DNA of 64,000 nucleotides from Hyphochytrium catenoides (lineage: Eukaryota > Protista > Hyphochytriomycota). Positions within the stretch are counted from its first letter, which is position 1; every line of letters starts with the position of its first letter. A model generated the notes under the pieces. It was not told the origin of the DNA. It did not search any database and was given only the letters and a program-made list of their open reading frames with translations. Both the position numbers and the translations under genes were made by a program. Below are positions 1-64,000 of the stretch, one piece after another. The DNA lies in contig FLMG01001584.1 in assembly GCA_900088475.1 (NCBI GenBank), positions 41,010 to 105,009 of the forward strand, given 5' to 3'.

Positions 1-381
1 TACCTGGCCCTTCTCTGCTATCGACTCTTGCCACGCCGCCTATTAACCAACAAAACATCAGTTCCACTCCAGAGACAGCGGAAATTTGAGCGAGGAGCCC
101 ACCTTCGCCTGCTCGAAGGCATACGCCTGGTCGGCATCCCATTCTCGTACCCTAACCTCTTCTCGTAGCTCCTGGCCGCTCTTGCCTTTGCCCTCTAGAA
201 ACGTTTCACCAACCACTTTCTTACTCTCTCCCTTCTCCTCCTTGCCTTGTCCACTGCTGCCATCTTGAGCTTCTCCGCAGGACGGGCAAAATTTTGCTGC
301 TTTTCTGAGAAGAATATACCCGCAGTAGTTGCATGAGGTTCGCTCACTCTCCGCGGCCCCAAGTAGCGTGAGTTTTAACAT
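1..381 (-). CDS. Zinc-ribbon-containing protein, 5' exons only (gene runs off the left edge)
   Basis: The ORF from 381 contains CNYC...KFCPSCG, a zinc-ribbon pattern. A GT donor lies near 103 (GCGAAG|GTGGGC). A further micro-exon at ~5-39 (AAWQESIAEKGQ) is flanked by AG and GT. Confidence 0.55.
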
Positions 382-1354
382 GCTAATGGTGGAGCAGCAC
401 CTGCTGGTGCTGAGCAGAGTCCCTCAATGGCGCATCCCTAGAATGGCTCTACAAACATTCTTAGGGGGCCAACTAGCCCTTTGCCTGCTAAATGGAGTAC
501 AGGTCTTCTACCATTTATCCCCGTAGCAGAGGACAAGGATGCTGAGGTATGATCGACCTGGAAAATGAGCCCCCCGACATCAACCACTTAACCCTCAGTG
601 ACCAGCACCCTGCCGTCGATCTCACGGTGAGCACCACGCTCCGTATAGTCGAACAAAGCAGTACCCTTCTATCAAACCCAAGTGATGAGTTTCCTGCTCT
701 ATCTCACGGCTGATGATGCCCGGCCATCGGCAATCTCACTGTGAGTACGATGCTATCAACGTATCAACCTCATCCAAAGGCCTTTATTAGGAGGAAATGC
801 ATGGATTTGATCAATCGCAGTGAGAACTTCAACGACATTCCTGACCTACCGGAAAATTTCGTTTCAGACTCAGCCGCTAACGGCAGTGATCTTTTACAGT
901 AACTAAGGCCACTGATTACATTGTGATTCTCTGGGTGCATTTGAGGGGGTGCTGGTTGTGTTTGCTGTAGCTAGAGGTGTAGAGCTTTGGCTACTACCCC
1001 TGGGAAAGCGTTCCCAACTCAAGTATAATCAAGTATAAATAGAGAAGGGGTACCTTCACAAGGCAGTGCCCCCCTGATCTTAAGCCTGGGGCCACTCCCT
1101 TTGTAAAGATCCATCCCGCGATCATCGCCGAAGCCGACAGGAGACAGCAGTGAGATCAAAGAGCACAGACTCTGCCTGGAAAGGCAGCGAAGATAGAGAT
1201 CATTATAGAGATTCAATCGTAAGACAGAGCTTCCACGAGCCACATTTTGCCTTCTAGACGACAGTACATCAAGGTGGTTGAGCGTGCTCTTAGCTAGTTC
1301 GACGTCACGTATTATAGAGCTAGGTAAAGGCTGGTAGGCTGACTCCTGAGAAGC

Positions 1355-2999
1355 ATGGCATCCAGGTAATCTAATCCAGAATGTCCCTGTCACTTCCAAA
1401 ATTCTCGACTGACCGTTTTGATGGTGCTAGGTACGATCGGGCGATTACTATCTTCTCTCCTGATGGACACCTATTCCAGGTTGAATACGCTACAGAGGCT
1501 GTGAAGAAAGTGAGTCCCAGCCCCCACAGCCCAAGCCAATGGCTCCTGCTACTTTTTACTGATAACCGTAAACACAGGGTAACTGCCTCGTCGGTGTTAG
1601 AGGCAAGGATGCTGTCATATTGGGTGTGGAGAGGAAAGCCACTGCAAAGCTCCAGGTAAGACTTCATCTCTTCCTTCCTGAAAAGGCAAGACCTTCATCT
1701 TTTCAGAAGAGGAATAAGAGAGGAAGGAGGCGTTAGATCCTTGTGCCTGATATCCATTTGGCTAAAAGCTTTTTGGCTTAGGACCCTCGGACTATTCGGA
1801 AGCTTGTGAAGCTAGACGACCACATCACATTGGCTTTTGCAGGCCTTAATGCCGATGCCAGGGTACTAATCAACAAGGTGCATCTTGGCTGAAAGCGATC
1901 CGTTTGTCTACCTCTGGCTTCAGTCACACGGAAAAATGAAGTCTATCCTATACCTTTTGAGCTTTCGTTGGCGCCAATCTTAGTCCTACTTGACTCGTTC
2001 CTGNNNNNNNNNNNNNNNNNNNNNNNNNNNNNNNNNNNNNNNNNNNNNNNNNNNNNNNNNCGTGTGCCTTATTGACGGCGGCCTTATTTGGTGGCACCTT
2101 CAATCAATAGGCTCGCGTCGAGAGTCAGTCTTACCGGTTGACGGTGGAAGATGCTCCTTCAGTTGAATATATGGCAAGGTATATTGCCGGCACTCAACAG
2201 CGGTACACCCAGCAAGGTGGCGTGCGGCCATTTGGCATCACCACCTTCCTAGCTGGGTTCGATAATCAGAAACGACCACAACTGTACCAGACCGAACCAT
2301 CAGGAACTTACACCTCATGGAAGGTAAGCTGAATATTATGGGTGATGATGGTCCTGTGTAGAGGGTCCGTCACTATAAAGGAGTAGTTCAGGCGGATTAG
2401 TGTACATGTCTCAAGCACTAGTTTCTATACTGCGAAGTGGTTCGCTGTCAGTCTTCTAAAGAGCGAGAAATGATGTTTTAAAGCGCTTTGGTTAGGCTTC
2501 TGCTGCTGGCCGAAGTGAGAAGAACATCAGAGAGTTTCTCGAGAAGAACTACGTTGCCGATCTTGACGAGCAAGGTGCAATCAAACTAGCGATCCGTGCT
2601 CTACTAGAGGTAAGACATCTTAAACCGCGGCCCTACTGCGGACCCCTTGAGGCTAAATCAAGGGGTCGAAGAAACATACAAAGAGGCAGGAATCAAATGA
2701 TGTGGCAAGGATGGGATAGATAGAACAATAAGCCGGGACTGCCCTGCTCATCTGCTAACAAGTTATACCAGGTTGTGGAAGCAGGAGGCAAGAATATAGA
2801 GATTGCCATTATCCGTGCTGATGAGCATGTGGTAAGTAGAAGTCACATGCCACCTTCTTACTTACGGGTCCTAATTCCCACCCACCTCTTTTTCCTGGCC
2901 TTGTAGATTATGGAGGAGGAAAGAGTAGGGGAGATGTGCGCCACTATTGAGAAGGAGATGGAAGAAGCTAAGGCAAAAAAGGGTTCCGAGGACAAGTAA
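1355..2999 (+). CDS. PSMA7: 20S proteasome subunit alpha type-7 (alpha4), 8 exons
   Basis: Exons 1355-1365, 1431-1509, 1578-1655, 1782-1877, 2111-2323, 2496-2609, 2772-2831 and 2907-2999 all have GT-AG borders. They splice to [24 protein letters not shown]...[16 protein letters not shown]...[11 protein letters not shown]...[15 protein letters not shown], the alpha4 signature. Confidence 0.96.
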
Positions 3000-3360
3000 T
3001 CAGAGCCAGAATCGTTTCTTAATCATCCAGGCTAACAGCTCCATTCGTTGTTCGTACCACCTTTCATTCTTCGCGTTGGGTGATTAAGACAATAAATATG
3101 TAGGTTACTCTTTATATTTGAGGAGTCTTTCTAGGGTACGTGGCGGACACAGGCTCTCATGTCAAACTGACAACACAGTCCTTTATCCGTTCACACGTAC
3201 CACCCACAGTCGACAACGTATAACTTCCTAGCTACGAGTCTGAGAGGATTCCTTCAATTTCTAGCTGACCAGACCTCTTCTGACCAGGACGTGCGCGGAG
3301 GAGCACGACAAAGCCTCATGGACCTCATCCATGCTAAGATCTTCCTGCCGCCAGCCACTG

Positions 3361-6300
3361 TTACTCTGTTGAAGAGGTTAAGGATAGAGGGCACACAGCC
3401 GCTCTTTCCTTAGCGGCTTCCTCTGTTCTGTCTGCAGCCTCACAATTATCGATGCTCTCGCAGTCATTTACAGAGAGTGAGATTGTTCCATGTGATAAGC
3501 TCTTTTGATCGAGGTATGAGAGGGAAAAGGAGAAGGAGTCCGAGCCTAAGAAGCCAGGAGGTGGGAGATATCGGACTATTCTTCCCCTTTTGCCCATCAG
3601 GAGATGTTGTCTTGGCTTTTCGCCTTCGATCCCCGTCATAAAGTTGGGCTCCAGCTTCACACAACGATTCATAATGGACAAGATTAGGGGTAAGTTCTGG
3701 TTAGAAAAACGTCAAATCAGAGTGACGTGAAGTATTGTCCATTGTAAAGCATCGCAACGACAGAAACGATGAAAACCGTGTGTAAAAGCGTGACACCGAC
3801 GGATTCGTTGGCTACAGAACCTTACCGTGCTCGGCACCAGGTCCGCCGTATACCGCCCTAGAAATCTATCGAAGCCTAGCATCGGAGATAGCTGACGACG
3901 ACGGATGGCAGAGAAGCAGGTGATGGAGATCGGAATTAGAGGGCAGATGAAAGACTATATGTTGAGGGATTGCGGTGGTCTAGAAGGAAAATCGGTAGGA
4001 CACAGACAAGCAAGAGACTAGATACTTGTCTCAGAACATTGCCCTTTATGAAACGTAACCCTCTATTGGAGGAAATGAGAGGCTTGTAAGGATCTAAGAG
4101 CGACAGTCGCGTAGCGCAGTCGCCCTTAAAAGGAAGACAAGAGTTCCAAAAACGCAACAAATTTATGCGCCAAACTCCTTTTATCATGCGGGAGAGCGAG
4201 GATGGGCTAGCCATTACCTTCGTTCCCGCGATCACTGGGTGATCAGCACTGCACAAGTCCGTCCCTCTAGCGTCGTTAGCTTCTCCTACATTCAGGTACA
4301 GAGCGCCATGTAGAGGTAATGAGTTGATCTCGGCTCTAATATCCATATAGTGTTCATGCTTGTTGCCTACAGCCCAGATGAAGGTTTGCCAAAACGATAT
4401 TAGAGACAAGCAAACAAAATGAGACCCCTCTCATCCGGCAAAATGGAGTCCCATAAAATAGTCGAAATGGATGGGATTTAGCTATATGGTACTTAGAGAC
4501 CTGCCGGATCCGTGATAATGAGGACATATTCGGCCAGGGCTCCTTTGTGAGCAACACTATTCCGGCTCGACCGGTCCAATGCAGAAGGCGATTGTGGGGA
4601 GAGTGACATTGGATCGCCCTTTTTTCCCCGATCCGCTATCCTCAAGGTCCATTGGCCTGAGCCTTTCAAGCCTCCAAAGGCCTCCGCTAACATTTCTCGA
4701 GAGTCGTATGGAAGGGCGCCTGGATTGGAACGGCTTGCAATGGGACTGCCGCCCTGTAAAAGGGCAGAAAGGCAGGCAAGGAACAGAGTTATCTTTAAAG
4801 CTGCACTGCCATAGTTGGTAGTGGCATATAAAAACAAGAAAAAACGGACAATCCTCAGGCATGAATAGCACCAACCTCGTACACAGTCGCCGTGCGACAT
4901 ACCTCGTAATCAGCAAGGGGCCTATGTCGGAGCTCAAAGACCTCAACCTCCGCAAGTGAAAGTACCACTGGCCTTTCAGACCCCCCTCCCATTTTCTGGA
5001 GTCGAATGTACCTACAAAACGTCTCCACTGGGAGGATCATCGTGTTTTCTCGTCCTGGCTCAGAGAGCCGCCAAAACCATACTGGCATAAGTACAGAGAA
5101 AGAGTTAAAGGTCGAGAAAGTTGACCTAGCGGAACTACTTGCTATTACTCGGTATATACGCATACCCGCTCTGTCTCTTGAAGCTTCTATCCCAGTTAGG
5201 TTTTGGCCGTCAGCAGTTTCATTGAAGGCCATGACCCAAATGGTTGACGAATCATTATCCCTTGCCTCATATGGAGCGGTAGTGCTCAAACTGACATCAA
5301 TTTGAACCTATTCAGGGTAACATAAAGTTTGGACCCGATGATAAGCTCAAGACTGATAAAGTAATAGTGCTTTGACATAGGCAAGGAGCATTTTCCGATA
5401 AGACTAGCTAGAGCTTGGAACGGTGCAAGTTACCTCGGATGCCAGAGGTTGTAGATCATTGGAGTGTAGAGCAATAATGGGTGGGCTGTCGGGCCCAATA
5501 AATGATACAGTCCATTCATAAGCTGCACGAAAGAAGAACATGGAAGCCAGTTAACCCAGGTCTATTAGATGATGATCAGAATATATATCCTATGATTGGT
5601 AAATAACGGGAAATGACCTCTCAAAGGGCGGAAGATATGCGCCAAAATCAACAAGGGCAATGCAATGCTTGGGAAGTGACAATATGACAACCACTTAGAC
5701 AAACCAGCTGTAGGAAGTAACGATATCTATTGCATACCTCCCGTGATCATATCAGGCCCTCTGCGAATCACATTTACAGCACGAACCATATCCAGTGCTA
5801 GGAGCTTGGACTGCATAGACTCCCCTCTTCCTAAGCCTGAATCCACCCTCCAGGGGTCTTCGTCTTTCGGACGAGGAAGAACAGAAAGTGGAAAGGCGCA
5901 ATATTTATAGAGTGAGTGAGGAAACCTAACGGACATCTTTATATCAACGAGCATAAGGGAGATATGCCAGAGGGATTCTGGCGTGACTCGCTGCTTGAGT
6001 GCCGGCAAATAGCGTTCAGCATGAACGTGGATGAAGAAATGCACTGGCAACAGTTATGCTACTTTTGAAAAAAGGTCATCCAGATGCAAAGCGGAGATAG
6101 GAATCACAACTAGACTAAGTATGCTCTAGGGTTCCCTCACCTGCTGTTTGTGCTACAGCGTTGAAGCTGATTGGTCCTGTGACCTCAATTACTCCTCCCT
6201 TCACGCATTGTAGGCTGAACGTCCCACTGACCGTAGAAGGCGAAGAGATACGGATCACAGAGCTTTCCCTTTGATAAGACTCTTCTTCTTCCAGCCAAAC

Positions 6301-9300
6301 CTTGATTATTGCCCGCACAAGCATCAGGTAGGTGATCAGAGAAGCTTACTTCCTTACTCAGCACTGAATCTTGCAGTTGTTGATGGAAGCCCAGTGCAAG
6401 GGTAGAAAGGCAGTATACAAGGCATACAGTGTTACGATTCCTACATACCTTTATCGTCCCAACTCTTGTTGTCTCTCCAAGGTCAACTTCCCACCATGGG
6501 TCCACATCATTAAGTGCCGTCCGAGTCACCGAACCCTTTATGATATGGAATTTAGTCGTTAGGGACTATAATATTCTCTGAGAACGCAGGGGTCCCTCTT
6601 CTGTCTGTTGGCTGTCTAGGATCTTGATTCTCGCAAACATTTAGGGGTGAACTCGGGCTTACCTGAAGAAAAAAACCGCTTCGGTCTCCATCAATTGCTC
6701 TATTTGCGTCGGCTCCAAAGCCAAGGGAGGACTGGTAAGCTCCTCCTCGCCTAGCTATATTAACTCCTGGAAAGTCTTTGAAAGAGTAATCCCAGCCTTG
6801 GCCAGCGATGACACCTGACACCAGGCGGGACGGGCCAAGACTGCATATTGGGGGCCACAGCACGATATGGAAAGGGAGGAGTTGTCACCATCACCATGAA
6901 ACTCTGACCAGAGAAATGGAGAAATACTACTACGGGATCTGCTGAGCCGGTGATAAGGAATGTTAAGGGACAGAGGGAGCATACAACCCCATTCGATACG
7001 CAGAACAATGAACGGTCTAGTCCCTTAAGTGGAAGGAGTAACAAATTCGCAGAAGAATCCGCAGCACTACCTCGTTAGCCCATTGGGCTCCCCAAACATC
7101 CGCTGTCTTCCTTCCTGGTCATAAAGAACAGCCTCTCTCGCTTCATGGGAAAGAGCGAAAGAGAGGTTCCCAGCTTCCTCATGATAAAGTCCTCGAATCA
7201 GAACCTCCAGGTCAGCCACCATGTTCAGCCTACGGTTGAATGATGATGGTGATGAAGAGAACTGAAATGACGATATGACGCTTGACGACGAGGTTGTAGA
7301 CGGTAGAGTCAGGATCGCGTCAACTCCTGGGAAGGAATGTTGCTGGTACTTTCTCTTTATGCTTCCTCCGTTTAAAGCCAAAGAGGTTGGCGAGAAGTAA
7401 TTGATATCTGTCGCAAAAGAGGTCAGTTAGTACAAGCCGAGAGGGAGGAAGAACCATCAGAAGCGCTAGAGATTTTCCCAAGCGTGAAAGCCGTAGTGCT
7501 AGCTTTAACAGTTCTCACCGCCATAGGTTAAGATTTTCTCACCATCAACTTCGTCGGCGTGAGTAACGCTGTAGCGAAAGTAGACTCTTTGCCCGACTGT
7601 TCTCCAATAAGAGGCCTCAGTGGGCTGACCATCTCGGCGCGTCAAGAGGGTAAAAGTGGGAGACCCGGTAACAACAACCTCATGAGAGAACTCGACAGCC
7701 AGCTCGACGAGCTCCCCAGAGACATAGGTCCCATCCTGCACTGTTGGATAGAAGGTCGAGACAAAGGGTGCAGAGCTATCCAGCTTTATCGCCCGATACG
7801 AGGAGAGACAGCCTTTGTCCCCTCGATAAAGCGGGGAGGACGGAGCTGGTAATGTGATATTCTACGAAGATATGACGGAACGAGCAGCGAGAGTTAGGAA
7901 GCAGATTAGAAGTATACTATGAGGACAAGCTAATCCTTAAACATGCAGACGAATTTTGATGGGAGCTGTAAATGGGGCGTAAGCACTACTCACTGCCAGA
8001 GTATTTGGAAGAGTGGAGACTGCATATATTTTCCCATCGTTCAGGACTAGAGCGCTGCCTGCCATACATCTCGTTCCTGGCACCTCCCATGGCTTGCAAG
8101 ACCTTACGTAGTCCAGTCGTGAGGTGGAGTCCTCTACATTCGTTAGAGCAAGAGTCAATATTTCAATGGTCGTCTATCTAAACCACTTATTCCCACCTCT
8201 TTGGACTGTTAGCTCAAATCGAAGAATATTAGTTCCAGACCCGCTGACATAAATGGCCGGACGCGGAGCGGGTTGGGTATTCATCCATAACGCTGGCGGA
8301 TCAGGCCCCGACATTTGCAGAAGTACTGGAGAGTCAAATGTTATCTGCAGAGGTATCATTTGGCCCCAACCATATATCCCGCTAGGGAGGGGGGACGATA
8401 CAGAGGTAACTGACGGCGGCAATGTGCTAATTTTGATCCGTATCCGGGTCAAGCTGCCCATTGTATCCCCCGCGGGGAGGCGTAGGTCAACTAAATAGCC
8501 CAAGGCTTTCGTCCGAATCTCCCAAGGCACCACTTCTGCTAGTCTTCCACCCTCTACGGCCGGTTCAGCTTCAGGGATACTATAAATCAACGACCTTTGG
8601 TCCAGAACATCTAAAGGATTGGCCGCGTCGTTCTCTTGGACAATGTATTCGAACATCAGAGTTGCTGTGTTACTGCCGCCGACGTACGTTGCCTTCACTG
8701 GAGTCAAGTGCTGCGTCGGCCCAGACATTCCGGTGGAATCTCCAGCTAAGCAGCCAATGAGGTAAGGAGGGGCTTGAGTCGCATAGTACGCATAGCTTCG
8801 TCTTTCGTCTGTGTTCCCTTCAAAGGTGCCGTCACTAGATCTTTCTTCTTCCCGTCCATTACAATCGTCCAGTTGCGCAGCTGTGCGGTTGTTGTAGACT
8901 TTGGGCTGATAATATATCGGAAATCCATCCATAGCATATCCAATAAGAAGCCTGTCCTGCCCTTGGGAAGAAGATGAGCCATACGAGAGCGTGGCCAAGA
9001 GGCATGAAGAAAGCCTAGTGTAGTGATACCTTACAATGGAGAATGGAGGAGTTACTTGTTACTGCAACGTTTACATAGCGGTTGTCTCAACTATCTTTGC
9101 AATGTCAAAAACAGTAGGTAAAAACAACCAAACTTACATTCCGTTTGCATCCGGCGCCCCAGCGCAGCTATCCACGCTCAGGTATCCAGGGCCATTTGTG
9201 CTTGTAACATCATTATTGAACTCGTCCCGGTAGAACCTGATCGGCACTCCATCTAATCCAATACCTAGTGAAAAACGTTTAGGATTGCTCTTAAAAGCAG

Positions 9301-12300
9301 GTGAGACAGCTACCAGCTATACAAGAACTATTCACCAAAAAGGAACCAGAAAGCAGAACAAATTGACGATTTGGCCCCTGATAGATCGTCAGGACAAGTA
9401 GAATGGAGTGAGATCACTTCCATCGTGTTCAAAAATCGTGGTGAAGGACGGCGTGCTCAAGTACACAGCTCGAAAACAAAGGAGCAACCTGAAAGTTCTC
9501 GCTCCTGCAGTGGGCGTTGGTAAGGTGCCTTCCTTGGATATCTTGGAAATGAGAAGGTCCGATTGGCACTAACGACCTGCCACGGATTGTCTGGGCGGCC
9601 ATCTTCATCTCTATCATTGTAGTCCGGAAAGAGAGTCCCTGACATCAAGTCACAGCTACAGTCGCTCCTCACTTCAACTGTGGGATGCGATGAGTTTGAG
9701 ATCACCACATCATTGACTCCACCCCTACCAACAATCCACCCTATGGAGGAATCTATCACTTGAGTGCCTTCTTGCGCTGCAAAGAATTATAGGTCAGGTC
9801 TACAGGTAAATGCAAAGTTACAAGACGGATAAATTTCAAAGCAGACGCTCACCGAGTGGTCTCTGGACATTGAGGGCCAGGTCTGGCTTGCCGGCAACAA
9901 TAACAGGTTCGGTGAATGTCACAGAAATGGGAACTATCTGGTCTCTTCCGTACGTGCCCGGAGGAAGGGACGATGAGACAGAGAGTATAGAGGCAGCACT
10001 CCCTGCTATAGATATGCTGCCTCTGCCTCCCCCGCCTTCCAACGTAAAGTATAACGTAGAACCTGGCAAGGTAAGATCCGCTGGTTGTCCGGACACCTCC
10101 GCCCACCGCACAATATCCCCCACAAGTGCGTCTTTGGAATACGCAGCCAGGGATGAGCAAAAATCCTTCGAGGAGACGCTGAATGCAAATGACAAAGTGT
10201 CGGTCATGTTGCCTCCTGCGTGGGATGTAGCGTCAGACGGACCACAAAGTGCTAAGAGCTGAGGAGAGGTACTTTAGGTCCACAAGGGCATTGAAATTGC
10301 TTCTGTACAGAGTTAAAAGCTAAAACAACTCTGGAGAGATTAGGTGAAAACCTTGACTCGGGGTACACACGACATACCAGTAAAGATGGCCTTAGACTGA
10401 ATGGTGTTAGGAGAGCAAAGACGAAGGGTAGGAAACCCGGATCGGATCTATGGAAGAGATGGAACCATCGTTAGCCCTACAGTGCGAGACATTGGAACCA
10501 AATCAAGAGACCAAACACATGGGCGTAGGATGAGAAAGCGGAGCAGCAGAAACAACTAGGAGGGTGCAATTTTGTCAAATCCGGGTTGGCCAGTAGGTGA
10601 GGCTGAACTTGGTAAACACTGACCATGACCGTCGCGCTAAAGCGGACATGAAGAGTGAGAGCGGACCCTTTCGAGTATAATCCCGGAGTCTCTTTGGTGA
10701 AGAGCGAAAGGACCTTCGGTGGACCGGAGCTCACAGAGAGTCGTGACTTTGATAAACTACCAGGGCCACCTATGGTCATGGGTTAATCAATCCACATGAC
10801 TTATATAGACTAGAGGCATGTTTAGCATTCCGCATCTTAATCAAATTTCATACCGGGTGCAGGTAGGGTTAAATCTGCTGGTTGAATAGAATTTGTGGAC
10901 TTCCTTAAAACCACGCCTGGGAATGAAGGGAATGACAGAGGTAGCGTTACAGGAGGGTGAGACCAACCTCTATGGACCAGTGACCCATTTAAACCTAGCT
11001 TTTCCTTGGTTCGAACCGATAGCGGCTCGAGAACAAGGCACTCCTCACCTGACAAGGACGAACTAGCAAGGTAGTCCAATAAAGCGATATTGTCTCCGGG
11101 CTGCACCAGATACTTAAGAACTATCCGAGACCCCTCCGTGCGTACATAGGATGCGGATCGTCCCACATTCAAAGCTAGGTCCAGACTCCCGTAGGGCATT
11201 TCCACCTCGGCAGAGAACTGTAGCGATAGAAAGATTGACTCCCCTGGACCACTTGAGATACCCGTAGTGTTTGAAGACACAGAAAGGATGCTTGGTGGGG
11301 ACGAGTCAACAATAATTTGGCGTACGTAGGAAAGACTGCCTGCAGTACCGTACAGTGATATGTGGCAATAGCAGTGGAATGTAGTGTCAGCGCTTTCAGC
11401 TTCCGAGAATGGAGGGAGATGAGGTGAAGCAATCTAGCAGGCAACGCACATAGATTGCGATAGATGGCAATAAGATCTGGTTTTACCTTTGCCTCTTGGA
11501 GGAGGGAGCCGCGTCGGCATGTAAAACCCATCCTTCGTTAGGAGGTGCTCAAATGGAAGTGACAAAGCTGAGGAAGAGGAATAGTCCAGTGGAGAAGCGC
11601 TATGCCCCAGGCTGCAGTACAAATGACGATTAGCCAGCCTCACTGCGATAAATGGATAAAAAGATTCTCTAATACGCCCTATCCTCCCGTTTATTCTGGA
11701 ATACTGCCGCAGTGCGCAAATTACCCGTTGCCCTTCAACTCCAACAGCCAGACTTACCTGACAGTGTACACAAATGTGACGATATGTGTGCCGTTACCTC
11801 CTGCATACGGTGCTGGGCTGACATCTGCTAATCCTGGTCCTGTTTGCAGTAATAAGGACGGAGGAGAACGCAGCACGACTGGACTTGAAAAGACGACCAA
11901 GACTTCTACTTCCTCTCCTACTCCAATCCTTCCTCCATCATGATTAGTGAAAGTATAGAGTACTCTTTCTCCATCCGTTCGGAGTGCGATTCGGCCTCCC
12001 GAAGCTACTACCCCCCTTCGCTTTAAAGAAGGTGAAGGTGCAGATGGCTTAGGCAGAGACAGATTAGCATCAATCGTGGGAGATTGAGATGCTAACCGAA
12101 TCCATGCCTGGCAAAGAGAAGATTGGCAGATCTGACTATCCTCGTCCACGTCTTCTTCGCTAAACCACCTCTTGTTCCGCACTAGAAGGGAAGATGTCGT
12201 CTCATAATCTAGCAGCCCTGTAATGGGTCCTCTGTCTTTCGTACTATCGCCTTCCCGGACGGTGTACTCAAAAACAAGGCGATTAGTTCCATTCCCTTCC

Positions 12301-15300
12301 TTGAAACCTGCGAAAGCCGCTTGGAGTTTCAGGCTAGGGAACCGAGAGAAAGAGAGGACAGAACTGAATCCACTATACGAAGTACTGATGCCCAGATAGA
12401 GTGCGGGAAGGCCCTTGACGACTACCGGTCTAGAAAACACCACTTGGAGTTGGAGTTTTTCTCCGGTAGAGTATACCCCCGAGGGTGATAGAGATGAGAC
12501 AGCGAGCACCGACGGGGGTGTACTGTCCAACTTCAGCTGCGCACTGTCGCTCAAAGAGTTTGCGCTGCCGGGAACTACCGTCGTGGCGACAAATAAGGGG
12601 TATTCGCATGACAATAGGGAAAAAGGGTACTGTTAGGGACACAACAGACGCAAAAGTCAAGCTTGCGCAAGTATAAAGAGCAATACTACAGACCAAGGCA
12701 GGACCAACCATGCGAGCTGCTCCCCGGGGAAGCGACGAGAGGCAGACGAAGCACCAAAAGGATTGACATAGGAGGACCCTAAGACAGCATCAGCAACTTC
12801 TTTGCCAAACGTCTCACCTGGACATCTTAGAATGGCATCCAATACTGGGACTTCAGTCTTCTTCGTGATCCTTCCTCCGTGAAGCCTGAGGGGTTCGGTG
12901 TACCTCTGAGACGAGGTAGACCTGTCATCTACGACATCGAGCCGGCCTGTTGCGTCACGGAAAGAGACGATGTATCTGCAAGAACGAGGTGATGATGGCT
13001 GAGAACAAGGATATCGCGAGAACCAAAGACTTTTTATCACGGTAAGCGGGGACCACAATAGAGGCAAGCAGGGCTCACAAAAGCTATAGAGAGACAGAAC
13101 TAAGGTGCGGCAAAGAAGGGACCCTACAGTGGATATTTAAGGACAATCCACATAACAAAAGGGACTTGTATAATATTACATACAAAACGGGGACAGGCTT
13201 CAGAGTTACAGAGTATCAAGACCACGTACCGAAACCTAATAGTATCAGTTCCATTTCCTTCAAAATAGTCCGCATAACCGACTCTTTCTTCGGCGACAGA
13301 AAGGGCGAGGGATGGGAGTCCATAGATAAGCACAGGAGCCGAGAAAACCACCCCAAGAACTAGACGATCGCCAGCAGAAAAGGTTCCGGAGGTATTGAAG
13401 CTCATTAGGCTTAGCACCTAGCATATAAGCAAAGAATGCATGGAAAGATTATAACGATTTGCTCCTCGCCAGTGTTCCAAAACCTGCTGTGACTCCCAGT
13501 CCCCAGTCCCTGGCCGATGCATGTTCTCTTTCTTAGCCTATGTCGTCATTGGTGCTCTTACCTCTGGCTGTGTGGTTTGAAGCTCTATGTGTCTTGTCCC
13601 TCCAAGGGAATTTGCTGATAGTCCACAAGTCAGATAACTCTCAGACACCTTCAACTAAAGCTGTGGCTTCAATCGCCCCAGAATTCTCAAAATACGAGAG
13701 TGATAGCCAAACGAATGATAGACAATGTAAGGTCTAAGATAGCTATCATGATAGAAATACCTGAAAGCGGAGGCGGCAGATTAAGGTCCGCATCAGTGAC
13801 CGGCAAGGCCGATAATCGGCGGATCATTGCGCCATTTAGCGACAGAGACAGACTGTCTTTGTACTCCAACACGGGTAGCTGATCCGAGGTGCGGACTGCA
13901 TAGCGAAACAAAAGAACCGCCGTGCCATTTCCACCTACATAATAAGCGCGCCGGCCGCTATCTCCTTTCTCCTTAGGGTAAATCGTGATGACGCTTCCAG
14001 TAAGCGCAACAAATGGAATCCCTGCACCAAGAGGGGGCGGCACGTGTTAATTCAAGGCAGGGCACTATGGACACGACGTGCCGCCAGCTTTTGGGGGAGG
14101 GGTGTCTCCTTAGGGAAAAAGACGCTTCACAAAGGTAGCGTATGAGCACTGAGCAAATATGATTGTGCGGATGGAGGAGTCATGTATAGCCAAGAGGTTG
14201 AGGTGTCAAGAATCAAGAACACTCATAGCAATCGATGGGAGGATAAGAGAAAATAAGTTACCTTGGCCCAGCACTACGACGGGCATAGAAAATGTGATGG
14301 TGATATGGATTACATCGCCATAGCCATAAAGGCCATCAGGGTTGAGGGCGGATACCCGGACAACAGCCGGAGGGTTCGTGTCGACCACGACGAGGGACTG
14401 GGAGAGGGATCGCGGATCTGACAGAGAGGGCGAAGGCAAAGGAAGCGTGGCCAGTCGTGTGCCGAGGTCATCCCATAGTTCAACTCCTTGTAGCTCCAGA
14501 GCACTCGTAGATGCAACATCTAATGACGATGCGACTGTAGTATCTCCTATTTGCAAAAGAACGACGAGGCAAGCTTAAGGACAAGCTCCACAGCAGCTAT
14601 GTGTTTCTTAAGGGAGAACTGTTAGCAAACAGAACTGGATACAGAAGAAGTATACATGGAGTAGAAATGATAAGTAGTGGGAGAGTATGGCGTCAGATGG
14701 CGTAAAATAGCTGAGAGATATCTCCTACCTGGCTGTACCACGTATTTGAATTCGAGAGTATCAACGGCGACAGGAGGTACGCTCCGTAGAAGGGCCAATC
14801 GACCATTAGATAGTTGTAGACGGGGCCATAGAAATGAGAGAGGAGTCCATACCCTCTGCGCTGAATCGAAAAACTGATGCAAAGAGAGCGCAGGGTTAGT
14901 CGGCCTATTTGGGTCGAAGGACCACCGTTTAATCCTTGATTATGTCTTTGCACACTCTTTGACTTTATGGCTGCTCACTACTCTCAGCTCTCGCTTGTGT
15001 CATAGCCCATTCTTTGAAGCAATTCGCCGCTACTAGCAGTAGAAGGGTAACGAATGGCAGATGACATTTCCCTCAATTCATCACCCTTTTCGTACCTTGA
15101 TTTGAATCATTCTAGTTCCATGGGGCCCCTCCTCCTCCCACACTGCCAAGACTGCATCTCCGCTCGATCCCAAGAAAGGACAAGCAACTGACCTTTCTGG
15201 ATCGACATTCAATGGTCTTCCAATCGTCCAGAAATCGTCTTCTCCCCCTTCTTCCATATCCAGCTCCTGATCCCAGGATAGGCTACCATCATTCCACCTT

Positions 15301-18300
15301 GCTACCCGCAGTCTAGGACTCCCCCATGGAACAGAGCTATCCAGATAGGAAATATATAGAGAAGATCTAAACTCAACTAGTGACGGGGAGAAAAAGCGTG
15401 AATCAAACACCGTCGAGAAAGTAGCACTTGTCGTTGAAGATTCATGTCCAAACTGAGGCGTATTGACGGCTAGGGAAGACAGCAAGAGCCATTCCTTGTC
15501 CCCTTCGTTTCTTGATAGAGACGCAGCCCATATCAGAGAAGATCCATTTACTTCCTGTTCCTTCCAAGATAGCAGAAGTCGGGCGTCGTCTCTCCCTTGC
15601 CTGGCTGTGTATAGACGAGGATGGGCAGAATACGATGAAGCTGACATTGCCAGCCCTACGGAAAAAGAAAGAGAACTCTTTCGGTAAGGGACATGAAGAG
15701 ACAAAGTAAAGCAGTGGCCAGAAGAAGGAGGGCATTACGGCGGTGGCAAAGACAGTAATGGCGAAAAGCAAATGACCTAAGCTCCACAGCCAGCCTGTGG
15801 CTCTGATACTTCCCACTTACCGCCCTCGTCTCTTAGTCCTCTATCCATCCTTCTCCAATAGGGAAGAAGAGAGCCCTCTTCATGTTCTGAAACTCGTATA
15901 ATGACCCTAGGACGACTTGACGAAGAAGGAGATGTCGTGCTGGGAGGGAGTAGCTGAGACCATGCTAAATAAACTCTATTTCTGTAGATAGAAAGTGACG
16001 GAGAGAGAGCAGAAAGGCGATCTTCTCCTTGCAATCCCGCACTTCCTTCACCGCCGTCTATGAGCTTCCAGGGGAACTGTATGGGTCTAAAGGATTTTAC
16101 TCTAACCTACGGATGAGAGCGGCATTAAAAGAGGATCAAGCCAGTTGCAGGAAGAGAGCTCTTTAATTTGTAGCTTCTTAACCACGTAAGGTAAAATTCA
16201 ATTCCTTAGAAGCAAGCTTGAAGGAACTATGTGCGACGCCGGTATGTACATTACATGGGTTAACATTAGATGGGTTCACCACAAAGGAGAGAAGGCCAGA
16301 AGAGGACGTGAGAAGGCCAGAAGAGGACGTTAATCTAGAAAAAAATAGGTCCACAGAATGTAGCCCGAGTAAAAGGGCCACAGGTCCACAGAATGTAGCC
16401 CGAGTAAAAGTCTCTTACCCTAGAAACTCCAAGGGGATTTCGTTCTTCCCAAGCGCAGTATATTATTCCGTTATGCGAGGCTAAAGTGGGTGACGCTGCT
16501 GCTCGGGACGAATAAACATTCAATCCGGTCACGCCTGCTCCGTCTAGGGACTGCCAGCTTCCTGCCAGGAATTCAGGTTAACTTAACAGAAGCTCGAAGA
16601 TTTAGCATTACTAGCTGTCAACAAGAAATAAAAAGAGCATACCAGGGGTAACACAAAAATGCAAACGCCAAGCTCACCAAGCACTAGATTATAGAGAGAC
16701 GCTCTGACTTGCGGCACGCCATCTGCACCAGGCTCAACCCAAGCAACAATTGGGTTGTCCTCATGCAAGGCAATTGTCACGTCACTTGCTGTTCTCGCTG
16801 CGTCTCTATTAACTCTATCCGCAAGTCCTCCACCCACGAAGGAGATTGACGTCGAGGTAAGAAGCGCCGCTTGAACGTGACTAATTCCTGGAGTGGAAGT
16901 TTCTTCTGTCCAGACTAAAAAGACACTAGACGGCGACAGGGAAGTTAGAGCTACGAAAGACGGATGCTGTCCATCTTTGTCCTTTTCTCTGTTAACGCCT
17001 ACGACAACCTTCACCTTCCGTCGGAACTTGGCGGCAATGTTTACTACTTCCCCCGCTCCATAGGTTCCTGGGGCCAAGTTTGTAACCCAGACTTTCTCGG
17101 TCACAATAGGCGCTAGATGTATGGAAAAGACGAATGCAAAGGAACAGCCGTTAAGTGCAGCCCGGCTGATTTATTTTACGGTCCGCTTTTGCCCCCAACT
17201 TTCACTCTTTCTGTGATCAAAGGATGACAACTCCCTTACCTTGAGTATCAATACTCCAGGAGACTTGGTTCGACAAACACTTCCCTACCGTGAATGGAAG
17301 CGTCATATCCGCATCACCCTTGGGAAGAGACGAGGAATCCAATATAGAAACAATACCGTCTCCCGTGGGAAGAGAGGAAATAAGAGCACCATTGAGCGAG
17401 AGGGCAGAGGGAGAGGAGAACTCAAGTTCAGCAACATTATCTCCTTCTCTGATCGTGTACCAAAATGTTAGTAGCTCATCAGTACTTTCTCCTTCTTGAA
17501 ATATTGCATCTCCATTAGTGTTCATTTTGATGGTCGGTGTGCCTCCTTCGACCGCCACTTTCTTACTCATCTGTAGGGAGAAGCTTAAAACGCCTGGAGG
17601 AGAAGTGAGCGAAGCCAAGTAGAAGCCTTTGCCGTACACTCCTGCAGGTGCTGACGTAAGCACGGCAATCACTTTTGGAGGCCGGGAGTCTATTGTAATA
17701 GCACTGCTATCCTCCAGTCTCTGCAACGAGATGGGAAGGGGGAGAGAAACATCTGCTTCTGTTTTAGGGTTCATAGAGAGGCGAAGAATTGCTCCCTCAT
17801 TGACATCCAAGGAGGCACCTGGAGGACAAGAAAGAGTCCAACGCTGTTCATCGGACGGAACAACGAAGCGAAAGTTGACACTGCGGCCCTCCTGAACCCT
17901 TCTTACTGATCCAAACAGGGGATCACAGTCTTCCTCGTCGGGAGGGTTGAAAAAGGGAGAGACAGGTTGTAGAGCATGTAGAGGGAGATGCGATGGTGAT
18001 GGCGCAAACGTGACGGTGTAGCGAAAGCCACCTACAGTTGGAGAAGAAGTCACGGTAACAGTCCCGCCGAGGGATGCAATGCTCGCAAGACGAGAGAGCT
18101 CCTCCAATAGAGCTCCATCTTCTCCCGAAGCTTTGTCATATTTTATACATCGGGTAACTTCATTTCCATATTGGAGACGATACTCTCCAGATACGGGAGT
18201 TGAAGGTAAGTAAAGAGTGAAGGGCGAGGGAGATAAATTGGGGCCAATTTCTATCACTTGCACTAAGCCAGCGAGAGAATACTCGGCTTCATGGCCAAAG

Positions 18301-21300
18301 GCAAGCGGAAGAAGAGGAGAGCCCCGAACCAGTACCGGGGCGGAGAACTCCGCGACAATGTCCACAATCTCTCCCGGTATTACCTCGGGAGAATCGGGGT
18401 GACGACTGTAGATCCTCTGAATGTACGGCGGCGTTGTGTCGATCTTAAGCCTGTGAGAGACCGAGAGGGATTCAGGACTTCCTGGTGTTGGAAGGAGTAG
18501 AAGAGCTCTTTGTCCCACCCATCCGCCCCTCGAGAGAGAGGAATGAGAAGCGGACAATATACTGCCGTATGGCGTTGCAAGAGAGAGTGAAGGATTTCCA
18601 ATCTCCACTGGGTCTGCCATGTCACCTTCCCTGACAGTGTATGCGAAGGTGAGAGCCTGAGTGTTGTTCCCTTCTGTATAAGTAGCGTTACCAACATTTA
18701 GAATTAGTATTGGCCTTCGCCCTACCACCCTTACTTCGCTCGTCCAATGGACGGTGATTAAAAGGCGATCCCCGGCTGCGTAGGTGCCATCTGCTAAGGA
18801 AGTGGAGAGATGTGACACTAGAGGAGGAGTAGGGCTGTGAACATTGGCGGGAGTAAGAGCAGGTAAAGAAGTGTCACTACCTGAGGAAGGAAGGCTAAGA
18901 AGAGCGTGTTGAGGGGATAGAGTTGATGCGCGCCTGACATCACCGGCCAGCGAAGAGGAAGCGGGATAGGTAAGAAGCTGTGTCGAGTCCAACGGTTGTA
19001 CCTCGTATATGAACGAAAGGGTTTCGCCTTGAACCCATTCGGGTAGATAAACACTATTTACCGTCAAAGCGGGGCCATCCAGACAAGATGGACAATCTAA
19101 AGGGAATGATGAGCACTCTGGACCCGGAGAGAGAGCAAAAACTCGACCTTCATCAGGATCTCGTCCCTCCACGACGAGTGATGACGAACTTGACGAAAAC
19201 GTTATGTAGTACCGACGTGTGAAAGGCAAAAAAGTTGAGTCCACGCTTACGCTCACGTCCATGTCGGCATCCAGCAACTCCTGTAGAATAGATTCCAACG
19301 ACACGGAGGCAGGCAGAGAGGGCAAAGAGGAAGCAGGAACATTCCAGTCTACGCAAGAAGAAAACCCCTGGTCCCCATACAGGAGCTGGAAACTCCCTGT
19401 TTCTGCCCTGACATCCACTGTTTGGATGGTGGCGACCGGTGGGGCACAGCTGTCGTCCCACTCCGGGATAAGCGGAGCAAGAGGAGGAGATACGAAAAGA
19501 ATAGTAGTCCTTAAACCGTTCCCATAGGTCTGGATATTCACCTCCTTTATTCCTATGGTTCGGAGTTCTGAGATGGCTTCCAAACGCTCTCTCAAAGAGG
19601 AAGGCGATCGGCTCTCCGCTAATCTGTAATCTATGCATGCGGAGAGACTGGACGAGTACCTTAGCCGGTATTCCCCATATATTAGTCGCCCAGGTCCTTT
19701 TACGCCAAAGTCGATTATCTGCAAAGTGCTACCTCGAGTGTAGACCGCTGTACCTAACGAAAGGGGAAGAGTCGGAGAGGAACTGGCAGGGACAGTCACA
19801 GAAGATGAGAATTTTACAGCTATCTCCAGAATCCCTGGCTGCGGCTCTTTCTGTTCTTTCTCTCCCTTGTCTCTGTTCACCAGGATTGTCCACCAACAGT
19901 TGGGGGGAGCACAAGAATCTGAGGGGTTAGAACATCCCTCGTAGTCAACTTGCAGTGCCAATATAGATTGAGAAGGGGAAGCAAAAGTAATATGGTAGCG
20001 GTGAGTTGTCACCCATTGAGAGGAGAAGCTCTCTTTGCTGACAGAGACTGATAGAGCCAGGGAAGAACTGGCTTCCAATGACGTCTTCACGGAAGCTGCT
20101 GAGTCGTCCCAAGCAAGGCATTCCGTGGGTATTCCCCCATAGAGTAAACGGAAGGTGCTTCCGGCTAATGTCGCAGATGGACTGGAAGACAAGTCTACAG
20201 TTTGAATCATGTCCTTTTCTGAGTAGAACGGACGAGGGTTAAGGATGGAAACTGCTACTATAGATGGTGGAGATGTCTCGACGACAATCTTGTGAGAATA
20301 AGAGAGGCTCCCCGCTCTGCCAGGATTGGGAAGATGCAGCGAGGCAGAACGAGAAGGGAGGAAAGCTCCTGCTCTAATACAGTCAGAAGTAAGAGAGCTC
20401 CACTGGGAAATGCTAGAGGCTATTGCGGAAACCGCTCTGTAGACCGCGGCTCTTGCAACTTTTCTGGAGGTGTCAGGCTGGTATTCCTCGGACCAAAGGA
20501 TGTACGTGCGGTCACCGTCCTCGAAACCTTCGGAGCTAACAAGCGAAGACGAGCTTGCACCCATGTGTGGGAAGAGGTTGAGTCCTCCTTCTTCACCTCC
20601 GGGAAAGACCACAGAGCTAGAGTCCACGAAGCGAGATATTGTTGTCGCTTCTCCAAGGTCGAATTCTCTGACCCTTACCCTCATTGGTATGCTGGGGTCA
20701 GAGGCTTCCTCCCAACTTAAAAGTAAACTCGTATCGCCCTTTCCTACGACCAGAGAGGGTGCTCGAGCAACTCCATTCCTGTCCCAGTTTAGGCCCTCCC
20801 CCATGTCTAGAGAAGACAAGCTGAAGTCCCTTTTATTGTAAGCTGATAGGTGAATGACGGAAGAGCCTAATCTTTCTTCTACCCAGGCCAAGAAGAGTAA
20901 CTCTGCCGTCTGCGCCATGGTGGGCTCCATGGCAGAGTGAGAATTATCATGGTTGAAGCTTTCTCCGTCTGGAAGGACAGGGAGCCATCTGTTTGGACCG
21001 GAATGGTAGGCATATACCCTTACCTGTTTAGCCCCGGGGATCCCTCCAATCTCTTCTTCCCAGGCACAAAGGAGATTTCCTTCTTCATCTCTAATAGAGA
21101 GGACCGGATTTCGCGCGTTTGCGGATGGGTCATAATTTAATGGTGCCCCGAAATCCCTGTGGAGAAACCTCCAGGTATCGCTGTGAACGGTCCAAGCAGC
21201 TACACGGATCTGCTCGACTCCGGCGCCCGACTCTTCTGTCCAAGTCACATACATTACTCCGTCCAAAGCTACAGCTCTGGGACTCTGAGCACTTCTTAGT

Positions 21301-24300
21301 GGATTTAGATTCACCCCTCTTCCTCCCACCCCTCCATCTATCGAAGTCCAAGAGGGTTCGTTGTTATCATTGTTATATTGTGCCACTCGAATCTGCCAGA
21401 CACTATCAATGGGGTTCCATTCGTGCCAGATAGCCATCAAAGTCGGGGTCGTAGGAGAGGATACAGGAGAAACAGACACCAATCGCAGTCCTCCGGCAGG
21501 TTGAGAGCTGTCAATAGCAAGAGAAGATGAACCTGTCACATCACTCCAGCTTGGACCCAGGAGAGATGGATCGAGTTGGACTGAAACACGCAGCAGAGAT
21601 TGACCTCCAGCCACTTCTACTCTTCCAGCATATAGCAACCCCATATGCTCGACACCTGATACCGCCACTACGGAGAGAGACGACGGCGTGAGGAGGGGCC
21701 CCAGATAGTCCAGACAGACGAGAGAAAAATGCCCTGCATAATCCAATGTTGGGGAAGAGTCTCCTTCCTGCACCTCATAAAGAAAGCGGAGTTCTTTGGG
21801 TGACATTTGACGATATAACGGCAGAACCGTGTCATATTCTTTGCCGGTTCTTATGGCTAAAGACACCTGACCGTGACTGCTGGGAGTGATAGACACAGGA
21901 GACGAGAAAAATACGGATATCGGAATGATCTCTCCCACTCCATAGGTTCCACTCGGTATGCTGCTATTCACCGATGATATAACTGTGACGGCGTTTGCAA
22001 TGCTTATTCCGAACGTCGGGAAGAGACGCAGCGGGGTCCCTGACAGACTGCGGAGGAGTGTCCGAGCTTCAGTGGTAGTAGACGCCTGCACTATTGATGC
22101 GCCTAGTGAAATGGAAGTGAAGAGAATGGTTTTTCAGGTAAGCTAAGCTGCTTCCAATGCGATCGAAGGCCAGGCTGAAGCTTTGGATAACAACAAACGT
22201 TAACCTCAGGTGAAATACGAGAGGACTAAGTGCACAACGTGTTAGCTAACTTACCTGAGGGTAACTCCAGAGCAGTGTCGCCTTCAACATCCACTACTGG
22301 TGCACTGTCTCCCAGATTCACCATGTACTCAAATATGCAAGTCCGGCCCCCTTCCATTCGAGAAAATGGTGCCCTTCCGATCCGTCCTCCCAGCCTGAGA
22401 GACATCACAGGAGCGCCTATGGTTCCAAGAAGCGTACGTCAATAGGTATTACTATCGAGAGAAGGCATCCTGCTGAAAGCTGGGCGACAGAAATGAAATC
22501 TACATTGGGAAATATGGGCCAGCACAGGACTTGACATCTCAAAGGGACAAGGTCGTGGGAGAAGGGTAGAGGTTCCAATATAGGAGAGAAAGGAACTTTG
22601 GGTTTTAAACCTGTGACATCAACGTCGGCCTGGAACACCACAGCTATCGGGATTATTTGCCCTGCAGTGTAAATCCCGTCCGGGACCAATGGGTAGAGCT
22701 CCTCCACAGCGTTTACGGTGGGGCTTAGAGTGATTGCGGACAAAGATGCTGCAGGCAAGAGCAGCTCCGCGTGGGTCATTGGAGAACCAGACGCCTTCTT
22801 GATGTATGTATCCTCAATCGAGCCGTAGAGAACTGTTAGCCCTCGAGCACCCTCTACGTCGAGTCCCACAACCGAGTCATATTCTGTGACCTGAAACCGA
22901 AAAAGGAGCGTATCCCCTTTATCAGCTCCAGCTCCGTCACTAGTAGATAGCGACGACGATGCAAAGTCACTGAGCAAAAAAAATGGTGCGTAGGCATCCT
23001 CCCGAGGAAGGTCCAGGCGTATGGCTGGCGTTCCGCCTACTACCACTTCTGATGAGAAGCGGACGCGGATCACTATGTCGTCTCCAACGGTGTAAATGCC
23101 AGGCCGTGTGACAAAGGAGACTGAGAGGACAGAAGGTGGTGTGGTATCCAGCGATATTAAGGAGGGAGAACTAAGAAGCCCTCCAACATCAGCACCCATC
23201 GGCAGCGTGAGAAGAGCGCTTGTCGTTGGTTGGTCTGACTTCCTCTTAACCTCAAAGTTACCTGAAATAAAAGCTGCTCTGTTCAGCACATCCACGGCTC
23301 CTATAGTATCCCCTGGCATCACTCTAAAACGAAATCGAAGAGTGGACGAATCACTACTGGCAACATAATCTGCCCTTCTTGACCCTGGACCATACAAGGA
23401 GAGTGCTGGAGAACCTGAGTACTCGTTCACAGCCACAATAGTCCTGCCGCTGTACACCTCAAGCGTGTGGAGAATGTCTCCTTCTACCCTGTCCACAGTG
23501 AGAAGCTGGCCATCCAAAGTAAATTGCATTCCTTGAGCGTTATCAGTCGTGAGCCCATGGGAGGAGAGCGAAGGAGACCCGGAAGGGAGTGTAATGATCG
23601 TGCTTCCACTGGCGGCTGTGACAACGGAAGTTCCGGGTGGCAAGATTGAGGCGGTTCCTGTTCGGACTAGGATGAAAGGGACAGATCCTAAGCCAGGAAC
23701 AACGACGACAGGTTCAGAAAAAGTAACAGCTAGCTCCACTATGTCACCAGCGTAGTATGGAAGGAATGAGACAGAGGTAGACGCAGAGGAGGGCTTCACA
23801 CTTGTGATGTGAGGGGGTTGTGTGTTTAGACTGAGTTGGTGGTTAAAGGAAAGACTGCCTGTTGAGTTAAGGGAAGAAAGAAATTGGAACGGTCAGTAGA
23901 AGTATCCGGCCGGTGTCTCTTTCCCTCCTCACCCCTCTTATGCAAGGACCATTAACCACACCCATTTGCTTGCCATCTTTGACTTCCAGGGCTGCCCGTC
24001 CTTGTTAAACTGTATATCCTTCTTCACATCAAGTTCTTCGTTCTCTATCTTACTCGAACTCTAGTTGATCATAAACCTATAGAACCCTTCCGACCCTTTA
24101 TTTCAGATCATTCCTCTGTTCCCATTCTTTTCCACAGGGCATCGTTAACTGGCTCTGTTCCTCACTCTTTCTGTAACGACCCCAATGTCTACTCGTCGTC
24201 CCATGACCTCTATATGAAGCCACAGCGGACTCTATTGAAGCAGAGTTCTCTATTTATATACCTGGCGATCCTGGCGTGGGAAGGAGTAGATTGGCTGGTG

Positions 24301-26756
24301 TCGATGGAGACGTAGAAGAACGTAGAATTGTGCTAACAGACCCCAGATTAAGAGCATTTTCATCCATGTAAGAGAGACGAAAGGTTGCATCACCCTCCTT
24401 CACTGTGTAGAGGAAGTAGATGGAAGAGCCTTCTGTTTTTACATACAATGCCTTTCGCCTAAACACAATTTAATGAGCAGGCGGGATGACAGCTAAGACC
24501 TAGCTAAACAAAGCACCCCCCTCACAAAAGTAAGCCAAGGGAGAAACCAGTCCGTTAAAGAGCTGGTGACTAATTGCACAGGACCGTGGAGGAAATTAAC
24601 AAGGGAAATCCCATACCAGCCCCCATTCTCCCCTACCAACCTGAAGGCCGTGATGTTCGTTACAGCTCCCCCACCGACGTCCATTAATATAGCTGGATAG
24701 CAGGAAAAGCTCACGGGACAACCTGCGGAGAGAGTGTGAGGGTCGACAACCAGGGTAAAGCAGCCAGGTGGCGAAAACTGGAAAGCCAAAAGCCAATGCT
24801 AGAGGAACGAAGAAAGAGTTAGCAGTCAAACGAACGGAACAGAGAGTGCCTAGAAAGCCACAAGGGTAAATGAGTAATGCATCATAAGGAAGTAGGACTT
24901 GAGGCCCAGAGTAAGCTGTCAGCACCAGGTCCTGGGTTGACTGTAACTGGATGGTTGAATGTCACAATGACATGGATTCTCTCTCCAGCTCCTATAACCC
25001 CTTCCACGGGCTGCCCACTCTCAGACTCAACTCGCACGTCCAAAATTTGAGGAGGTGATGTGTCAATGACAATGTTGCTAGTTATACTAAGTGAAGAGTA
25101 CGTCCCACGCCTGACGTCACCTGCCAGCATAAACACCGTTAGATGGCGAGAAAGAGTAGTGTGTTAGATATGCGCTAGATAAACGGTTGGCACATTGAAA
25201 CCGGTGGTCTGCCCCCAACCTCAGAGGTAGCTGCAGAATATTGAGCTCAGAACCGCCAAGAGTAGCTGCTAAAAAGATGCTATGGCAGTGGCCTGCTTAT
25301 ACCTGGGTGTCCTGGAATAGGAAGCTTGGGGTTGATCGGCGTGTTAGTAACGGCAGCAAGGATCTGATCATCGTGCTGGAAGAGGGAGTAGGGTCCAAGG
25401 TAATCTAGCTCAGGTGAGTTATCACCGGGCTGGACCGTGTAGCGAAAGGTCAGAGCGTCCGTCGGAGGGGAAGGTGGAAGCAATAGAGTGGCTCTAGCAT
25501 TTTGCTTTCTGAAACCTTGGACGACCTCAGTCACTACGATTGAAGGCGGGGTCTCTCCTCTTATCGTCAATTTGGAACCATCTCCTTTCCTATTGTCGGG
25601 GTCGATGACAAGGAGTGGGAGATCTCCATTTTGCTTGCTCATTGCGATGGAGGATAGAAAAGTGATTTGAACTTCCCCGCCCTGAAGAGAGCAGACTTGT
25701 GGTCCTGGATTAACTTCCACTGCAACCGCTTCGAGATTGGGCAGAGTCTCTAGGTACGTCTGGAGATCCGAGGCGGTAGAGGAGAAGGGTATGTTGCTTA
25801 TGGTCTTTCAGCAACGGCCAAAGAGGGATATGTATGTGTATGTATGTAGAGAGAGAAAGAGCAGGCTTAGTAGATAGCTATCAGGCTTATTCAAAAGAGC
25901 AATACTGAACAAGTTGCTCGTAAGAGGTCACCCGAAGGGATGGCAGAGAGACTAGCAAACCAAAGCGTATTTGCATGCTCATCCATGTAACAAAAACTTA
26001 AGGCCATAATCTTTTACCTGTCCATCGAACGAAATACCAAAATGGCCTCCATCAGCGATGCAGCTGAACGACTGGACCTCGTGGACCGTGCAAAGTGTGG
26101 ACGAACAGCCCGTTCGAAGCTCCAGCTCGGCTGGGTGAAGAGGGTCCAGACCTAGAACAAAAGTATCATGGTATTGAAGAGGTTTCGTTAGGTTGAGAGT
26201 CCATCAGAAGATGCCCTCACCCTTTTGCTGAAATGGAGCAACCTTGTTTGAGGACACATGTCCGTCACAGGGTAAAAGTCGCCATAGCCTCAAACGACCG
26301 GGGGGACGGAAGGTTCAGGGAAGAAAGCAGAAGACAAACAGAACCCAGAACCACAGAAGGATGCCAAAGGAGCATCTTATTGAGAAAGAACTTACGAATA
26401 ACATTGACGGGTGAGCTGAGTTTGACGTAGATATCAATGACTTGCCCAGCACCGAAGGTGCCTTCTGAAGGTGAAGAAGTCACAGATACTATCTTCGGAG
26501 GGCCAGAGCCATTCAGTATAATCTTTCGTTCTGGCACCTCCACTAAGAGATTGAGCTCGCCCCCCTCAGGGATAGGAAGTACCGCTGGCAATGAGATATC
26601 AAGAGGTGCACTGCGAGTAGTTTCTAAACGAATATCAGGAGCTATGGGTACAACCAACTCCCCACAAACCAGCAACGCAAAGGTAGCGACTAGAGCCAAC
26701 GTTAAGGACAATGTAGTCCACTTAGCCGCGGGATGGTTTCCGGCAGCTAACCCCAT
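3361..26756 (-). CDS. Giant multi-exon secreted/surface protein (roughly 5,000-6,000 aa): ~20 Ig-like GxYxxG repeats with inserted beta-propeller, xVQ and YHYH domains, then P-domain, fucolectin-like and C-terminal Ig-like domains
   Basis: N-terminus has a hydrophobic signal (MGLAAG...LSLTLALVATFALLVCG). Co-oriented ORF fragments joined by GT-AG introns repeat the pattern PPxVxxVxSxxxxGxYxxGxxIxIxVxFSxPVxVxGxPxL...LxFxYxVxxGD...LDY...AxLxLP from 26.5 kb down to 7.3 kb. One exon is 4863 bp (17240-22102). The exact 3' end (~3260-3361) is uncertain, and not every junction was traced. Confidence 0.8.
4940..6760 (-). other. Fucolectin/F5-8 type C (FTP)-like domain of the giant protein, interrupted by an insert
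   Basis: NIARRGGAYQSSLGFGADANRAIDG, DPWWEVDLG...GTIKV and CRYIRLQK...LSLAEVEVF match the F-type lectin fold signature. Confidence 0.75.
8730..9780 (-). other. YHYH-family domain inserted in Ig-like repeat ~18 of the giant protein
   Basis: Spliced sequence reads IGLDGVPI...VDSCAGAPDANGMYHYT...LLIGYAMDGFPIY...LDDCNG...YAYYATQAPPYLIGC. Confidence 0.8.
15090..16970 (-). other. Beta-propeller-like insert 2 of the giant protein
   Basis: Repeated ~55-aa units such as VNRDAARTASDV...IVAWVE...QVRA, LNVYSSRAAASPTL...YCAWEE and LNVDPERSVACPFL...LAVWEEE. Confidence 0.65.
16289..16410. repeat. Two adjacent short direct duplications in an intron (2 x 21 bp; 2 x 29 bp with 35-bp period)
   Basis: gagaaggccagaagaggacgt at 16289 and 16310; aggtccacagaatgtagcccgagtaaaag at 16347 and 16382. 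Confidence 0.9.
20400..21690 (-). other. Beta-propeller-like insert 1 (about 7 blades) of the giant protein
   Basis: Units of the form LNx(5-6)AxxPxx...hhhxWxE...hRV: AIWHEW, VTWTEE, CAWEEE, LAWVEE, LSWEE, ILWSEE. Confidence 0.7.
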
Positions 26757-27234
26757 TGTCCTTAACCCAAATTGTTCAATGTCGTCAGCTCCTAGCTTCC
26801 ACTTCCGTTGTCGAACAGAATGTTTGTACAGTTCCGGTCAAGGCTACCCTGCTCGGCACATTTCGTTTGATGGTAGCAAGGGTAACAAGGCCATCTGCCG
26901 AGATATGCCAGAAAAGCAGACATGAATCACAGCTCTGTCTCTGAGAATTAAAGGACATGCGCTGTAGGGCAACAACGCCTTGAAGACCATGCGACTTTCT
27001 TCGTTGACATGGCCTGCATATTCGTGCGGTGTAGCGTTTGAAGGAGAGGGTCAACTTGGCGAGTGGAAGTTCACCAAGCTCCCATGTACACAGTCACAAG
27101 GCGAGGGACTACTCCATCGTCTTATCTCCCGATGCGTCTACAAATTTCATCTTTCTCTGTCAAGCCTTTTGACTCGTTTGATGCTTGGCGGCGTTGCTGG
27201 TGCTTCTCTTTCCGGCGCTGTAGTTGTAGAACTA

Positions 27235-27693
27235 CTAGAGATCTCCCAGAGATCCATCATCATGAACATCCTTGTCTCTCTCCTCGAATCGAACCGTCAT
27301 TGGCCTAACTCGGGTACCGTGTCTCGGGATCAGGTCTCGGGTCACATAGCGGAGATCACCGGCTCGGGTCTGTACAAAGACAGGGCAGATGAATGAGGCG
27401 TGCCTGCGCTGGTTCGGCGTGTTGGTGCTCTTTCGAACGATGGAACTCTCTCTGTGAGAGAGATTGTTGTGGTCCCACTCATCTCGTACATGTAGTTGTA
27501 CTGCTTCCCAAACCGCCTTGTAAGGCCTTTTAGTAAGTAGTTTCTGCACTTGACCCATCGTTCTCCAAATTGGTTCCAAGCATACGCACTGCCTTATTAT
27601 CATCCCTTTATGTATGTTTAGCCCGCAGGTGCAATGCGAGTATTCACTTGTATTATTCGTAGTGTTGAGGGGTTGCTGGTGCTGATCCGTCAT
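27235..27693 (-). CDS. Possible hypothetical protein (152 aa)
   Basis: ATG-initiated 152-codon ORF in an intergenic gap. No recognisable motif. Confidence 0.2.
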   Translation of the reverse strand: MTDQHQQPLNTTNNTSEYSHCTCGLNIHKGMIIRQCVCLEPIWRTMGQVQKLLTKRPYKAVWEAVQLHVRDEWDHNNLSHRESSIVRKSTNTPNQRRHASFICPVFVQTRAGDLRYVTRDLIPRHGTRVRPMTVRFEERDKDVHDDGSLGDL

Positions 27694-28334
27694 AGATGAG
27701 TTACTCCCATGCCTATCTTCCTCCTCCTCCTTTTATTGACCTCCTCTAGAGAGAGTATATCTTAGGACTTTCTAGTATTATCGAGATTCTAATAAGGGTC
27801 GCTGAAGGACAGTATTAACTGTCCAAGAACATCTGTACGGCCATTGACCAGAAATCTCTGCTAGGAAGAGAAAGATGTATAGATTACTTCTCTATATATA
27901 ATGGGAAGACTTCCCTGTTTAAAAAGGAGAGAAAGTGGTCCCCGTTAACTCTATCGTCCTTCCTCTTGTCGCTGGCCACGCAGAGCAGTCCAGCAATGCT
28001 TCTTCTGGAGATACTCCGTTTTATTATAGGAACAATGGCCTGACTTNNNNNNNNNNNNNNNNNNNNNNNNNNNNNNNNNNNNNNNNNNNNNNNNCAGGAC
28101 AGGGCAAGCAAGAGCCTTGTCGCAATTATTTTTTGGTCCCCGCTCGCTTCTAGCTGCGCGAAGTACACACCATTCCACCCGGCCATGTTCTCAGCTGAGC
28201 TAACTTTACTCCCTACCTCAACTCCGGTCAACCATGAGCACGTAAAGAAAGCCTATGGAGACTGTTGCTGTGACCTGGATGCAGTGGTTCTGTCACTCTC
28301 CTTTGCAACTATCATCCTCAATGCATTTCTCGAT

Positions 28335-30156
28335 CTAGTGGTGATGATGATGATGGCTATGGCCCGCGCCTCCACCTGTCTGCTTCTTGTGTGGTCTGCC
28401 ATCGTCTCCAATTTCGCCTCTTTCTCTCATCCGCTTTGAGGTGGCATTCGCAGCTTCACTGAATGCGTTAACGAAGGAGGAAGCATGGAATGACTCCTCT
28501 TCAACGCAGGAGTCACAGCAGGGAAACACGGCTGGCATCTCATGCACCTCTGGCACCAGCTCCAACGAGTTGGGATCTCCATTAGCGCGGTACCTAGTAC
28601 TCCTTTGCCTGTCACACTCTGTACAAATGCGATTGCACGTGCACTTTCCCTCGTGGTTGGTGTACCAGAATGGTAGCTCATTGGAAAAGTTTCTTCCATC
28701 GTTGGAGACACGGACGAGAGCGAGGCAAGACGCACCCAAGGGAAGAGGGAGGGGACACTTAGGCACCTCAAAATAGATAGCCGAGTTGGAAAAGAACTCC
28801 ACGTTTTTCGCTGTCGCCTCTACCCATTCTTGCTCATTATCCTTATCAGCAGGCAGCTGAGAGTCATCCTCTGGATAAACAACCATCTTGTCGTCAGTGC
28901 GTATGGTCTTTCGCACACGAAAGTACACCGCTAGGCGAGGGGTCTGTACAAAGGGCTTCCCAACCACATTGATCCTCTTCCCACCCTTGGCATCGTCAGC
29001 GGTAGATGAAAGCGTCCGTATCACCACCTGCTGAATGCGCTGCAACACCTTTTGGTGCGAAAAGGTGTAGAACGGATGGGAGATGACAGGCCTCACACGT
29101 GCAAGCGCACCACCTGTCCCTCCCCGTCCATCAACTAGTTGGAAGATCAAACAGAATTCTTGATGATTGTGCTTCGCCGACGCTTCGGTGATGTTCAGGT
29201 CGTTGAAGCAAGCGACTCCCGAAAGCTTCACAGGCGCAACCAGCGTGCCTCTCAAAATATTAGGAAAGGGCTTGCGTGAAGGTAGAGCGCTGGAAGGCGG
29301 AGAGGATGTAAAGAATTCCTTGTCCCCCTGTGCATATAGAATCTGCACCCTCACTGATAGACTCTCTTGCTCCTCGACAGAGAGACGCAGGCAATCGACG
29401 TTGTGCAACTTTACCACACACTGGAAGTTCCTGCTGTTGTCTCCTGCAGCTTTCGTGCGGATTTGCACTGGTGGCTGCGTCATAATCTCCAGGTAGGGAA
29501 ATCTCCCTCCCCCTCCTCCTCCTCCATCTACGCCAAACCTCTTCAATGTATGAAGAGATGACGAAGACAGAGGAGGAGGAGGAAGAGGAGGCAAAGGTGT
29601 GGAAGTGGGGCAAATAGACTGTCTCTCCTTTTGAGGGATAATGGTTCCATGAGAGTGTGACGTGCCCATAAGGGTATGCTGGTGGCCGTGGTAATGATGA
29701 TGTTCTTCTTCGTGTTGCTTTTGTCTCTGTCTCACCTCTTGATAGTCCAGCCTTTGATGGCGTTTCTTCTCTTTTCCTCCGTCATCATCGGGTCTGCTCT
29801 GCGACTTGACGGGTCCGTGGTTAACAAAGCTAAACTCTCCGCTGTCATTTCTGAGCTTGGTGGAAGAGGGAGTTGAGGACGAGAAAGTCGGCGAAGTAAA
29901 GACGCCCGGTGATGAAGAAAATATGTCCTTTTTCGGCTTTAGCAGCTCACCCTGCGAGGTANNNNNNNNNNNNNNNNNNNNNNNNNNNNNNNNNNNNNNN
30001 NNNNNNNNNNNNNNNNNNNNNNNNNNNNNNNNNNNNNNNNNNACCCACTATTGATGGCATAAAATCCTGTTCTTGGATGGAGAGAACTTCTTGTTCCTTG
30101 GCTGCACCAAGAAATTCGGCCAAGAAGGCCATGTTGAGGGGGTCATCCCCGTTCAT
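28335..30156 (-). CDS. Putative transcription factor: Rel-homology/velvet-like beta-sandwich + IPT/TIG domain, His-rich, apparently intronless
   Basis: The frame is open from the N gap (29961) to the stop at 28335. The likely ATG is at 30156 (MNGDDPLNMAF...), upstream of the gap. IPT motifs: GGKRINVVGKPF...AIYFEVP...VRVSNDGRNFSNELPFWY. Upstream domain: PYLEIMTQPP...FNDLNI...PVISHPF. Confidence 0.75.
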
Positions 30157-30459
30157 AGCTTCCAGAAGAGTAGAGAAAGAGAGGAAAAAGTAATCCTTAG
30201 CACTCCTATCGCTTGCAGTGGGCTGGGTCTGTGTCCTGTCTCTGGTCGTTGGTTCAAGAAGGAACAGAGTAAACTCTAAACTCTGCTGTGAATGCGCAGA
30301 GAATAGTCCCAGTAACACCCTTGCCAGTTGTTGACACTCCTCTTCGATAAAGGTACAAAAACGAGTTGCGGTGAGAAAGAGGAGGCAGATTGGAAGTTAA
30401 TCGCACCGTCTACTTCTCCTCGAACCGTCGGCCGAGAGACGTGGCCTCAAAACCTCCAA

Positions 30460-30487
30460 ATAGACTCTGAACGATAGACTCTGAACG
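30460..30487. repeat. 2 x 14-bp tandem repeat upstream of the IPT gene
   Basis: atagactctgaacg occurs twice in tandem. Confidence 0.8.
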
Positions 30488-31176
30488 ATCCCAGCTTCGA
30501 AGCACTACGGACATGCCGACAATCGGCCAGTTATGCACCTCAAATCACTTCCCTGAGCTCTCTGAACACGCGCGACTGCAATAACAACGCCACACTGCCT
30601 TCGCACGTTCACTACACTGCAGAAAGGATGAGGATTGAGTGCTCGTAACGTCTGGTGCTCGTCTTTAACCTTCAAACAAGCACCACAAGAGGCAATGACG
30701 GAAGAACTCTGTCAAAGTCCAGAAGTAGCTGTTCCCTCACCTCCTGCCAGTCAATAGAGTATGCGAAGAGCTCGCCGAGAGTGGATGGAAGGTGCAAGAG
30801 AAAAAGAGGCCTCTGCAAGCTTATTTTCCCATGAGGGATTCCCCTGAGACGCCGTAGTTTTCAAAGAGAGAGGAATGGAAGGTACAGGGTGGGCTTGACG
30901 GGGGCGACTTCGAACAAGTCGACGCGATTCTCACACACCACAAACTTCAGAGGGCCAAGCCCTTGCAGCAGAACAGAAAGCGAGACAGAGAGGAAGGGAG
31001 CTGGAGGAAAGAGATGTGCACCAGGCCTTCCTAAAGGGTTCAATAAAGGATCAGATGGTTCCCTCAAACCAATGCTTGATCTAGGAGTGCATTTCTTGAT
31101 TAGGAGGAGAAAAGTGTGGGAGAGAACCAGGAAGAGAGGTTGAGGGTGTGGGGATGGGCCCTTGAATGGAAGATGT

Positions 31177-31929
31177 CTAGGAGAACTCCACCAGACTTAA
31201 GAGGTCTGATTGGGCAAATGAGACAGCAAGTAAGCTAGCGAAGTATGGAATCAGCAAGCACTGTACTCTGCCGCTGTTCCTCGTGGTAGTGATTCCCTCT
31301 TCCAAGTGAAGTGTCATTGCTCTCTTTCTCGTCACAAGAACTCCTTCTACAGCAGATGAAGCAGACACCAGAAAGAGCCCATCATCTGCCTCAATCTTAC
31401 CCTTGGTCCCGTGGTGTCTCTCGTACAGTTCGTCAGTGCTGTTTATCGTGTTAACTCGACTCTCTTTCTTATCATCATACAGCGTATTAACCCTGTGTTT
31501 CGAGGTGAGTGAGATATGAGAGAGACAGAGTGTCATCAGCAGAAAAGAGTAAGAAGGCCCCAGGACTTTCATAATTCCCAACCCTGGTCGGTCTAATAAA
31601 ATGTTAGGGTTTGTCTGAGCCCAGCTCCGCAACATCGCAGCTTCGCCTCTCATGCATGGGAACCAGCCAGTTCCTCCCATTATTCCGGATGATCGCCGCC
31701 ATGACTCACCGATTCGGGATCCAGAGAGTAGGACGAAGTTGCTGTTCTTGCTTTTCGACGTCTTGTTAGCAATTGCCCATAAATTTTGTACATTACTTCT
31801 GCATAGCTTTCGGTGTACACAAGTGGATTTGGGTAACATTGGTGTGAAGGGTTTCTCGTCTTCGGATAAAAGCCAACCAGCATTTCTACATCTGAAGTAT
31901 TCATGGGTAAAAGCAGTCAATATGCTCAA
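31177..31929 (-). CDS. Possible hypothetical ORF (250 codons, non-ATG start in track)
   Basis: Long stop-free frame in otherwise intergenic DNA. No motif recognised. Confidence 0.2.
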   Translation of the reverse strand: MSILTAFTHEYFRCRNAGWLLSEDEKPFTPMLPKSTCVHRKLCRSNVQNLWAIANKTSKSKNSNFVLLSGSRIGESWRRSSGIMGGTGWFPCMRGEAAMLRSWAQTNPNILLDRPGLGIMKVLGPSYSFLLMTLCLSHISLTSKHRVNTLYDDKKESRVNTINSTDELYERHHGTKGKIEADDGLFLVSASSAVEGVLVTRKRAMTLHLEEGITTTRNSGRVQCLLIPYFASLLAVSFAQSDLLSLVEFS

Positions 31930-32807
31930 GCAAATATATTAAGTGAAAGCTTCGAATGATTCGCAAAGTTTAATTCAGTCTTCAGAGTGGGTGGGCGATT
32001 GGGTGGTTTAGGTTAGGATTCAGACCCTTCTCACCTTGATGAGAGTGATAACAAAAGCTAGTGATGGATGTTGAGCATAATAATGAGGCTCATTCTCTGA
32101 ACAGATAGAGGCCAAACAGAGGCTATCTATCCGGAGCTTTTGGGTTTTCCAGAGTTCCCTGAGTCTCTACTTCAGTAGAAATACCAGCAAGCAGTCGATC
32201 AGACAATTTGTTGAGCGAGTGAATGGCTGGTAGATGTGGGAGTGGTAGTAGTTCTATGTGCATTTTCTTCTTGTAAATGTCTTGTCACCAGAGGCTTGAA
32301 GCATTATGAACTGACTGAAAACCCCGCTGGGAACCTCGACCTTCCTCTTCCTCATCAAAGATCAGAGTCCACAGAGACTCCAATTATAAATCTGCAGCTT
32401 CTCGTACATGCTACGAGTACACGAGTACTCCGTACGACGTAAGCCTTACATCGTTTACGATCATAGATACCAAAAATAAGGTGGCGTCGAACTTTGGCTC
32501 TCACTCCTTGTGAACTAAAAAAGGAGGGAAGACACAAAATAGATTGACAACTTACTACACAGTAGGCTCGGTCGCCGCACAAACTGTTAGGACTACAACT
32601 ACACCGATCAAGCTGAGAATGTATTGTCAACATACAAACTGTATTGTAAAGGTGATTTTGTTATGAAGTTCTGAAGCGTCACGCCATCACAAGCTTTGGT
32701 GACTGGACCCTTGGGCCATTCTTACATTGTCCATTCGGTAAGGCTGTGCCGGAAGCTCCATTGCCCCCAGCCACCAGCTCAACCGTAGACCTATCCCTTA
32801 GCTCTCA

Positions 32808-32883
32808 TAGAAAATCTCGAGGGTCCAGAGTGAGAGACGCAGATGTAGAAAATCGTATGGGTCCAGAGTGAGAGATGCAAATG
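32808..32883. repeat. 2 x 38-bp imperfect tandem duplication
   Basis: tagaaaatctcgagggtccagagtgagagacgcagatg followed by tagaaaatcgtatgggtccagagtgagagatgcaaatg. Confidence 0.85.
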
Positions 32884-33311
32884 TCAGTTTTGCGCTAGGA
32901 ATCGATATCGAGCCCAACTGTGGAGATAGATCGGCTACTTGACTGCTGTTTGAGGGGACACAGTATCGCAGTAGAAGCAGCGCTTAAATTGGTCATGCGC
33001 TTAGATCCAATGCAATCTTATATACGGGGCTACAGATGAGGTGGAGTAACTTCTGAAGTCCCATCACCAAACGTAGAGATGCTGCTCCAGAGCATGTGTA
33101 GCCCGGAACGGGTAAAGAAGCTGTGAACTACGCCTACTTTAGTCAAACGCTAAAGAGGTCCGATTCGTACTATCACATCCCTCTACTCATTTATAGAAAA
33201 CGGAAGTGACTCCAGAATATCAATTTCACTTCATTTAACTTCAGCTAGTAGTCGCCACTACTCGCTTATGCAGACAGCCATCACATGGACTGCGAAGTGA
33301 TACTAACTCCC

Positions 33312-36097
<2,786 letters not shown>

Positions 36098-36612
36098 GAT
36101 TGCTTCAAAGTAAGGACAAGAAAGCCCAAGCTCTATATATAATGCAACGAGAAGTAGGGTCTTCCTGGCTGGTCCACCAAAAGAAAGCCGAATGATGGGC
36201 CTCTGAAGAGCAGATGGTGCGATGGCAGAGCCTGACAAAGAGATTCAGATCTTGTTGGACGCACTCACTGGTCCTGATCACAGCACTACGAAGTCTCCAA
36301 GTAGAACCTGCAAGAGAGAACTAAAGGATACCGCCGAGCAGGCACAGATGAAGTCCTCACCCATGCTCTGGACCGGATGAAGAGAATGTGTGCTATCCTC
36401 CGTCAAACACAGGCACGTCCCAAACTCATTATGTGCTTTTCTGACTGTGATAGGGGCAAGAGGTTCCAGATTCCGCACTTTCCTGAAAGTACACGGTCAT
36501 TTTTGGAAACCCAATTCGTACATATTCTGAAGCTAAATGTCACGAGATCTTTCCCTTGATAACTGATTCTTACTTGCAAAAGATTTTACTGTGGGGCATT
36601 TTTGAAGACTGA

Positions 36613-36658
36613 TCAGGCATTAACCATCAGCAAAGTCAGGCATCAACCATCAGCAAAG
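36613..36658. repeat. 2 x 23-bp tandem repeat in the divergent IDH/MPDU1 promoter region
   Basis: tcaggcattaaccatcagcaaag followed by tcaggcatcaaccatcagcaaag. Confidence 0.85.
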
Positions 36659-36804
36659 TCTATCATCACTCAAAAAAAAGACAAGCAAGAGTCTGCAAAA
36701 TCTCTCCATTAACCCGCTCTGCTAGGTATTACGGGTACGTCAAAGGTCGTGAAGTTCGACCTGGAAGCGAACAGGCACAGTGCTTGTGAGAGGCCTTGCC
36801 AACC

Positions 36805-37705
36805 ATGTTGAGTTATGGAAGATTGAATGGGGGAGTTCGCTGTGTAGGAGCCATTGCACTTTTGATACCTCTAGCAGCAGTCGCTGCTGCCATGGAGGTC
36901 TCCCGTTCTAAAGATGGAACTTTGCTCTTTGGCATCTTCAGTCCCAAATGTTACTCCATCCTATTTGAGAAAGGGGACTTTCTTCATCAAGACTGCCTTA
37001 AGCAGGTCATTAGCAAGGTTCTGGGGTACGCCATTATTGCTGGTGCCTTCCTTCTCAAAGCTCCACAAATTGCCAAAATCATCGCAGCAAAAGACGTTGA
37101 AGGACTCTCCCCTGTCAGCTTCTATCTAGACGTCGTGATCTATCAGGTGAGTGAGATTGATCTCTGACCAGCACTTAAGCACATACCGTAACTGCTTGAT
37201 GTTCACATTGCCCCTGCAGGCAGGTACGATCTACAATATCCTGTTAGGGTATCCAATTAGTACCTGGGGAGAGAATGCCATCGTTCTAGCCCAAAACATC
37301 ATCCTTGTTTTTCTTCTTTGGACCTATAGCAAACCCCCAACTCCGTTTCCATCCCGGCTTTCCTACATCATCGCCTTTTTCGGGTTGGGGCTTGGGAGCT
37401 TCTATCTACCTAAGGACTATTGGTGGATATTGAGCGTGGCTGGAATCCCTCTGGCTGTAGCTAGCCGCGTACCACAGATCCTAACCAATCTCCAGCTTGG
37501 TCACACTGGCCAGCTCGCTCTGTTTACTCTTCTCCTCAACTTTGCTGGTGCCATCGCCCGCCTCTTCACTACCATGACGGAAACCCAAGACCCCTATCTT
37601 CTTGTCGGCTTCTCACTGTCAGTGGTCCTAAATGGCATTCTGGTCGTGCAAGTGCTTCTGTACTGGTCTGCCACAAATAAGGCTCTGGCAAAGAAGAAAG
37701 CATGA
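36805..37705 (+). CDS. MPDU1: Mannose-P-dolichol utilization defect 1 homolog (PQ-loop membrane protein), 2 exons
   Basis: Exons 36805-37146 and 37220-37705. Motifs CLKQVISKVLGYAII...KAPQIAKI...GLS, STWGE, SRVPQILTN...HTGQL...GAIARLFTT. C-terminal KKKA is an ER-retrieval-type dilysine motif. Confidence 0.92.
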
Positions 37706-37943
37706 GACTTTGCATAGAACTATAGTGGTATCCTCCCAAGCCACGTTTATAAAGCAACTCTCTTCACCGTTCACGCCAAGAAGACTCTCTTCTCCAAGCC
37801 AATGCCAGTAACTATAGTTACTTATTTGCCGACTAAGCGCATGCGAGGAGGACTATGAGAAAGTGCGGACTGGAACGTAAACCATTCCTATATTATCCAT
37901 CCTAGATAATGATATTGAAGGGATGACTAGTTTCTCGACTCCC

Positions 37944-38622
37944 TTAAGCCTGAGAAAGCTGCTCAAGGGCTTTCACTCTATCGATCATCTCCGTCTTACT
38001 GGTTTCTTGGACCTCTCCAGCCAGAACATATTCATCAAGGATAGCATAAACCTATTAGGTAGACGTGTCATTAGCTCCACCTTCCGACAGCCTCGGAAAA
38101 GTGAGATCGAGTTGCTTCTCTTATCCCCTTATCCTCCTCTCCATAAGCCATCTTCTGCATCTCTTAGCCATAATTGTATAGAGTTCGACGGCCTACCTTG
38201 TAGAAGTTAAACACAATGTCCAGCTCACAGACGTCCAGAAAGTATTTGTCCAGCATNNNNNNNNNNNNNNNNNNNNNNNNNNNNNNNNNNNNNNNNNNNN
38301 NNNNNNNNGTAAGCGCGAACGGACAGAGATTAAACCGGCAAACGATGGATGGTTGTTAGTGGAGAGTTTGAAAGGGGCATTTGGAAGCTTTACCTCAATG
38401 AAGTTAGTGTGCTTCGGATCTCTAGAGAGGATCATCTTGTGGATTTCAGCCTCAAGTCTCGCCTTCTCCTGTTCTTCAGGTGGTGGAACATACCACTTGC
38501 TTAAGCGGGTCTTCCCCTGTCTGTTCTGAAGCAAAATAAAGCGGATCTAAAAGGACAAATCCAAAGATTCTAGGTGAGTCCACTCGCCAAGACTATCGCC
38601 AGAGCTGAACACGCCTTACCAT
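37944..38622 (-). CDS. AP2S1: AP-2 adaptor complex sigma subunit (middle part lost in N gap)
   Basis: ATG|GT first exon, then [19 protein letters not shown]...[29 protein letters not shown] and [19 protein letters not shown]. Confidence 0.92.
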
Positions 38623-39164
38623 TCTATCAAATCAAGCTATGCCCTCTCGGATGCCAACCACGCTGAAGCTACTGCCGCTGTTGATGCGCCTGACTAAATA
38701 TTGTGCAGTCCGAGAACCTTAATAGTGATCCTACGGCAGAACACTTCCGAACGCTTCTGGGTTTGAGGATAGCCCTGAGGTCTGGAAAGAGCAGACCGCA
38801 TACTGTGGAGACAGCATAGAAGATGGCAAAGCGAGACTACTGCAGAACAATCTGGCCCTCTCTGCAACTCTTCGTTCGCTCGCTCTCAGATTTTACAACG
38901 GTCCTTTCTCTTCCTGTCACACTGCACACGGTCTCGTTTGATCAGGAATACACACGTCCCGCTCCACAATCTGACCATGAGCTGGGGAGCACCCTCTCTT
39001 CCTGCCTGGGGACGCTTATGATCGGGTGAATACTATGTAGGACTACAGCGGGGAGTACCCTCTTCACCCTGAGAGGGCAGCGCTTCGGTGGGCGTTACAG
39101 CAAGTGCAACTGAGATCTACAGTATCACTGACCTAGCTGCATAGGAAACATACGAGAAAGTAGA

Positions 39165-39560
39165 CCTTCTATACTGATGGTTCCGGGAGTTAAAGTCATG
39201 AGGTACAGCTGAAGTTCGATGGTCAAGGCCTTGGCCCTGTTGATGGCAGGTTCTTGATGCTGATGTCTCTTCATAAACAGTTCCCGCTAAATCCCACAGC
39301 CGTATGGGCAGCTCCCAGTCCTGGCGTCTTTACTGGCCACCTTTGCCCTCTGCCACCGTCTCTCTTATGCCTCTGATAGATTCCACCACGCTCACACTAT
39401 CTTCTTCTTCTTCTTCCTTCATTGAATCCGGAGGAGCACGATGTGTCCACGTTCTAGCCCGCTGGCGTTCGGTTGTAGCTGGGTGCACATGAGCGAAGTC
39501 AGCATCCATTAGCTGTGCTTCAGATCGGCTCTCCCCGATTTCTACATTGATCCGTGCCAT
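39165..39560 (-). CDS. Possible small spliced hypothetical gene divergent from the NT-C2 gene
   Basis: An acidic MKEEEEED... segment is followed by an AG/GT-bounded open segment at ~39167-39286. The 3' structure is unresolved. Confidence 0.2.
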
Positions 39561-39629
39561 CTCAAAGTCGAGATTGCGGACGGAAGTTTGATCGAGAATA
39601 GCTTGCTTTATTGAGTACCAGTTGAACAG

Positions 39630-42600
39630 ATGGCGAAGCTCTTGCGGGCCGCCACGAGAGTGTCCAAGAAGCCTCACCACTACCAGTTTGAGGGTAAGTA
39701 GGCCATGCCACCTGGTCTCAAATGGAATATGAGGTTCTAACCTTGGACATTTATGGCAATTCTTTGTAGTCACTTTCGAATCCATCTCCTTATCGCACAA
39801 GTTCAGCGGGACCGATAAGGAGCTCATTGTTTCTCTGTCTCGGGGCAATAAATGCAAGAGCACCAAACCTGTACTCTGGGACAACGACACACTAAATTTG
39901 CAGCAAGCCCTGGGCTCCACGTGCACTTTGTACAGAGCGAAAAATGGAGATTTTGAGCCTAAGAAGTACACCATTGCGGTCATCGGGGTAAGATGTAATG
40001 GGCAATAGCACTTGCGTGAACACTACTTGGTGCTGCTTCTTCTCTTTCAACTCCTCATTCGCCCCCACGTTGCTCTTTGTCCTTCGCTTTGTTCCCCGGT
40101 TCCCTTGCTCTTCACTGTTTCATTAACTGTTGCTCAGTCGAATGGCACCGCATCGCATTGATCGCGTAGTCCTATCTGGTTCAACCGTCAATCTCACCAT
40201 CATCTCCAACAAAAAAGACTTACTATTGAATGGATCCATGTGCTATAGATGCCATCCAATAAATCGTTCTGTCTGTTCGAACTGGACTTGGCGACTTATG
40301 CCTCCGCGGAACTCAACACTATGACAATCAAACTGAACCCTATAAAATCCGAAGACAAGAAAGCAAGTCTAAAGGTACAAACGCTTCACGGGATGCATGA
40401 GCTAATGCTGCCAATTCAGTCTCAAACGCTGCTCTTGCTGCTCTTGTTTATAGGTCAAGCTTTTTATGAAGTGGATGCCCAACCACACAGGGCCAGGGTA
40501 AGGCTTTCCGCTTCTTGGCACCTAAGCATATAAACGATGTCTGATCAACGTTATATCTGCTGTTTCTTTCTCTCTGTCTCTGATATTTGCACGGAAGGAG
40601 CGAGGCTGGATCAAGTGTGGCGACAGGCCTTGGACTCCATCATGTATGATAGCTACAGCGGTGTAAAGTGTGATGATCTGCGCCTAATGTACCCTCCCAG
40701 CCCAATGATGAAGAGCAAGACTTATCTGGGTTCGACGATACTAGAGTTGATGACACCTGCGAAACTGCATCAGTTAGCTCAGTACACAGACAAAAGTCAG
40801 CAAGGTTTGGGCTCATGTCTAAGGTACCAAAGTTATGATAGAGCGGACTAGATGCAGCGGAAAACCTAACGCCAACCTCTGAACACTTTAGGGCCCAAAC
40901 ATGGAGCTAATGAAGGAGGTGAGAGAGGGTTATGGTAGAATAGAAGAGACACTTGTACTCAATTCATACGTTTCGTAGCTGGAGGAACAGAAAGCAGAGG
41001 TATTGAGACTCCGCCAAAGCATTCAGGAAGCGGAAGCAAAGCAGTCAGTTGTTGAAGAGCAATTAAGAGAACAAGGGACCAAGGTAGGTCCACTCCCCTT
41101 TAGTGGAACAGCATGGAGGGCTGACTCATGATTCTCTGAAAGCTCTCTTCTTTGCAAAACTCAAATGAATCGGAGAGGCAAGCATTTATCGCAAAGCTGC
41201 AAACGGAACAACAAAAGTATCTGGAGAGTGAAGTACAGCGTCTAGAGCTCGAGAAACAGGTTGGCTCCAACAAAAATTGTTCCCCAGCTGTAACCACTGC
41301 TTTAAGTTCTCCTATTCACAGCTTCGGACGGCAAAGGAAGGGGCGGAAAAGTCCCAGAAAGATTCAGATGATCAACGCCTCAAGCTTGAAGGGGAGATAT
41401 CTTTTCTTCAGAAAGCGCTCCAAGAGGCGACAGCGGTGAGGCAGCCGACAGCGGTACCCACCATTGCATCGAAGAATGTGAGGGACGAAGAGGCGAACAT
41501 GTCGCAACTGGAATCGCGCTTGGACGTCGCTGAGAAGAAGGTAGAAGAGTTGAAAGCCGCACTGCGGAAAGAGCAACTCCAGCGTACCGTGGAGAAGCAA
41601 GGCTTTCTGGAGAAGAAGGCAGAGCTCCAGGGTCAAGTTACCCGTCTAGAGGAAGCACTGGGGGGATGGCAGGTGAAAGCCGCAGAGTTGCAGGATCAAG
41701 TAGACCAGCAGAAGGGTCTTCTAGAGGAAGGGAACAGACGGACGAGGAATGTAGAGACCGAAAAGGATAAAGAGGAGCTCTCTAGAAAGGCTCGCGAGAA
41801 GGAAGGAAGTTACCAGGCAACCATTGCCACTATCAAGGCTGAAAAAGATAGCCTTGAGAAGCTACTAGACGAGGCCAGAGAGGCAATTCAGGGGATGACT
41901 TTGAGCCAAAAGCAGTTAAATGAGGAGAAAGAGAAAGCCGATGCACTTGTTCAGCAGTTGGAACAGGAAGTGGAGGTCTCGCAAACCAAGGTTACTGAGC
42001 TGGAAAATCTGCATTATAAGGAAAAGGCTGGGTTTGATCGTGAGCTCTCCAGTTTCAAAGAGGAATTGCTCTGTGCAGTGGCAGCCAGGGAGAAGGCGGA
42101 AAAAGTAGCTAAACAGGTCCAAGAAAGCTATGACAGAGACCTCGTCGCAGAGAAAGAAAGGGCAGCCTCCGAGCTCAGGCAACTCCAGCAAAAGATGGAG
42201 TCAGAAATGGTATGTACTCTTGTTTGAGCAGGGGTGGTTTGGCTTTGTCAGTTTGGGCCCGGAGCGGTGGAACTCTCGCCATGTCTTTCCTACAGACACT
42301 GTAAGACTGCAAAGCTAAATGTTGGTGTCCAGGCTGCAATCACAAAACTGGAAAAGGCTGTTCGCGAAAGAGAAGATGAGGTCAGCCTGCTCAAGGAAGA
42401 GCTAGAGAATCTAATTCAGCTCAAGGAGGACGAGGGGTTGAAGGCTGCGGCGGAAAAAGAAAGACTGGAAGAGGACCTTGACAAGGCCAAAGAGGTACTC
42501 AGAAAAGCTGTAGAGGATCTTGAAAGCGGGAAAGAGGAAGAGGAAATACTGACTGAAGATCTGAAGAGGCTAAGCGATGAGCTGGAAAGGCAGAGCAAAG

Positions 42601-45600
42601 AGAAGGACAGAGCCACAGAGCAACTCAAAAGGCTTGAAGAAGAGCTACAAAGGGCGCGAGAGCAGTTAGCTGTCACGGGCGCTTTGCAACTAAGTCAGAG
42701 GACGAAGGCTGAAGAAGAACTTCTACAGGCTCGCAGGGAAATAGAACTTGAAAAGGTGAGGATCAGACTTCTAGTTTTTCATGGCATAGATCTAGCGCTC
42801 ACTCCTTGCCCAAAAAGACTAAAGTGCGAGAGCTCCAAGACGCTGTGGCACAATATGAAGTGCGCAAGACGGATAAGGAGCGAACTGATGCTGCACATCT
42901 GGAAACCAAAGTTGACGAGGCGCAAAGTATGAAGGTTGAGCTGGAACAGCTATATTCCCAGCTGGAAACAACAAAAATAGAGGCAGAGGATCTTCGGCAG
43001 AAGCTCAATGCATCCGCGGATGCCAGTCTTCGGGAAGCTTTGGGTGCTGAGGAGACTGTGGTGGCATTACAGAAGCAATTGATGGAGGCTCAAAGTGTCC
43101 ATGAAGCCAAGCTGGGAGATTCTCTTCTCAGGATTGAAGAGCTTTCGAAAGCTAGAGCGGAGGCAGGAAGAAGAGCAGAGCTTATGGAGAAGGAGCTCCA
43201 GGAGACACAGATACTACTCCAGGACGCAAGAGCTCACGAAAAAGAAAGTCAAAAGAACTTGAGCCTTTGGAAGGAAGAAAGTGAACTGTTACACCGGGAG
43301 CAAGAGGAGCGCTGTCGATACCTTCAACTTAGAAATGAGCAACTACAGGCCCAACTGGAAACTCTGCATGGTGAATTGGTGGCGACGAAGGAAAAAAGTG
43401 AACTACTACGCCGGGAGCAAGAGGAGCGCTGTCAATACCTTCAACTTCAAAATGAGCAACTTCAGGCCCAACTCGAAACTCTGCATGCTGAACTGGTGGC
43501 GACGAAAATAAAGGTGCAAGAGGCGCAAACTGAAGCTTCATCCTTATCCGTTTCGCACCCGGAACTCCAAGAGGAGCTCACAAATGCTAAGGCGCGTGGC
43601 AGATACTTGGAGGAAGAACTCACAGCTCAGCGAGCACATCAGGAGAAGGAGAGGGATGAGCTCAAGGTAGAACTAGAGGAGCTAAACAATGCGCTGGCAC
43701 TAGAAAAGGTAGGGTTTAAAATGAACTAGCTTGGAGGAAAGAGAGCGTAACTTTCCTACGATTTGCATCGTCCGTCTCTCAGAGCGCAAGGGCTACCTTG
43801 GAAGCAAGTCTAATGGCCAAGGACGATGCGCTTCAAGAGCTGTCAAAGGCTAAAGACTCAATCGCAGAGCACCTAGAGGTGCTACAGCAGAGAATGAAGG
43901 AGGTAGAAATCAGTAGCCTCGCTCAACGGGAAGAGTTGACGACAAGGGAATTATTAAAGCAGGAGGATGGGGCAATGAAAGCCGTAAGAGAATCTAAGGA
44001 AGAAGTGCTGGGACAATTGACAAGCAAAGTACAAGCTCTAGAGAGAGAGAAGAGTGCCCTGTTTGTCTGCTTAGCTAAGAAAGAAGAAGAGATTACCACG
44101 CTTGCTGATCGACTTCACAGTGGTCAGTCCCAGGTCAGTACACTGCAAGTATTTTGAGTATCAAACAGACCCTCTGATATCAATTCCAGCTTGAAGAACG
44201 CACGGTGAAGCCCCACGAGATTGGGAGCAGAATTCTCAGTTATTTGTACCAAGAGATAACGACACGGAAAGATTGCATGGATGAGGACCTTCAATTGCAC
44301 CATGCTCTGCAAAAGACGATTGAGGAGCTACAAGAAACAAAGCGCCTTCTTAATGAGGCCGAGGTTGAACGTGAAGCTGCAGTGAGAGCATTGCAAGAGA
44401 CCGTGACAACTACAGAACAGGAACTTAATGTGGCGGCCAAAGGGAAGCTGGCAGCGGAGGCCCATGATGACATTCAACATGACAAGGTCACTGAAGCCCC
44501 TTACTACCTAGAATCCCACTTTCTTAGCTCTTGGAAGATTCCCTCCACTGACTTCAGAAGCCCTTGTATGTACCTCTCTTGGTTCATAGATACAGCAACT
44601 GAACAGCAAGCTCCAAGAGATGGAGCAGCAAGCTAACGAAAATCAGAAAGCTATAGAGGCGCTGAACATCGAGCTTACGATAGTTCGACAGCAATTGGAG
44701 GATGCAAGGAGAGCCAAACAACAGCAGAGTCAGTGAGAGCTAGTAGCGTTCTTCATGAACAACTTCTCACCCTAGGTTTGCTCTACACAGGCGACCGGTT
44801 GGTTCATCTTGAAGTGACCCTCAAGAAGCTGGAAGGCCACGGTGGCAAGGACAATGCAGTCATTGCTGTCAGAAATCTGGAAAAAGAAAAGAATCTACTG
44901 TCAACGCAGCTCGTTGATTTCATGGGCAGGTACTCAGCTCTGGAGAAGACACATCAAGAACTCAAGCACCACACAGACAAGGTACCCTGTCGAAGCACTC
45001 TACATCCTCGCATCCACATCCCCGTTTACTCACATGGAGAATAACCGCTGTTTACCTTCCTCCATTTATTGTTAATGGCAGTTGACAGAGGAACGAGGCA
45101 ATCTACAGGAATCGTTGGCAGCGAAAACTCTGGAGATTGAGAACCTAACGTCTCAGGCGCAGGACGCTTGTGTCTTGTCTCTTCATACTGAGAAGCTTCG
45201 GAATGAACTGGACCAGGCGAAGCAAGATGCCCAGATCAAAGATGCAGAGATGGCCGCGATCAGAACTGACTTGGAGGCCCTCCAGGCCAGAATAGTTGTC
45301 GAGAGTCGAGAAAAGGAGGGAAAGCTGAAGGTGAGGTGTATGTTAGTAGCGTTGGAGGCCAGTACATGAAGCAAGGACCCGCAGAACAATCCCTTTTACT
45401 AACGGTACTACATATCTAGGACTTGGAAGCGCAGAATAGGCATCTATCTGACCAACTCAGAGAGCGGCTGGCGGTACAGGAGCTGCGTCAGGTAGAGAGC
45501 ACCGTGCCAAGAGCATCTGCCCCACAAAGGCCAGAGGAAGCGCCAAACGCTGACACAAATGGCAAAGAAGAGGCTTACCAGATGGTGGGTTGCTTGAGTG

Positions 45601-46428
45601 AAGATGATAATTTATAAGGGTGGCAGTAGGTATGGGCTATGGGCCACCATTAAGCTTAACTCTTATTCTCTCCATAGGCGAAGCAACAGGAGAGACTTGG
45701 GAGCCCAGAGACTAGAGTAGACCACAACCTTCAACAGGTACCGAGAGTCCCTTTCGACGACATGCAGTCTTCTTTTAGAGTTGTCTCAAGCATCGGCTTG
45801 CATCTAGGCGGAGGTAGAGATGAAGGAACAACACAAAAAGGTGGCACTTTTGCAGTTGGAGCTAGCTGAGCTCAAGAAGAAGGAGAGAGACAGGGCCGAT
45901 GGACAACAGCGGAACATTGTGAAGCTTGAGGTAATGCTGAAGGCCACAAGGGAAGAGTTAGAGGCCGAAAGGAGAAGAGCCGATGAGGCGAATGTGAAGC
46001 TGCAAAAGCTCGAGCTTGAGGTTGGCACGGGTGAGGGGCAGGCTAAGGAGATTGACGATGCCACGCGGCGGCTGTCAGCAATGAAGGATATGGTTCAGAA
46101 GNNNNNNNNNNNNNNNNNNNNNNNNNNNNNNNNNNNNAAATGGAGATCCGCTTGGAGACCGCAGTGAAGGAGAAGGCGACTCTGGAAATGACACTTCAGG
46201 ACAAGATTGCAGATCTTCAGGAGCAAATGGCTGTTGGAAAGGTGGGTTATGAGATTGCAGTCGGGTTTCCCGCACAGCCTCATGTCACACTTCTTCTTCT
46301 TATGCCATTTATTGCAGGAGTCGTGGTTCACTGTCAACCAGCAGCTGCAGGAGGAGAATGAAGAGTTAGGGGCGGAACTGGTTTCGTGTAAGATGAAGCT
46401 AGCCGATGCTCTCTCTAAGCTAAAGTAA
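39630..46428 (+). CDS. NT-C2 (EEIG1/EHBP1-type C2) domain protein with a very long coiled coil
   Basis: Hand-spliced N-terminus, mostly missed by the ORF track: MAKLLRAATRVSKKPHHYQFEVTFESI...SLSRGNKCKSTKPV...CTLYRAKNGDFEPKKYTIAVIG...FELDLATYA...KASLKVKL. This is followed by many E/K/Q/L-rich heptad exons, ending ELVSCKMKLADALSKLK*. Confidence 0.85.
43271..43504 (+). repeat. In-frame 2 x 117-bp (39-aa) tandem duplication in the coiled coil
   Basis: KEESELLHREQEERCRYLQLRNEQLQAQLETLHGELVAT followed by KEKSELLRREQEERCQYLQLQNEQLQAQLETLHAELVAT. Confidence 0.95.
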
Positions 46429-46599
46429 CTTATGGCAGGAGGGATTCAGGTATTCCAGGTATTTTAAACGCTTAGTTCTATTCAGCGTCAGAGTCTCTTA
46501 GAGCGCACACTTGGCGCTGCTTCCGATAAGTCATAAGAAAGTACTCGTCACCATCACTTGTATCCAGGGGTTGTGAGTGAGTTAGAGCATGAGGTGCGC

Positions 46600-48558
46600 T
46601 CAGCTTAATTGGAAACGTCTGTCATACCTGTCGTACTTGGGGTCAGAGAAAAAGTCTGTAGCTCCCTTTCTGGTTTTCAATCGAGTTTTCACTCCTTTCT
46701 TGATGTGCTTTACCTGGGTACCTTTTACAATGGTGCTTTGAGGGTTATTGTCTCGTTGTTCTTCCCTATGTTCACAAGGCATGGAACAGGCCTTCGCTGC
46801 CATTCGTAAGAGTGTCATTCTACGACAAAAAGATTAGAGTGCCACCGCATCACTGTGCATGCTCTACACAACCTTTCGCTGATGCTATCATAATTGTAGC
46901 ACTTAGCACTCCGTGCAGGAATAGCCGGGATGGTATCCACAGCTTGCCTCTTTCCATCGTCATAAACCCTTACGAGCTGATGACGATCTTTCCAGTTCTG
47001 CTTCTTGAATCGATTGGGTGCTAATAGAACAGGTGGCGATGACAGTCGTTCATCAATGACTTTGATATTAGACAGGTCCCCGAGAATTTTTCTCCGTGCT
47101 GAACGCATGTTCGGGGGATTAAGCGATCCTGAACAGTTGGGGAAAATGACGTAAGTGTTCCACAAGAAACTGAGATAGGGCCACGCCATTAACGTGAGCT
47201 ATTTTCACACTGAGCTTTCAGCCTTTCTGGCCCGGGCCAATTGGAGTCCTGCTTCTCAGACCGCTAAACCTTAAGACCTTGCATGGTCCAAAACAACTTG
47301 TACTCTGGCGGGTACCTTTGTTGGAATTCTGCTCTCTCGAAGCATCATCTGGGAAACGGACCATCCGTTCGGATGCCGTCGTCGGTAGTACATTTTCAAC
47401 TTCTTCCCCACAATCAGAATGTTCCCAGATGTCATCAGTAAAGATGTCCTCAATCATCTTGATATGGATTTTCCTGTCGTGGCAGCAGGCATGTGGTTGG
47501 GGGGCAAGGGAACTAGCAGACGAAAAGGGGACGCTGTGTTCGACGTAGTAGAGCTTACAATCGTCTGCCTGACTGCTTGAGAAACATAAACCAACTTCAT
47601 GCACCACTACGCATGCGTACCAAGTTTATAATTCTTTTCATCGGGTTGGAAAGTCTCGTTACAGGAGCAATGGAATGTCACCCGCGGCCCGCAAGGCTTG
47701 TCTTCCGATAATGCCTCAAAGCCATTGCCTCTCAATAGTCTCGGAAGTATCCCATTCCGCATACTATGAACGAAGGAGATTGGCCGCGCAGCTATTGCGA
47801 TTCTTAGCGGTCTGCTGGCTCATGAATTCGCATTTAAGCTTTCGATTACGGAATTGAATAAGCACCTTACGAATTTCCTTCCGAGAGTTTTAAATAGAGG
47901 CGCAATTCACTTCTGCTCTGGTCGGTGTAACGTGCCTCTTATCACCTTTCTTCTAGAGTATGGAGTTAGTGTTGCGCTGGTGACAGGCCGAAGAGACTGG
48001 GATGGGGTGTGACTAAATAAATGTATTGATATGCAAATGCCCAATGGGGGCAGGCGAAGGGAGTTCATAGAGGCACTATCGAAGAGGAAGTCTGAGAAGA
48101 AACAGAGTGAGGTCTAGCAGTCACGACGCTAAGATAAATAATGGGTAAAGAACAGAGCAGCGAATAACTTGAATAATAACGAGTGCTGCAACCTCACAGT
48201 AAAATCACTGGGTAAGGAGTTGTGCGGAAATGAGAATTTGGCACTTCTAAATCAGTTCTCATCAGACCAAGGAAGAACAGAGAAGAGAGAACCATTCGCA
48301 AAATATAGGCCCTATTGTACATTACACAACGAGGAGAGAGACAGACAGGTCTGATTCCATAACATTGCGCTGTAGTACCCGTTAACGCTTGTACTCTGTT
48401 GTATCATCATGTTGTTTCTGAAGGACAGGGAACTCTATTGACCACACTGTGACACATCACCATTACTCCTACTCTACCTTTCGATAAGCGTTATAAGCAC
48501 CTCCGTGTGTCTGTTGAACCGCTTGGCAGAGCAGAAAAGGGAGCACGGAAGACTCCAT
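46600..48558 (-). CDS. Hypothetical multi-exon low-complexity protein with a D-box-like motif
   Basis: Several AG/GT-bounded open segments (about 48479-48558, 48381-48437, 47624-47811, 47278-47485, 46860-47135). Contains RKILGDLSN. Boundaries are tentative. Confidence 0.4.
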
Positions 48559-48685
48559 CTCCAAACCCCAGCTTCTCCGGGTCGTGTCCTAGATTGTCTC
48601 CTCCTCTCACGTACGCACTCCGTTACTGATTTTGAAACAAGGCACATAGTGGCAATGTAACGCGATCAAGCTTCCCGCGGAGACA

Positions 48686-50302
48686 ATGCCGACAAAGCTT
48701 AATCCAAACGCTGGCGAATTTGTCCCAGGCTTCGCGGTTCCCAGTAGCCCAGCTCTGGCGGGACCGGGGACTCCCAAGCAGCTGAATAGGTAACATGCAC
48801 GAGTTAGAGTGTTGCTACACAGTCTGCTGTACCTTACTCCAGAGGTTGCTGACGAAGAATTTTGATCCCAATACAGCGCTGTTTCCTCTCCCTCTGGGGT
48901 CCACAATGGGAGGTCGCCCAGAAGTCATGGGATGGCAGGCAATAGGAGTTATATCTACACGCATAAGTTTCTTCTCGAGGTACATAGACATCAGAGTAGC
49001 CGTACTGGGAAGCCCTTTGATCACTAATGTCGACAGATGAGGGACAAGTCACACGGGTCCATTTTGCCAGCAGTACCCTCATACCTTAGAAGAGACAACA
49101 CGTCTAGTATAATGGCAACCAACAAGGTAACCCAGCACGCCATTTGTCACAGCGATGCCATATCTCAGTTGTTGCCCCTAGATGCCTTATCCTAGTCAGA
49201 ATGGGTTGCGGGCTCATCGAAGCAGCCAAACTGCCGGGGAGCCTAAACAGGTGTGTTCCTCTAGATTTCAGGTGTTAATTCCCTTCTTCCGTGACCAATT
49301 GGGTAATTCGGACCTAGAGTCGTGCAAACAACGGTTCGCGGCGAGCCGGGATTGCAGGCAAAGAGTCAAATCACATGAGAAAAGGCCATTTGGTGAGAAG
49401 TGTTTCTGCTCCACTTGCTCCAAAGCTACACCTTGTTGCTAATTCTCTTATTCTGGTATTATGAAGCTTGTCCCTGCGTTTCTTTCTCTTGGACATCCGA
49501 ATCTGGTGACGGCAGAAGCAATACAGGCGGGGCAGAAGCGACGCATAAGAAGCATCCCTGTTAATGAAGTGGATTACGCAGAGGACTCTGTAAAGGCAGA
49601 GGCACTGGCAGAGAAAACAAAGCTGTAAGCCTCTTGGAATTCCTATTGTTGGCGGCTCTTGACATGTATGTTAAAATCTCCCTCTCTCAGGATACTAAAG
49701 GACCTCTCTCTCTCAACCGTTGAGTTGGCACAGTCCAGAATTTGCGATTTAAGTATTGGGTCGTTGCCTAGCATCTGTGCACTTGTGAATTCTATCTTTG
49801 ATGTGGCACTGACGCAACCAGATCATTGGTAAGGCNNNNNNNNNNNNNNNNNNAGTGCTACGAATCATTGGCATCCCTTAGCAGTATCCGGCAGTCAATG
49901 GTAAGGCGTGAGCATAGCACATATTCCCTCATGTGCGTGTACTGACAGTGGCAGCCTGTTGTCTAGGTTGATAATGGCCAATTGCAGGTGATTTTGAAGA
50001 CGGCGGCCTTCTCCGGGGAACTCTACAGACTGTACGTTCTGTCATCGGCTTCTTACGCAATATACCGTCACAAATCTTTACGTCACTACAGTCATGTCGT
50101 GGGAGAACACCTGATCCATTATGCGCTGAGCTCCTTTCTAAGCTGGGGCCGCGGACCTTACAAAGAAAAAATGATAGCTGCTGCTTGTAGATTATTAATG
50201 CTGGTAGGCTTCTCATGGCCCCTGAGCGATTTAGCGATGTTAGCGCTGACGACAAGCTCTATTGAAGGTGGGAGATCTTTTGGACTCCACTCCAGGGTCT
50301 AG
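48686..50302 (+). CDS. PAM2 motif + MIF4G domain protein (PAIP1-like)
   Basis: N-terminal MPTKLNPNAGEFVPG is a PAM2 motif. ILKDLSLSTVE...LVNSIFDVALTQPDH, FSGELY and EKMIAAACRLLMLVG match MIF4G helices. The gene is interrupted by an N gap and the 3' end is approximate. Confidence 0.7.
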
Positions 50303-50566
50303 ACAGTTGTTAGATATATACTTTCTGGCATTGCGGGAGCATCAACGGAATGGTAAGCATCTAGTTCCATTTTTACAACCCTAGGCTTTGACCGACTTCT
50401 GGCATAGGCCACTCCTCTGTGCGGCTGAAGGGGCTTATTCAACAGCTGCTGAACCTGCGGCATTCTGGATGGGTCGGGAAAATGTAATGCAGGAAGTTTG
50501 TAATGATTTAATGGCAGGACTAATACACGATTATGGACAGACGTATCTGATCCCTTCTCCTCGAGG

Positions 50567-52114
50567 TTATCCCCAAAGAGAGTGTTTCTTACGATTGAGA
50601 ATGGGATGTGCCGCCTCTTTGACCGACTCTTCGTCAGAAGAAGTGTCATGACTTTCTCCTCGGCGTGCCTTGCTGTCGTGGCAGCTGTCCGAACTGTCGC
50701 TACCACTAGACTCTCGCCGCCGCTTTCTCTTACTATGTTTTTTCCTCCTTTTCTTCTTCTTCTTGGCTTTTTTCTTTTCCTTCCTGTGACTTGATCTCCT
50801 AGCTCTTGAACGGTTATCTGAGGTGCTGCTGCTATCACTCAATTCCTGCTCACGCAGTAGAGCTCGGAGCTTTGCGGTGCGCAAGCCCCTAAAGTCCTCT
50901 TTTCAAAAAAGCACGATATTAACTTGCTTATAATTATCCAGAAAGCTTGGTACGATATAGGCAACTCACCATCTTCAGATCTATTGGGTTCAGTGGTTGA
51001 CGTAAGTCGGACGTTCTCAGCAGCGGTGGTGGCAGGCGGCTGATATTGGGCCTTTTTTTCTCTATTTCGTGACGTTAACTTTGTCATTGCAACTTCCAAA
51101 TACTCCTTGGCGTTGGCGCAGCTCGGATCATATTCCAGTGCTTCTTCAAAATTGGCTATAGCTGCACCGTACTCTTGAAGGTGAACGTGTGAAGCTCCCC
51201 TCGCCACAAGCGCATCTATGTTTTTCCTATCTAAATTAAGGGCCTTATTGAACATCCCTAGAGCCTGGAAAGGCAACCCTACTCAGTGTAGGACTTAGAT
51301 AGAGTGGCAATGTCTTACCTGTGCGTGCTTTCCTCTCCGTGCCAAGTCCACCCCTTGATGCACTAGGTCAGCAGCCCAAAGCTTTTGCTATGTAAGACCC
51401 AATTAGCTGGCTGCCTGAAATCGAGAAATTTTAGGGGCTCAACAAGACTCAAGCCCACCTGCTTGGCACGAAGAGTTAAATATGTCTCTCCCTCAGCCCA
51501 AGAGTCCGCCTCTATACTATATGACGAAGGAAGTTTTTGAAGTCCCAGTGACTTCAGCATTAGATGAGCGGATTGTGGGTTTGAAAAGTTGGGATGATTT
51601 AGGAGCTTCTGGACCAAGCTGTCGCTAGTCCCCATAGTGGCCTGATTCGGATGATGAAGAACTGGTGGCTCAGGGGTATGTGACTCAGGTCTAAAGCAAG
51701 GACTCAGTCACCGCAGCAGGGTAGGTGGAATAAGGGCGTTCTTACCGAACTACAGGGCCCCATCGAGAGTAAGGAGCGCCAGTCGGAGAGCTCAACCTAC
51801 AAGAGGGTGTAATAGTCAAGGATAGGACAGGGCAGGTCGGTGATCAATCATTGCGCTGACTATGAAAGTTGTAGAGGAGAACAATACCGCGGCATGGAGG
51901 CAGAAGACTGAGGAGTCGCTGCGTCTAAGGTAAGATCAACAAAGCCTCCTGATCCTTGTATTTCGGGTTCCACCCCTTCTGCTGAGCAATCAAGCTTCGT
52001 GGTCCTATATCTTCTGAGAAACTCTTGATGCAAATAAGACAGCTGGTCTTTTTTGCTCTGGGAGTCACCCCGGCGCCAATCGTCTCCTGAGGACATCACA
52101 CTTGACGGCATCAA
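50567..52114 (-). CDS. TTC14: TTC14-like tetratricopeptide repeat protein with Lys/Arg/Ser-rich tail
   Basis: Spliced LRAKQQKLWAADLVHQGVDLARRGKHAQALGMFNKALNLDRKNIDALVARGA...AIANFEEALEYDPSCANAKEYL and PNFSNP parallel the TTC14 TPR region. Tail: KLRALLREQE...KKKAKKKKKRRKK. Confidence 0.8.
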
Positions 52115-52428
52115 ACGCCAGCCAGCAGCTCTGGCAAGTGGGCGTCTGCAAAAGTGAGTGCCTCTGTCATAAGGTACTCTCCTAGCTGCTGCAGGACAAA
52201 TCAGAGATACAGATTCCCATTCCAGACGCCTTTCTCTTGATATGCCCCCAAATTGACATAGCGCTTCACGCGTCAGCTAAGCGTTCAGAGCTTCTGCAGC
52301 AAAGAAGTCTGACGGCTTACAATGGCTTTTCTCACCCGCTTCAAGTTCTTTTTGTGGAAAGGAGTCGAGCAGTGCACCTCCTGGGCCCGAATCCACATCA
52401 TCCTCATCAAACTCGGACTGGAAAGGGC

Positions 52429-54588
52429 ATGATGAATGGAGATGTTGGCAGCACTAGTGGCTCGTACCAAGAAGAAGCACTTGCTGCTTCATGTTGAGAG
52501 CCATAGAATGCGACCATTCTGGGACATTATTTGTGTGAAGCCATAAAGTTTACTGTAGTACTATAGGACTTCCAGGAACGCAACAAGGATCATACATTTT
52601 TGTGCACGTATGCGGTGATAGATCGGAGGATTCACGCGCAATAAAACCTCTCGCCGCTAAGGACCTCTCACCGCTAGGCAATGCATCGGACCCCACTGAT
52701 GATTGTGATCTTGAAGCCCATGCATGGCTCAGAGGTACGGCCGCGCCACTTTCCGAGGTCAAGAAAATGTTACAATAGTTGTTTGGAACTTCAACAGTCA
52801 AAGATGAACTCCCAGTTGGAGGGCAATTTGAAGGATCAAGAGGATGATCAACTCAACGATAGGGCTACAGATGCTGAAGACCTGGAACAAGCCGACCCGG
52901 TTCACGAAGACTCTCTCAATTCTGGTGGTAGCTCCGGAAATGGTAGTAAGACACCTCGACGGGCCAGAAGTCCTACTGAAGCAGCTCTTCCAACGGGTAA
53001 ACGGAGATGGCAGACCAATTTGGTCGACCCGGTGATGGAGGTTGAGGGAGAATCCAAAAGATTGAGAAGCACTGTCGGCCCACATAATATGACTCTTTTG
53101 CAAGGAGCTCGTGAAGCTTTCAATGAATCTGCGAAGTCCTTAAGCAAGATAAGTGAGGACCTGAACAGGTAGGTCAGGCGACAAAAAAGAACGATGTTAT
53201 AAGGTAACGCTGCTTCTCCTAGAGCTCAGCAGAGACTTGAGGAGGCAGAATCAAGCTACAACGAAGTATCCCAGAAGGTCAACGAGTACGAAGCGCTCGC
53301 CCGGAGCCAGGCAGATGAGCTGTCTCGAACAAAGGAGTCAGTGCTACAGGATGAGGCACGCATTAAAGAAGTATTGGCCCAGCTGAGTCATCTACGGACG
53401 AGGATAAATGAAGAAGAACGCAGGGCGGAAGAGTAAGACTGTTGTGGTGCCATAGCACCTTCACCTTCACCTGAGTCTAAATTCTTTACCCTCAGAAATG
53501 GCATTCTACCTCAGGGAAGTTTGAGCTTCGACGCTGAAAAATCTCGCAAACCCACACAAGAGACGAGGGTAAGACTTGCTCTTGGCGGATACTTGACAAT
53601 CTAGAACTTTTCTCTACCTAAGCGACATGTGGGTGGTTCTTAACTAGGCTGGTGACGTCGCAAAGGATACGGAGGATGGCTCGAATGCTGGGGGAAGGCA
53701 AAAGTCTCGCAGTGGTAAGGCCTTTTAGCTGGAGCTCGTGTCAGCACAAAGTTCATTGGAATTCCTTTACAGCCCTGCAGGACAGGGAAATCCCTCGACC
53801 AAAGGACCTTGTTCCGTCTCTGGATGCCTTCGTCAGTGTCATTACCCGCGTTATCAGCCGTGAAGACCGAACGCTAATGAAAGTAGGACAACAAATGAAG
53901 GCTTCTTTATGGGCGATGCCGGCTCTGACTTCCTCCCGCAGCGGCTATCGGTGAGAGTTCTAGCAGCTGGACTGGAAGATACGATAGGCCGATCGCTAGA
54001 TGAAGTTTTGAACGAATTGGGCCAGAGCTCTCTGGACAGCGTTCTCCAAGCCTTTCCAGACGTGTTCAATGTGTCCTGTGACAAAGGTACTGAGGAATGC
54101 ACATATAGGAAGAAGGAGAGCAATTGAGCGAGAAGTATTCGGCACGCCCCAGAGCTTAAAAGTCGGGTTGGGAGCGCTAGGAGCAATGATATATATTCCA
54201 ATAGGTATTATCAAAAGGTTCGGACGACTCATGACAGAGATTTGTTGCCAGAAAGGACTGTGCTTCTGAGAACTAGCGCTTCAGGAGTCCTCGAAGGAAG
54301 TGGGACCGGGCATTGGATCTCTGATGCAGGTGATTCCTATAACCTTGACGGCAAAAGCTTCATGTTCATATTATTGGATTTCTCTCCCTTCAGAAGAAAT
54401 AACCCAATATCTGCTTGGAGAGTACGAGAGGCTGGGATGTGCACTATCTTGGTCTTTATCTTACCCCGAGGCCGCTCCCATCTACGGCCCGATACATCGT
54501 TTTGGACCCACGACGACTAGTGAGGAAAAAGAAAGGTAACAGAGAGCAAACTGCTGACAACTGTCACCCTAGACTGGTAACCATCGTT

Positions 54589-54644
<56 letters not shown>

Positions 54645-57600
54645 TGTTGGTGTTATGTGATCAGTTTCTTTACTAACCTGGTTCCCGTAGACAAGAACTC
54701 TTCGAACCTTCTTCCCTTATCGAAGTCTGTACAAATGTGCACCACGGTGCCCATCTGCGGATTCGCATGCAGATTCCGGCGGTAGACGGAAAGGAGCATC
54801 CTATAGGCCCGGATGACGACAATTACCCTCTACTTCGTCACACGGATCTTGTAGGGGGAGGCAGGAGGTCCACAATATTGGGGACAGCAGTGAAGCGTCC
54901 AGGGCCTGGTCCAAGGTCCACGTCGCGGTAAGGCCGAGTTACAGGACATGGTGCAAAAGGGATAAAGACCAGTTACGGCATAGCATATAACGAGATAAAG
55001 AACGAGATACCGAGACTCGGGAATGGACAAGAATGGAAGAGCAGTAACTGGGGGAGGGACAGAGTCGTATCGATGATACGGACCTAGGCTTCCTTTGCAC
55101 TTCAAGTTGGGACGGGTGAACGCAGCACAGCTCTAACGTTTCTGGGGCAGGTTATTTTCTATTTCTAAAGACAGCCCACTATTGAGCCTTCGCGCTTATC
55201 GCCTGCACCCACATTACTCCGATGTGCACGGCTTTTCCCTCCTAAGCGATACATACGGGCATCGTTTGGACTCGCAGAGGTAGGAAACCAGTCACTTCTT
55301 CTATTTTGTCGTTATCTCACACTGTTGATCGTACGGTGCTCGGCTTCAGGGAAATCTGTCCCTTTGAAGTTAACGGAGTGTGTAATGATGACGAGTGTCC
55401 TTACCAACACTCTCGGGATTATCTCGCTACCGATGAGTATAAGGTTGCGTCCATTTTCTCCTATGCAGCAGGTAAGCAAAGGCCACTTGACTAACTCGAA
55501 GCGGTTGGTAGCTTGCACTGTCCCTTCAGATGATTCTTTTTCGTCGGAAAGTTATTCGTAACGCCTAAAGCATGAAGAGATATTGTTGTTGTTTAGTTCT
55601 TGCCTCTTGCTGCAATATTGGCTGTTTCTAACGCAATGGCTTGGACTATGTTATTCTTTATTCTCTCAGCAATGTATGTTTCCTAAATTGATCTTCTCTA
55701 GCTGCCGTAAGCCGCTCTGCAAAAGACCTCAACCAAAGAAAACTTCAAGATTTTGTCACTCGGATCCGTGATGTTGCCAAGAAGGAGGTAAGGGCTAGAC
55801 TAAAAGTGATAGATTGCTCTCCATGGCTTTACCTCATTATCTCTTAGGAGCGAACAGGGAATCTCCTTTTATTCAAGATGCGAAGAGGAATGCCGAGTGG
55901 GGACTCAAGATTACGGGAGACAGGAAATCACGCTGGCTATCTCGATGCTCTGAGACAACCGAGTGGGGTGGGCAAGCTGAAAATGACCTTGAACCGGCAG
56001 ATGCTCCGCCGCCTAGCGACATTTCGAGCTCGAGGGAGCCTTCCCGACTTCCTGCCGCCAAAGGTACGACCAATATGGGCCGTTCTGCTTCTGTAAGTGG
56101 GTTCCAAGTATAAACGATGGTACTCTTTAGTAATAATAACCGGCAGGAAAGGTATTCAGGGCTGTAGCGAAGTCTGACTTGATTGAACACAGATGAAGCG
56201 GGCCTCCTTCAGGATCTTAGTGGTCTATTAATAAGTTGCTTTCTAGGTAGCGGCTGTTATCACGCGACAGAGAAACCGGAGTACTTCAATATATACACTC
56301 TCCCCAAACGAGAGCCCTAGAAAAAGGCCGAGGCCGGAAGTGGGGAATAAAGGGAATCAAGAGCAAAGCTTACTCCAACTGTTTGAAAGCCTTTATTATG
56401 AGTTTGTGCAGCCCGGGTAAGTACGATTGGGGGAGTGAATCTCTTTGTTATGTAGCTCCTCATCTGAAAGTCTTCCTGCCCATCACGCCACCCGTATATG
56501 CAGCGTTGGACGATCGTCTCCTGGTTTCTGGAAGCTGTCAAGGTTCATGATCGATGTTTTCGGTCCCGAGCTAGGACAGCTGGAGAAGGCCATTAGCAGA
56601 AACGCACAAGGCAAGTTTGACCAGCCGCAGTGCTATTTAGACCATAGCTGGCTGTTGTTGTAGGTTTGCACTAACCCTTTGCATAACAGTGCCGATCGTC
56701 GCACTCTGTTAAAATATCTCCTCCTTGAAACTGATTGTCCTTCTTCTATCGGTACTAATGTCCTTCTGACCTGTCTTCCTATTGTTATCGGGAGTAGGGT
56801 TCAAGACTTTCATGGACTCTTTGGCCAACATGTTGAAGAGCGAGGAACACAAGCGCAGCGAGACACTCTGGTCCCTGTATCTGAAGCTCAGAATAGCCGA
56901 AACGAGTGTAAAATTCACGAAGAAGCAACATTTGGATGGAGAAGAGAGTTTAGACCAAGAAGAAGACAGTTCAATCGTTGTTCAACTTCTAGAGAGGGCA
57001 GTGAAGAGCATTCCTGGCTCGGTAAGCTTGTGGGCGCTGGCATTGTCCCAGATTCCAAAAACCGTCGAAGAGTTTGTGGGGCTTTGGCATCAAGCAACGA
57101 AGGTGAGAGCGGCACGATAGCTAGAGCTGTTGCCTGGGAATACTGCTACGCACATAAAGTGAGCGACAAATTTAAAACATGAAAAAGTGTTTGCCTAAGC
57201 TAACATCATAGGGCCCCCATGTTCTAGTGTAACCCAAATGTTTGTTCGATAGGAAATTAGCGAAACGTCCCAAGATCAATCAACAGGCGGAGATTCCGTC
57301 TTCCCTGGACTCCTTTCTTTTTTACCGGCACATTATGACTCGGGTACTTGGAAGTTATTGAAGAATCATATCAAGTGAAGCCGTGCTAATATCGTTGCCG
57401 CCTTCACTACGTCTTCATCCTGCAGACAGGAGGTGTCCGGAGGACGCCGCGCTGTCTTTGCTTACGCAACTGCTCAAGACTGTTCTGAATGCGGGCTGGT
57501 CGGAATTCGCCATTAGCTATGCAGGAGTCATTTTGGGCTATGAAGATACTAAAACAAACCAGGCTATCAGCTCTCGTGCCCAGGGGCTCCGCCCTAATTT

Positions 57601-60600
57601 GGTGCGTTACTTCTGACCATCATCGACCTCGTTCAGTATGCTTAGATCTCATTCGTCCTTAACATTGCTCATTGATAGGAGGTTCAGGAACGCTTGAAGG
57701 CTCTGCTTGGGAGTCGCATTAGTTTCCTCTGGCCAATTTTGATCGAGATCATACTCTTCCCTTCCGAGTTCTCGACGAAGAATGCCCTTTCACCTTCATC
57801 ATTCGCACATATGTGGAGTGCTTCCAAAATCTCGGCAGCTATTAGAGCCACAACGCCACTATCTCCACCGGCCGATCCAGAGTCTAGCTCTGGACCTGGG
57901 CGGGCCCCCACCTCAAAAGAAGGTATAAGAAAATCCTAGCAGTTTCACTTGCCTTTTTGAAACCCTAATCGTACAGAACCAACGGCTTTATCAACCTGGG
58001 TTTAAGGGAGATCTGAGGCATTTTGTCAAGGCGTTACCATATGTCTATGAATATTTTAATTCTTGAGAACTCACCTGATGCCGTCAATGACCATTAATTG
58101 TAGGCGGAGGTGAAAGAGATGCCCATGCCGGTCACACCCCTTCTGGTTATGATCCAGACGAGATCCTGGGCATCTTCGCTGCTGCTGTGTCAGCTATCAA
58201 AGTCCAACTTCTCTCGCCTTCTTTGACATCTAAGAGCCGTTGTAGGTTGCAGAAACTCATGGCGTGCTTGGGAACGAACGCTGTAGGCCTTGCCCAGGGC
58301 CTTGGGGACAACGAACGCGCCCTTCGCTTATGCATCCGAACTAAGGAGCACTTTGAAGAAGCGGGAATCGAGGAGCCGATCGCTGATTTGGAAAGTTTGC
58401 ATATTAATGTCATATTGCGAAAGGGAGGCCATGAGCTAGCCGATGAGAGAGTTAAGGCCGTCAATGAGACTTTGCGCGGCTCCTACCTTTCTTCCATCAG
58501 TTCCGGTCAACACGGTGGCACGGCCCCCCTCAGTGCACGAGGCCCAGGCCCTACTGGAGTGCTTGGCTCTTTGTATGCATACGCACGCTTTGTTTACAAC
58601 TCTACTGCCTACTTCTTGGGCGCCACAGGACGGGAGGTCGCCGAAAACGAAGCAAAAGACGTACTAGTAAGGTTCATGGACAGCGTATGGAGCGTGATTA
58701 GCTGTCAATCTGCAGAGGTAATCAGGGTCAATCGTCCTCGGGGGATTATGGACATTCCCGAGGCAAAAGAACAGACGGCGGACATAGACCCATTGGAGAG
58801 ATCGGAGCGGATCTTAAACTTTTGGCTCTCGGGTGTCTGTACAGCGGGTTCCAGTGCCCTTCCTTCTCACACACTTGAAGAAGACATCGTGGCTTTGCCT
58901 CTTTGCGTCTTTGTCTACCTCATGCTTTCTGCGACCATAGAAGCAAGTCACCGGGCCTGCCGAAAACTACTGAGCTCAGCTCAGTGTCGTCGACTTCCGC
59001 TGTATTTACACCGGCGCTTATGGATTGCCAGCCTGCGGTTGTTGGCTTTCAAGTTACGAATATATACAGATGAAATGCGGACCAAAAGAGAGGACTCAGA
59101 GGAAGAAGGTAACATAGACGGAAGGAAACGAGCACTGGAGAACACGTTGCATGAAGCCGTGGAGCTAGCGATGACGGAATGTTCGATCGTCACTAAGCTA
59201 AAAGCCAACCTCGTAGGCGTGGTACCTTCGGAAGGGGATCAAGTCTGGGAAGGCAATAAAGTAGGAAGGGTAAACGCAGAGAGTGAGCTACTGGTAGAGC
59301 TCCTACAAATACTTGATGAGGTCCCCAGTGACGCAGATAGCGACTTCATGCTGTCTCTGGCGAACATATACCTCAACGCCATGAAGTCTGACGGAAGAAG
59401 TATGATATACAAGCTCCTAACCAAAGACCCAGCCAGGTGTCCCAGCGTGGTCCTTGAAGCGGCGGGTAAGGGTCAACAGNNNNNNNNNNNNNNNNNNNNN
59501 NNNNNNNNNNNNNNNNNNNNNNNNNNNNNNNNNNNNNNNNNNGCCAATGCAGCTTTACTGACCCTATTCTTATGGCCAGAATGGGAGATTCAATTTGGGG
59601 ATAAGGCAAGAGCAAAACAGTTGCTCTGGAAGTTGTTGGAGCACAATGTCGTACATCCTCCAGCTTTGCAGCTTCTTCTTGCGCTGGAAGTTACCGCCCA
59701 GCCTCAGACTGTCGAGAACATGACCCAGAAGCTGCATGCTATTCTAACCCAATACACGTCTGCTTTGCAGAGGTTACCTTTATCATGGTCTCTCTGGAAG
59801 CTGGTAAGGTTATCAAAGGGGTGGGAAAAGCTCAGATGAAGCAACACAAAGTAGTATGCGTCCCAGTCCTTCGCATATAGCCAATCGTATGCTTTTCAGT
59901 CTAACCTGGAGTTTTTCTGAGGGTTGCTTGGTTCTCTCTCTCTCATACCGGCCTCTTTCTGATAAGCTTCTATAAGCTAATCTCATCTCCATTAGGGAGT
60001 TGATATTGAGACTCGGTATGGTGTCGGGGATATCAATCAGGCCCGAAACCTCGCAAGGTTGATAAATAGTCTTGGAGTCCGGCTCGGCATTCCTTCAGCA
60101 GGGTCGCCACCTCCAAATTGTCATCGTTTGAGCGATAAGGCTCTCGAACAGGGGTTTGACAAAAACCAGAGAAGCATTGGGCTAAGCTGTCGGGGACTGA
60201 CACGATTGTCGCTGGGTTGCCTCATCTCCTTACGAGAGATTGTCTCCCTAGACTTGTCCCGCAACTGCCTGACCGCATTTCCTCCTCAACTTCTCCATTA
60301 CTGTCCGAACTTGAGAGAACTAGATCTCTCACACAACGCTCTTCTCGAACTGCCGGAGACCGTGTTCGGGTCTCCTTCCATTGGGCCGATTGAAGGGGCA
60401 AACAAAGTTGGAGAAAATCAAGGGAGCCGACCATTGGAAGCTTTGATTCTGGCAAACAACAATATAGAGACTCTGCCACCATCGATCTCTAACTTGAAGA
60501 AACTCCGTAAGCTGGACCTAAGCTCCAACTACCTTGTCCAAGTTGGGACTGATCTCTGTTTACTCAAGGACTTAGAAAGCCTGGACTTGCGTTATAATCC

Positions 60601-61024
60601 ACTACGTAACTGCCCCAGTCCCGGCCAATTCTTTTCAATGCTCCCGTCTTTGGGAGCACTATGGGTACAAGCAGCACAATCCTCATCTCCTCTCACTCGT
60701 ACAACCGTCAACACTTTGGCTGAAAGAGGTAAAGGTCCAGCACTCATCGAGACAAAAGGGAAGGAGACGCGGATAGCGACAAAAGCAGGAGCCCCAGCAC
60801 CGTCTTCACTAATTGCAATGCCTTTGACGACAATGAAAGGAGATAGTTCCGCAGAGGGCAATCGAATGACTGCTGGTTCTGCTAAATCTGCGAAACTTGA
60901 CTCGATAGGAAGAAATTGCAGCGTATGCCTGACGAATGAGGACACGCAAGTCCTGAATGGCAAGCTGATGTGCTCTGCTTGTATCATACAACTGCTGACT
61001 GGAAAGGCGACGCGACCCGGCTAA
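52429..61024 (+). CDS. ZFC3H1: ZFC3H1/Red1-like protein (zf-C3H1 + helical repeats) with C-terminal LRR extension
   Basis: SPLLSLRAYRLHPHY...SLLSDTYGHRLDSQREICPFEVNGVCNDDECPYQH is the zf-C3H1 with its upstream motif. Helical region includes LWSLYLK, LERAVKSIPGSVSLW and ALQRLPLSWSLWK. The final exon 59996-61024 encodes LRRs. The start codon is approximate. Confidence 0.8.
54592..54641. repeat. (TC)n microsatellite, about 25 units, intronic
   Basis: Uninterrupted tc run. Confidence 0.97.
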
Positions 61025-61198
61025 ATGATTGGGGGAGAAGTATAAGAGGGAAAGATCTTCAATTAAGTTTTACTTCGCATAGGTACGCATCTCTGGGGGC
61101 CAGAGTTTAGTTAAGCATTTTTGATGCCCATCAAAAACATAGAACCGAAGGGAGTTTTTGCAAAATCCCAAGGTTCGCGTCCCGTTGTTGCCGGCTTT

Positions 61199-64000
61199 TT
61201 ATTGGTTATCGTCTTCCCACGCCGTGTTCTGAGGGTCCACTGCGTCATCCGCATCAATGGCTGTGCAGCTGTATATTGCATATCGAATTTTTTCACTCAT
61301 GATCGCCTCTGATGAATAGCGTGGCAACTCCACGGAGAAAAAGCACGTATGAGCCACTGGGAGGTAGGAGTCCGCGGGGGACTTCGTGAAGCTTTGAATC
61401 TTGAACTTTTGCGGGAAGTCACCCTATAATATAGAAATGGGAGCCCAACACCCCTGTTAGGGGGTAGATCACGTGCCAGAACATTGGACATGGAAGTTTC
61501 ACGCAGAAAAGTCTCAACCCTAGACTATGGCTACAAAAACTCCTCCCAGCCGGCCAAGATCAATAAGAGCTACTAATGATCAGACAGATACTCTCAGTCT
61601 CGTCAGTAACTCAGTTCTTTGAAGTGCAATGGTAGCCACAGGATGAGATCGCGTAAGGCACTATGGTTGGGGATGGAAATCATTCACGATGCACGTATTA
61701 CCTTAGAGAGGGGGAGCCTATCCCGACCCCAAGTGAAACGGAGGAACGCACAGAGGTCTTCCTGAGAGAAAGAGCGAAGGACGTTCCAAAGCATAGTTAC
61801 ATGTTCGTCATCCGCTCTGCAACCGCTGTATTCCGTGCACTCTCGAAGCAGCTCTATGTCAATATTTGGAGTCCCGCACACAAAGCGCTCCAGTTCCGGC
61901 CATGTGAAGAGGGATAACAGAGAGATAGGGATAATGGTCGCCAGTCCTCTAAAGCATCAGTTAAGGACAAGGGAAGGGGGACATGAAGCACAGACAGAGC
62001 TCAGTAACCATGTTACTCATTGTTCTGATCAGTCCCCCAGAAGACTAACGCATGCCATTTAAAGTGGCAAAGCTAGGAAAACTTGCTCTGAGTATGAGAA
62101 ACTGCGTCGCTCACCTCCTTATGGCGGAGCATTGAACATCAAACTCATGGATACGATGCTCCTGGACAAGAGCTGCATACTTCCCTCTCTCGTCAAATGA
62201 CACTGGAGTGTTGCGGCCTTTGGGGATGAGGTCGACTGTCCGGTTATCTGCAGATTAAAGGGGTTAGTATGGGCAAAAGCTTTCGGGGGAAATCAAGGAG
62301 GCCAGAGCTGCCTCTTGGCCAAGCGTCCCAAAAGCTTAGCTATTCTTTTCATTGTTCTTGCCCTTTGTGTGACGTTACCTGATGATAAGACGGAGTAGGT
62401 AAGAGAGGAACCGAATATGTCCTCATAAGCCTCCCTGGACACCCCCTGAAGGTGCAGATCTCTGAGCTTTTTCATCGAGCTAACCAACGCATGGTCTGTA
62501 GCTTCCAAATCATCGAGGTCCAGCCGCTCTTTAACAAGCTGCTTCCAGAGTATCTGAGATAGGCGGAGGGGCAGGTACTCCTTGCTTCTGATCGCTACTC
62601 CCATCAACCGCCCAACAAACTCGAACATCTGCCCAGTCCACGAATATGTTAGAAAACCATTAGAGCGATAGCTAAGAGTACGGCAACTTCGGTGTCTTCA
62701 GACTCGAATGAGGCAAGTTCCATTCCCGATTTCTCTTTAAGGGCTCCGCCGTCCAGGATAAAGGCTTTACCTCGATATGGATTTTCTCCTTGGCGCTGGG
62801 ATTGGGTACCCAATTTTCCCTGTGCTGTCCAGTGTTGGTCAGGCAATTTTGACTGGGAATGAAGAGTTGTAGCTGCGTTGACTGAAGCTCGCTACAGAAA
62901 TAGCTTAGAGCCTCCCTATATGGCCCACCAGCATCAGTGGCTTGTTCTCCTGCACATAAACAGGTAAAGATTATTTGACACAGAAGCAGTCCGGATCACA
63001 CTTCCACCTCTCAAAAACCTTACCTAAAAACTGGACCTTGAAGGCCCTTCCGCCGTGTCGCATTGACGAAGGAGGCTGCTTTTTCAGAACGTGAAAAGCT
63101 TGTCCAAAAAGCGAGTACCTACACAGTTGCGACTCTCTTAGGAAGCAACAGACCACGTTTGCTGGTCTAACTGAGCAATTTCTAGCTTCTACGGTTGCTC
63201 TGCCGTGTCCAGGCTCAACTTTCCTCTTGACTCACCTCCCTTCGACGTCAATTTCCCCGGACATTTTATGTCTGAGAGCTTTTGGACGATTCAGTACAAT
63301 GGTTGGTGTGGACTCTGCACCGCTTGTATCTACTAACGCCTGTGTCCAGACCTCGGACTTTATCGGCCAGAAGACCAGATGTCGGCATCGACTCACCAAA
63401 TTGGCGAGAGAGTGAAGTTTCTCTGCTCTAGTGAAATCAATGAAAGGCAGCGCCTTGACAATACCTGCATTGAAGTCCTGACACAGGAAGTCAGCGGTAC
63501 ATTCCGATGGGTAAGTTGGCGAATCGTCGAGGAAGGATTAAGAACCTGGGTGTGACTTATGCTAGCCGGGACATGACAATAGGAAACCCGTTCAGGAAAA
63601 GTTAAAAGACAATGGAACGAGCCAGTCCAAAGACTGAACCCTGGGTAGGATTCTATGTCATCAGTTGGAGATACTCTCAGAAAGAGTAAAAACATTCATC
63701 AGTGATAGCCGGATTAAGATCCCTCCGTTATAAGACCTGGAGTAAATAAAAAAGTCTCTGGAGCTTCCCTTCACTAGTCTGAGCAAGGCCACTCTGGCGC
63801 TCGCTATCTAAATCTAAAATGGAAAGTTAGCATCGAATGCAGCCTGAAGTGCATAATCAATACTCACCAGCTTTAGGAGTATCGGACAACAGTCCCTCTC
63901 GCTCGAGCTCCTCTTTGACTTCCGTCCCGATGCTAGGCCACGTCGTTGACAACACATATTCCGTGGTCCAGCCTTTCGCCTCGGAGGTCCTGTTCAAACA
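61199..64000 (-). CDS. HECT-domain E3 ubiquitin ligase (HERC1/2-like C-terminus), 5' part outside the window
   Basis: FKVQFLGEQATDAGGPYRE, MFEFVGRLMGVAIR, FLRFTWGRDRLP and the catalytic region YLPVAHTCFFSVELPRYSS...YAIYSCTAIDAD. Confidence 0.93.

Follow-up and report, generated by a model that had tools for sequence, protein, structure and literature searches.

A predicted secreted giant of Hyphochytrium catenoides with domains nested in Ig-like repeats, and its relatives among stramenopiles

Giant adhesins built from Ig-like repeats are well studied in bacteria, and the RTX adhesins LapA, SiiE and MpIBP are giant surface proteins of this kind. Nesting is known as well: in pilus adhesins of Gram-positive bacteria such as RrgA, a functional domain lies inside a loop of an Ig-like stalk domain. 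The gene described here lies in a stretch of 64,000 nucleotides of H. catenoides DNA, hereafter the window. Like the bacterial SbsA/SbsC S-layer proteins (Big_5), the SwmB-type proteins (SWM_repeat) and the RTX adhesins, in which Ig-like domains of about 115 aa, strung in long tandem arrays, form extracellular stalks with binding modules, it encodes a long chain of such domains. Its repeat resembles bacterial surface proteins in sequence and bears a weak fold similarity to SbsC, FdeC and invasin. In contrast to the bacterial giants, the protein is predicted to be exported by means of a eukaryotic signal peptide, and its putative binding modules are housed within the Ig domains, not at the tip. 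Its N-terminus also sets it apart from RTX and other type I-secreted adhesins, and no Pfam match to RTX repeats or to a C-terminal T1SS signal was found in the window exons scanned or in the orthologues. RrgA, a weak Foldseek match to the two-domain model of Ig repeat 9, has no sequence relation to it; moreover, nesting here affects at least five repeats and, near the C-terminus, appears to be three levels deep. Our searches found no description of a conserved eukaryotic counterpart with such repeated domain-in-domain nesting.

We consider it likely that positions 3361 to 26756 of the window hold one gene of about 40 exons, coding for a secreted, anchor-less Ig-chain orthologue of about 5,500 aa with a putative scaffold role and a presumed prokaryotic origin. 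Its features are as follows:

3361..26756, minus strand: whole gene, an approximate model of 40 exons and 5,565 aa (codon bias and orthologue HSPs)
26658..26756, minus strand: start codon and signal-peptide-like N-terminus, aa 1-33, with a hydrophobic core at aa 13-31 (translation and hydropathy scan)
25307..26492, minus strand: Ig repeat 1, exons 1-3, split by xVQ module 1 (HMM positions 2-50 at aa 89-135 and 54-107 at aa 270-324)
17240..22102, minus strand: exon 9, 4,863 nt and 1,620 aa, with Ig6-Ig10, propeller 1 and four xVQ modules (stop-free ORF 22091-17220)
20352..21752, minus strand: seven-bladed beta-propeller 1, inserted near the end of Ig repeat 6 (AF2, VIA, repeat HMM)
18861..20234, minus strand: Ig repeat 7 with three xVQ modules in two different loops (xVQ HMM matches between repeat fragments)
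18456..18818, minus strand: Ig repeat 8, clean and uninterrupted (HMM positions 2-114, E 2.6e-14)
17628..18374, minus strand: Ig repeat 9 with nested xVQ module 5, the modelled example (alignment A1, AF2, VIA)
14422..17077, minus strand: Ig repeat 11 with nested propeller 2, exons 10-15 (repeat halves at aa 2622-2714 and 3069-3142)
8588..9988, minus strand: Ig repeat 18 with a nested YHYH domain (Pfam YHYH in ORF 8177-8998; halves at aa 4215-4255 and 4522-4560)
4502..7264, minus strand: C-terminal nest, a P-domain-like unit enclosing a discoidin (F5/8 type C)-like unit that encloses a weak xVQ-like one (Pfam on single exons, xVQ profile)
3361..4366, minus strand: C-terminal tail with the VRYLPPPGFLGSDSFSF motif, then the stop, the end not being hydrophobic (tblastn of orthologue C-termini, E 3e-8; model)

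Judged by end-to-end alignment with proteins of Aphanomyces, Achlya and Lagenidium (27-34% identity), the gene is orthologous to the members of a conserved family of stramenopile proteins of about 5,100-5,500 aa. The orthologues were found by an exhaustive HMMER search; a word-indexed protein search gave four matches. The full-length relatives are:

Aphanomyces euteiches, KAH9104640-type, 5,081 aa
Achlya hypogyna, OQR95995, 5,130 aa
Lagenidium giganteum, DAZ96211, 5,481 aa

Partial relatives occur in Thraustotheca, Pythium insidiosum and the ochrophyte Phaeothamnion, and the family is also present in unnamed metagenomic eukaryotes. It spans oomycetes that infect crops (Aphanomyces) or animals (P. 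insidiosum) and free-living relatives. The oomycete giants share with the H. catenoides protein the order of Ig repeats, propeller, xVQ modules, YHYH domain and C-terminal tail, as well as the signal-like start and the lack of an anchor. With the exception of YHYH the family is invisible to Pfam, and its members are therefore annotated as hypothetical in genomes; the database names are only "hypothetical", "secreted" or "YHYH domain-containing". A sequence-only reading of this DNA knew of no characterised function for the protein, and our literature and database searches likewise found no paper on the family and no characterised orthologue. As the oomycete giants are unstudied, they add no functional knowledge. 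A domain map is now available for the family, with one module tied to a solved phage structure.

The backbone was traced with a 117-position repeat HMM, built on tandem copies in three metagenomic proteins (P0002-P0004) found with the big exon. It gave 28 whole or half matches in the spliced model; manual pairing of these yields about 20 Ig-like units, the copy number already proposed in the sequence-only reading. A strict search for the core motif G.Y..G..I.I.V.FS.PV returned 10 occurrences, all on the minus strand. Ig repeat 8 is 27-40% identical to eukaryotic and prokaryote-type copies (alignment A2). In a Pfam scan of five large exons, those with repeats had no match to any family for the repeat at E up to 0.1, and the gathering score of Big_5 (PF13205) was not reached; the homologues P0002 and P0004 match Big_5, and the Atlas neighbours of the repeat belong to Big_5, Big_12, SbsA and SWM_repeat clusters. 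By sequence, the repeat appears to be a relative of the Big_5/SbsA clan, not a demonstrated Big_5 member. The earlier description of the repeat as prokaryote-type agrees with these neighbours and with the prokaryotic gene contexts of repeat-only relatives. An AF2 model of Ig repeat 9 with its insert (pLDDT 72.8) was separated into its Ig and xVQ domains by VIA-align, a global Foldseek search with the whole two-domain model being uninformative. Aligned as one domain, the two Ig halves matched SbsC (Z 5.5-5.8), FdeC (4.7) and invasin (4.1), a range of Z also reached by chance arrangements.

Nested domains interrupt at least five of the repeats; they comprise five ferredoxin-like xVQ modules, two propellers and one YHYH domain. 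Three of the nests sit within exon 9 and, because this exon is one stop-free ORF, the nesting there is independent of any splice model. The scaffold suggested in the sequence-only reading was rod-like; with passenger domains in at least five repeats, the chain is no plain rod. Within Ig repeat 7 the xVQ HMM matched aa 1635-1705, 1798-1861 and 1890-1966 (E 2e-30 to 2e-21). A match at aa 148-209 lies between the two halves of Ig repeat 1; in the metagenomic homologue L001 a gap about as long interrupts the first repeat, but no xVQ match was seen within it. In alignment A1 (13 sequences), the xVQ insert occupies the same loop of Ig repeat 9 in 12 relatives. Residues 57-185 of the Ig repeat 9 model matched a module of mycobacteriophage Bxb1, and residues 1-57 and 185-250 jointly matched Ig-like domains (VIA). 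The xVQ profile matched Bxb1 gp23 (9d93_Ma) in three stretches (E 1.2e-9, 41.3 bits). By fold, the module matched Bxb1 structures and phage Patience with VIA Z of 9.1, 8.4 and 8.0 over about 82-99 aligned residues, the best Bxb1 match having an rmsd of 2.9 A over 99 residues at 20% identity. Profile and modelled fold both indicate that the xVQ module is homologous to Bxb1 gp23. The Bxb1 tail tip cage protein gp23 and the capsid C-terminal domain (PDB 9d93, 9d9w), and the Patience protein (8giu), are thus alike by fold, gp23 also by profile; they are virion modules, whereas the xVQ modules here are nested in Ig-domain loops of a predicted secreted eukaryotic protein. In stramenopiles, the xVQ module also adjoins EGF domains and is common in EGF proteins. 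A link to mastigoneme EGF proteins was dropped, as the one paper examined gave it no support.

The relatives of the repeat, the propeller and the xVQ module are mainly prokaryotic or from phages. This prokaryotic distribution is drawn from Atlas taxa, one named MAG protein and two gene contexts. In an unrooted FastTree of 312 repeats over about 115 columns, in which the prokaryotic copies were the top scorers rather than a balanced sample and the "prokaryote" label was checked for three proteins only, there were 8 changes between eukaryotic and prokaryote-like labels, compared with 74 when labels were shuffled. One split of this tree holds 83 of the 85 eukaryotic copies, and copies cluster by position across species. 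Because the eukaryotic repeats form nearly one group and cluster by position, an old, single acquisition of the repeat is plausible, its direction not being fixed by the tree. The old horizontal acquisition that had been proposed is a candidate history: the eukaryotic repeats stand apart from the sampled prokaryotic ones, in a tree that is unrooted and did not show nesting within bacteria. Two groups with no root would also be obtained if the Ig repeat were an old eukaryotic inheritance, or had passed from eukaryotes to bacteria and not from prokaryotes to stramenopiles, and the frequency of the xVQ module in stramenopile EGF proteins could be read in the same way. We nevertheless regard this as unlikely. 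All named eukaryotic holders are stramenopiles, and both the repeat and the propeller have Atlas neighbours from bacteria or archaea, spread over many phyla. Moreover, 971 representatives matched at E <=1e-10, and most of the 150 of these matches listed have the repeat with no xVQ match; the three repeat proteins whose source was checked are prokaryotic.

Propeller 1 was modelled by AF2 with a pLDDT of 82 and a pTM of 0.86; repeat HMM positions 1-83 precede it and positions 96-116 follow it. Residues 91-557 of the model matched CylK with a VIA Z of 33.5 and the lectins BP39L, PLL and CV39L with Z 29-30. The PLL/BP39L-family lectins and CylK share the seven-bladed fold (Z 29-33), at just 6-13% identity. 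Since hundreds of seven-bladed propellers match at Z 25-30, with generic WD40 propellers at Z 25-28, the resemblance to lectins is not specific. The blade motif W.E..QIRV..YNG..W..VDG corresponds to no Pfam family. Propeller 2 was recognised from sequence alone, by blade motifs like those of propeller 1 in the translation between the halves of Ig repeat 11. The YHYH domain (PF14240) in Ig repeat 18 scored 35.5 bits against a cut-off of 25 (E 1.3e-8); in the orthologues it lies in the C-terminal quarter (E 4e-29), with flanks collinear with the model. A nested P-domain-like/discoidin-like unit follows the last Ig repeat. F5_F8_type_C_2 scored 24.6 bits, below its cut-off of 27.8, on one 29-aa exon of a domain split over several exons (E 4e-5), and P_proprotein scored 13 bits, below its cut-off of 21, on a single exon (E 0.11). 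Weak xVQ profile matches fall in the same C-terminal region of the window protein and four orthologues (iE 0.033 to 2.8e-5).

These domains could be taken to form mainly an extracellular enzyme complex: the propellers and the YHYH or discoidin units would act on polysaccharides or other substrates, with the Ig chain as no more than a spacer. The top match of propeller 1, CylK, is an enzyme, the Foldseek matches include sialidases and GH43/GH93 arabinofuranosidases, and BNR/sialidase-like clusters are among the Atlas neighbours. However, no catalytic family was significant by sequence, and lectin propellers score nearly as high as CylK. In addition, invariant W, E, R, N and G residues recur in many blades, a pattern more in line with a structural or binding motif than with one active site. 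We judge a mainly enzymatic complex to be quite improbable, and an adhesive or scaffold role remains the one we infer.

Coding blocks in shifting frames run continuously from 26.8 kb down to 3.4 kb and can be joined through GT-AG introns only. The homology-guided splice model, based on codon bias and orthologue HSPs and anchored at the last exon that orthologues support, leads from the minus-strand ATG at 26756 to the stop at 3361 through 40 exons and 39 GT-AG introns (median 152 nt) and codes for 5,565 aa; GT-AG was imposed by the method, and the borders are thus no independent result. The last exon (3654-3361) closes with the stop codon given in the sequence-only reading, which had proposed one giant gene of many GT-AG exons for a protein of 5,000-6,000 aa. 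The model upholds this: collinear HSPs to four orthologues (5,067-5,481 aa) cover 5,441 of its 5,565 aa, with both ends matching. The alignments start at aa 26-67 and end at aa 5530-5546, at most 16 residues short of the orthologue C-termini, and cross 28 of the 39 exon junctions cleanly. Orthology thus suggests a single transcript over 3361-26756. The other 11 modelled junctions, for which orthologue alignments give no support, might be expected if there were several independent genes, or a gene with pseudogenic debris. Full-length collinearity, the absence of in-frame stops along the chosen splice path and the same domain order in long uninterrupted ORFs of relatives speak against this, and we find it very improbable. 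The 11 junctions, together with three hydrophobic stretches (around aa 943, 3280 and 3415), suggest local errors of the model; the internal hydrophobic windows are the beta-strand motif of the repeat or, probably, mis-modelled exon ends. A bacterial contaminant, or a recent transfer wrongly assembled into a eukaryotic scaffold, could at most appeal to repeats 27-40% identical to aligned copies, prokaryote-type ones included, and can be dismissed: it is contradicted by intron structure (39 spliceosomal-type introns) and orthology (best matches to eukaryotic orthologues, at merely 28-34% identity), the G+C content equals that of the flanks (0.47-0.51), and 73-90% of sampled words are present in three DNA runs of the same organism.

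Both ends of the protein agree with the sequence-only reading, with a signal-peptide-like start and no C-terminal transmembrane helix seen. The ORF from the ATG at 26756 has the hydrophobic segment expected of a signal peptide, as judged by eye and hydropathy; the N-termini of the orthologues P0167, P0153 and P0005 are likewise hydrophobic and signal-like, and an Achlya fragment carries the annotation "secreted protein". In a hydropathy scan, neither the model nor any of four orthologues had a hydrophobic segment at its C-terminus; no transmembrane or GPI-like tail was seen, the lack of a GPI signal again being judged by eye and hydropathy.

The protein, whose backbone would comprise about 20 Ig-like domains, probably beta-sandwiches of the bacterial Big_5/SbsA type, may form a long extracellular stalk or scaffold; loops in at least five of these domains carry a further domain. 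This stalk would show many different binding modules along its side, probably for glycans, and could act as a multivalent adhesin or as a matrix organiser of the cell covering. The repeat would have entered a stramenopile ancestor once, probably from a prokaryotic source, and the array with its inserts would have been in place before the sampled lineages split. The family may then be a useful case of prokaryotic surface modules taken up and rebuilt by eukaryotes. A bolder and rather doubtful possibility is that prokaryotic and phage surface modules were assembled early in stramenopiles into a stramenopile-wide protein of more than 5,000 aa that builds a surface structure typical of the lineage. 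Such a structure might coat cysts or spores, serve as an adhesive pad, or form a fibre of flagella or of the cell surface, with a dozen nested binding domains on an Ig stalk.

The H. catenoides gene, with about 39 introns, differs from the oomycete giants, the relatives checked being intron-poor. Its introns had been suggested to be possible later gains; they probably reflect an intron-rich genome instead. The exon and intron sizes agree with averages published for H. catenoides. The Thraustotheca piece of 3,390 aa lies on a contig of 10,373 nt, with almost no space for introns, and in L001 two adjoining ORFs can be joined in frame through one GT-AG intron to give about 4,000 aa.

Coding signal came solely from the minus strand, on which open reading frames of 80-1,624 aa, with changing frames, tile the region from 26.8 kb down to 3.4 kb, and coding blocks were positive throughout this stretch in a codon-bias scan. 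The ORF from ATG 26756 starts MGLAAGNHPAAKWTTLSLTLALVATFALLVCGEL, in which a short polar stretch leads into a hydrophobic core of 19 residues and then a small-residue site; by its composition, this N-terminus looks like a signal peptide. Intron 1 could be read directly (...GTCAATGTTATTC, followed by GTAAGT...TTCTAG). Splice sites were sought by dynamic programming, scored with codon log-odds derived from the long ORFs and with GT/AG site matrices that were self-trained; the final, homology-guided gene model was anchored on exons located by tblastn with the C-termini of orthologues. It encodes 5,565 aa in 40 exons, separated by 39 introns of 47-403 nt (median 152 nt). The GT-AG ends of the introns are a requirement built into the method, and independent support comes from the orthologue alignments, which cleanly span 28 of the 39 exon junctions. 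The model is approximate: at three internal places, around aa 943, 3280 and 3415, it contains hydrophobic segments that resemble over-extended exon ends. The many introns probably reflect an intron-rich genome and not a feature of this gene. All seven assembly gaps (N runs at 2004-2060, 28047-28094, 29962-30042, 38257-38308, 46102-46137, 49836-49853 and 59480-59542) lie outside the gene. The features are:

26756, minus strand: ATG of the ORF with the signal-peptide-like N-terminus
22102-17240, minus strand: largest exon (exon 9), one 4,863-nt stretch without stops
20352-21752, minus strand: propeller 1, an insert of ~465 aa close to the end of repeat 6
inside repeat 11, minus strand: propeller 2, inserted between the repeat halves
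inside repeat 18, minus strand: YHYH domain
after the last repeat, minus strand: C-terminal nest of P-domain-like, discoidin-like and weak xVQ-like units (sub-threshold matches)
3654-3361, minus strand: last exon, ending ...SVNDCESIDNCEAADRTEEAAKERAAVCPLSLTSSTE and the stop, found by tblastn with orthologue C-termini
60059-61021, plus strand: part of a neighbouring gene, an ORF with strong LRR_8/LRR_4 matches

When 1,200 aa of exon 9 served as query in an exhaustive HMMER search, 2,138 representatives matched at E <= 0.001, the top matches being proteins of 5,000-5,500 aa that are collinear over about 900-1,150 residues. Cluster look-up identified orthologues in Aphanomyces euteiches and A. 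cochlioides (5,058-5,089 aa), Achlya hypogyna (5,130 aa; one fragment is annotated 'secreted protein') and Lagenidium giganteum (5,481 aa; UniRef name 'YHYH domain-containing protein'), and named further relatives in Thraustotheca clavata, Pythium insidiosum and the ochrophyte Phaeothamnion confervicola. Alignments to four proteins run from model aa 26-67 to aa 5530-5546, ending at most 16 residues from their C-termini, and together cover 5,441 of the 5,565 aa. The contig that carries a Thraustotheca piece of 3,390 aa is 10,373 nt long. In L001, a metagenomic contig of eukaryotic origin (with PPR, roadblock dynein light chain and Fringe as neighbours), the homologue at 5805-18086 was called as a pair of adjacent ORFs (2,191 and 1,854 aa). 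The first ORF has its stop inside a GTAAG motif, and a single GT-AG intron, for which several GT..AG pairs spaced 120-170 nt would serve, suffices for an in-frame fusion of about 4,000-4,050 aa; this homologue is probably one gene divided by a prokaryote-style gene caller. The full-length collinear orthologues, the Thraustotheca piece and the joinable L001 ORFs thus provide strong comparative evidence that 26756-3361 would be a single gene.

The giant spliced repeat gene that the sequence-only reading had placed here is borne out by the minus-strand coding blocks, the repeat matches and the 40-exon model, whose last exon stops exactly at 3361, the end it had proposed. Its interpretation was right in outline. 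The gene is not an orphan, as it belongs to a conserved stramenopile family that is already in databases and unstudied; published work covering secretomes of oomycetes, HGT between domains and the proteomes of zoospores makes no mention of the giant protein.

No Pfam family matched the Ig-like repeats in the window. We built a repeat HMM from the tandem copies of three metagenomic proteins that had been retrieved with the largest exon, two of which reach Big_5 in Pfam (P0002 and P0004) and one Big_12 (P0003). The later part of its consensus reads ...YASGSGTSTLTFSYTVAAGD..DLDY...L.LNGGTIKD..GN.A.LTLP. The HMM gave 28 matches on the model, some to whole copies and others to halves; paired up, they make about 20 units, the number given by the sequence-only reading. 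Language-model neighbours of a clean copy were bacterial clusters with Big_5, Big_12, 'SbsA Ig-like' or SWM_repeat, and the window copies share 27-40% identity with other eukaryotic and prokaryote-type copies. Repeat-only relatives are prokaryotic among those whose source was checked: one, named 'PA14 domain-containing protein', is in a Clostridia MAG, a second adjoins panD, queA and glycosyltransferases, a third adjoins a bacterial-type PGI, and others are on contigs of 3.3-4.0 Mb.

A tree of the repeats, as had been suggested, was built with 312 full-length copies, 85 from xVQ-carrying proteins or named eukaryotes and 227 from other top hits (FastTree; unrooted, on a short alignment and with uneven sampling). 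The two labels required 8 changes, against a mean of 74 with shuffled labels, and one split held 83 of the 85 eukaryotic copies together with six others. Within this group, repeats cluster by position across species; one position clade (support 86) contains one copy each from seven proteins. The single split and the clustering by position suggest that the eukaryotic repeats arose essentially once on this unrooted tree, and that the array was built before the sampled lineages split. The direction of transfer is inferred solely from breadth of distribution, since the repeat spans many phyla of prokaryotes but, where eukaryotic holders are named, they are all stramenopiles.

Repeated domain nesting is the most unusual trait of the giant protein. 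Once the HMM was set in domain phase, many of the copies were seen to be split into an N-half (HMM positions 1-50) and a C-half (54-116), with 50-460 residues between them. Three split repeats lie inside the single exon 9, so nesting there is independent of splicing. One inserted unit is the xVQ module, of ~100 aa (pattern [IVL]Q.[IV]D...G.F.L.YG...T.C......L...L......V.V......G.R..I.F), with five clear copies in the model (E 1.7e-17 to 2e-30), among them those at 17907-20207 in exon 9, and no Pfam family. In repeat 9, its insert point is identical across all 13 aligned sequences. Structure prediction of this repeat, as had been proposed (AF2, pLDDT 72.8), gave a beta-beta-alpha-alpha-beta-beta unit at residues 57-185, while residues 1-57 and 185-250 jointly aligned as one Ig-like domain, matching S-layer SbsC, FdeC, invasin and CopC weakly (VIA-align, Z 4-5.8). 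The xVQ unit aligned with the mycobacteriophage Bxb1 tail tip (9d93; Z 9.1, 20% identity), the Bxb1 capsid (9d9w; Z 8.4) and phage Patience (8giu; Z 8.0), and its profile matched the Bxb1 'tail tip cage gp23' in sequence (E 1.2e-9). Its neighbours in Atlas and AlphaFold DB were proteins of diatoms and oomycetes, in which EGF domains are frequent, plus a single cluster from Actinomycetota. The module looks like an unnamed domain family common to actinobacteriophages and stramenopiles.

Propeller 1 (blade pattern KLYA.W.E...QIRVAVYNG.D..P.W.FVDG...G.N.D...A..P) was modelled by AF2 as seven-bladed (pLDDT 82, pTM 0.86). The model matched CylK (Z 33.5) and the lectins BP39L, PLL and CV39L (Z 29-30), with generic WD40 propellers close behind (Z 25-28). 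Its Atlas neighbours were bacterial. In stand-alone homologues of 420-900 aa (E about 1e-40), Big_5 or HYDIN-type Ig domains are present, and Pfam has no family for the propeller in them; the blade motif W.E..QIRVAVYNG.D..P.W.FVDG, with more than 20 stand-alone homologues and no Pfam model, looks like that of an unnamed seven-bladed family. An NCBI protein of 2,844 aa (P0024) has these blades (query residues 215-496, 35% identical) together with NHL repeats, without the Ig repeat, and may represent a paralogue in the H. catenoides genome that employs this propeller. In the C-terminal nest, the P-domain-like unit appears to enclose the discoidin-like unit, which would in turn enclose the weak xVQ-like module.

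Hydrophobic signal-like N-termini were found in three of four orthologues inspected, and a C-terminal hydrophobic segment in none of the four. The model is serine-rich (12.8% Ser) with 24 N-glycosylation sequons, and relatives of the side-mounted modules are lectin-like, virion-surface or carbohydrate-associated. Possibly, the propellers have a putative enzymatic role. Predicted secretion without an anchor, the ~20-unit Ig stalk, the serine-rich composition with sequons and the side-mounted modules point to a putative extracellular scaffold or adhesin that would display many binding modules. Of the words sampled from exon 9, 5-6% were present in each of two soil metagenomes from 2025, which suggests a soil habitat for the source organism or for a very close relative.

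Follow-up and report, generated by a model that had tools for sequence, protein, structure and literature searches.

The closest described systems are the RTX adhesins, such as MpIBP, FrhA of Vibrio cholerae and AhLap of Aeromonas hydrophila, in which the sequence of an Ig-like domain within a rod of tandem Ig-like extender domains is interrupted: a different domain, whose two ends are adjacent, buds from it and is held off the axis of the rod (PMC12077191, PMC10865825). Such nesting can be multiple, and in the described cases the split usually comes after the first strand and is found in a short ligand-binding stretch close to one end (PMC12077191, PMC10865825). The same combination of a sequence-discontinuous Ig-like domain and a budding domain is found in a giant protein encoded in the window, i.e. 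the whole 64,000-nucleotide stretch of DNA that was analyzed. The split-domain principle is already known from the RTX adhesins, and its use in a eukaryote is a new variant. The gene in the window is eukaryotic and intron-containing, its product has an N-terminal signal-like peptide, and the RTX nonapeptide GGxGxDxUx is absent from its reading frames and from the orthologous proteins P0005, P0006 and P0011; an N-terminal outer-membrane retention module of the bacterial kind would not be expected in such a gene. Furthermore, at least 7 of its approximately 20 repeats are split, six loops are used, one repeat bears three inserts at two loops, and the cargo, namely the xVQ, YHYH and propeller-like domains, differs from that of the RTX adhesins. 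A β-sandwich interrupted by another domain (β-I or vWFA) is also seen in the integrin β hybrid domain and in the RrgA-type pilus adhesins of Gram-positive bacteria; these are single specialized cases of nesting in unrelated folds and families, with no repeated chassis. Neither showed a sequence relationship or a significant fold relationship to the repeats in the window, RrgA being recovered solely as a non-significant Foldseek match.

The gene spans 23 kb on the minus strand, and its introns are skipped by the collinear match of the oomycete orthologs to the window (Table 1). The range 8480-26500 given in the first-pass annotation proved too short, as the gene begins at 26756 and its stop codon occupies 3361-3363. 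Its product is predicted to be a secreted protein of about 5000 aa, whose rod consists of approximately 20 Ig-like units, each roughly 125 aa long. One open stretch comprises 1638 uninterrupted codons (22133-17220), and runs of N, which occur elsewhere in this draft assembly, are absent from the gene. By-eye inspection of the C-terminal sequence revealed no hydrophobic stretch; a motif resembling the F5/8-type-C domain was noticed in the window, also by eye.

Similarity searches relate the backbone repeat to a type that is otherwise known from giant surface proteins of bacteria. A profile built exclusively from 13 repeats of a single bacterial protein (P0002) retrieves the repeats of the window with E-values down to 3.9e-14 (Ig 2-122), and P0002 itself matches the large exon with E 2e-55. 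The bacterial and window versions share the motif GxYxxGxxIxIxVxFSxPVxVxGxPxLxL...AxYxSGSGTxxLxFxYxV; the bacterial repeat is about 123 aa long and occurs in tandem, with Pfam Big_5 and Big_12 as distant relatives. The repeats of the window have no Pfam match even at E 10, and do not reach the gathering scores of Big_5 (PF13205) or Big_12 (PF19078); the Pfam threshold is attained only by single repeats of the bacterial relatives, one in P0002 (Big_5, 46.5 bits) and one in P0003 (Big_12, 37.5 bits). Neither Pfam nor NCBIfam recognizes the Ig-like repeat, the xVQ module or the propeller-like domain. In the bacterial relatives that were sampled only intact repeats were detected, whereas the window also contains split ones.

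The split repeats were mapped by running an Ig profile of 126 positions, built from intact repeats, and an xVQ profile of 112 positions on the stop-to-stop translations of the window. In seven repeats (R1, R3, R6, R7, R9, R11 and R18) the profile match is broken in two by a foreign module, and in each of them the C-terminal part takes up the profile again at most a few positions away from where the N-terminal part left it. The same broken matches are reproduced by the profile of the 13 bacterial repeats. Random truncation of repeats would not be expected to yield halves with such complementary profile positions. Alignment of intact with split repeats requires a single gap, located exactly at the insert, and the near-invariant residues of the intact repeats are retained in the halves (F28, V32 and G36 in the N-terminal half; F186 and Y188 in the C-terminal half). 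The insertion points fall in six different predicted loops and never inside a strand, in agreement with the permissive loops proposed in the first-pass annotation. That proposal had placed several insertions near the loop linking the PxLxL and AxY strands, which holds for the insert of R3 and not for the set as a whole, in which six loops are used and not mainly one. Four of the split cases (R6, R7, R9 and neighbors) lie within the single 1638-codon frame; since they share one uninterrupted frame, splicing cannot be their source, and the order of segments also recurs in four orthologs. The unit consisting of an N-terminal Ig part, an xVQ module and a C-terminal Ig part could furthermore be aligned end to end with 29 further copies from at least 15 proteins.

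Table 1. Features of the giant-protein gene and its split repeats. Numbers in brackets after Ig are positions of the Ig profile; all other positions are those of the window.
Feature	Coordinates	Strand	Details
Giant-protein gene, multi-exon	3361..26756	(-)	Collinear tblastn chain with orthologs P0011 and P0006, 26732 -> 3427
Start ATG and stop codon	26756; 3361-3363	(-)	Read from translation
Signal-peptide-like segment, N-terminal (MGLAAGNHPAAKWTTLSLTLALVATFALLVCGE)	26657..26756	(-)	Hydrophobic core after start codon, by-eye call
R1, split by xVQ	25301..26492	(-)	Ig[1-31] 26492-26400, xVQ 26071-25511 (intron inside), Ig[56-111] 25462-25301
R3, split by ~80-aa conserved insert	23134..23757	(-)	Ig[13-54] 23757-23602, Ig[29-126] 23436-23134
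R6 N-terminal part, Ig[1-84]	21714..21980	(-)	E 3e-16; bacterial-only profile: positions 1-80
R6 insert, propeller-like, 441 aa	20391..21713	(-)	Alignment A3 with eight ortholog copies
R6 C-terminal part, Ig[85-126]	20265..20390	(-)	E 5e-5; complements N-terminal part ending at 84
R7, three xVQ modules	18852..20264	(-)	Strand A, xVQ 20207-19905, Ig[18-59] 19832-19713, xVQ 19727-19434, xVQ 19427-19185, Ig[56-117] 19028-18852
R8, intact, Ig[1-126]	18426..18818	(-)	E 3.5e-22
R9, split by xVQ	17676..18428	(-)	N-terminal part 18428-18282 (profile Ig[15-49] 18377-18282), xVQ 18266-17886 (E 5e-23), Ig[57-126] 17885-17676
R11, split by second propeller-like domain over several exons	14368..17080	(-)	Ig[7-33] 17080-16997, propeller pieces 17005-15093, Ig[35-70] 14825-14721 (weak), Ig[63-126] 14556-14368
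R18, split by YHYH	8420..9988	(-)	Ig[1-43] 9988-9860, YHYH exons within 9786-8705, Ig[44-126] 8704-8420 (profile Ig[44-84] 8704-8582)

Every item of cargo listed in the first-pass annotation was recovered on the minus strand at or near the coordinates given there. The xVQ module of R1, for example, had been placed at 26090-25500, and the three xVQ modules of R7 and the one of R9 were all matched by the xVQ profile. That list had missed R3, whose insert, some 80 aa long and located between the PxLxL and AxY strands, is conserved in an alignment with four orthologs; an Atlas search with it returned weak leads only, to small phage domains. The YHYH domain of R18 was recognized as Pfam PF14240 (window ORF 8177-8998), scoring 35.5 bits where 25 are required, its orthologs reaching up to 104 bits. 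As for the two domains that had been called propellers, the inserts in R6 and R11 are present and that of R6 contains seven W-x-E blades spaced by about 60 aa; the domain has neither a Pfam match nor a PDB sequence match, a comparison of its profile with the PDB yielding chance-level GH43 hits only. Atlas feature similarities of 0.88-0.96, which serve as a lead only, connect the region to unnamed clusters and to clusters of the BNR/sialidase type. The seven repeats and this feature-based likeness thus underlie the designation propeller-like for what is a putative propeller. One stretch ('LLRVSVQLDPSLL...LAIDSSQP') resembles a last strand, as though R6 were already complete ahead of the propeller-like domain; this interpretation was rejected, as the ortholog alignment identifies the stretch as a degenerate first blade.

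The xVQ module is related by both sequence and fold to the repeats of gp23 of mycobacteriophage Bxb1. The xVQ profile (A4) detects three tandem repeats in this protein among the PDB sequences (9d93_Ma, E 2.6e-9), and the modeled xVQ module (residues 54..180) superposes on gp23 residues 390-520 with a VIA-align Z of 8.6 and 22% identity. In gp23, the phage structural protein termed 'tail tip cage' (PDB 9d93), the module occurs in tandem, whereas the versions described here are nested in an Ig-like domain.

The pairing of the halves was modeled for R9. The AlphaFold2 model has a pLDDT of 85.8 and a pTM of 0.81, with the qualification that the alignment behind it contained intact repeats and is thereby biased toward a closed sandwich; a single-sequence prediction of R8 and R9 together gave a pLDDT of 36 and was unusable. 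In VIA-align comparisons, contiguous Ig-like domains of approximately 100-120 residues cover the model over 1..248, spanning both halves (Z 5-6.3, about 90 residues aligned), and the halves superpose on the Ig-like domains of SbsC, FdeC, invasin, InvE and filamin (Z 4.4-6.3). In Foldseek searches of the AlphaFold DB with the model, contiguous Ig-like domains likewise align over 1..248 with a probability of 1.00 and a TM by query of 0.42-0.43, the halves superposing on clusters named 'Ig-like domain' and 'SbsA Ig-like'. A 'VCBS protein' from the same database (D7G8H9) matches residues 20-234 of the model with E 3.5e-9, and the xVQ part (54..180) matches other proteins on its own. The two-domain R9 model has no significant Foldseek match in the PDB. 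Taken together, the superpositions and the pTM suggest that the two halves of R9 make one Ig-like domain, with the xVQ module forming a separate one, as the first-pass annotation had anticipated; the other six split repeats are likely to close in the same way.

The architecture is conserved in four proteins of 3902-5481 aa from oomycetes or oomycete-like organisms. In these four (P0005, P0006, P0007 and P0011) the halves and inserts follow the order seen in the window, and in P0005, a Logan protein, the halves and cargo are ordered as in the oomycete proteins. The named orthologs come from Aphanomyces euteiches and A. cochlioides (5081-5089 aa), Achlya hypogyna (5130 aa) and Lagenidium giganteum (5481 aa); they are annotated as 'YHYH domain-containing' or 'secreted' and share about 27-38% identity with the protein of the window. 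We found no publication on this oomycete family of proteins of about 5000 aa in the literature. The first repeat of P0005, P0006, P0007 and P0011 has the arrangement Ig[1-44]-xVQ-Ig[45-126], matching R1; the order within R7 is present in all four; and the equivalent of R11 has 370-430 aa lying between Ig[1-33] and Ig[32-126]. Their C-terminal region has F5/8-type-C matches that are weak and below the cut-off. In the comparison of insert content among orthologs that the first-pass annotation had suggested, the cargo is mostly conserved and not swapped, and the position of YHYH alone appears to differ: the oomycete orthologs have two copies of this domain and an Ig position of 107/110, while the window has one copy at 43/44. 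YHYH may thus have shifted between lineages, lying in R18 at 43/44 here and in the next repeat at 107/110 in oomycetes, a relocation that is only tentative because pairwise scores do not settle the one-to-one orthology of individual C-terminal repeats.

The interpretation that we regard as probable is that of a giant secreted fibre or adhesin-like protein, an Ig-like rod in which at least seven split domains carry side modules, encoded by a protist that is either related to oomycetes or shares this giant-protein gene with them. The chain would leave the sandwich at a loop, fold an autonomous module (xVQ, the seven-bladed propeller-like domain, YHYH or the insert of about 80 aa) with its ends close together, and re-enter to complete the same sandwich. 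Given this return to the same sandwich, the modules would hang beside the rod like the ligand-binding domains of the RTX adhesins, projecting sideways instead of lengthening it. Such a rod geometry and the binding of ligands by the inserts are both presumptive, as is a function as adhesin or fibre; by analogy, the inserts may act as the sideways-projecting 'functional heads' proposed in the first-pass annotation. The contrasting picture of beads on a string, in which the halves are remnants of truncated repeats lying beside in-line domains and do not re-form a single sandwich, could draw on the weakness of some half-matches (R7 Ig[18-59], E 0.02; R9 Ig[15-49], E 0.0055) and on the fact that the closed sandwich rests on a model of one split repeat out of seven. 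It is nevertheless very improbable in view of the resumption of each C-terminal part near the point where the N-terminal part ends, the retained near-invariant residues, the closure of the sandwich in the R9 model and the conservation of the halves in distant orthologs. Even less credible is an artefact, be it misassembly, a pseudogene or a false gene model fusing unrelated pieces: the assembly is admittedly a draft, and the exons other than the large one are only predicted, but the gene itself is free of N runs, includes the single open stretch of 1638 codons and aligns collinearly with proteins of 5000 aa from several sequenced oomycetes.

A more serious competitor, though still an unlikely one, accepts the same nesting and assigns it a structural role in a fibre or matrix (wall, cyst coat or flagellar-hair-like), with the inserts serving lateral self-association or cross-linking and not the recognition of foreign ligands. 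Several properties of the xVQ module are in line with this: its solved relative is a phage structural part, in other giant proteins 35-38 copies of it follow one another in a long array, and xVQ-like modules turn up, in shape and feature searches, in stramenopile proteins of EGF/teneurin-like type and in a cluster that bears the name tubular mastigoneme protein. The module also has two invariant cysteines, which may form a stabilizing disulfide. The below-cut-off F5/8-type-C matches in the orthologs, together with the motif seen by eye in the window, point weakly to carbohydrate binding instead, and the nearest mechanistic analogue, the split domains of the RTX adhesins, presents ligand-binding domains.

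Beyond the probable reading of a rod with side modules, we tentatively raise the possibility, for which the odds are somewhat against, of a eukaryotic loop-display scaffold, in which a single small Ig-like fold of bacterial derivation takes up whole domains at six loops, be it one domain with a size of up to about 440 aa or a series of several. The presence of the same cargo in different loops and repeats across lineages would imply relocation of cargo, or its independent insertion, in the course of evolution. If this is true, we would be dealing with a modular, branching fibre that can exchange its side-heads while the rod stays unaltered.

Descriptions of split Ig-like domains with ligand-binding domains held off-axis have up to now concerned bacterial RTX adhesins; a conserved secreted family of about 5000 aa in oomycetes and related protists uses the split-domain solution too, and more heavily than the described cases, with seven split repeats, six loops and up to three inserts per repeat. 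Its small β-sandwich, which tolerates large insertions at many loops, offers a natural example for protein-scaffold engineering. The xVQ module is now linked to a solved phage structure, and correct domain boundaries are available for the expression of each of the three modules xVQ, propeller-like and YHYH. Several of the organisms bearing orthologs are pathogens of plants or animals, and a surface fibre of this type is accordingly a plausible candidate attachment factor in these pathogens.

The Ig-like repeats of this giant secreted protein, numbered R1 to R~20 from the N-terminus, are encoded by a single intron-broken eukaryotic gene on the minus strand, a set of bacterial ORFs having been rejected for this region. 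The range of 8480-26500 proposed in the first-pass annotation lies inside this gene, which is larger, occupying ~23.4 kb with no N runs between its start and stop codons. The C-terminal part of the gene carries a DPWWEVDLG motif, with a fucolectin or F5-8-type-C-like character, and ends in a conserved RxVRYxPxPGFxGxDxFxF segment common to the ortholog P0011; visual inspection of the protein's terminal sequence showed no hydrophobic stretch.

Using an improved Ig profile of 126 positions, built from 48 intact repeats, and a 112-position profile of the xVQ module, we found that certain repeats match the Ig profile in two separate parts, with each C-terminal part picking up where the N-terminal part ended. 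The halves-plus-insert arrangement listed previously is present in these matches, and is extended by the split R3, whose insert was absent from that list, is conserved in four orthologs and shares its insertion loop with the xVQ of R1. An Atlas feature search with the R3 insert gave weak leads only, to small phage domains (head fibre, E1_FCCH-like). The YHYH domain (PF14240) of R18 scores 35.5 bits, above the Pfam cut-off of 25, while R8 and R10 are intact among the split repeats. R6, R7, R8, R9 and R10 share one large open reading frame, so neither splicing nor a faulty gene model can account for the split architecture of this stretch.

Coordinates of the gene, its split repeats and their insertion loops
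Feature	Window position	Strand	N-part (Ig positions)	Insert or remark	C-part (Ig positions)	Insertion loop (Ig position)
Start codon	26756	minus		signal-like hydrophobic peptide right after
Stop codon	3361-3363	minus
Largest open stretch	22133-17220	minus		1638 codons without stop
C-terminal part	3361-7240	minus
R1			1-31	xVQ	56-111	between PxLxL and AxY (~43-45)
R3	23380-23652 (insert)	minus	13-54	~80 aa	29-126	between PxLxL and AxY (~43-45)
R6			1-84	441 aa, first propeller-like domain	85-126	NGG turn (~85-87)
R7			strand A	xVQ, then Ig 18-59, then xVQ + xVQ	56-117	first xVQ: between strands A and B (~10-17); second and third: between AxY and LxFxY (~52-56)
R9	17886-18266 (insert)	minus	15-49	xVQ	57-126	between AxY and LxFxY (~52-56)
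R11			7-33	second large insert, second propeller-like domain	63-126	after VxVxG (~33)
R18	8705-9988 (N-part and insert)	minus	1-43	YHYH, one copy	44-84	between PxLxL and AxY (~43-45)
Oomycete orthologs	P0006:3758-4338; P0011:4063-4702			YHYH, two copies		before last strand (~107-110)

Whether the two halves of a split repeat belong to one domain or are orphans was addressed with R9. Prediction from the single sequence gave no usable model (pLDDT 36). R9 was then aligned to 24 further split copies and to 48 intact repeats, which show a single clean gap precisely where the insert lies, between AxYxSGSG and TxxLxFxY. From this alignment AlphaFold2 produced a model with a mean pLDDT of 85.8 and a pTM of 0.81, both halves being predicted at high confidence. 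In a Foldseek-independent PDB search, contiguous Ig-like domains of ~100 residues, including those of SbsC, Cwp6, FdeC, invasin, InvE, filamin and the sulfite oxidase C-terminal domain, superpose on model residues 1..248 over ~90 aligned residues (Z 5-6.3), and the xVQ at residues 54..180 separately matches phage proteins, with Bxb1 gp23 as the best hit (Z 8.6). Likewise, contiguous ~120-aa 'Ig-like' domains in AlphaFold DB cover query residues 2-247 at probability 1.00; their TM by query of 0.42-0.43 is near the ceiling, given that only the ~120 residues in the two halves are available for matching. The 'VCBS protein' D7G8H9 gives a match that spans residues 20-234 (E 3.5e-9). The pairing is read from superpositions of a model whose alignment includes intact repeats, which favour closure of the sandwich. 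Even so, the R9 result is as expected of a re-formed sandwich and not of two orphan halves.

When the profile positions are mapped onto the secondary structure of this model, all six insertion sites fall in loops and none of the six inside a predicted strand. The earlier remark that several inserts lie near the PxLxL and AxY...LxFxY strands is right, yet captures just a part of the pattern, as the other inserts use other loops.

The repeat itself has bacterial relatives. Searches with the large exon recovered the bacterial protein P0002 (E 2e-55), comprising 13 tandem repeats, each of ~123 aa, with the motif GxYxxGxxIxIxVxFSxPVxVxGxPxLxL...AxYxSGSGTxxLxFxYxVxxGD...AxLxLP...SL...IxID, and a profile from these bacterial repeats alone picks up ~20 repeats along the gene. 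Pfam does not recognize the repeats of the window, yet single repeats of the bacterial relatives reach the Big_5 or Big_12 thresholds, which makes this a bacterial-type Ig-like unit that is poorly covered by current libraries. Among the sampled relatives, split repeats were found in eukaryotic proteins only and in none of the bacterial ones.

The xVQ module corresponds to no Pfam family. Its Q3, C40 and C114 are invariant across 36 sequences (alignment A4), and the two cysteines probably form a disulfide; the invariant glutamine sits on the first strand. Besides its nested form, the module forms arrays of as many as 38 copies in other giant stramenopile proteins. P0044 (7591 aa) and P0056 (7479 aa, MMETSP transcript) contain 35-38 arrayed modules and lack the Ig-like repeat, which makes xVQ an autonomous unit that also serves as 'beads on a string'. 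The xVQ profile matches three tandem repeats of the mycobacteriophage Bxb1 gp23 'tail tip cage' (PDB 9d93 chain Ma; E 2.6e-9), in agreement with the independent fold match, and folds similar to the xVQ of R9 occur in Bxb1 and Patience capsid entries. Related shapes or features in EGF/teneurin-like oomycete proteins, fibrocystin-L/PKHD1L1 and a 'tubular mastigoneme' cluster are leads only. The two large inserts, in R6 and R11, form one homologous set with eight ortholog copies, and each is built of seven ~60-aa units with a W-x-E motif. Feature-based searches relate them to BNR/sialidase-like propellers, but sequence matches in Pfam and PDB are absent, and hence their identity as propellers is likely but unproven.

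With the 248-aa R9 as query, an exhaustive search recovered 93 proteins, in at least 15 of which one aligned stretch spans Ig-N, xVQ and Ig-C together; iteration added 29 further copies of the whole unit. The best hits were from Aphanomyces euteiches and A. cochlioides (5081-5089 aa, 'YHYH domain-containing protein'), Achlya hypogyna (5130 aa, 'secreted protein'), Lagenidium giganteum (5481 aa), Pythium insidiosum, Thraustotheca clavata and metagenomic eukaryotes, one contig of which bears a eukaryote/archaea-type ribosomal protein S4e gene. We found no paper on these giant proteins. The orthologs P0005, P0006, P0007 and P0011 are collinear with the window from 26732 to 3427 and agree with it in the succession of intact repeats, split repeats and inserted cargo; the nested architecture is therefore old and conserved rather than peculiar to this genome. 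Swapping of cargo among orthologs, as envisaged previously, is not seen across R1-R11, where the cargo is conserved. The YHYH position, in contrast, appears to differ: the single copy of the window lies between positions 43 and 44 of R18, whereas Aphanomyces, Lagenidium and P0005 have two copies between positions 107 and 110 of one repeat, which is most similar (in Aphanomyces) to the uninterrupted R19 of the window. As orthology of individual C-terminal repeats is noisy, we only tentatively suggest that this cargo moved between loops. In the metagenomic relative P0008 (6984 aa; 2366-4304), an Ig N-part (18-50), directly followed by xVQ, is separated from the next C-part (45-108) by 1842 aa, a spacing that could reflect either an extreme case of nested insertion or just intervening repeats that went undetected.

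The mechanism matches the 'split domains' of bacterial RTX adhesins, in which split Ig-like domains hold ligand-binding domains off the rod axis (PMC12077191, PMC10865825). Membership in that family fails, because a motif search of the gene found no RTX nonapeptides, the gene is eukaryotic and contains introns, and the protein begins with a signal-like peptide. By analogy, the protein would work like the ligand-binding region of an RTX adhesin without being one. It also differs in degree: seven repeats along the rod are split, the insertions use six loops, one repeat takes three inserts, and the cargo is different. The topological core of the display-chassis reading is supported, while adhesive or otherwise active side-heads are suggested by this analogy. 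The architectural principle is already known, and the locus represents a new eukaryotic form of it, in a protein family that is conserved but uncharacterised.

What the first reader, a model, noticed from the sequence alone, without database searches (positions are those of the whole stretch)
28660..29505. Rel/NF-kB/NFAT-like two-domain architecture in an apparently non-opisthokont genome
Seen versus recalled RelA: PYLEIMTQP ~ PYVEIIEQP, FNDLNI ~ FQNLGI, PVISHPF ~ PVLSHPI. An IPT follows directly, with GGKRI...VYF...WVEA...AIYFEVP ~ GGDEI...VYF...WEA...AIVFRTP. Known: RHD-N + IPT defines Rel/NFAT factors, considered mainly holozoan; fungal velvet shares the RHD-like fold, and CudA and plant CBP60 are other candidate relatives. 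The RxRYxCE recognition loop is replaced by QIRTKAAGD, so DNA specificity would differ. Inference: a member of a little-described protist family of Rel-like transcription factors, relevant to the origin of NF-kB.
Basis: partly seen in the sequence, partly recalled or inferred. Interest (0 to 1): 0.82.

Follow-up and report, generated by a model that had tools for sequence, protein, structure and literature searches.

The report
Rel-like two-domain protist transcription factor
This gene most likely encodes a DNA-binding protein shaped like the DNA-binding half of animal NF-kB, and it belongs to an unstudied family found in amoebae and other protists, which suggests this protein design is older than animals and fungi.

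Summary
The RelA strings it recalled are exact in solved p65 chains.

An AlphaFold2 model (pLDDT 83.8) has two beta-sandwich domains. In three structure libraries every top match is an NF-kB, Rel or NFAT chain aligned over both domains.

The protein is a divergent, isolated member of a real family of 84 cluster representatives. Named members come from Amoebozoa, Diphylleia and a thraustochytrid. All are annotated hypothetical, and the family is missing from the dictyostelid transcription-factor census.

The family loop RTRTPxExR lines up with p65 RFRYKCEGR; this gene has RTKAAGDNSR.

Variants in environmental contigs are almost all synonymous, so the gene is under purifying selection.

It is not a Rel family member by Pfam, and not a Cud protein. 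I could not identify the host organism.

The parts
28335..29960 (-). Open reading frame of 541 codons plus stop. It is open up to the assembly gap at 29962-30042, so the true N-terminus lies further upstream. The GTG start at 29735 given by the ORF listing is an artefact. The first in-frame ATG after the gap is at 29669.
   Evidence: Of 17 differences to near-identical environmental contigs, 14 are synonymous third-position changes.
29499..29960 (-). Low-complexity N-terminal region (Ser-, Pro-, His- and Gly-rich) before the folded domains. It probably continues across the gap.
   Evidence: Most family members also carry 100-430 residues of low-complexity sequence before the domain.
29031..29498 (-). 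N-terminal beta-sandwich domain, the presumed DNA-binding domain. Its fold matches velvet, RHD-N, CBP60 and STAT DNA-binding domains.
29424..29477 (-). Candidate recognition loop QPPVQIRTKAAGDNSRNF. The family consensus is QPPxEVRTRTPxExRxF.
   Evidence: Alignments. The p65 sequence EQPKQRGMRFRYKCEGR was verified. HMMER aligns vRtrtpkekR with MRFRYKCEGR, but the score is not significant.
29241..29333 (-). Low-confidence insertion loop inside the N-domain (EFFTSSPPSSALPSRKPF...), variable in length across the family.
   Evidence: pLDDT 52-60 over model residues 61-80. Gapped region in the alignment.
29169..29207 (-). FNDLNITEASAKH: a conserved strand plus the EASxKH loop (S and H nearly invariant). 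It is a candidate second DNA-contact loop.
   Evidence: The position relative to p65 FQNLGIQCVKKR is inferred only; the pairwise match is not significant.
29031..29090 (-). Last strand of the N-domain and the interdomain helix, PVISHPFYTFSHQKVLQRIQ. The family consensus is SxPFYAYSHxKVLxRRR.
   Evidence: Local match to p65 RLPPVLSHPIF scores 39, reached by 47 of 3000 shuffles.
28644..29030 (-). IPT/TIG domain of the Rel/NFAT dimerisation type.
28338..28643 (-). C-terminal tail: a Cys-rich stretch (CTCNRICTEC...CCDSC), basic patches and a natural His6 end. It is predicted disordered.
   Evidence: pLDDT is under 50 from model residue 292. The PDB sequence hits are only to engineered His tags.
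29962..30042 (.). Assembly gap (81 N) interrupting the 5' part of the gene.
   Evidence: A contig in run X2 covers 30043-30239 and runs 29 bases into the gap.

Best explanation
The ORF encodes a sequence-specific DNA-binding transcription factor. It belongs to an uncharacterised family spread across several eukaryotic supergroups. Databases call the members only 'hypothetical' or 'IPT/TIG domain-containing', and the N-domain is probably what Pfam 38.1 calls DG1062_N.

Its folded core copies the layout of the Rel homology region. An s-type immunoglobulin-fold DNA-binding domain is followed directly by an IPT domain of the Rel/NFAT dimerisation type.

Shown here:
- the two folds and their order;
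- the existence of the family;
- purifying selection on the gene.

Inferred from how NF-kB, NFAT and velvet proteins work:
- two chains pair through the IPT domain;
- each N-domain inserts loops from one end of the sandwich into the DNA major groove: the conserved basic loop after the first strand (R-T-K...D..R here, RTRTPxExR in the family), the EASxKH loop, and the basic interdomain helix (KVLxRRR in the family).

This member has conservative changes at three family-conserved basic or acidic positions (R to K, E to D, and RRR to RIQ). It may therefore bind a different or weaker site than its relatives.
For: Family:
- The exhaustive phmmer search gives 84 representatives at E<=1e-3 and 56 at E<=1e-10, with 31-42% identity. 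Many cover both domains.
- Named members come from Diphylleia, dictyostelids, Ceratiomyxa, Clydonella, Cochliopodium and Thraustochytrium.

Fold:
- Two-domain AF2 model: pLDDT 83.8, pTM 0.76.
- Foldseek PDB: the top 38 matches are all NF-kB/NFAT chains, E 9e-11 to 1e-8.
- AFDB Swiss-Prot: the top 30 are all NF-kB, Rel, Dorsal or NFAT, best E 2.6e-13.
- ESM Atlas: RHD clusters reach TM 0.56 over 252 residues.

Sequence:
- The conserved loop lines up with the p65 recognition loop.
- The profile of the IPT domain hits NFAT5, NFAT1 and RelB.

Selection: 14 of 17 differences to environmental contigs are synonymous, and 9 of 9 inside the folded domains are.
Against: - No sequence method links the N-domain to a known DNA-binding family above threshold. 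Pfam RHD_DNA_bind and Velvet find nothing. Calmodulin_bind reaches only 14.7 bits against a cut-off of 25.5. The N-domain profile finds nothing among PDB sequences.
- The loop match with p65 is not statistically significant on its own.
- DNA binding, dimerisation and nuclear location are all inferred. No family member has been studied in any paper I could find.
- The structures are predictions.
- The true N-terminus is unknown because of the gap, so a signal peptide cannot be formally excluded.
Confidence: 0.7

Rival explanations
1. It is a true, highly diverged member of the Rel/NF-kB/NFAT family, sharing a specific common ancestor with opisthokont Rel homology regions. On this reading it is not a separate family with the same layout.
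For: - Whole-chain structural searches rank only Rel/NFAT proteins first.
- The IPT domain is closest to the Rel/NFAT dimerisation domains.
- The structural alignment to p65 starts exactly at PYLEIMTQP/PYVEIIEQP (model 6 = p65 19).
- The family loop keeps the R, R, E, R positions of RFRYKCEGR.
Against: - RHD_DNA_bind matches none of 50 family members, even at E<10.
- The N-domain alone ranks velvet, CBP60, DG1062_N and STAT domains at or above RHD-N.
- The Tyr and Cys of RxRYxCE are absent.
- Pfam finds no ankyrin repeats in the ORF. No glycine-rich region follows the IPT domain (the only Gly run lies before the N-domain). Whether a Rel-type NLS follows the IPT domain was not settled.
Confidence: 0.12
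2. The resemblance to Rel is convergent or combinatorial. A CBP60/velvet-type DNA-binding domain was joined independently to a generic IPT domain, as happened in CSL, EBF and CAMTA. The locus would then say nothing about the origin of NF-kB.
For: - The N-domain's only Pfam signal is CBP60 Calmodulin_bind (6 of 42 members, best E 0.024).
- Language-model neighbours are a haptophyte family, DG1062_N and CBP60, not RHD.
- EBF1, another DNA-binding-domain-plus-IPT factor, follows directly after Rel/NFAT in Foldseek.
Against: - The domain order, the direct junction and the position of the basic loop all match the Rel homology region.
Confidence: 0.15
3. It is not a transcription factor. It is an Ig-domain protein with another role, such as adhesion or scaffolding, as with many IPT/TIG proteins.
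For: - A giant Ig-repeat gene lies in the same window.
- The N-terminus is not defined.
Against: - The invariant residues are basic loop residues.
- There is a single copy of each domain, flanked by low-complexity His-, Ser- and Pro-rich regions typical of nuclear regulators.
- The open frame contains no hydrophobic segment.
Confidence: 0.05

Closest known systems
Rel homology region of NF-kB, Rel and NFAT (Pfam RHD_DNA_bind PF00554 + RHD_dimer PF16179)
   Same: - Same two domains in the same order with a direct junction.
- The first strand PYLEIMTQP matches PYVEIIEQP, and the last strand PVISHPF matches PVLSHPI.
- The family loop RTRTPxExR lines up with RFRYKCEGR.
   Different: - No Pfam RHD_DNA_bind match in any member.
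- The Tyr and Cys of the recognition loop are absent.
- One residue fewer lies between QP and the first Arg.
- No ankyrin repeats, and no glycine-rich region after the IPT domain.
- Named members found here are all non-opisthokont protists, whereas Rel is reported to start at the opisthokont stem (PMC8763368).
Fungal velvet domain (VosA, VeA, VelB; PF11754)
   Different: Velvet proteins have no IPT domain and dimerise through the velvet domain itself. No Pfam Velvet match was found.
Plant CBP60/SARD1 DNA-binding domain (Calmodulin_bind, PF07887)
   Same: - It is the only Pfam family that the N-domain touches (E 0.034 for this protein; 6 of 42 relatives).
- TM 0.65 over 140 residues.
- Language-model score 0.86 with 181 shared features.
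   Different: - The match is below Pfam's gathering score (14.7 against 25.5 bits).
- CBP60 proteins continue with their own middle and C-terminal domains and a calmodulin-binding site. I could not show an IPT domain in them.
- The papers seen describe CBP60g and SARD1 as plant-specific (PMC5993538, title).
Pfam 38.1 DG1062_N (PF28397) and UniProt 'IPT/TIG domain-containing proteins' of Amoebozoa (L8H608, A0A2P6N756, F4QF73, Q55CU4)
   Same: - These are the closest AlphaFold DB clusters (E 1.2e-23, 7.1e-22, 4.1e-15 and 3.9e-14, over both domains).
- DG1062_N clusters are among the nearest by language-model features (0.89) and by fold (TM 0.62).
   Different: The local Pfam copy lacks PF28397, so membership could not be scored. 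I found no paper on these proteins. This gene sits on its own branch of the family tree.
Dictyostelium CudA/SpaA (Cud family)
   Same: Both are Amoebozoan nuclear regulators, and the Cud core is predicted to be a STAT-like beta-sandwich.
   Different: The Heterostelium orthologue of this family, PPL_05494, is not one of the Cud loci PPL_05090, PPL_08828, PPL_04431, PPL_00580 or PPL_01091. Cud proteins were reported only in Amoebozoa, whereas this family is also in Diphylleia and a thraustochytrid. No direct sequence or fold comparison with CudA was possible.

Membership tests
Rel/NF-kB/NFAT (Rel homology region) | N-terminal domain recognised as RHD_DNA_bind (PF00554) | tested here: not met
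Rel/NF-kB/NFAT (Rel homology region) | C-terminal IPT domain of the RHD_dimer type directly after the DNA-binding domain | tested here: met
Rel/NF-kB/NFAT (Rel homology region) | Recognition loop RxRYxCEG | tested here: not met
   The query has IRTKAAGDNSR. The family consensus VRTRTPxExR keeps the R, R, E, R positions but lacks the Tyr and Cys.
Rel/NF-kB/NFAT (Rel homology region) | Basic NLS at the end of the dimerisation domain; glycine-rich region and ankyrin repeats in the NF-kB class | tested here: inconclusive
   Pfam finds no ankyrin repeats. Basic patches (RQRSTRYR, KRMRER, HKKQ) occur in the disordered tail, but not at a position I could align to the Rel NLS.
Rel/NF-kB/NFAT (Rel homology region) | Dimeric binding to kB-like DNA sites | not testable with these tools
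   Needs biochemistry or a complex prediction. No multimer or DNA modelling tool was available.
Protist 'IPT/TIG domain-containing' family (probable DG1062_N + IPT) | Significant full-length sequence homology to family members over both domains | tested here: met
   Best E 1.4e-28; 56 representatives at E<=1e-10; many alignments span query residues 8-285. The family HMM scores the query at 242 bits.
Protist 'IPT/TIG domain-containing' family (probable DG1062_N + IPT) | Match to Pfam PF28397 DG1062_N | not testable with these tools
   The model is not in the local Pfam copy. The support is indirect: language-model score 0.89 with 180 shared features and TM 0.62.
Plant CBP60 (Calmodulin_bind PF07887) | Pfam match above the gathering score | tested here: not met
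   14.7 bits against a cut-off of 25.5, E 0.034, covering residues 39-123 and profile positions 38-127 of 147. Six of 42 relatives match weakly.
Fungal velvet (PF11754) | Pfam Velvet match, and a single-domain architecture that dimerises through the velvet domain | tested here: not met
Dictyostelid Cud family (CudA/SpaA) | Orthology or homology to the listed Cud loci | tested here: not met
   The family's Heterostelium member PPL_05494 is not among the Cud loci. The test is indirect; no CudA sequence was available.

The most novel reading that the evidence does not exclude
This family, plant CBP60/SARD1 DNA-binding domains, fungal velvet domains and the animal Rel homology region all descend from one ancient factor. 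That factor would be older than the split of Amorphea, CRuMs and Diaphoretickes, and would have had an s-type Ig DNA-binding domain followed by a dimerising IPT domain. NF-kB's Rel homology region would then be an opisthokont specialisation of a much older design, and immune regulators of animals, plants and fungi would share a DNA-binding ancestor.
Probability: 0.4. Interest if true: 0.85.

Novelty: new variant of a known kind. Interest (0 to 1): 0.64.

Why it matters
A Pfam-based survey of 180 species dates the Rel homology region to the opisthokont stem (PMC8763368). The census of dictyostelid transcription factors lists RHR/RHD as absent (PMC6873476).

This locus leads to a family with the same two-domain layout and a Rel/NFAT-type dimerisation domain. 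Named members come from Amoebozoa (including dictyostelids), the CRuMs flagellate Diphylleia and a thraustochytrid stramenopile.

If the kinship is real, the design behind NF-kB is far older than thought. It would also connect to plant CBP60 immune regulators and to fungal velvet proteins.

In practice it adds an unrecognised family of probable transcription factors to protist genomes. Dictyostelids such as Heterostelium and Acytostelium, which carry orthologues, offer systems in which to test it.

Tried and rejected
- Pfam on the whole ORF: no hit at E<10.
- PDB sequence search with the ORF: only matches of its natural His6 end to engineered tags.
- Word-indexed homologue search with the ORF, and with alignment A1: nothing useful, because the candidate lists were saturated.
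- N-domain profile against PDB sequences: 0 hits.
- Family HMM against verified p65 fragments: not above shuffles, so I do not claim sequence-level significance for the loop match.
- A splice donor AG|GTGAG at 29737: rejected. The frame is open further upstream, and a metatranscriptome contig is colinear across it.
- Cud family identity: rejected indirectly.
- Host identification: not achieved.
  - The PSMA7 and IDH exons are too short for the length-restricted protein search.
  - Exact look-up of the ATG-started product found nothing.
  - Earlier notes give no taxon.
  - The family tree leaves the query as an orphan branch.
- Literature searches for DG1062, for Rel homology outside opisthokonts, for a CBP60 fold relationship, and for CudA found no description of this family.
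It was given 2301 letters.

Full report
**The sequence.** The finding lies in a minus-strand ORF that the ORF listing reports as 28335-29735 (466 aa, GTG start).

The GTG start is an artefact of the bacterial ORF rule. The same frame stays open upstream to 29960, the edge of an 81-N assembly gap. That gives at least 541 codons. A further open stretch containing an ATG lies beyond the gap. An apparent splice donor at 29737 is not used in the one metatranscriptome contig that crosses it (X3, 29674-29901, colinear).

The window is from an intron-rich eukaryote of about 48% GC. It holds split PSMA7 and IDH genes. This gene's folded part is a single exon.

**Is it a live gene?** Four public RNA-type runs hold short contigs that are 95-100% identical to the locus. 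The tool warns that such contigs may derive from DNA, so transcription is not proven.

Their differences from the window are informative. Fourteen of 17 are synonymous third-position changes in this frame. All nine inside the folded domains are synonymous, and four of six in the upstream extension are. This is the pattern of purifying selection on this frame, and it supports the longer gene model.

Sequence resemblance alone is marginal.
- Query against p65 19-66: score 37, reached by 37 of 3000 shuffles.
- Query against p65 173-228: score 39, reached by 47 of 3000 shuffles.
- The FNDLNI/FQNLGI stretch is not above chance.
- A family HMM does not score the p65 fragments above shuffles.
- Pfam gives nothing for the protein. 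The PDB sequence search returns only matches to His tags.

**A real family.** An exhaustive phmmer search of 1.84 billion representatives, using the core (window:28536-29513:-), found 84 proteins at E<=1e-3 and 56 at E<=1e-10. The best was 1.4e-28, with 31-42% identity, and many hits span both domains.

Named members are:
- Diphylleia rotans (CRuMs);
- the dictyostelids Acytostelium, Polysphondylium violaceum, Synstelium, Tieghemostelium and Heterostelium;
- Ceratiomyxa, Clydonella and Cochliopodium (Amoebozoa);
- Thraustochytrium sp. LLF1b (a stramenopile);
- two NCBI assemblies of organisms I could not name, plus many metagenome contigs.

All are called hypothetical, and none carries a precomputed Pfam domain. 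In a maximum-likelihood tree of 59 two-domain members, the query is an isolated branch outside the three main clades.

**Structure.** With the family alignment, AlphaFold2 gives a confident two-domain model (pLDDT 83.8, pTM 0.76).
- Foldseek against the PDB: the first 38 hits are all NF-kB p65, p50, p52, RelB, c-Rel or NFAT chains aligned over the whole model (E 9e-11 to 1e-8). EBF1 follows.
- AlphaFold DB Swiss-Prot: all 30 top hits are NF-kB, Rel, Dorsal, Dif or NFAT.
- AFDB fold clusters: four 'IPT/TIG domain-containing' or unnamed proteins come first (L8H608 E 1.2e-23, A0A2P6N756, F4QF73, Q55CU4). From memory of the accession series I take these to be Amoebozoan. Animal NF-kB follows.
- ESM Atlas: RHD clusters lead, with TM 0.56 over 252 residues.

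At sequence level, the family profile hits the IPT domain of NFAT5 (E 0.0043), then NFAT1 and RelB. Pfam RHD_dimer matches 5 of 50 relatives.

**The N-domain on its own.** A domain-only model (pLDDT 88.3) does not single out RHD-N.
- VIA against 48,161 chains: VosA 11.8, VeA 11.3, p52 10.8, p65 10.0 (model 6-151 = p65 19-186, 24% identity), Dictyostelium STAT 9.7, Runx1 9.2, NFAT5 9.1, RBPJ 8.5, p53 about 8.
- Foldseek ranks velvet and STAT domains before NF-kB.
- ESM Atlas neighbours are a ciliate family, CBP60 (TM 0.65), DG1062_N (0.62), velvet (0.61) and STAT (0.69).
- Language-model features give a haptophyte family 0.90, DG1062_N 0.89 and CBP60 0.86, well above velvet, Runt and p53.
- The only Pfam family the N-domain touches is CBP60's Calmodulin_bind: E 0.034 for this protein, and 6 of 42 relatives.

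So the N-domain belongs to the p53-like or s-type Ig class of DNA-binding domains. Its nearest sequence neighbours are CBP60 and DG1062_N. Its nearest solved structures are velvet and RHD-N.

**The loop.** The family alignment shows an almost invariant xQPPxEVRTRTPxExRxF just after the first strand. Set beside the verified p65 sequence EQPKQRGMRFRYKCEGR, the hydrophobic residue and the R, R, E, R positions coincide. From my knowledge of NF-kB-DNA structures, these are Arg33, Arg35 and Glu39, which contact bases, and Arg41. HMMER chooses the same register, though the score is not significant.

The window's protein reads IRTKAAGDNSRNF. The first Arg is kept, the second is Lys, Glu is Asp, and one residue is inserted before the last Arg. 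It also has QRIQ where the family has xRRR in the interdomain helix. The loop, though, is a diverged copy and not a replacement.

**What is known.** Leger et al. 2022 surveyed 180 species with Pfam models and placed the origin of Rel/NF-kB at the opisthokont stem (PMC8763368). Forbes et al. 2019 list RHR/RHD, COE/EBF, CSL, CAMTA and Runt as absent from Dictyostelia (PMC6873476).

This family nevertheless has dictyostelid members: DLAC_06033, PPL_05494, two Acytostelium genes and CYY_000595. PPL_05494 is not one of the Cud loci and does not appear in the held part of their tables. The family is therefore not CudA/SpaA.

Velvet is already described as NF-kB-like (PMC3876986). I found no paper on DG1062 or on this family. 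I also found none linking CBP60 to Rel. Pfam 38.1 seems to have catalogued the N-domain as DG1062_N, but I could not score that model.

**Most likely mechanism.** The protein is probably a dimeric, sequence-specific transcription factor. The IPT domain would make the dimer. The basic loop, the EASxKH loop and the basic linker helix at one end of the N-domain would read the DNA, as in NF-kB, NFAT and velvet.

The folds, the family and the selection are shown. Dimerisation, DNA binding and nuclear location are inferred.

**Limits.**
- The host was not identified, so 'non-opisthokont' rests only on the family's distribution and on earlier untested notes.
- The N-terminus is incomplete.
- All structures are predictions.
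- Kinship of the N-domain with RHD-N, as opposed to CBP60 or velvet, is unresolved.

Noticed in passing
window 29962-30042 and 28047-28094: Assembly gaps flank and interrupt the gene. The 5' gap hides the start of the protein. A contig in run X2 extends 29 bases into that gap from 30043.
   Followed up: partly
window 28870-29126 and 29785-29932 (run X4): A 95-99% identical variant of the locus, probably another strain or a sister species, occurs in a different public run. Within the frame it differs almost only at synonymous sites.
   Followed up: partly
P0128 (Heterostelium album PPL_05494): The public gene model of the Heterostelium orthologue is annotated as an alpha-galactosidase and carries glycosidase Pfam domains. 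It looks like a fused or mis-merged gene model, which may explain why the family was overlooked there.
   Followed up: no
hits (dictyostelids): Orthologues turned up in Tieghemostelium, Heterostelium, Acytostelium, Polysphondylium violaceum and Synstelium. No Dictyostelium discoideum or D. purpureum protein appeared; only the more distant Q55CU4 was seen, and only by fold. This may be loss or strong divergence in group 4, or an effect of the search's length filter.
   Followed up: no
P0065 (1458 aa) and P0082 (4503 aa): Two long proteins match the family HMM many times over. One has 13 IPT-like stretches and the other 29 short stretches. They are repeat proteins, not two-domain factors, and I left them out of the tree.
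   Followed up: no
window 1447-2900 (+) and 33800-35950 (-): Split genes for a proteasome alpha subunit (PSMA7-like, [15 protein letters not shown]) and an NADP isocitrate dehydrogenase (DGDEMTR, GTVFREP). Both have many short exons and could be used to place the host.
   Followed up: partly
window 60059-61024 (+) and 8174-8998 (-): An ORF with leucine-rich repeats (LRR_8, E 3.7e-20), and an ORF with a short YHYH-domain match inside the giant Ig-repeat gene region noted by other readers.
   Followed up: no
window 28338-28643 (-): The C-terminal tail has a Cys cluster (CTCNRICTEC ... CCDSC) that could bind a metal, and it ends in a natural HSHHHHHH. It is predicted disordered, and I did not see it conserved in the family.
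   Followed up: no
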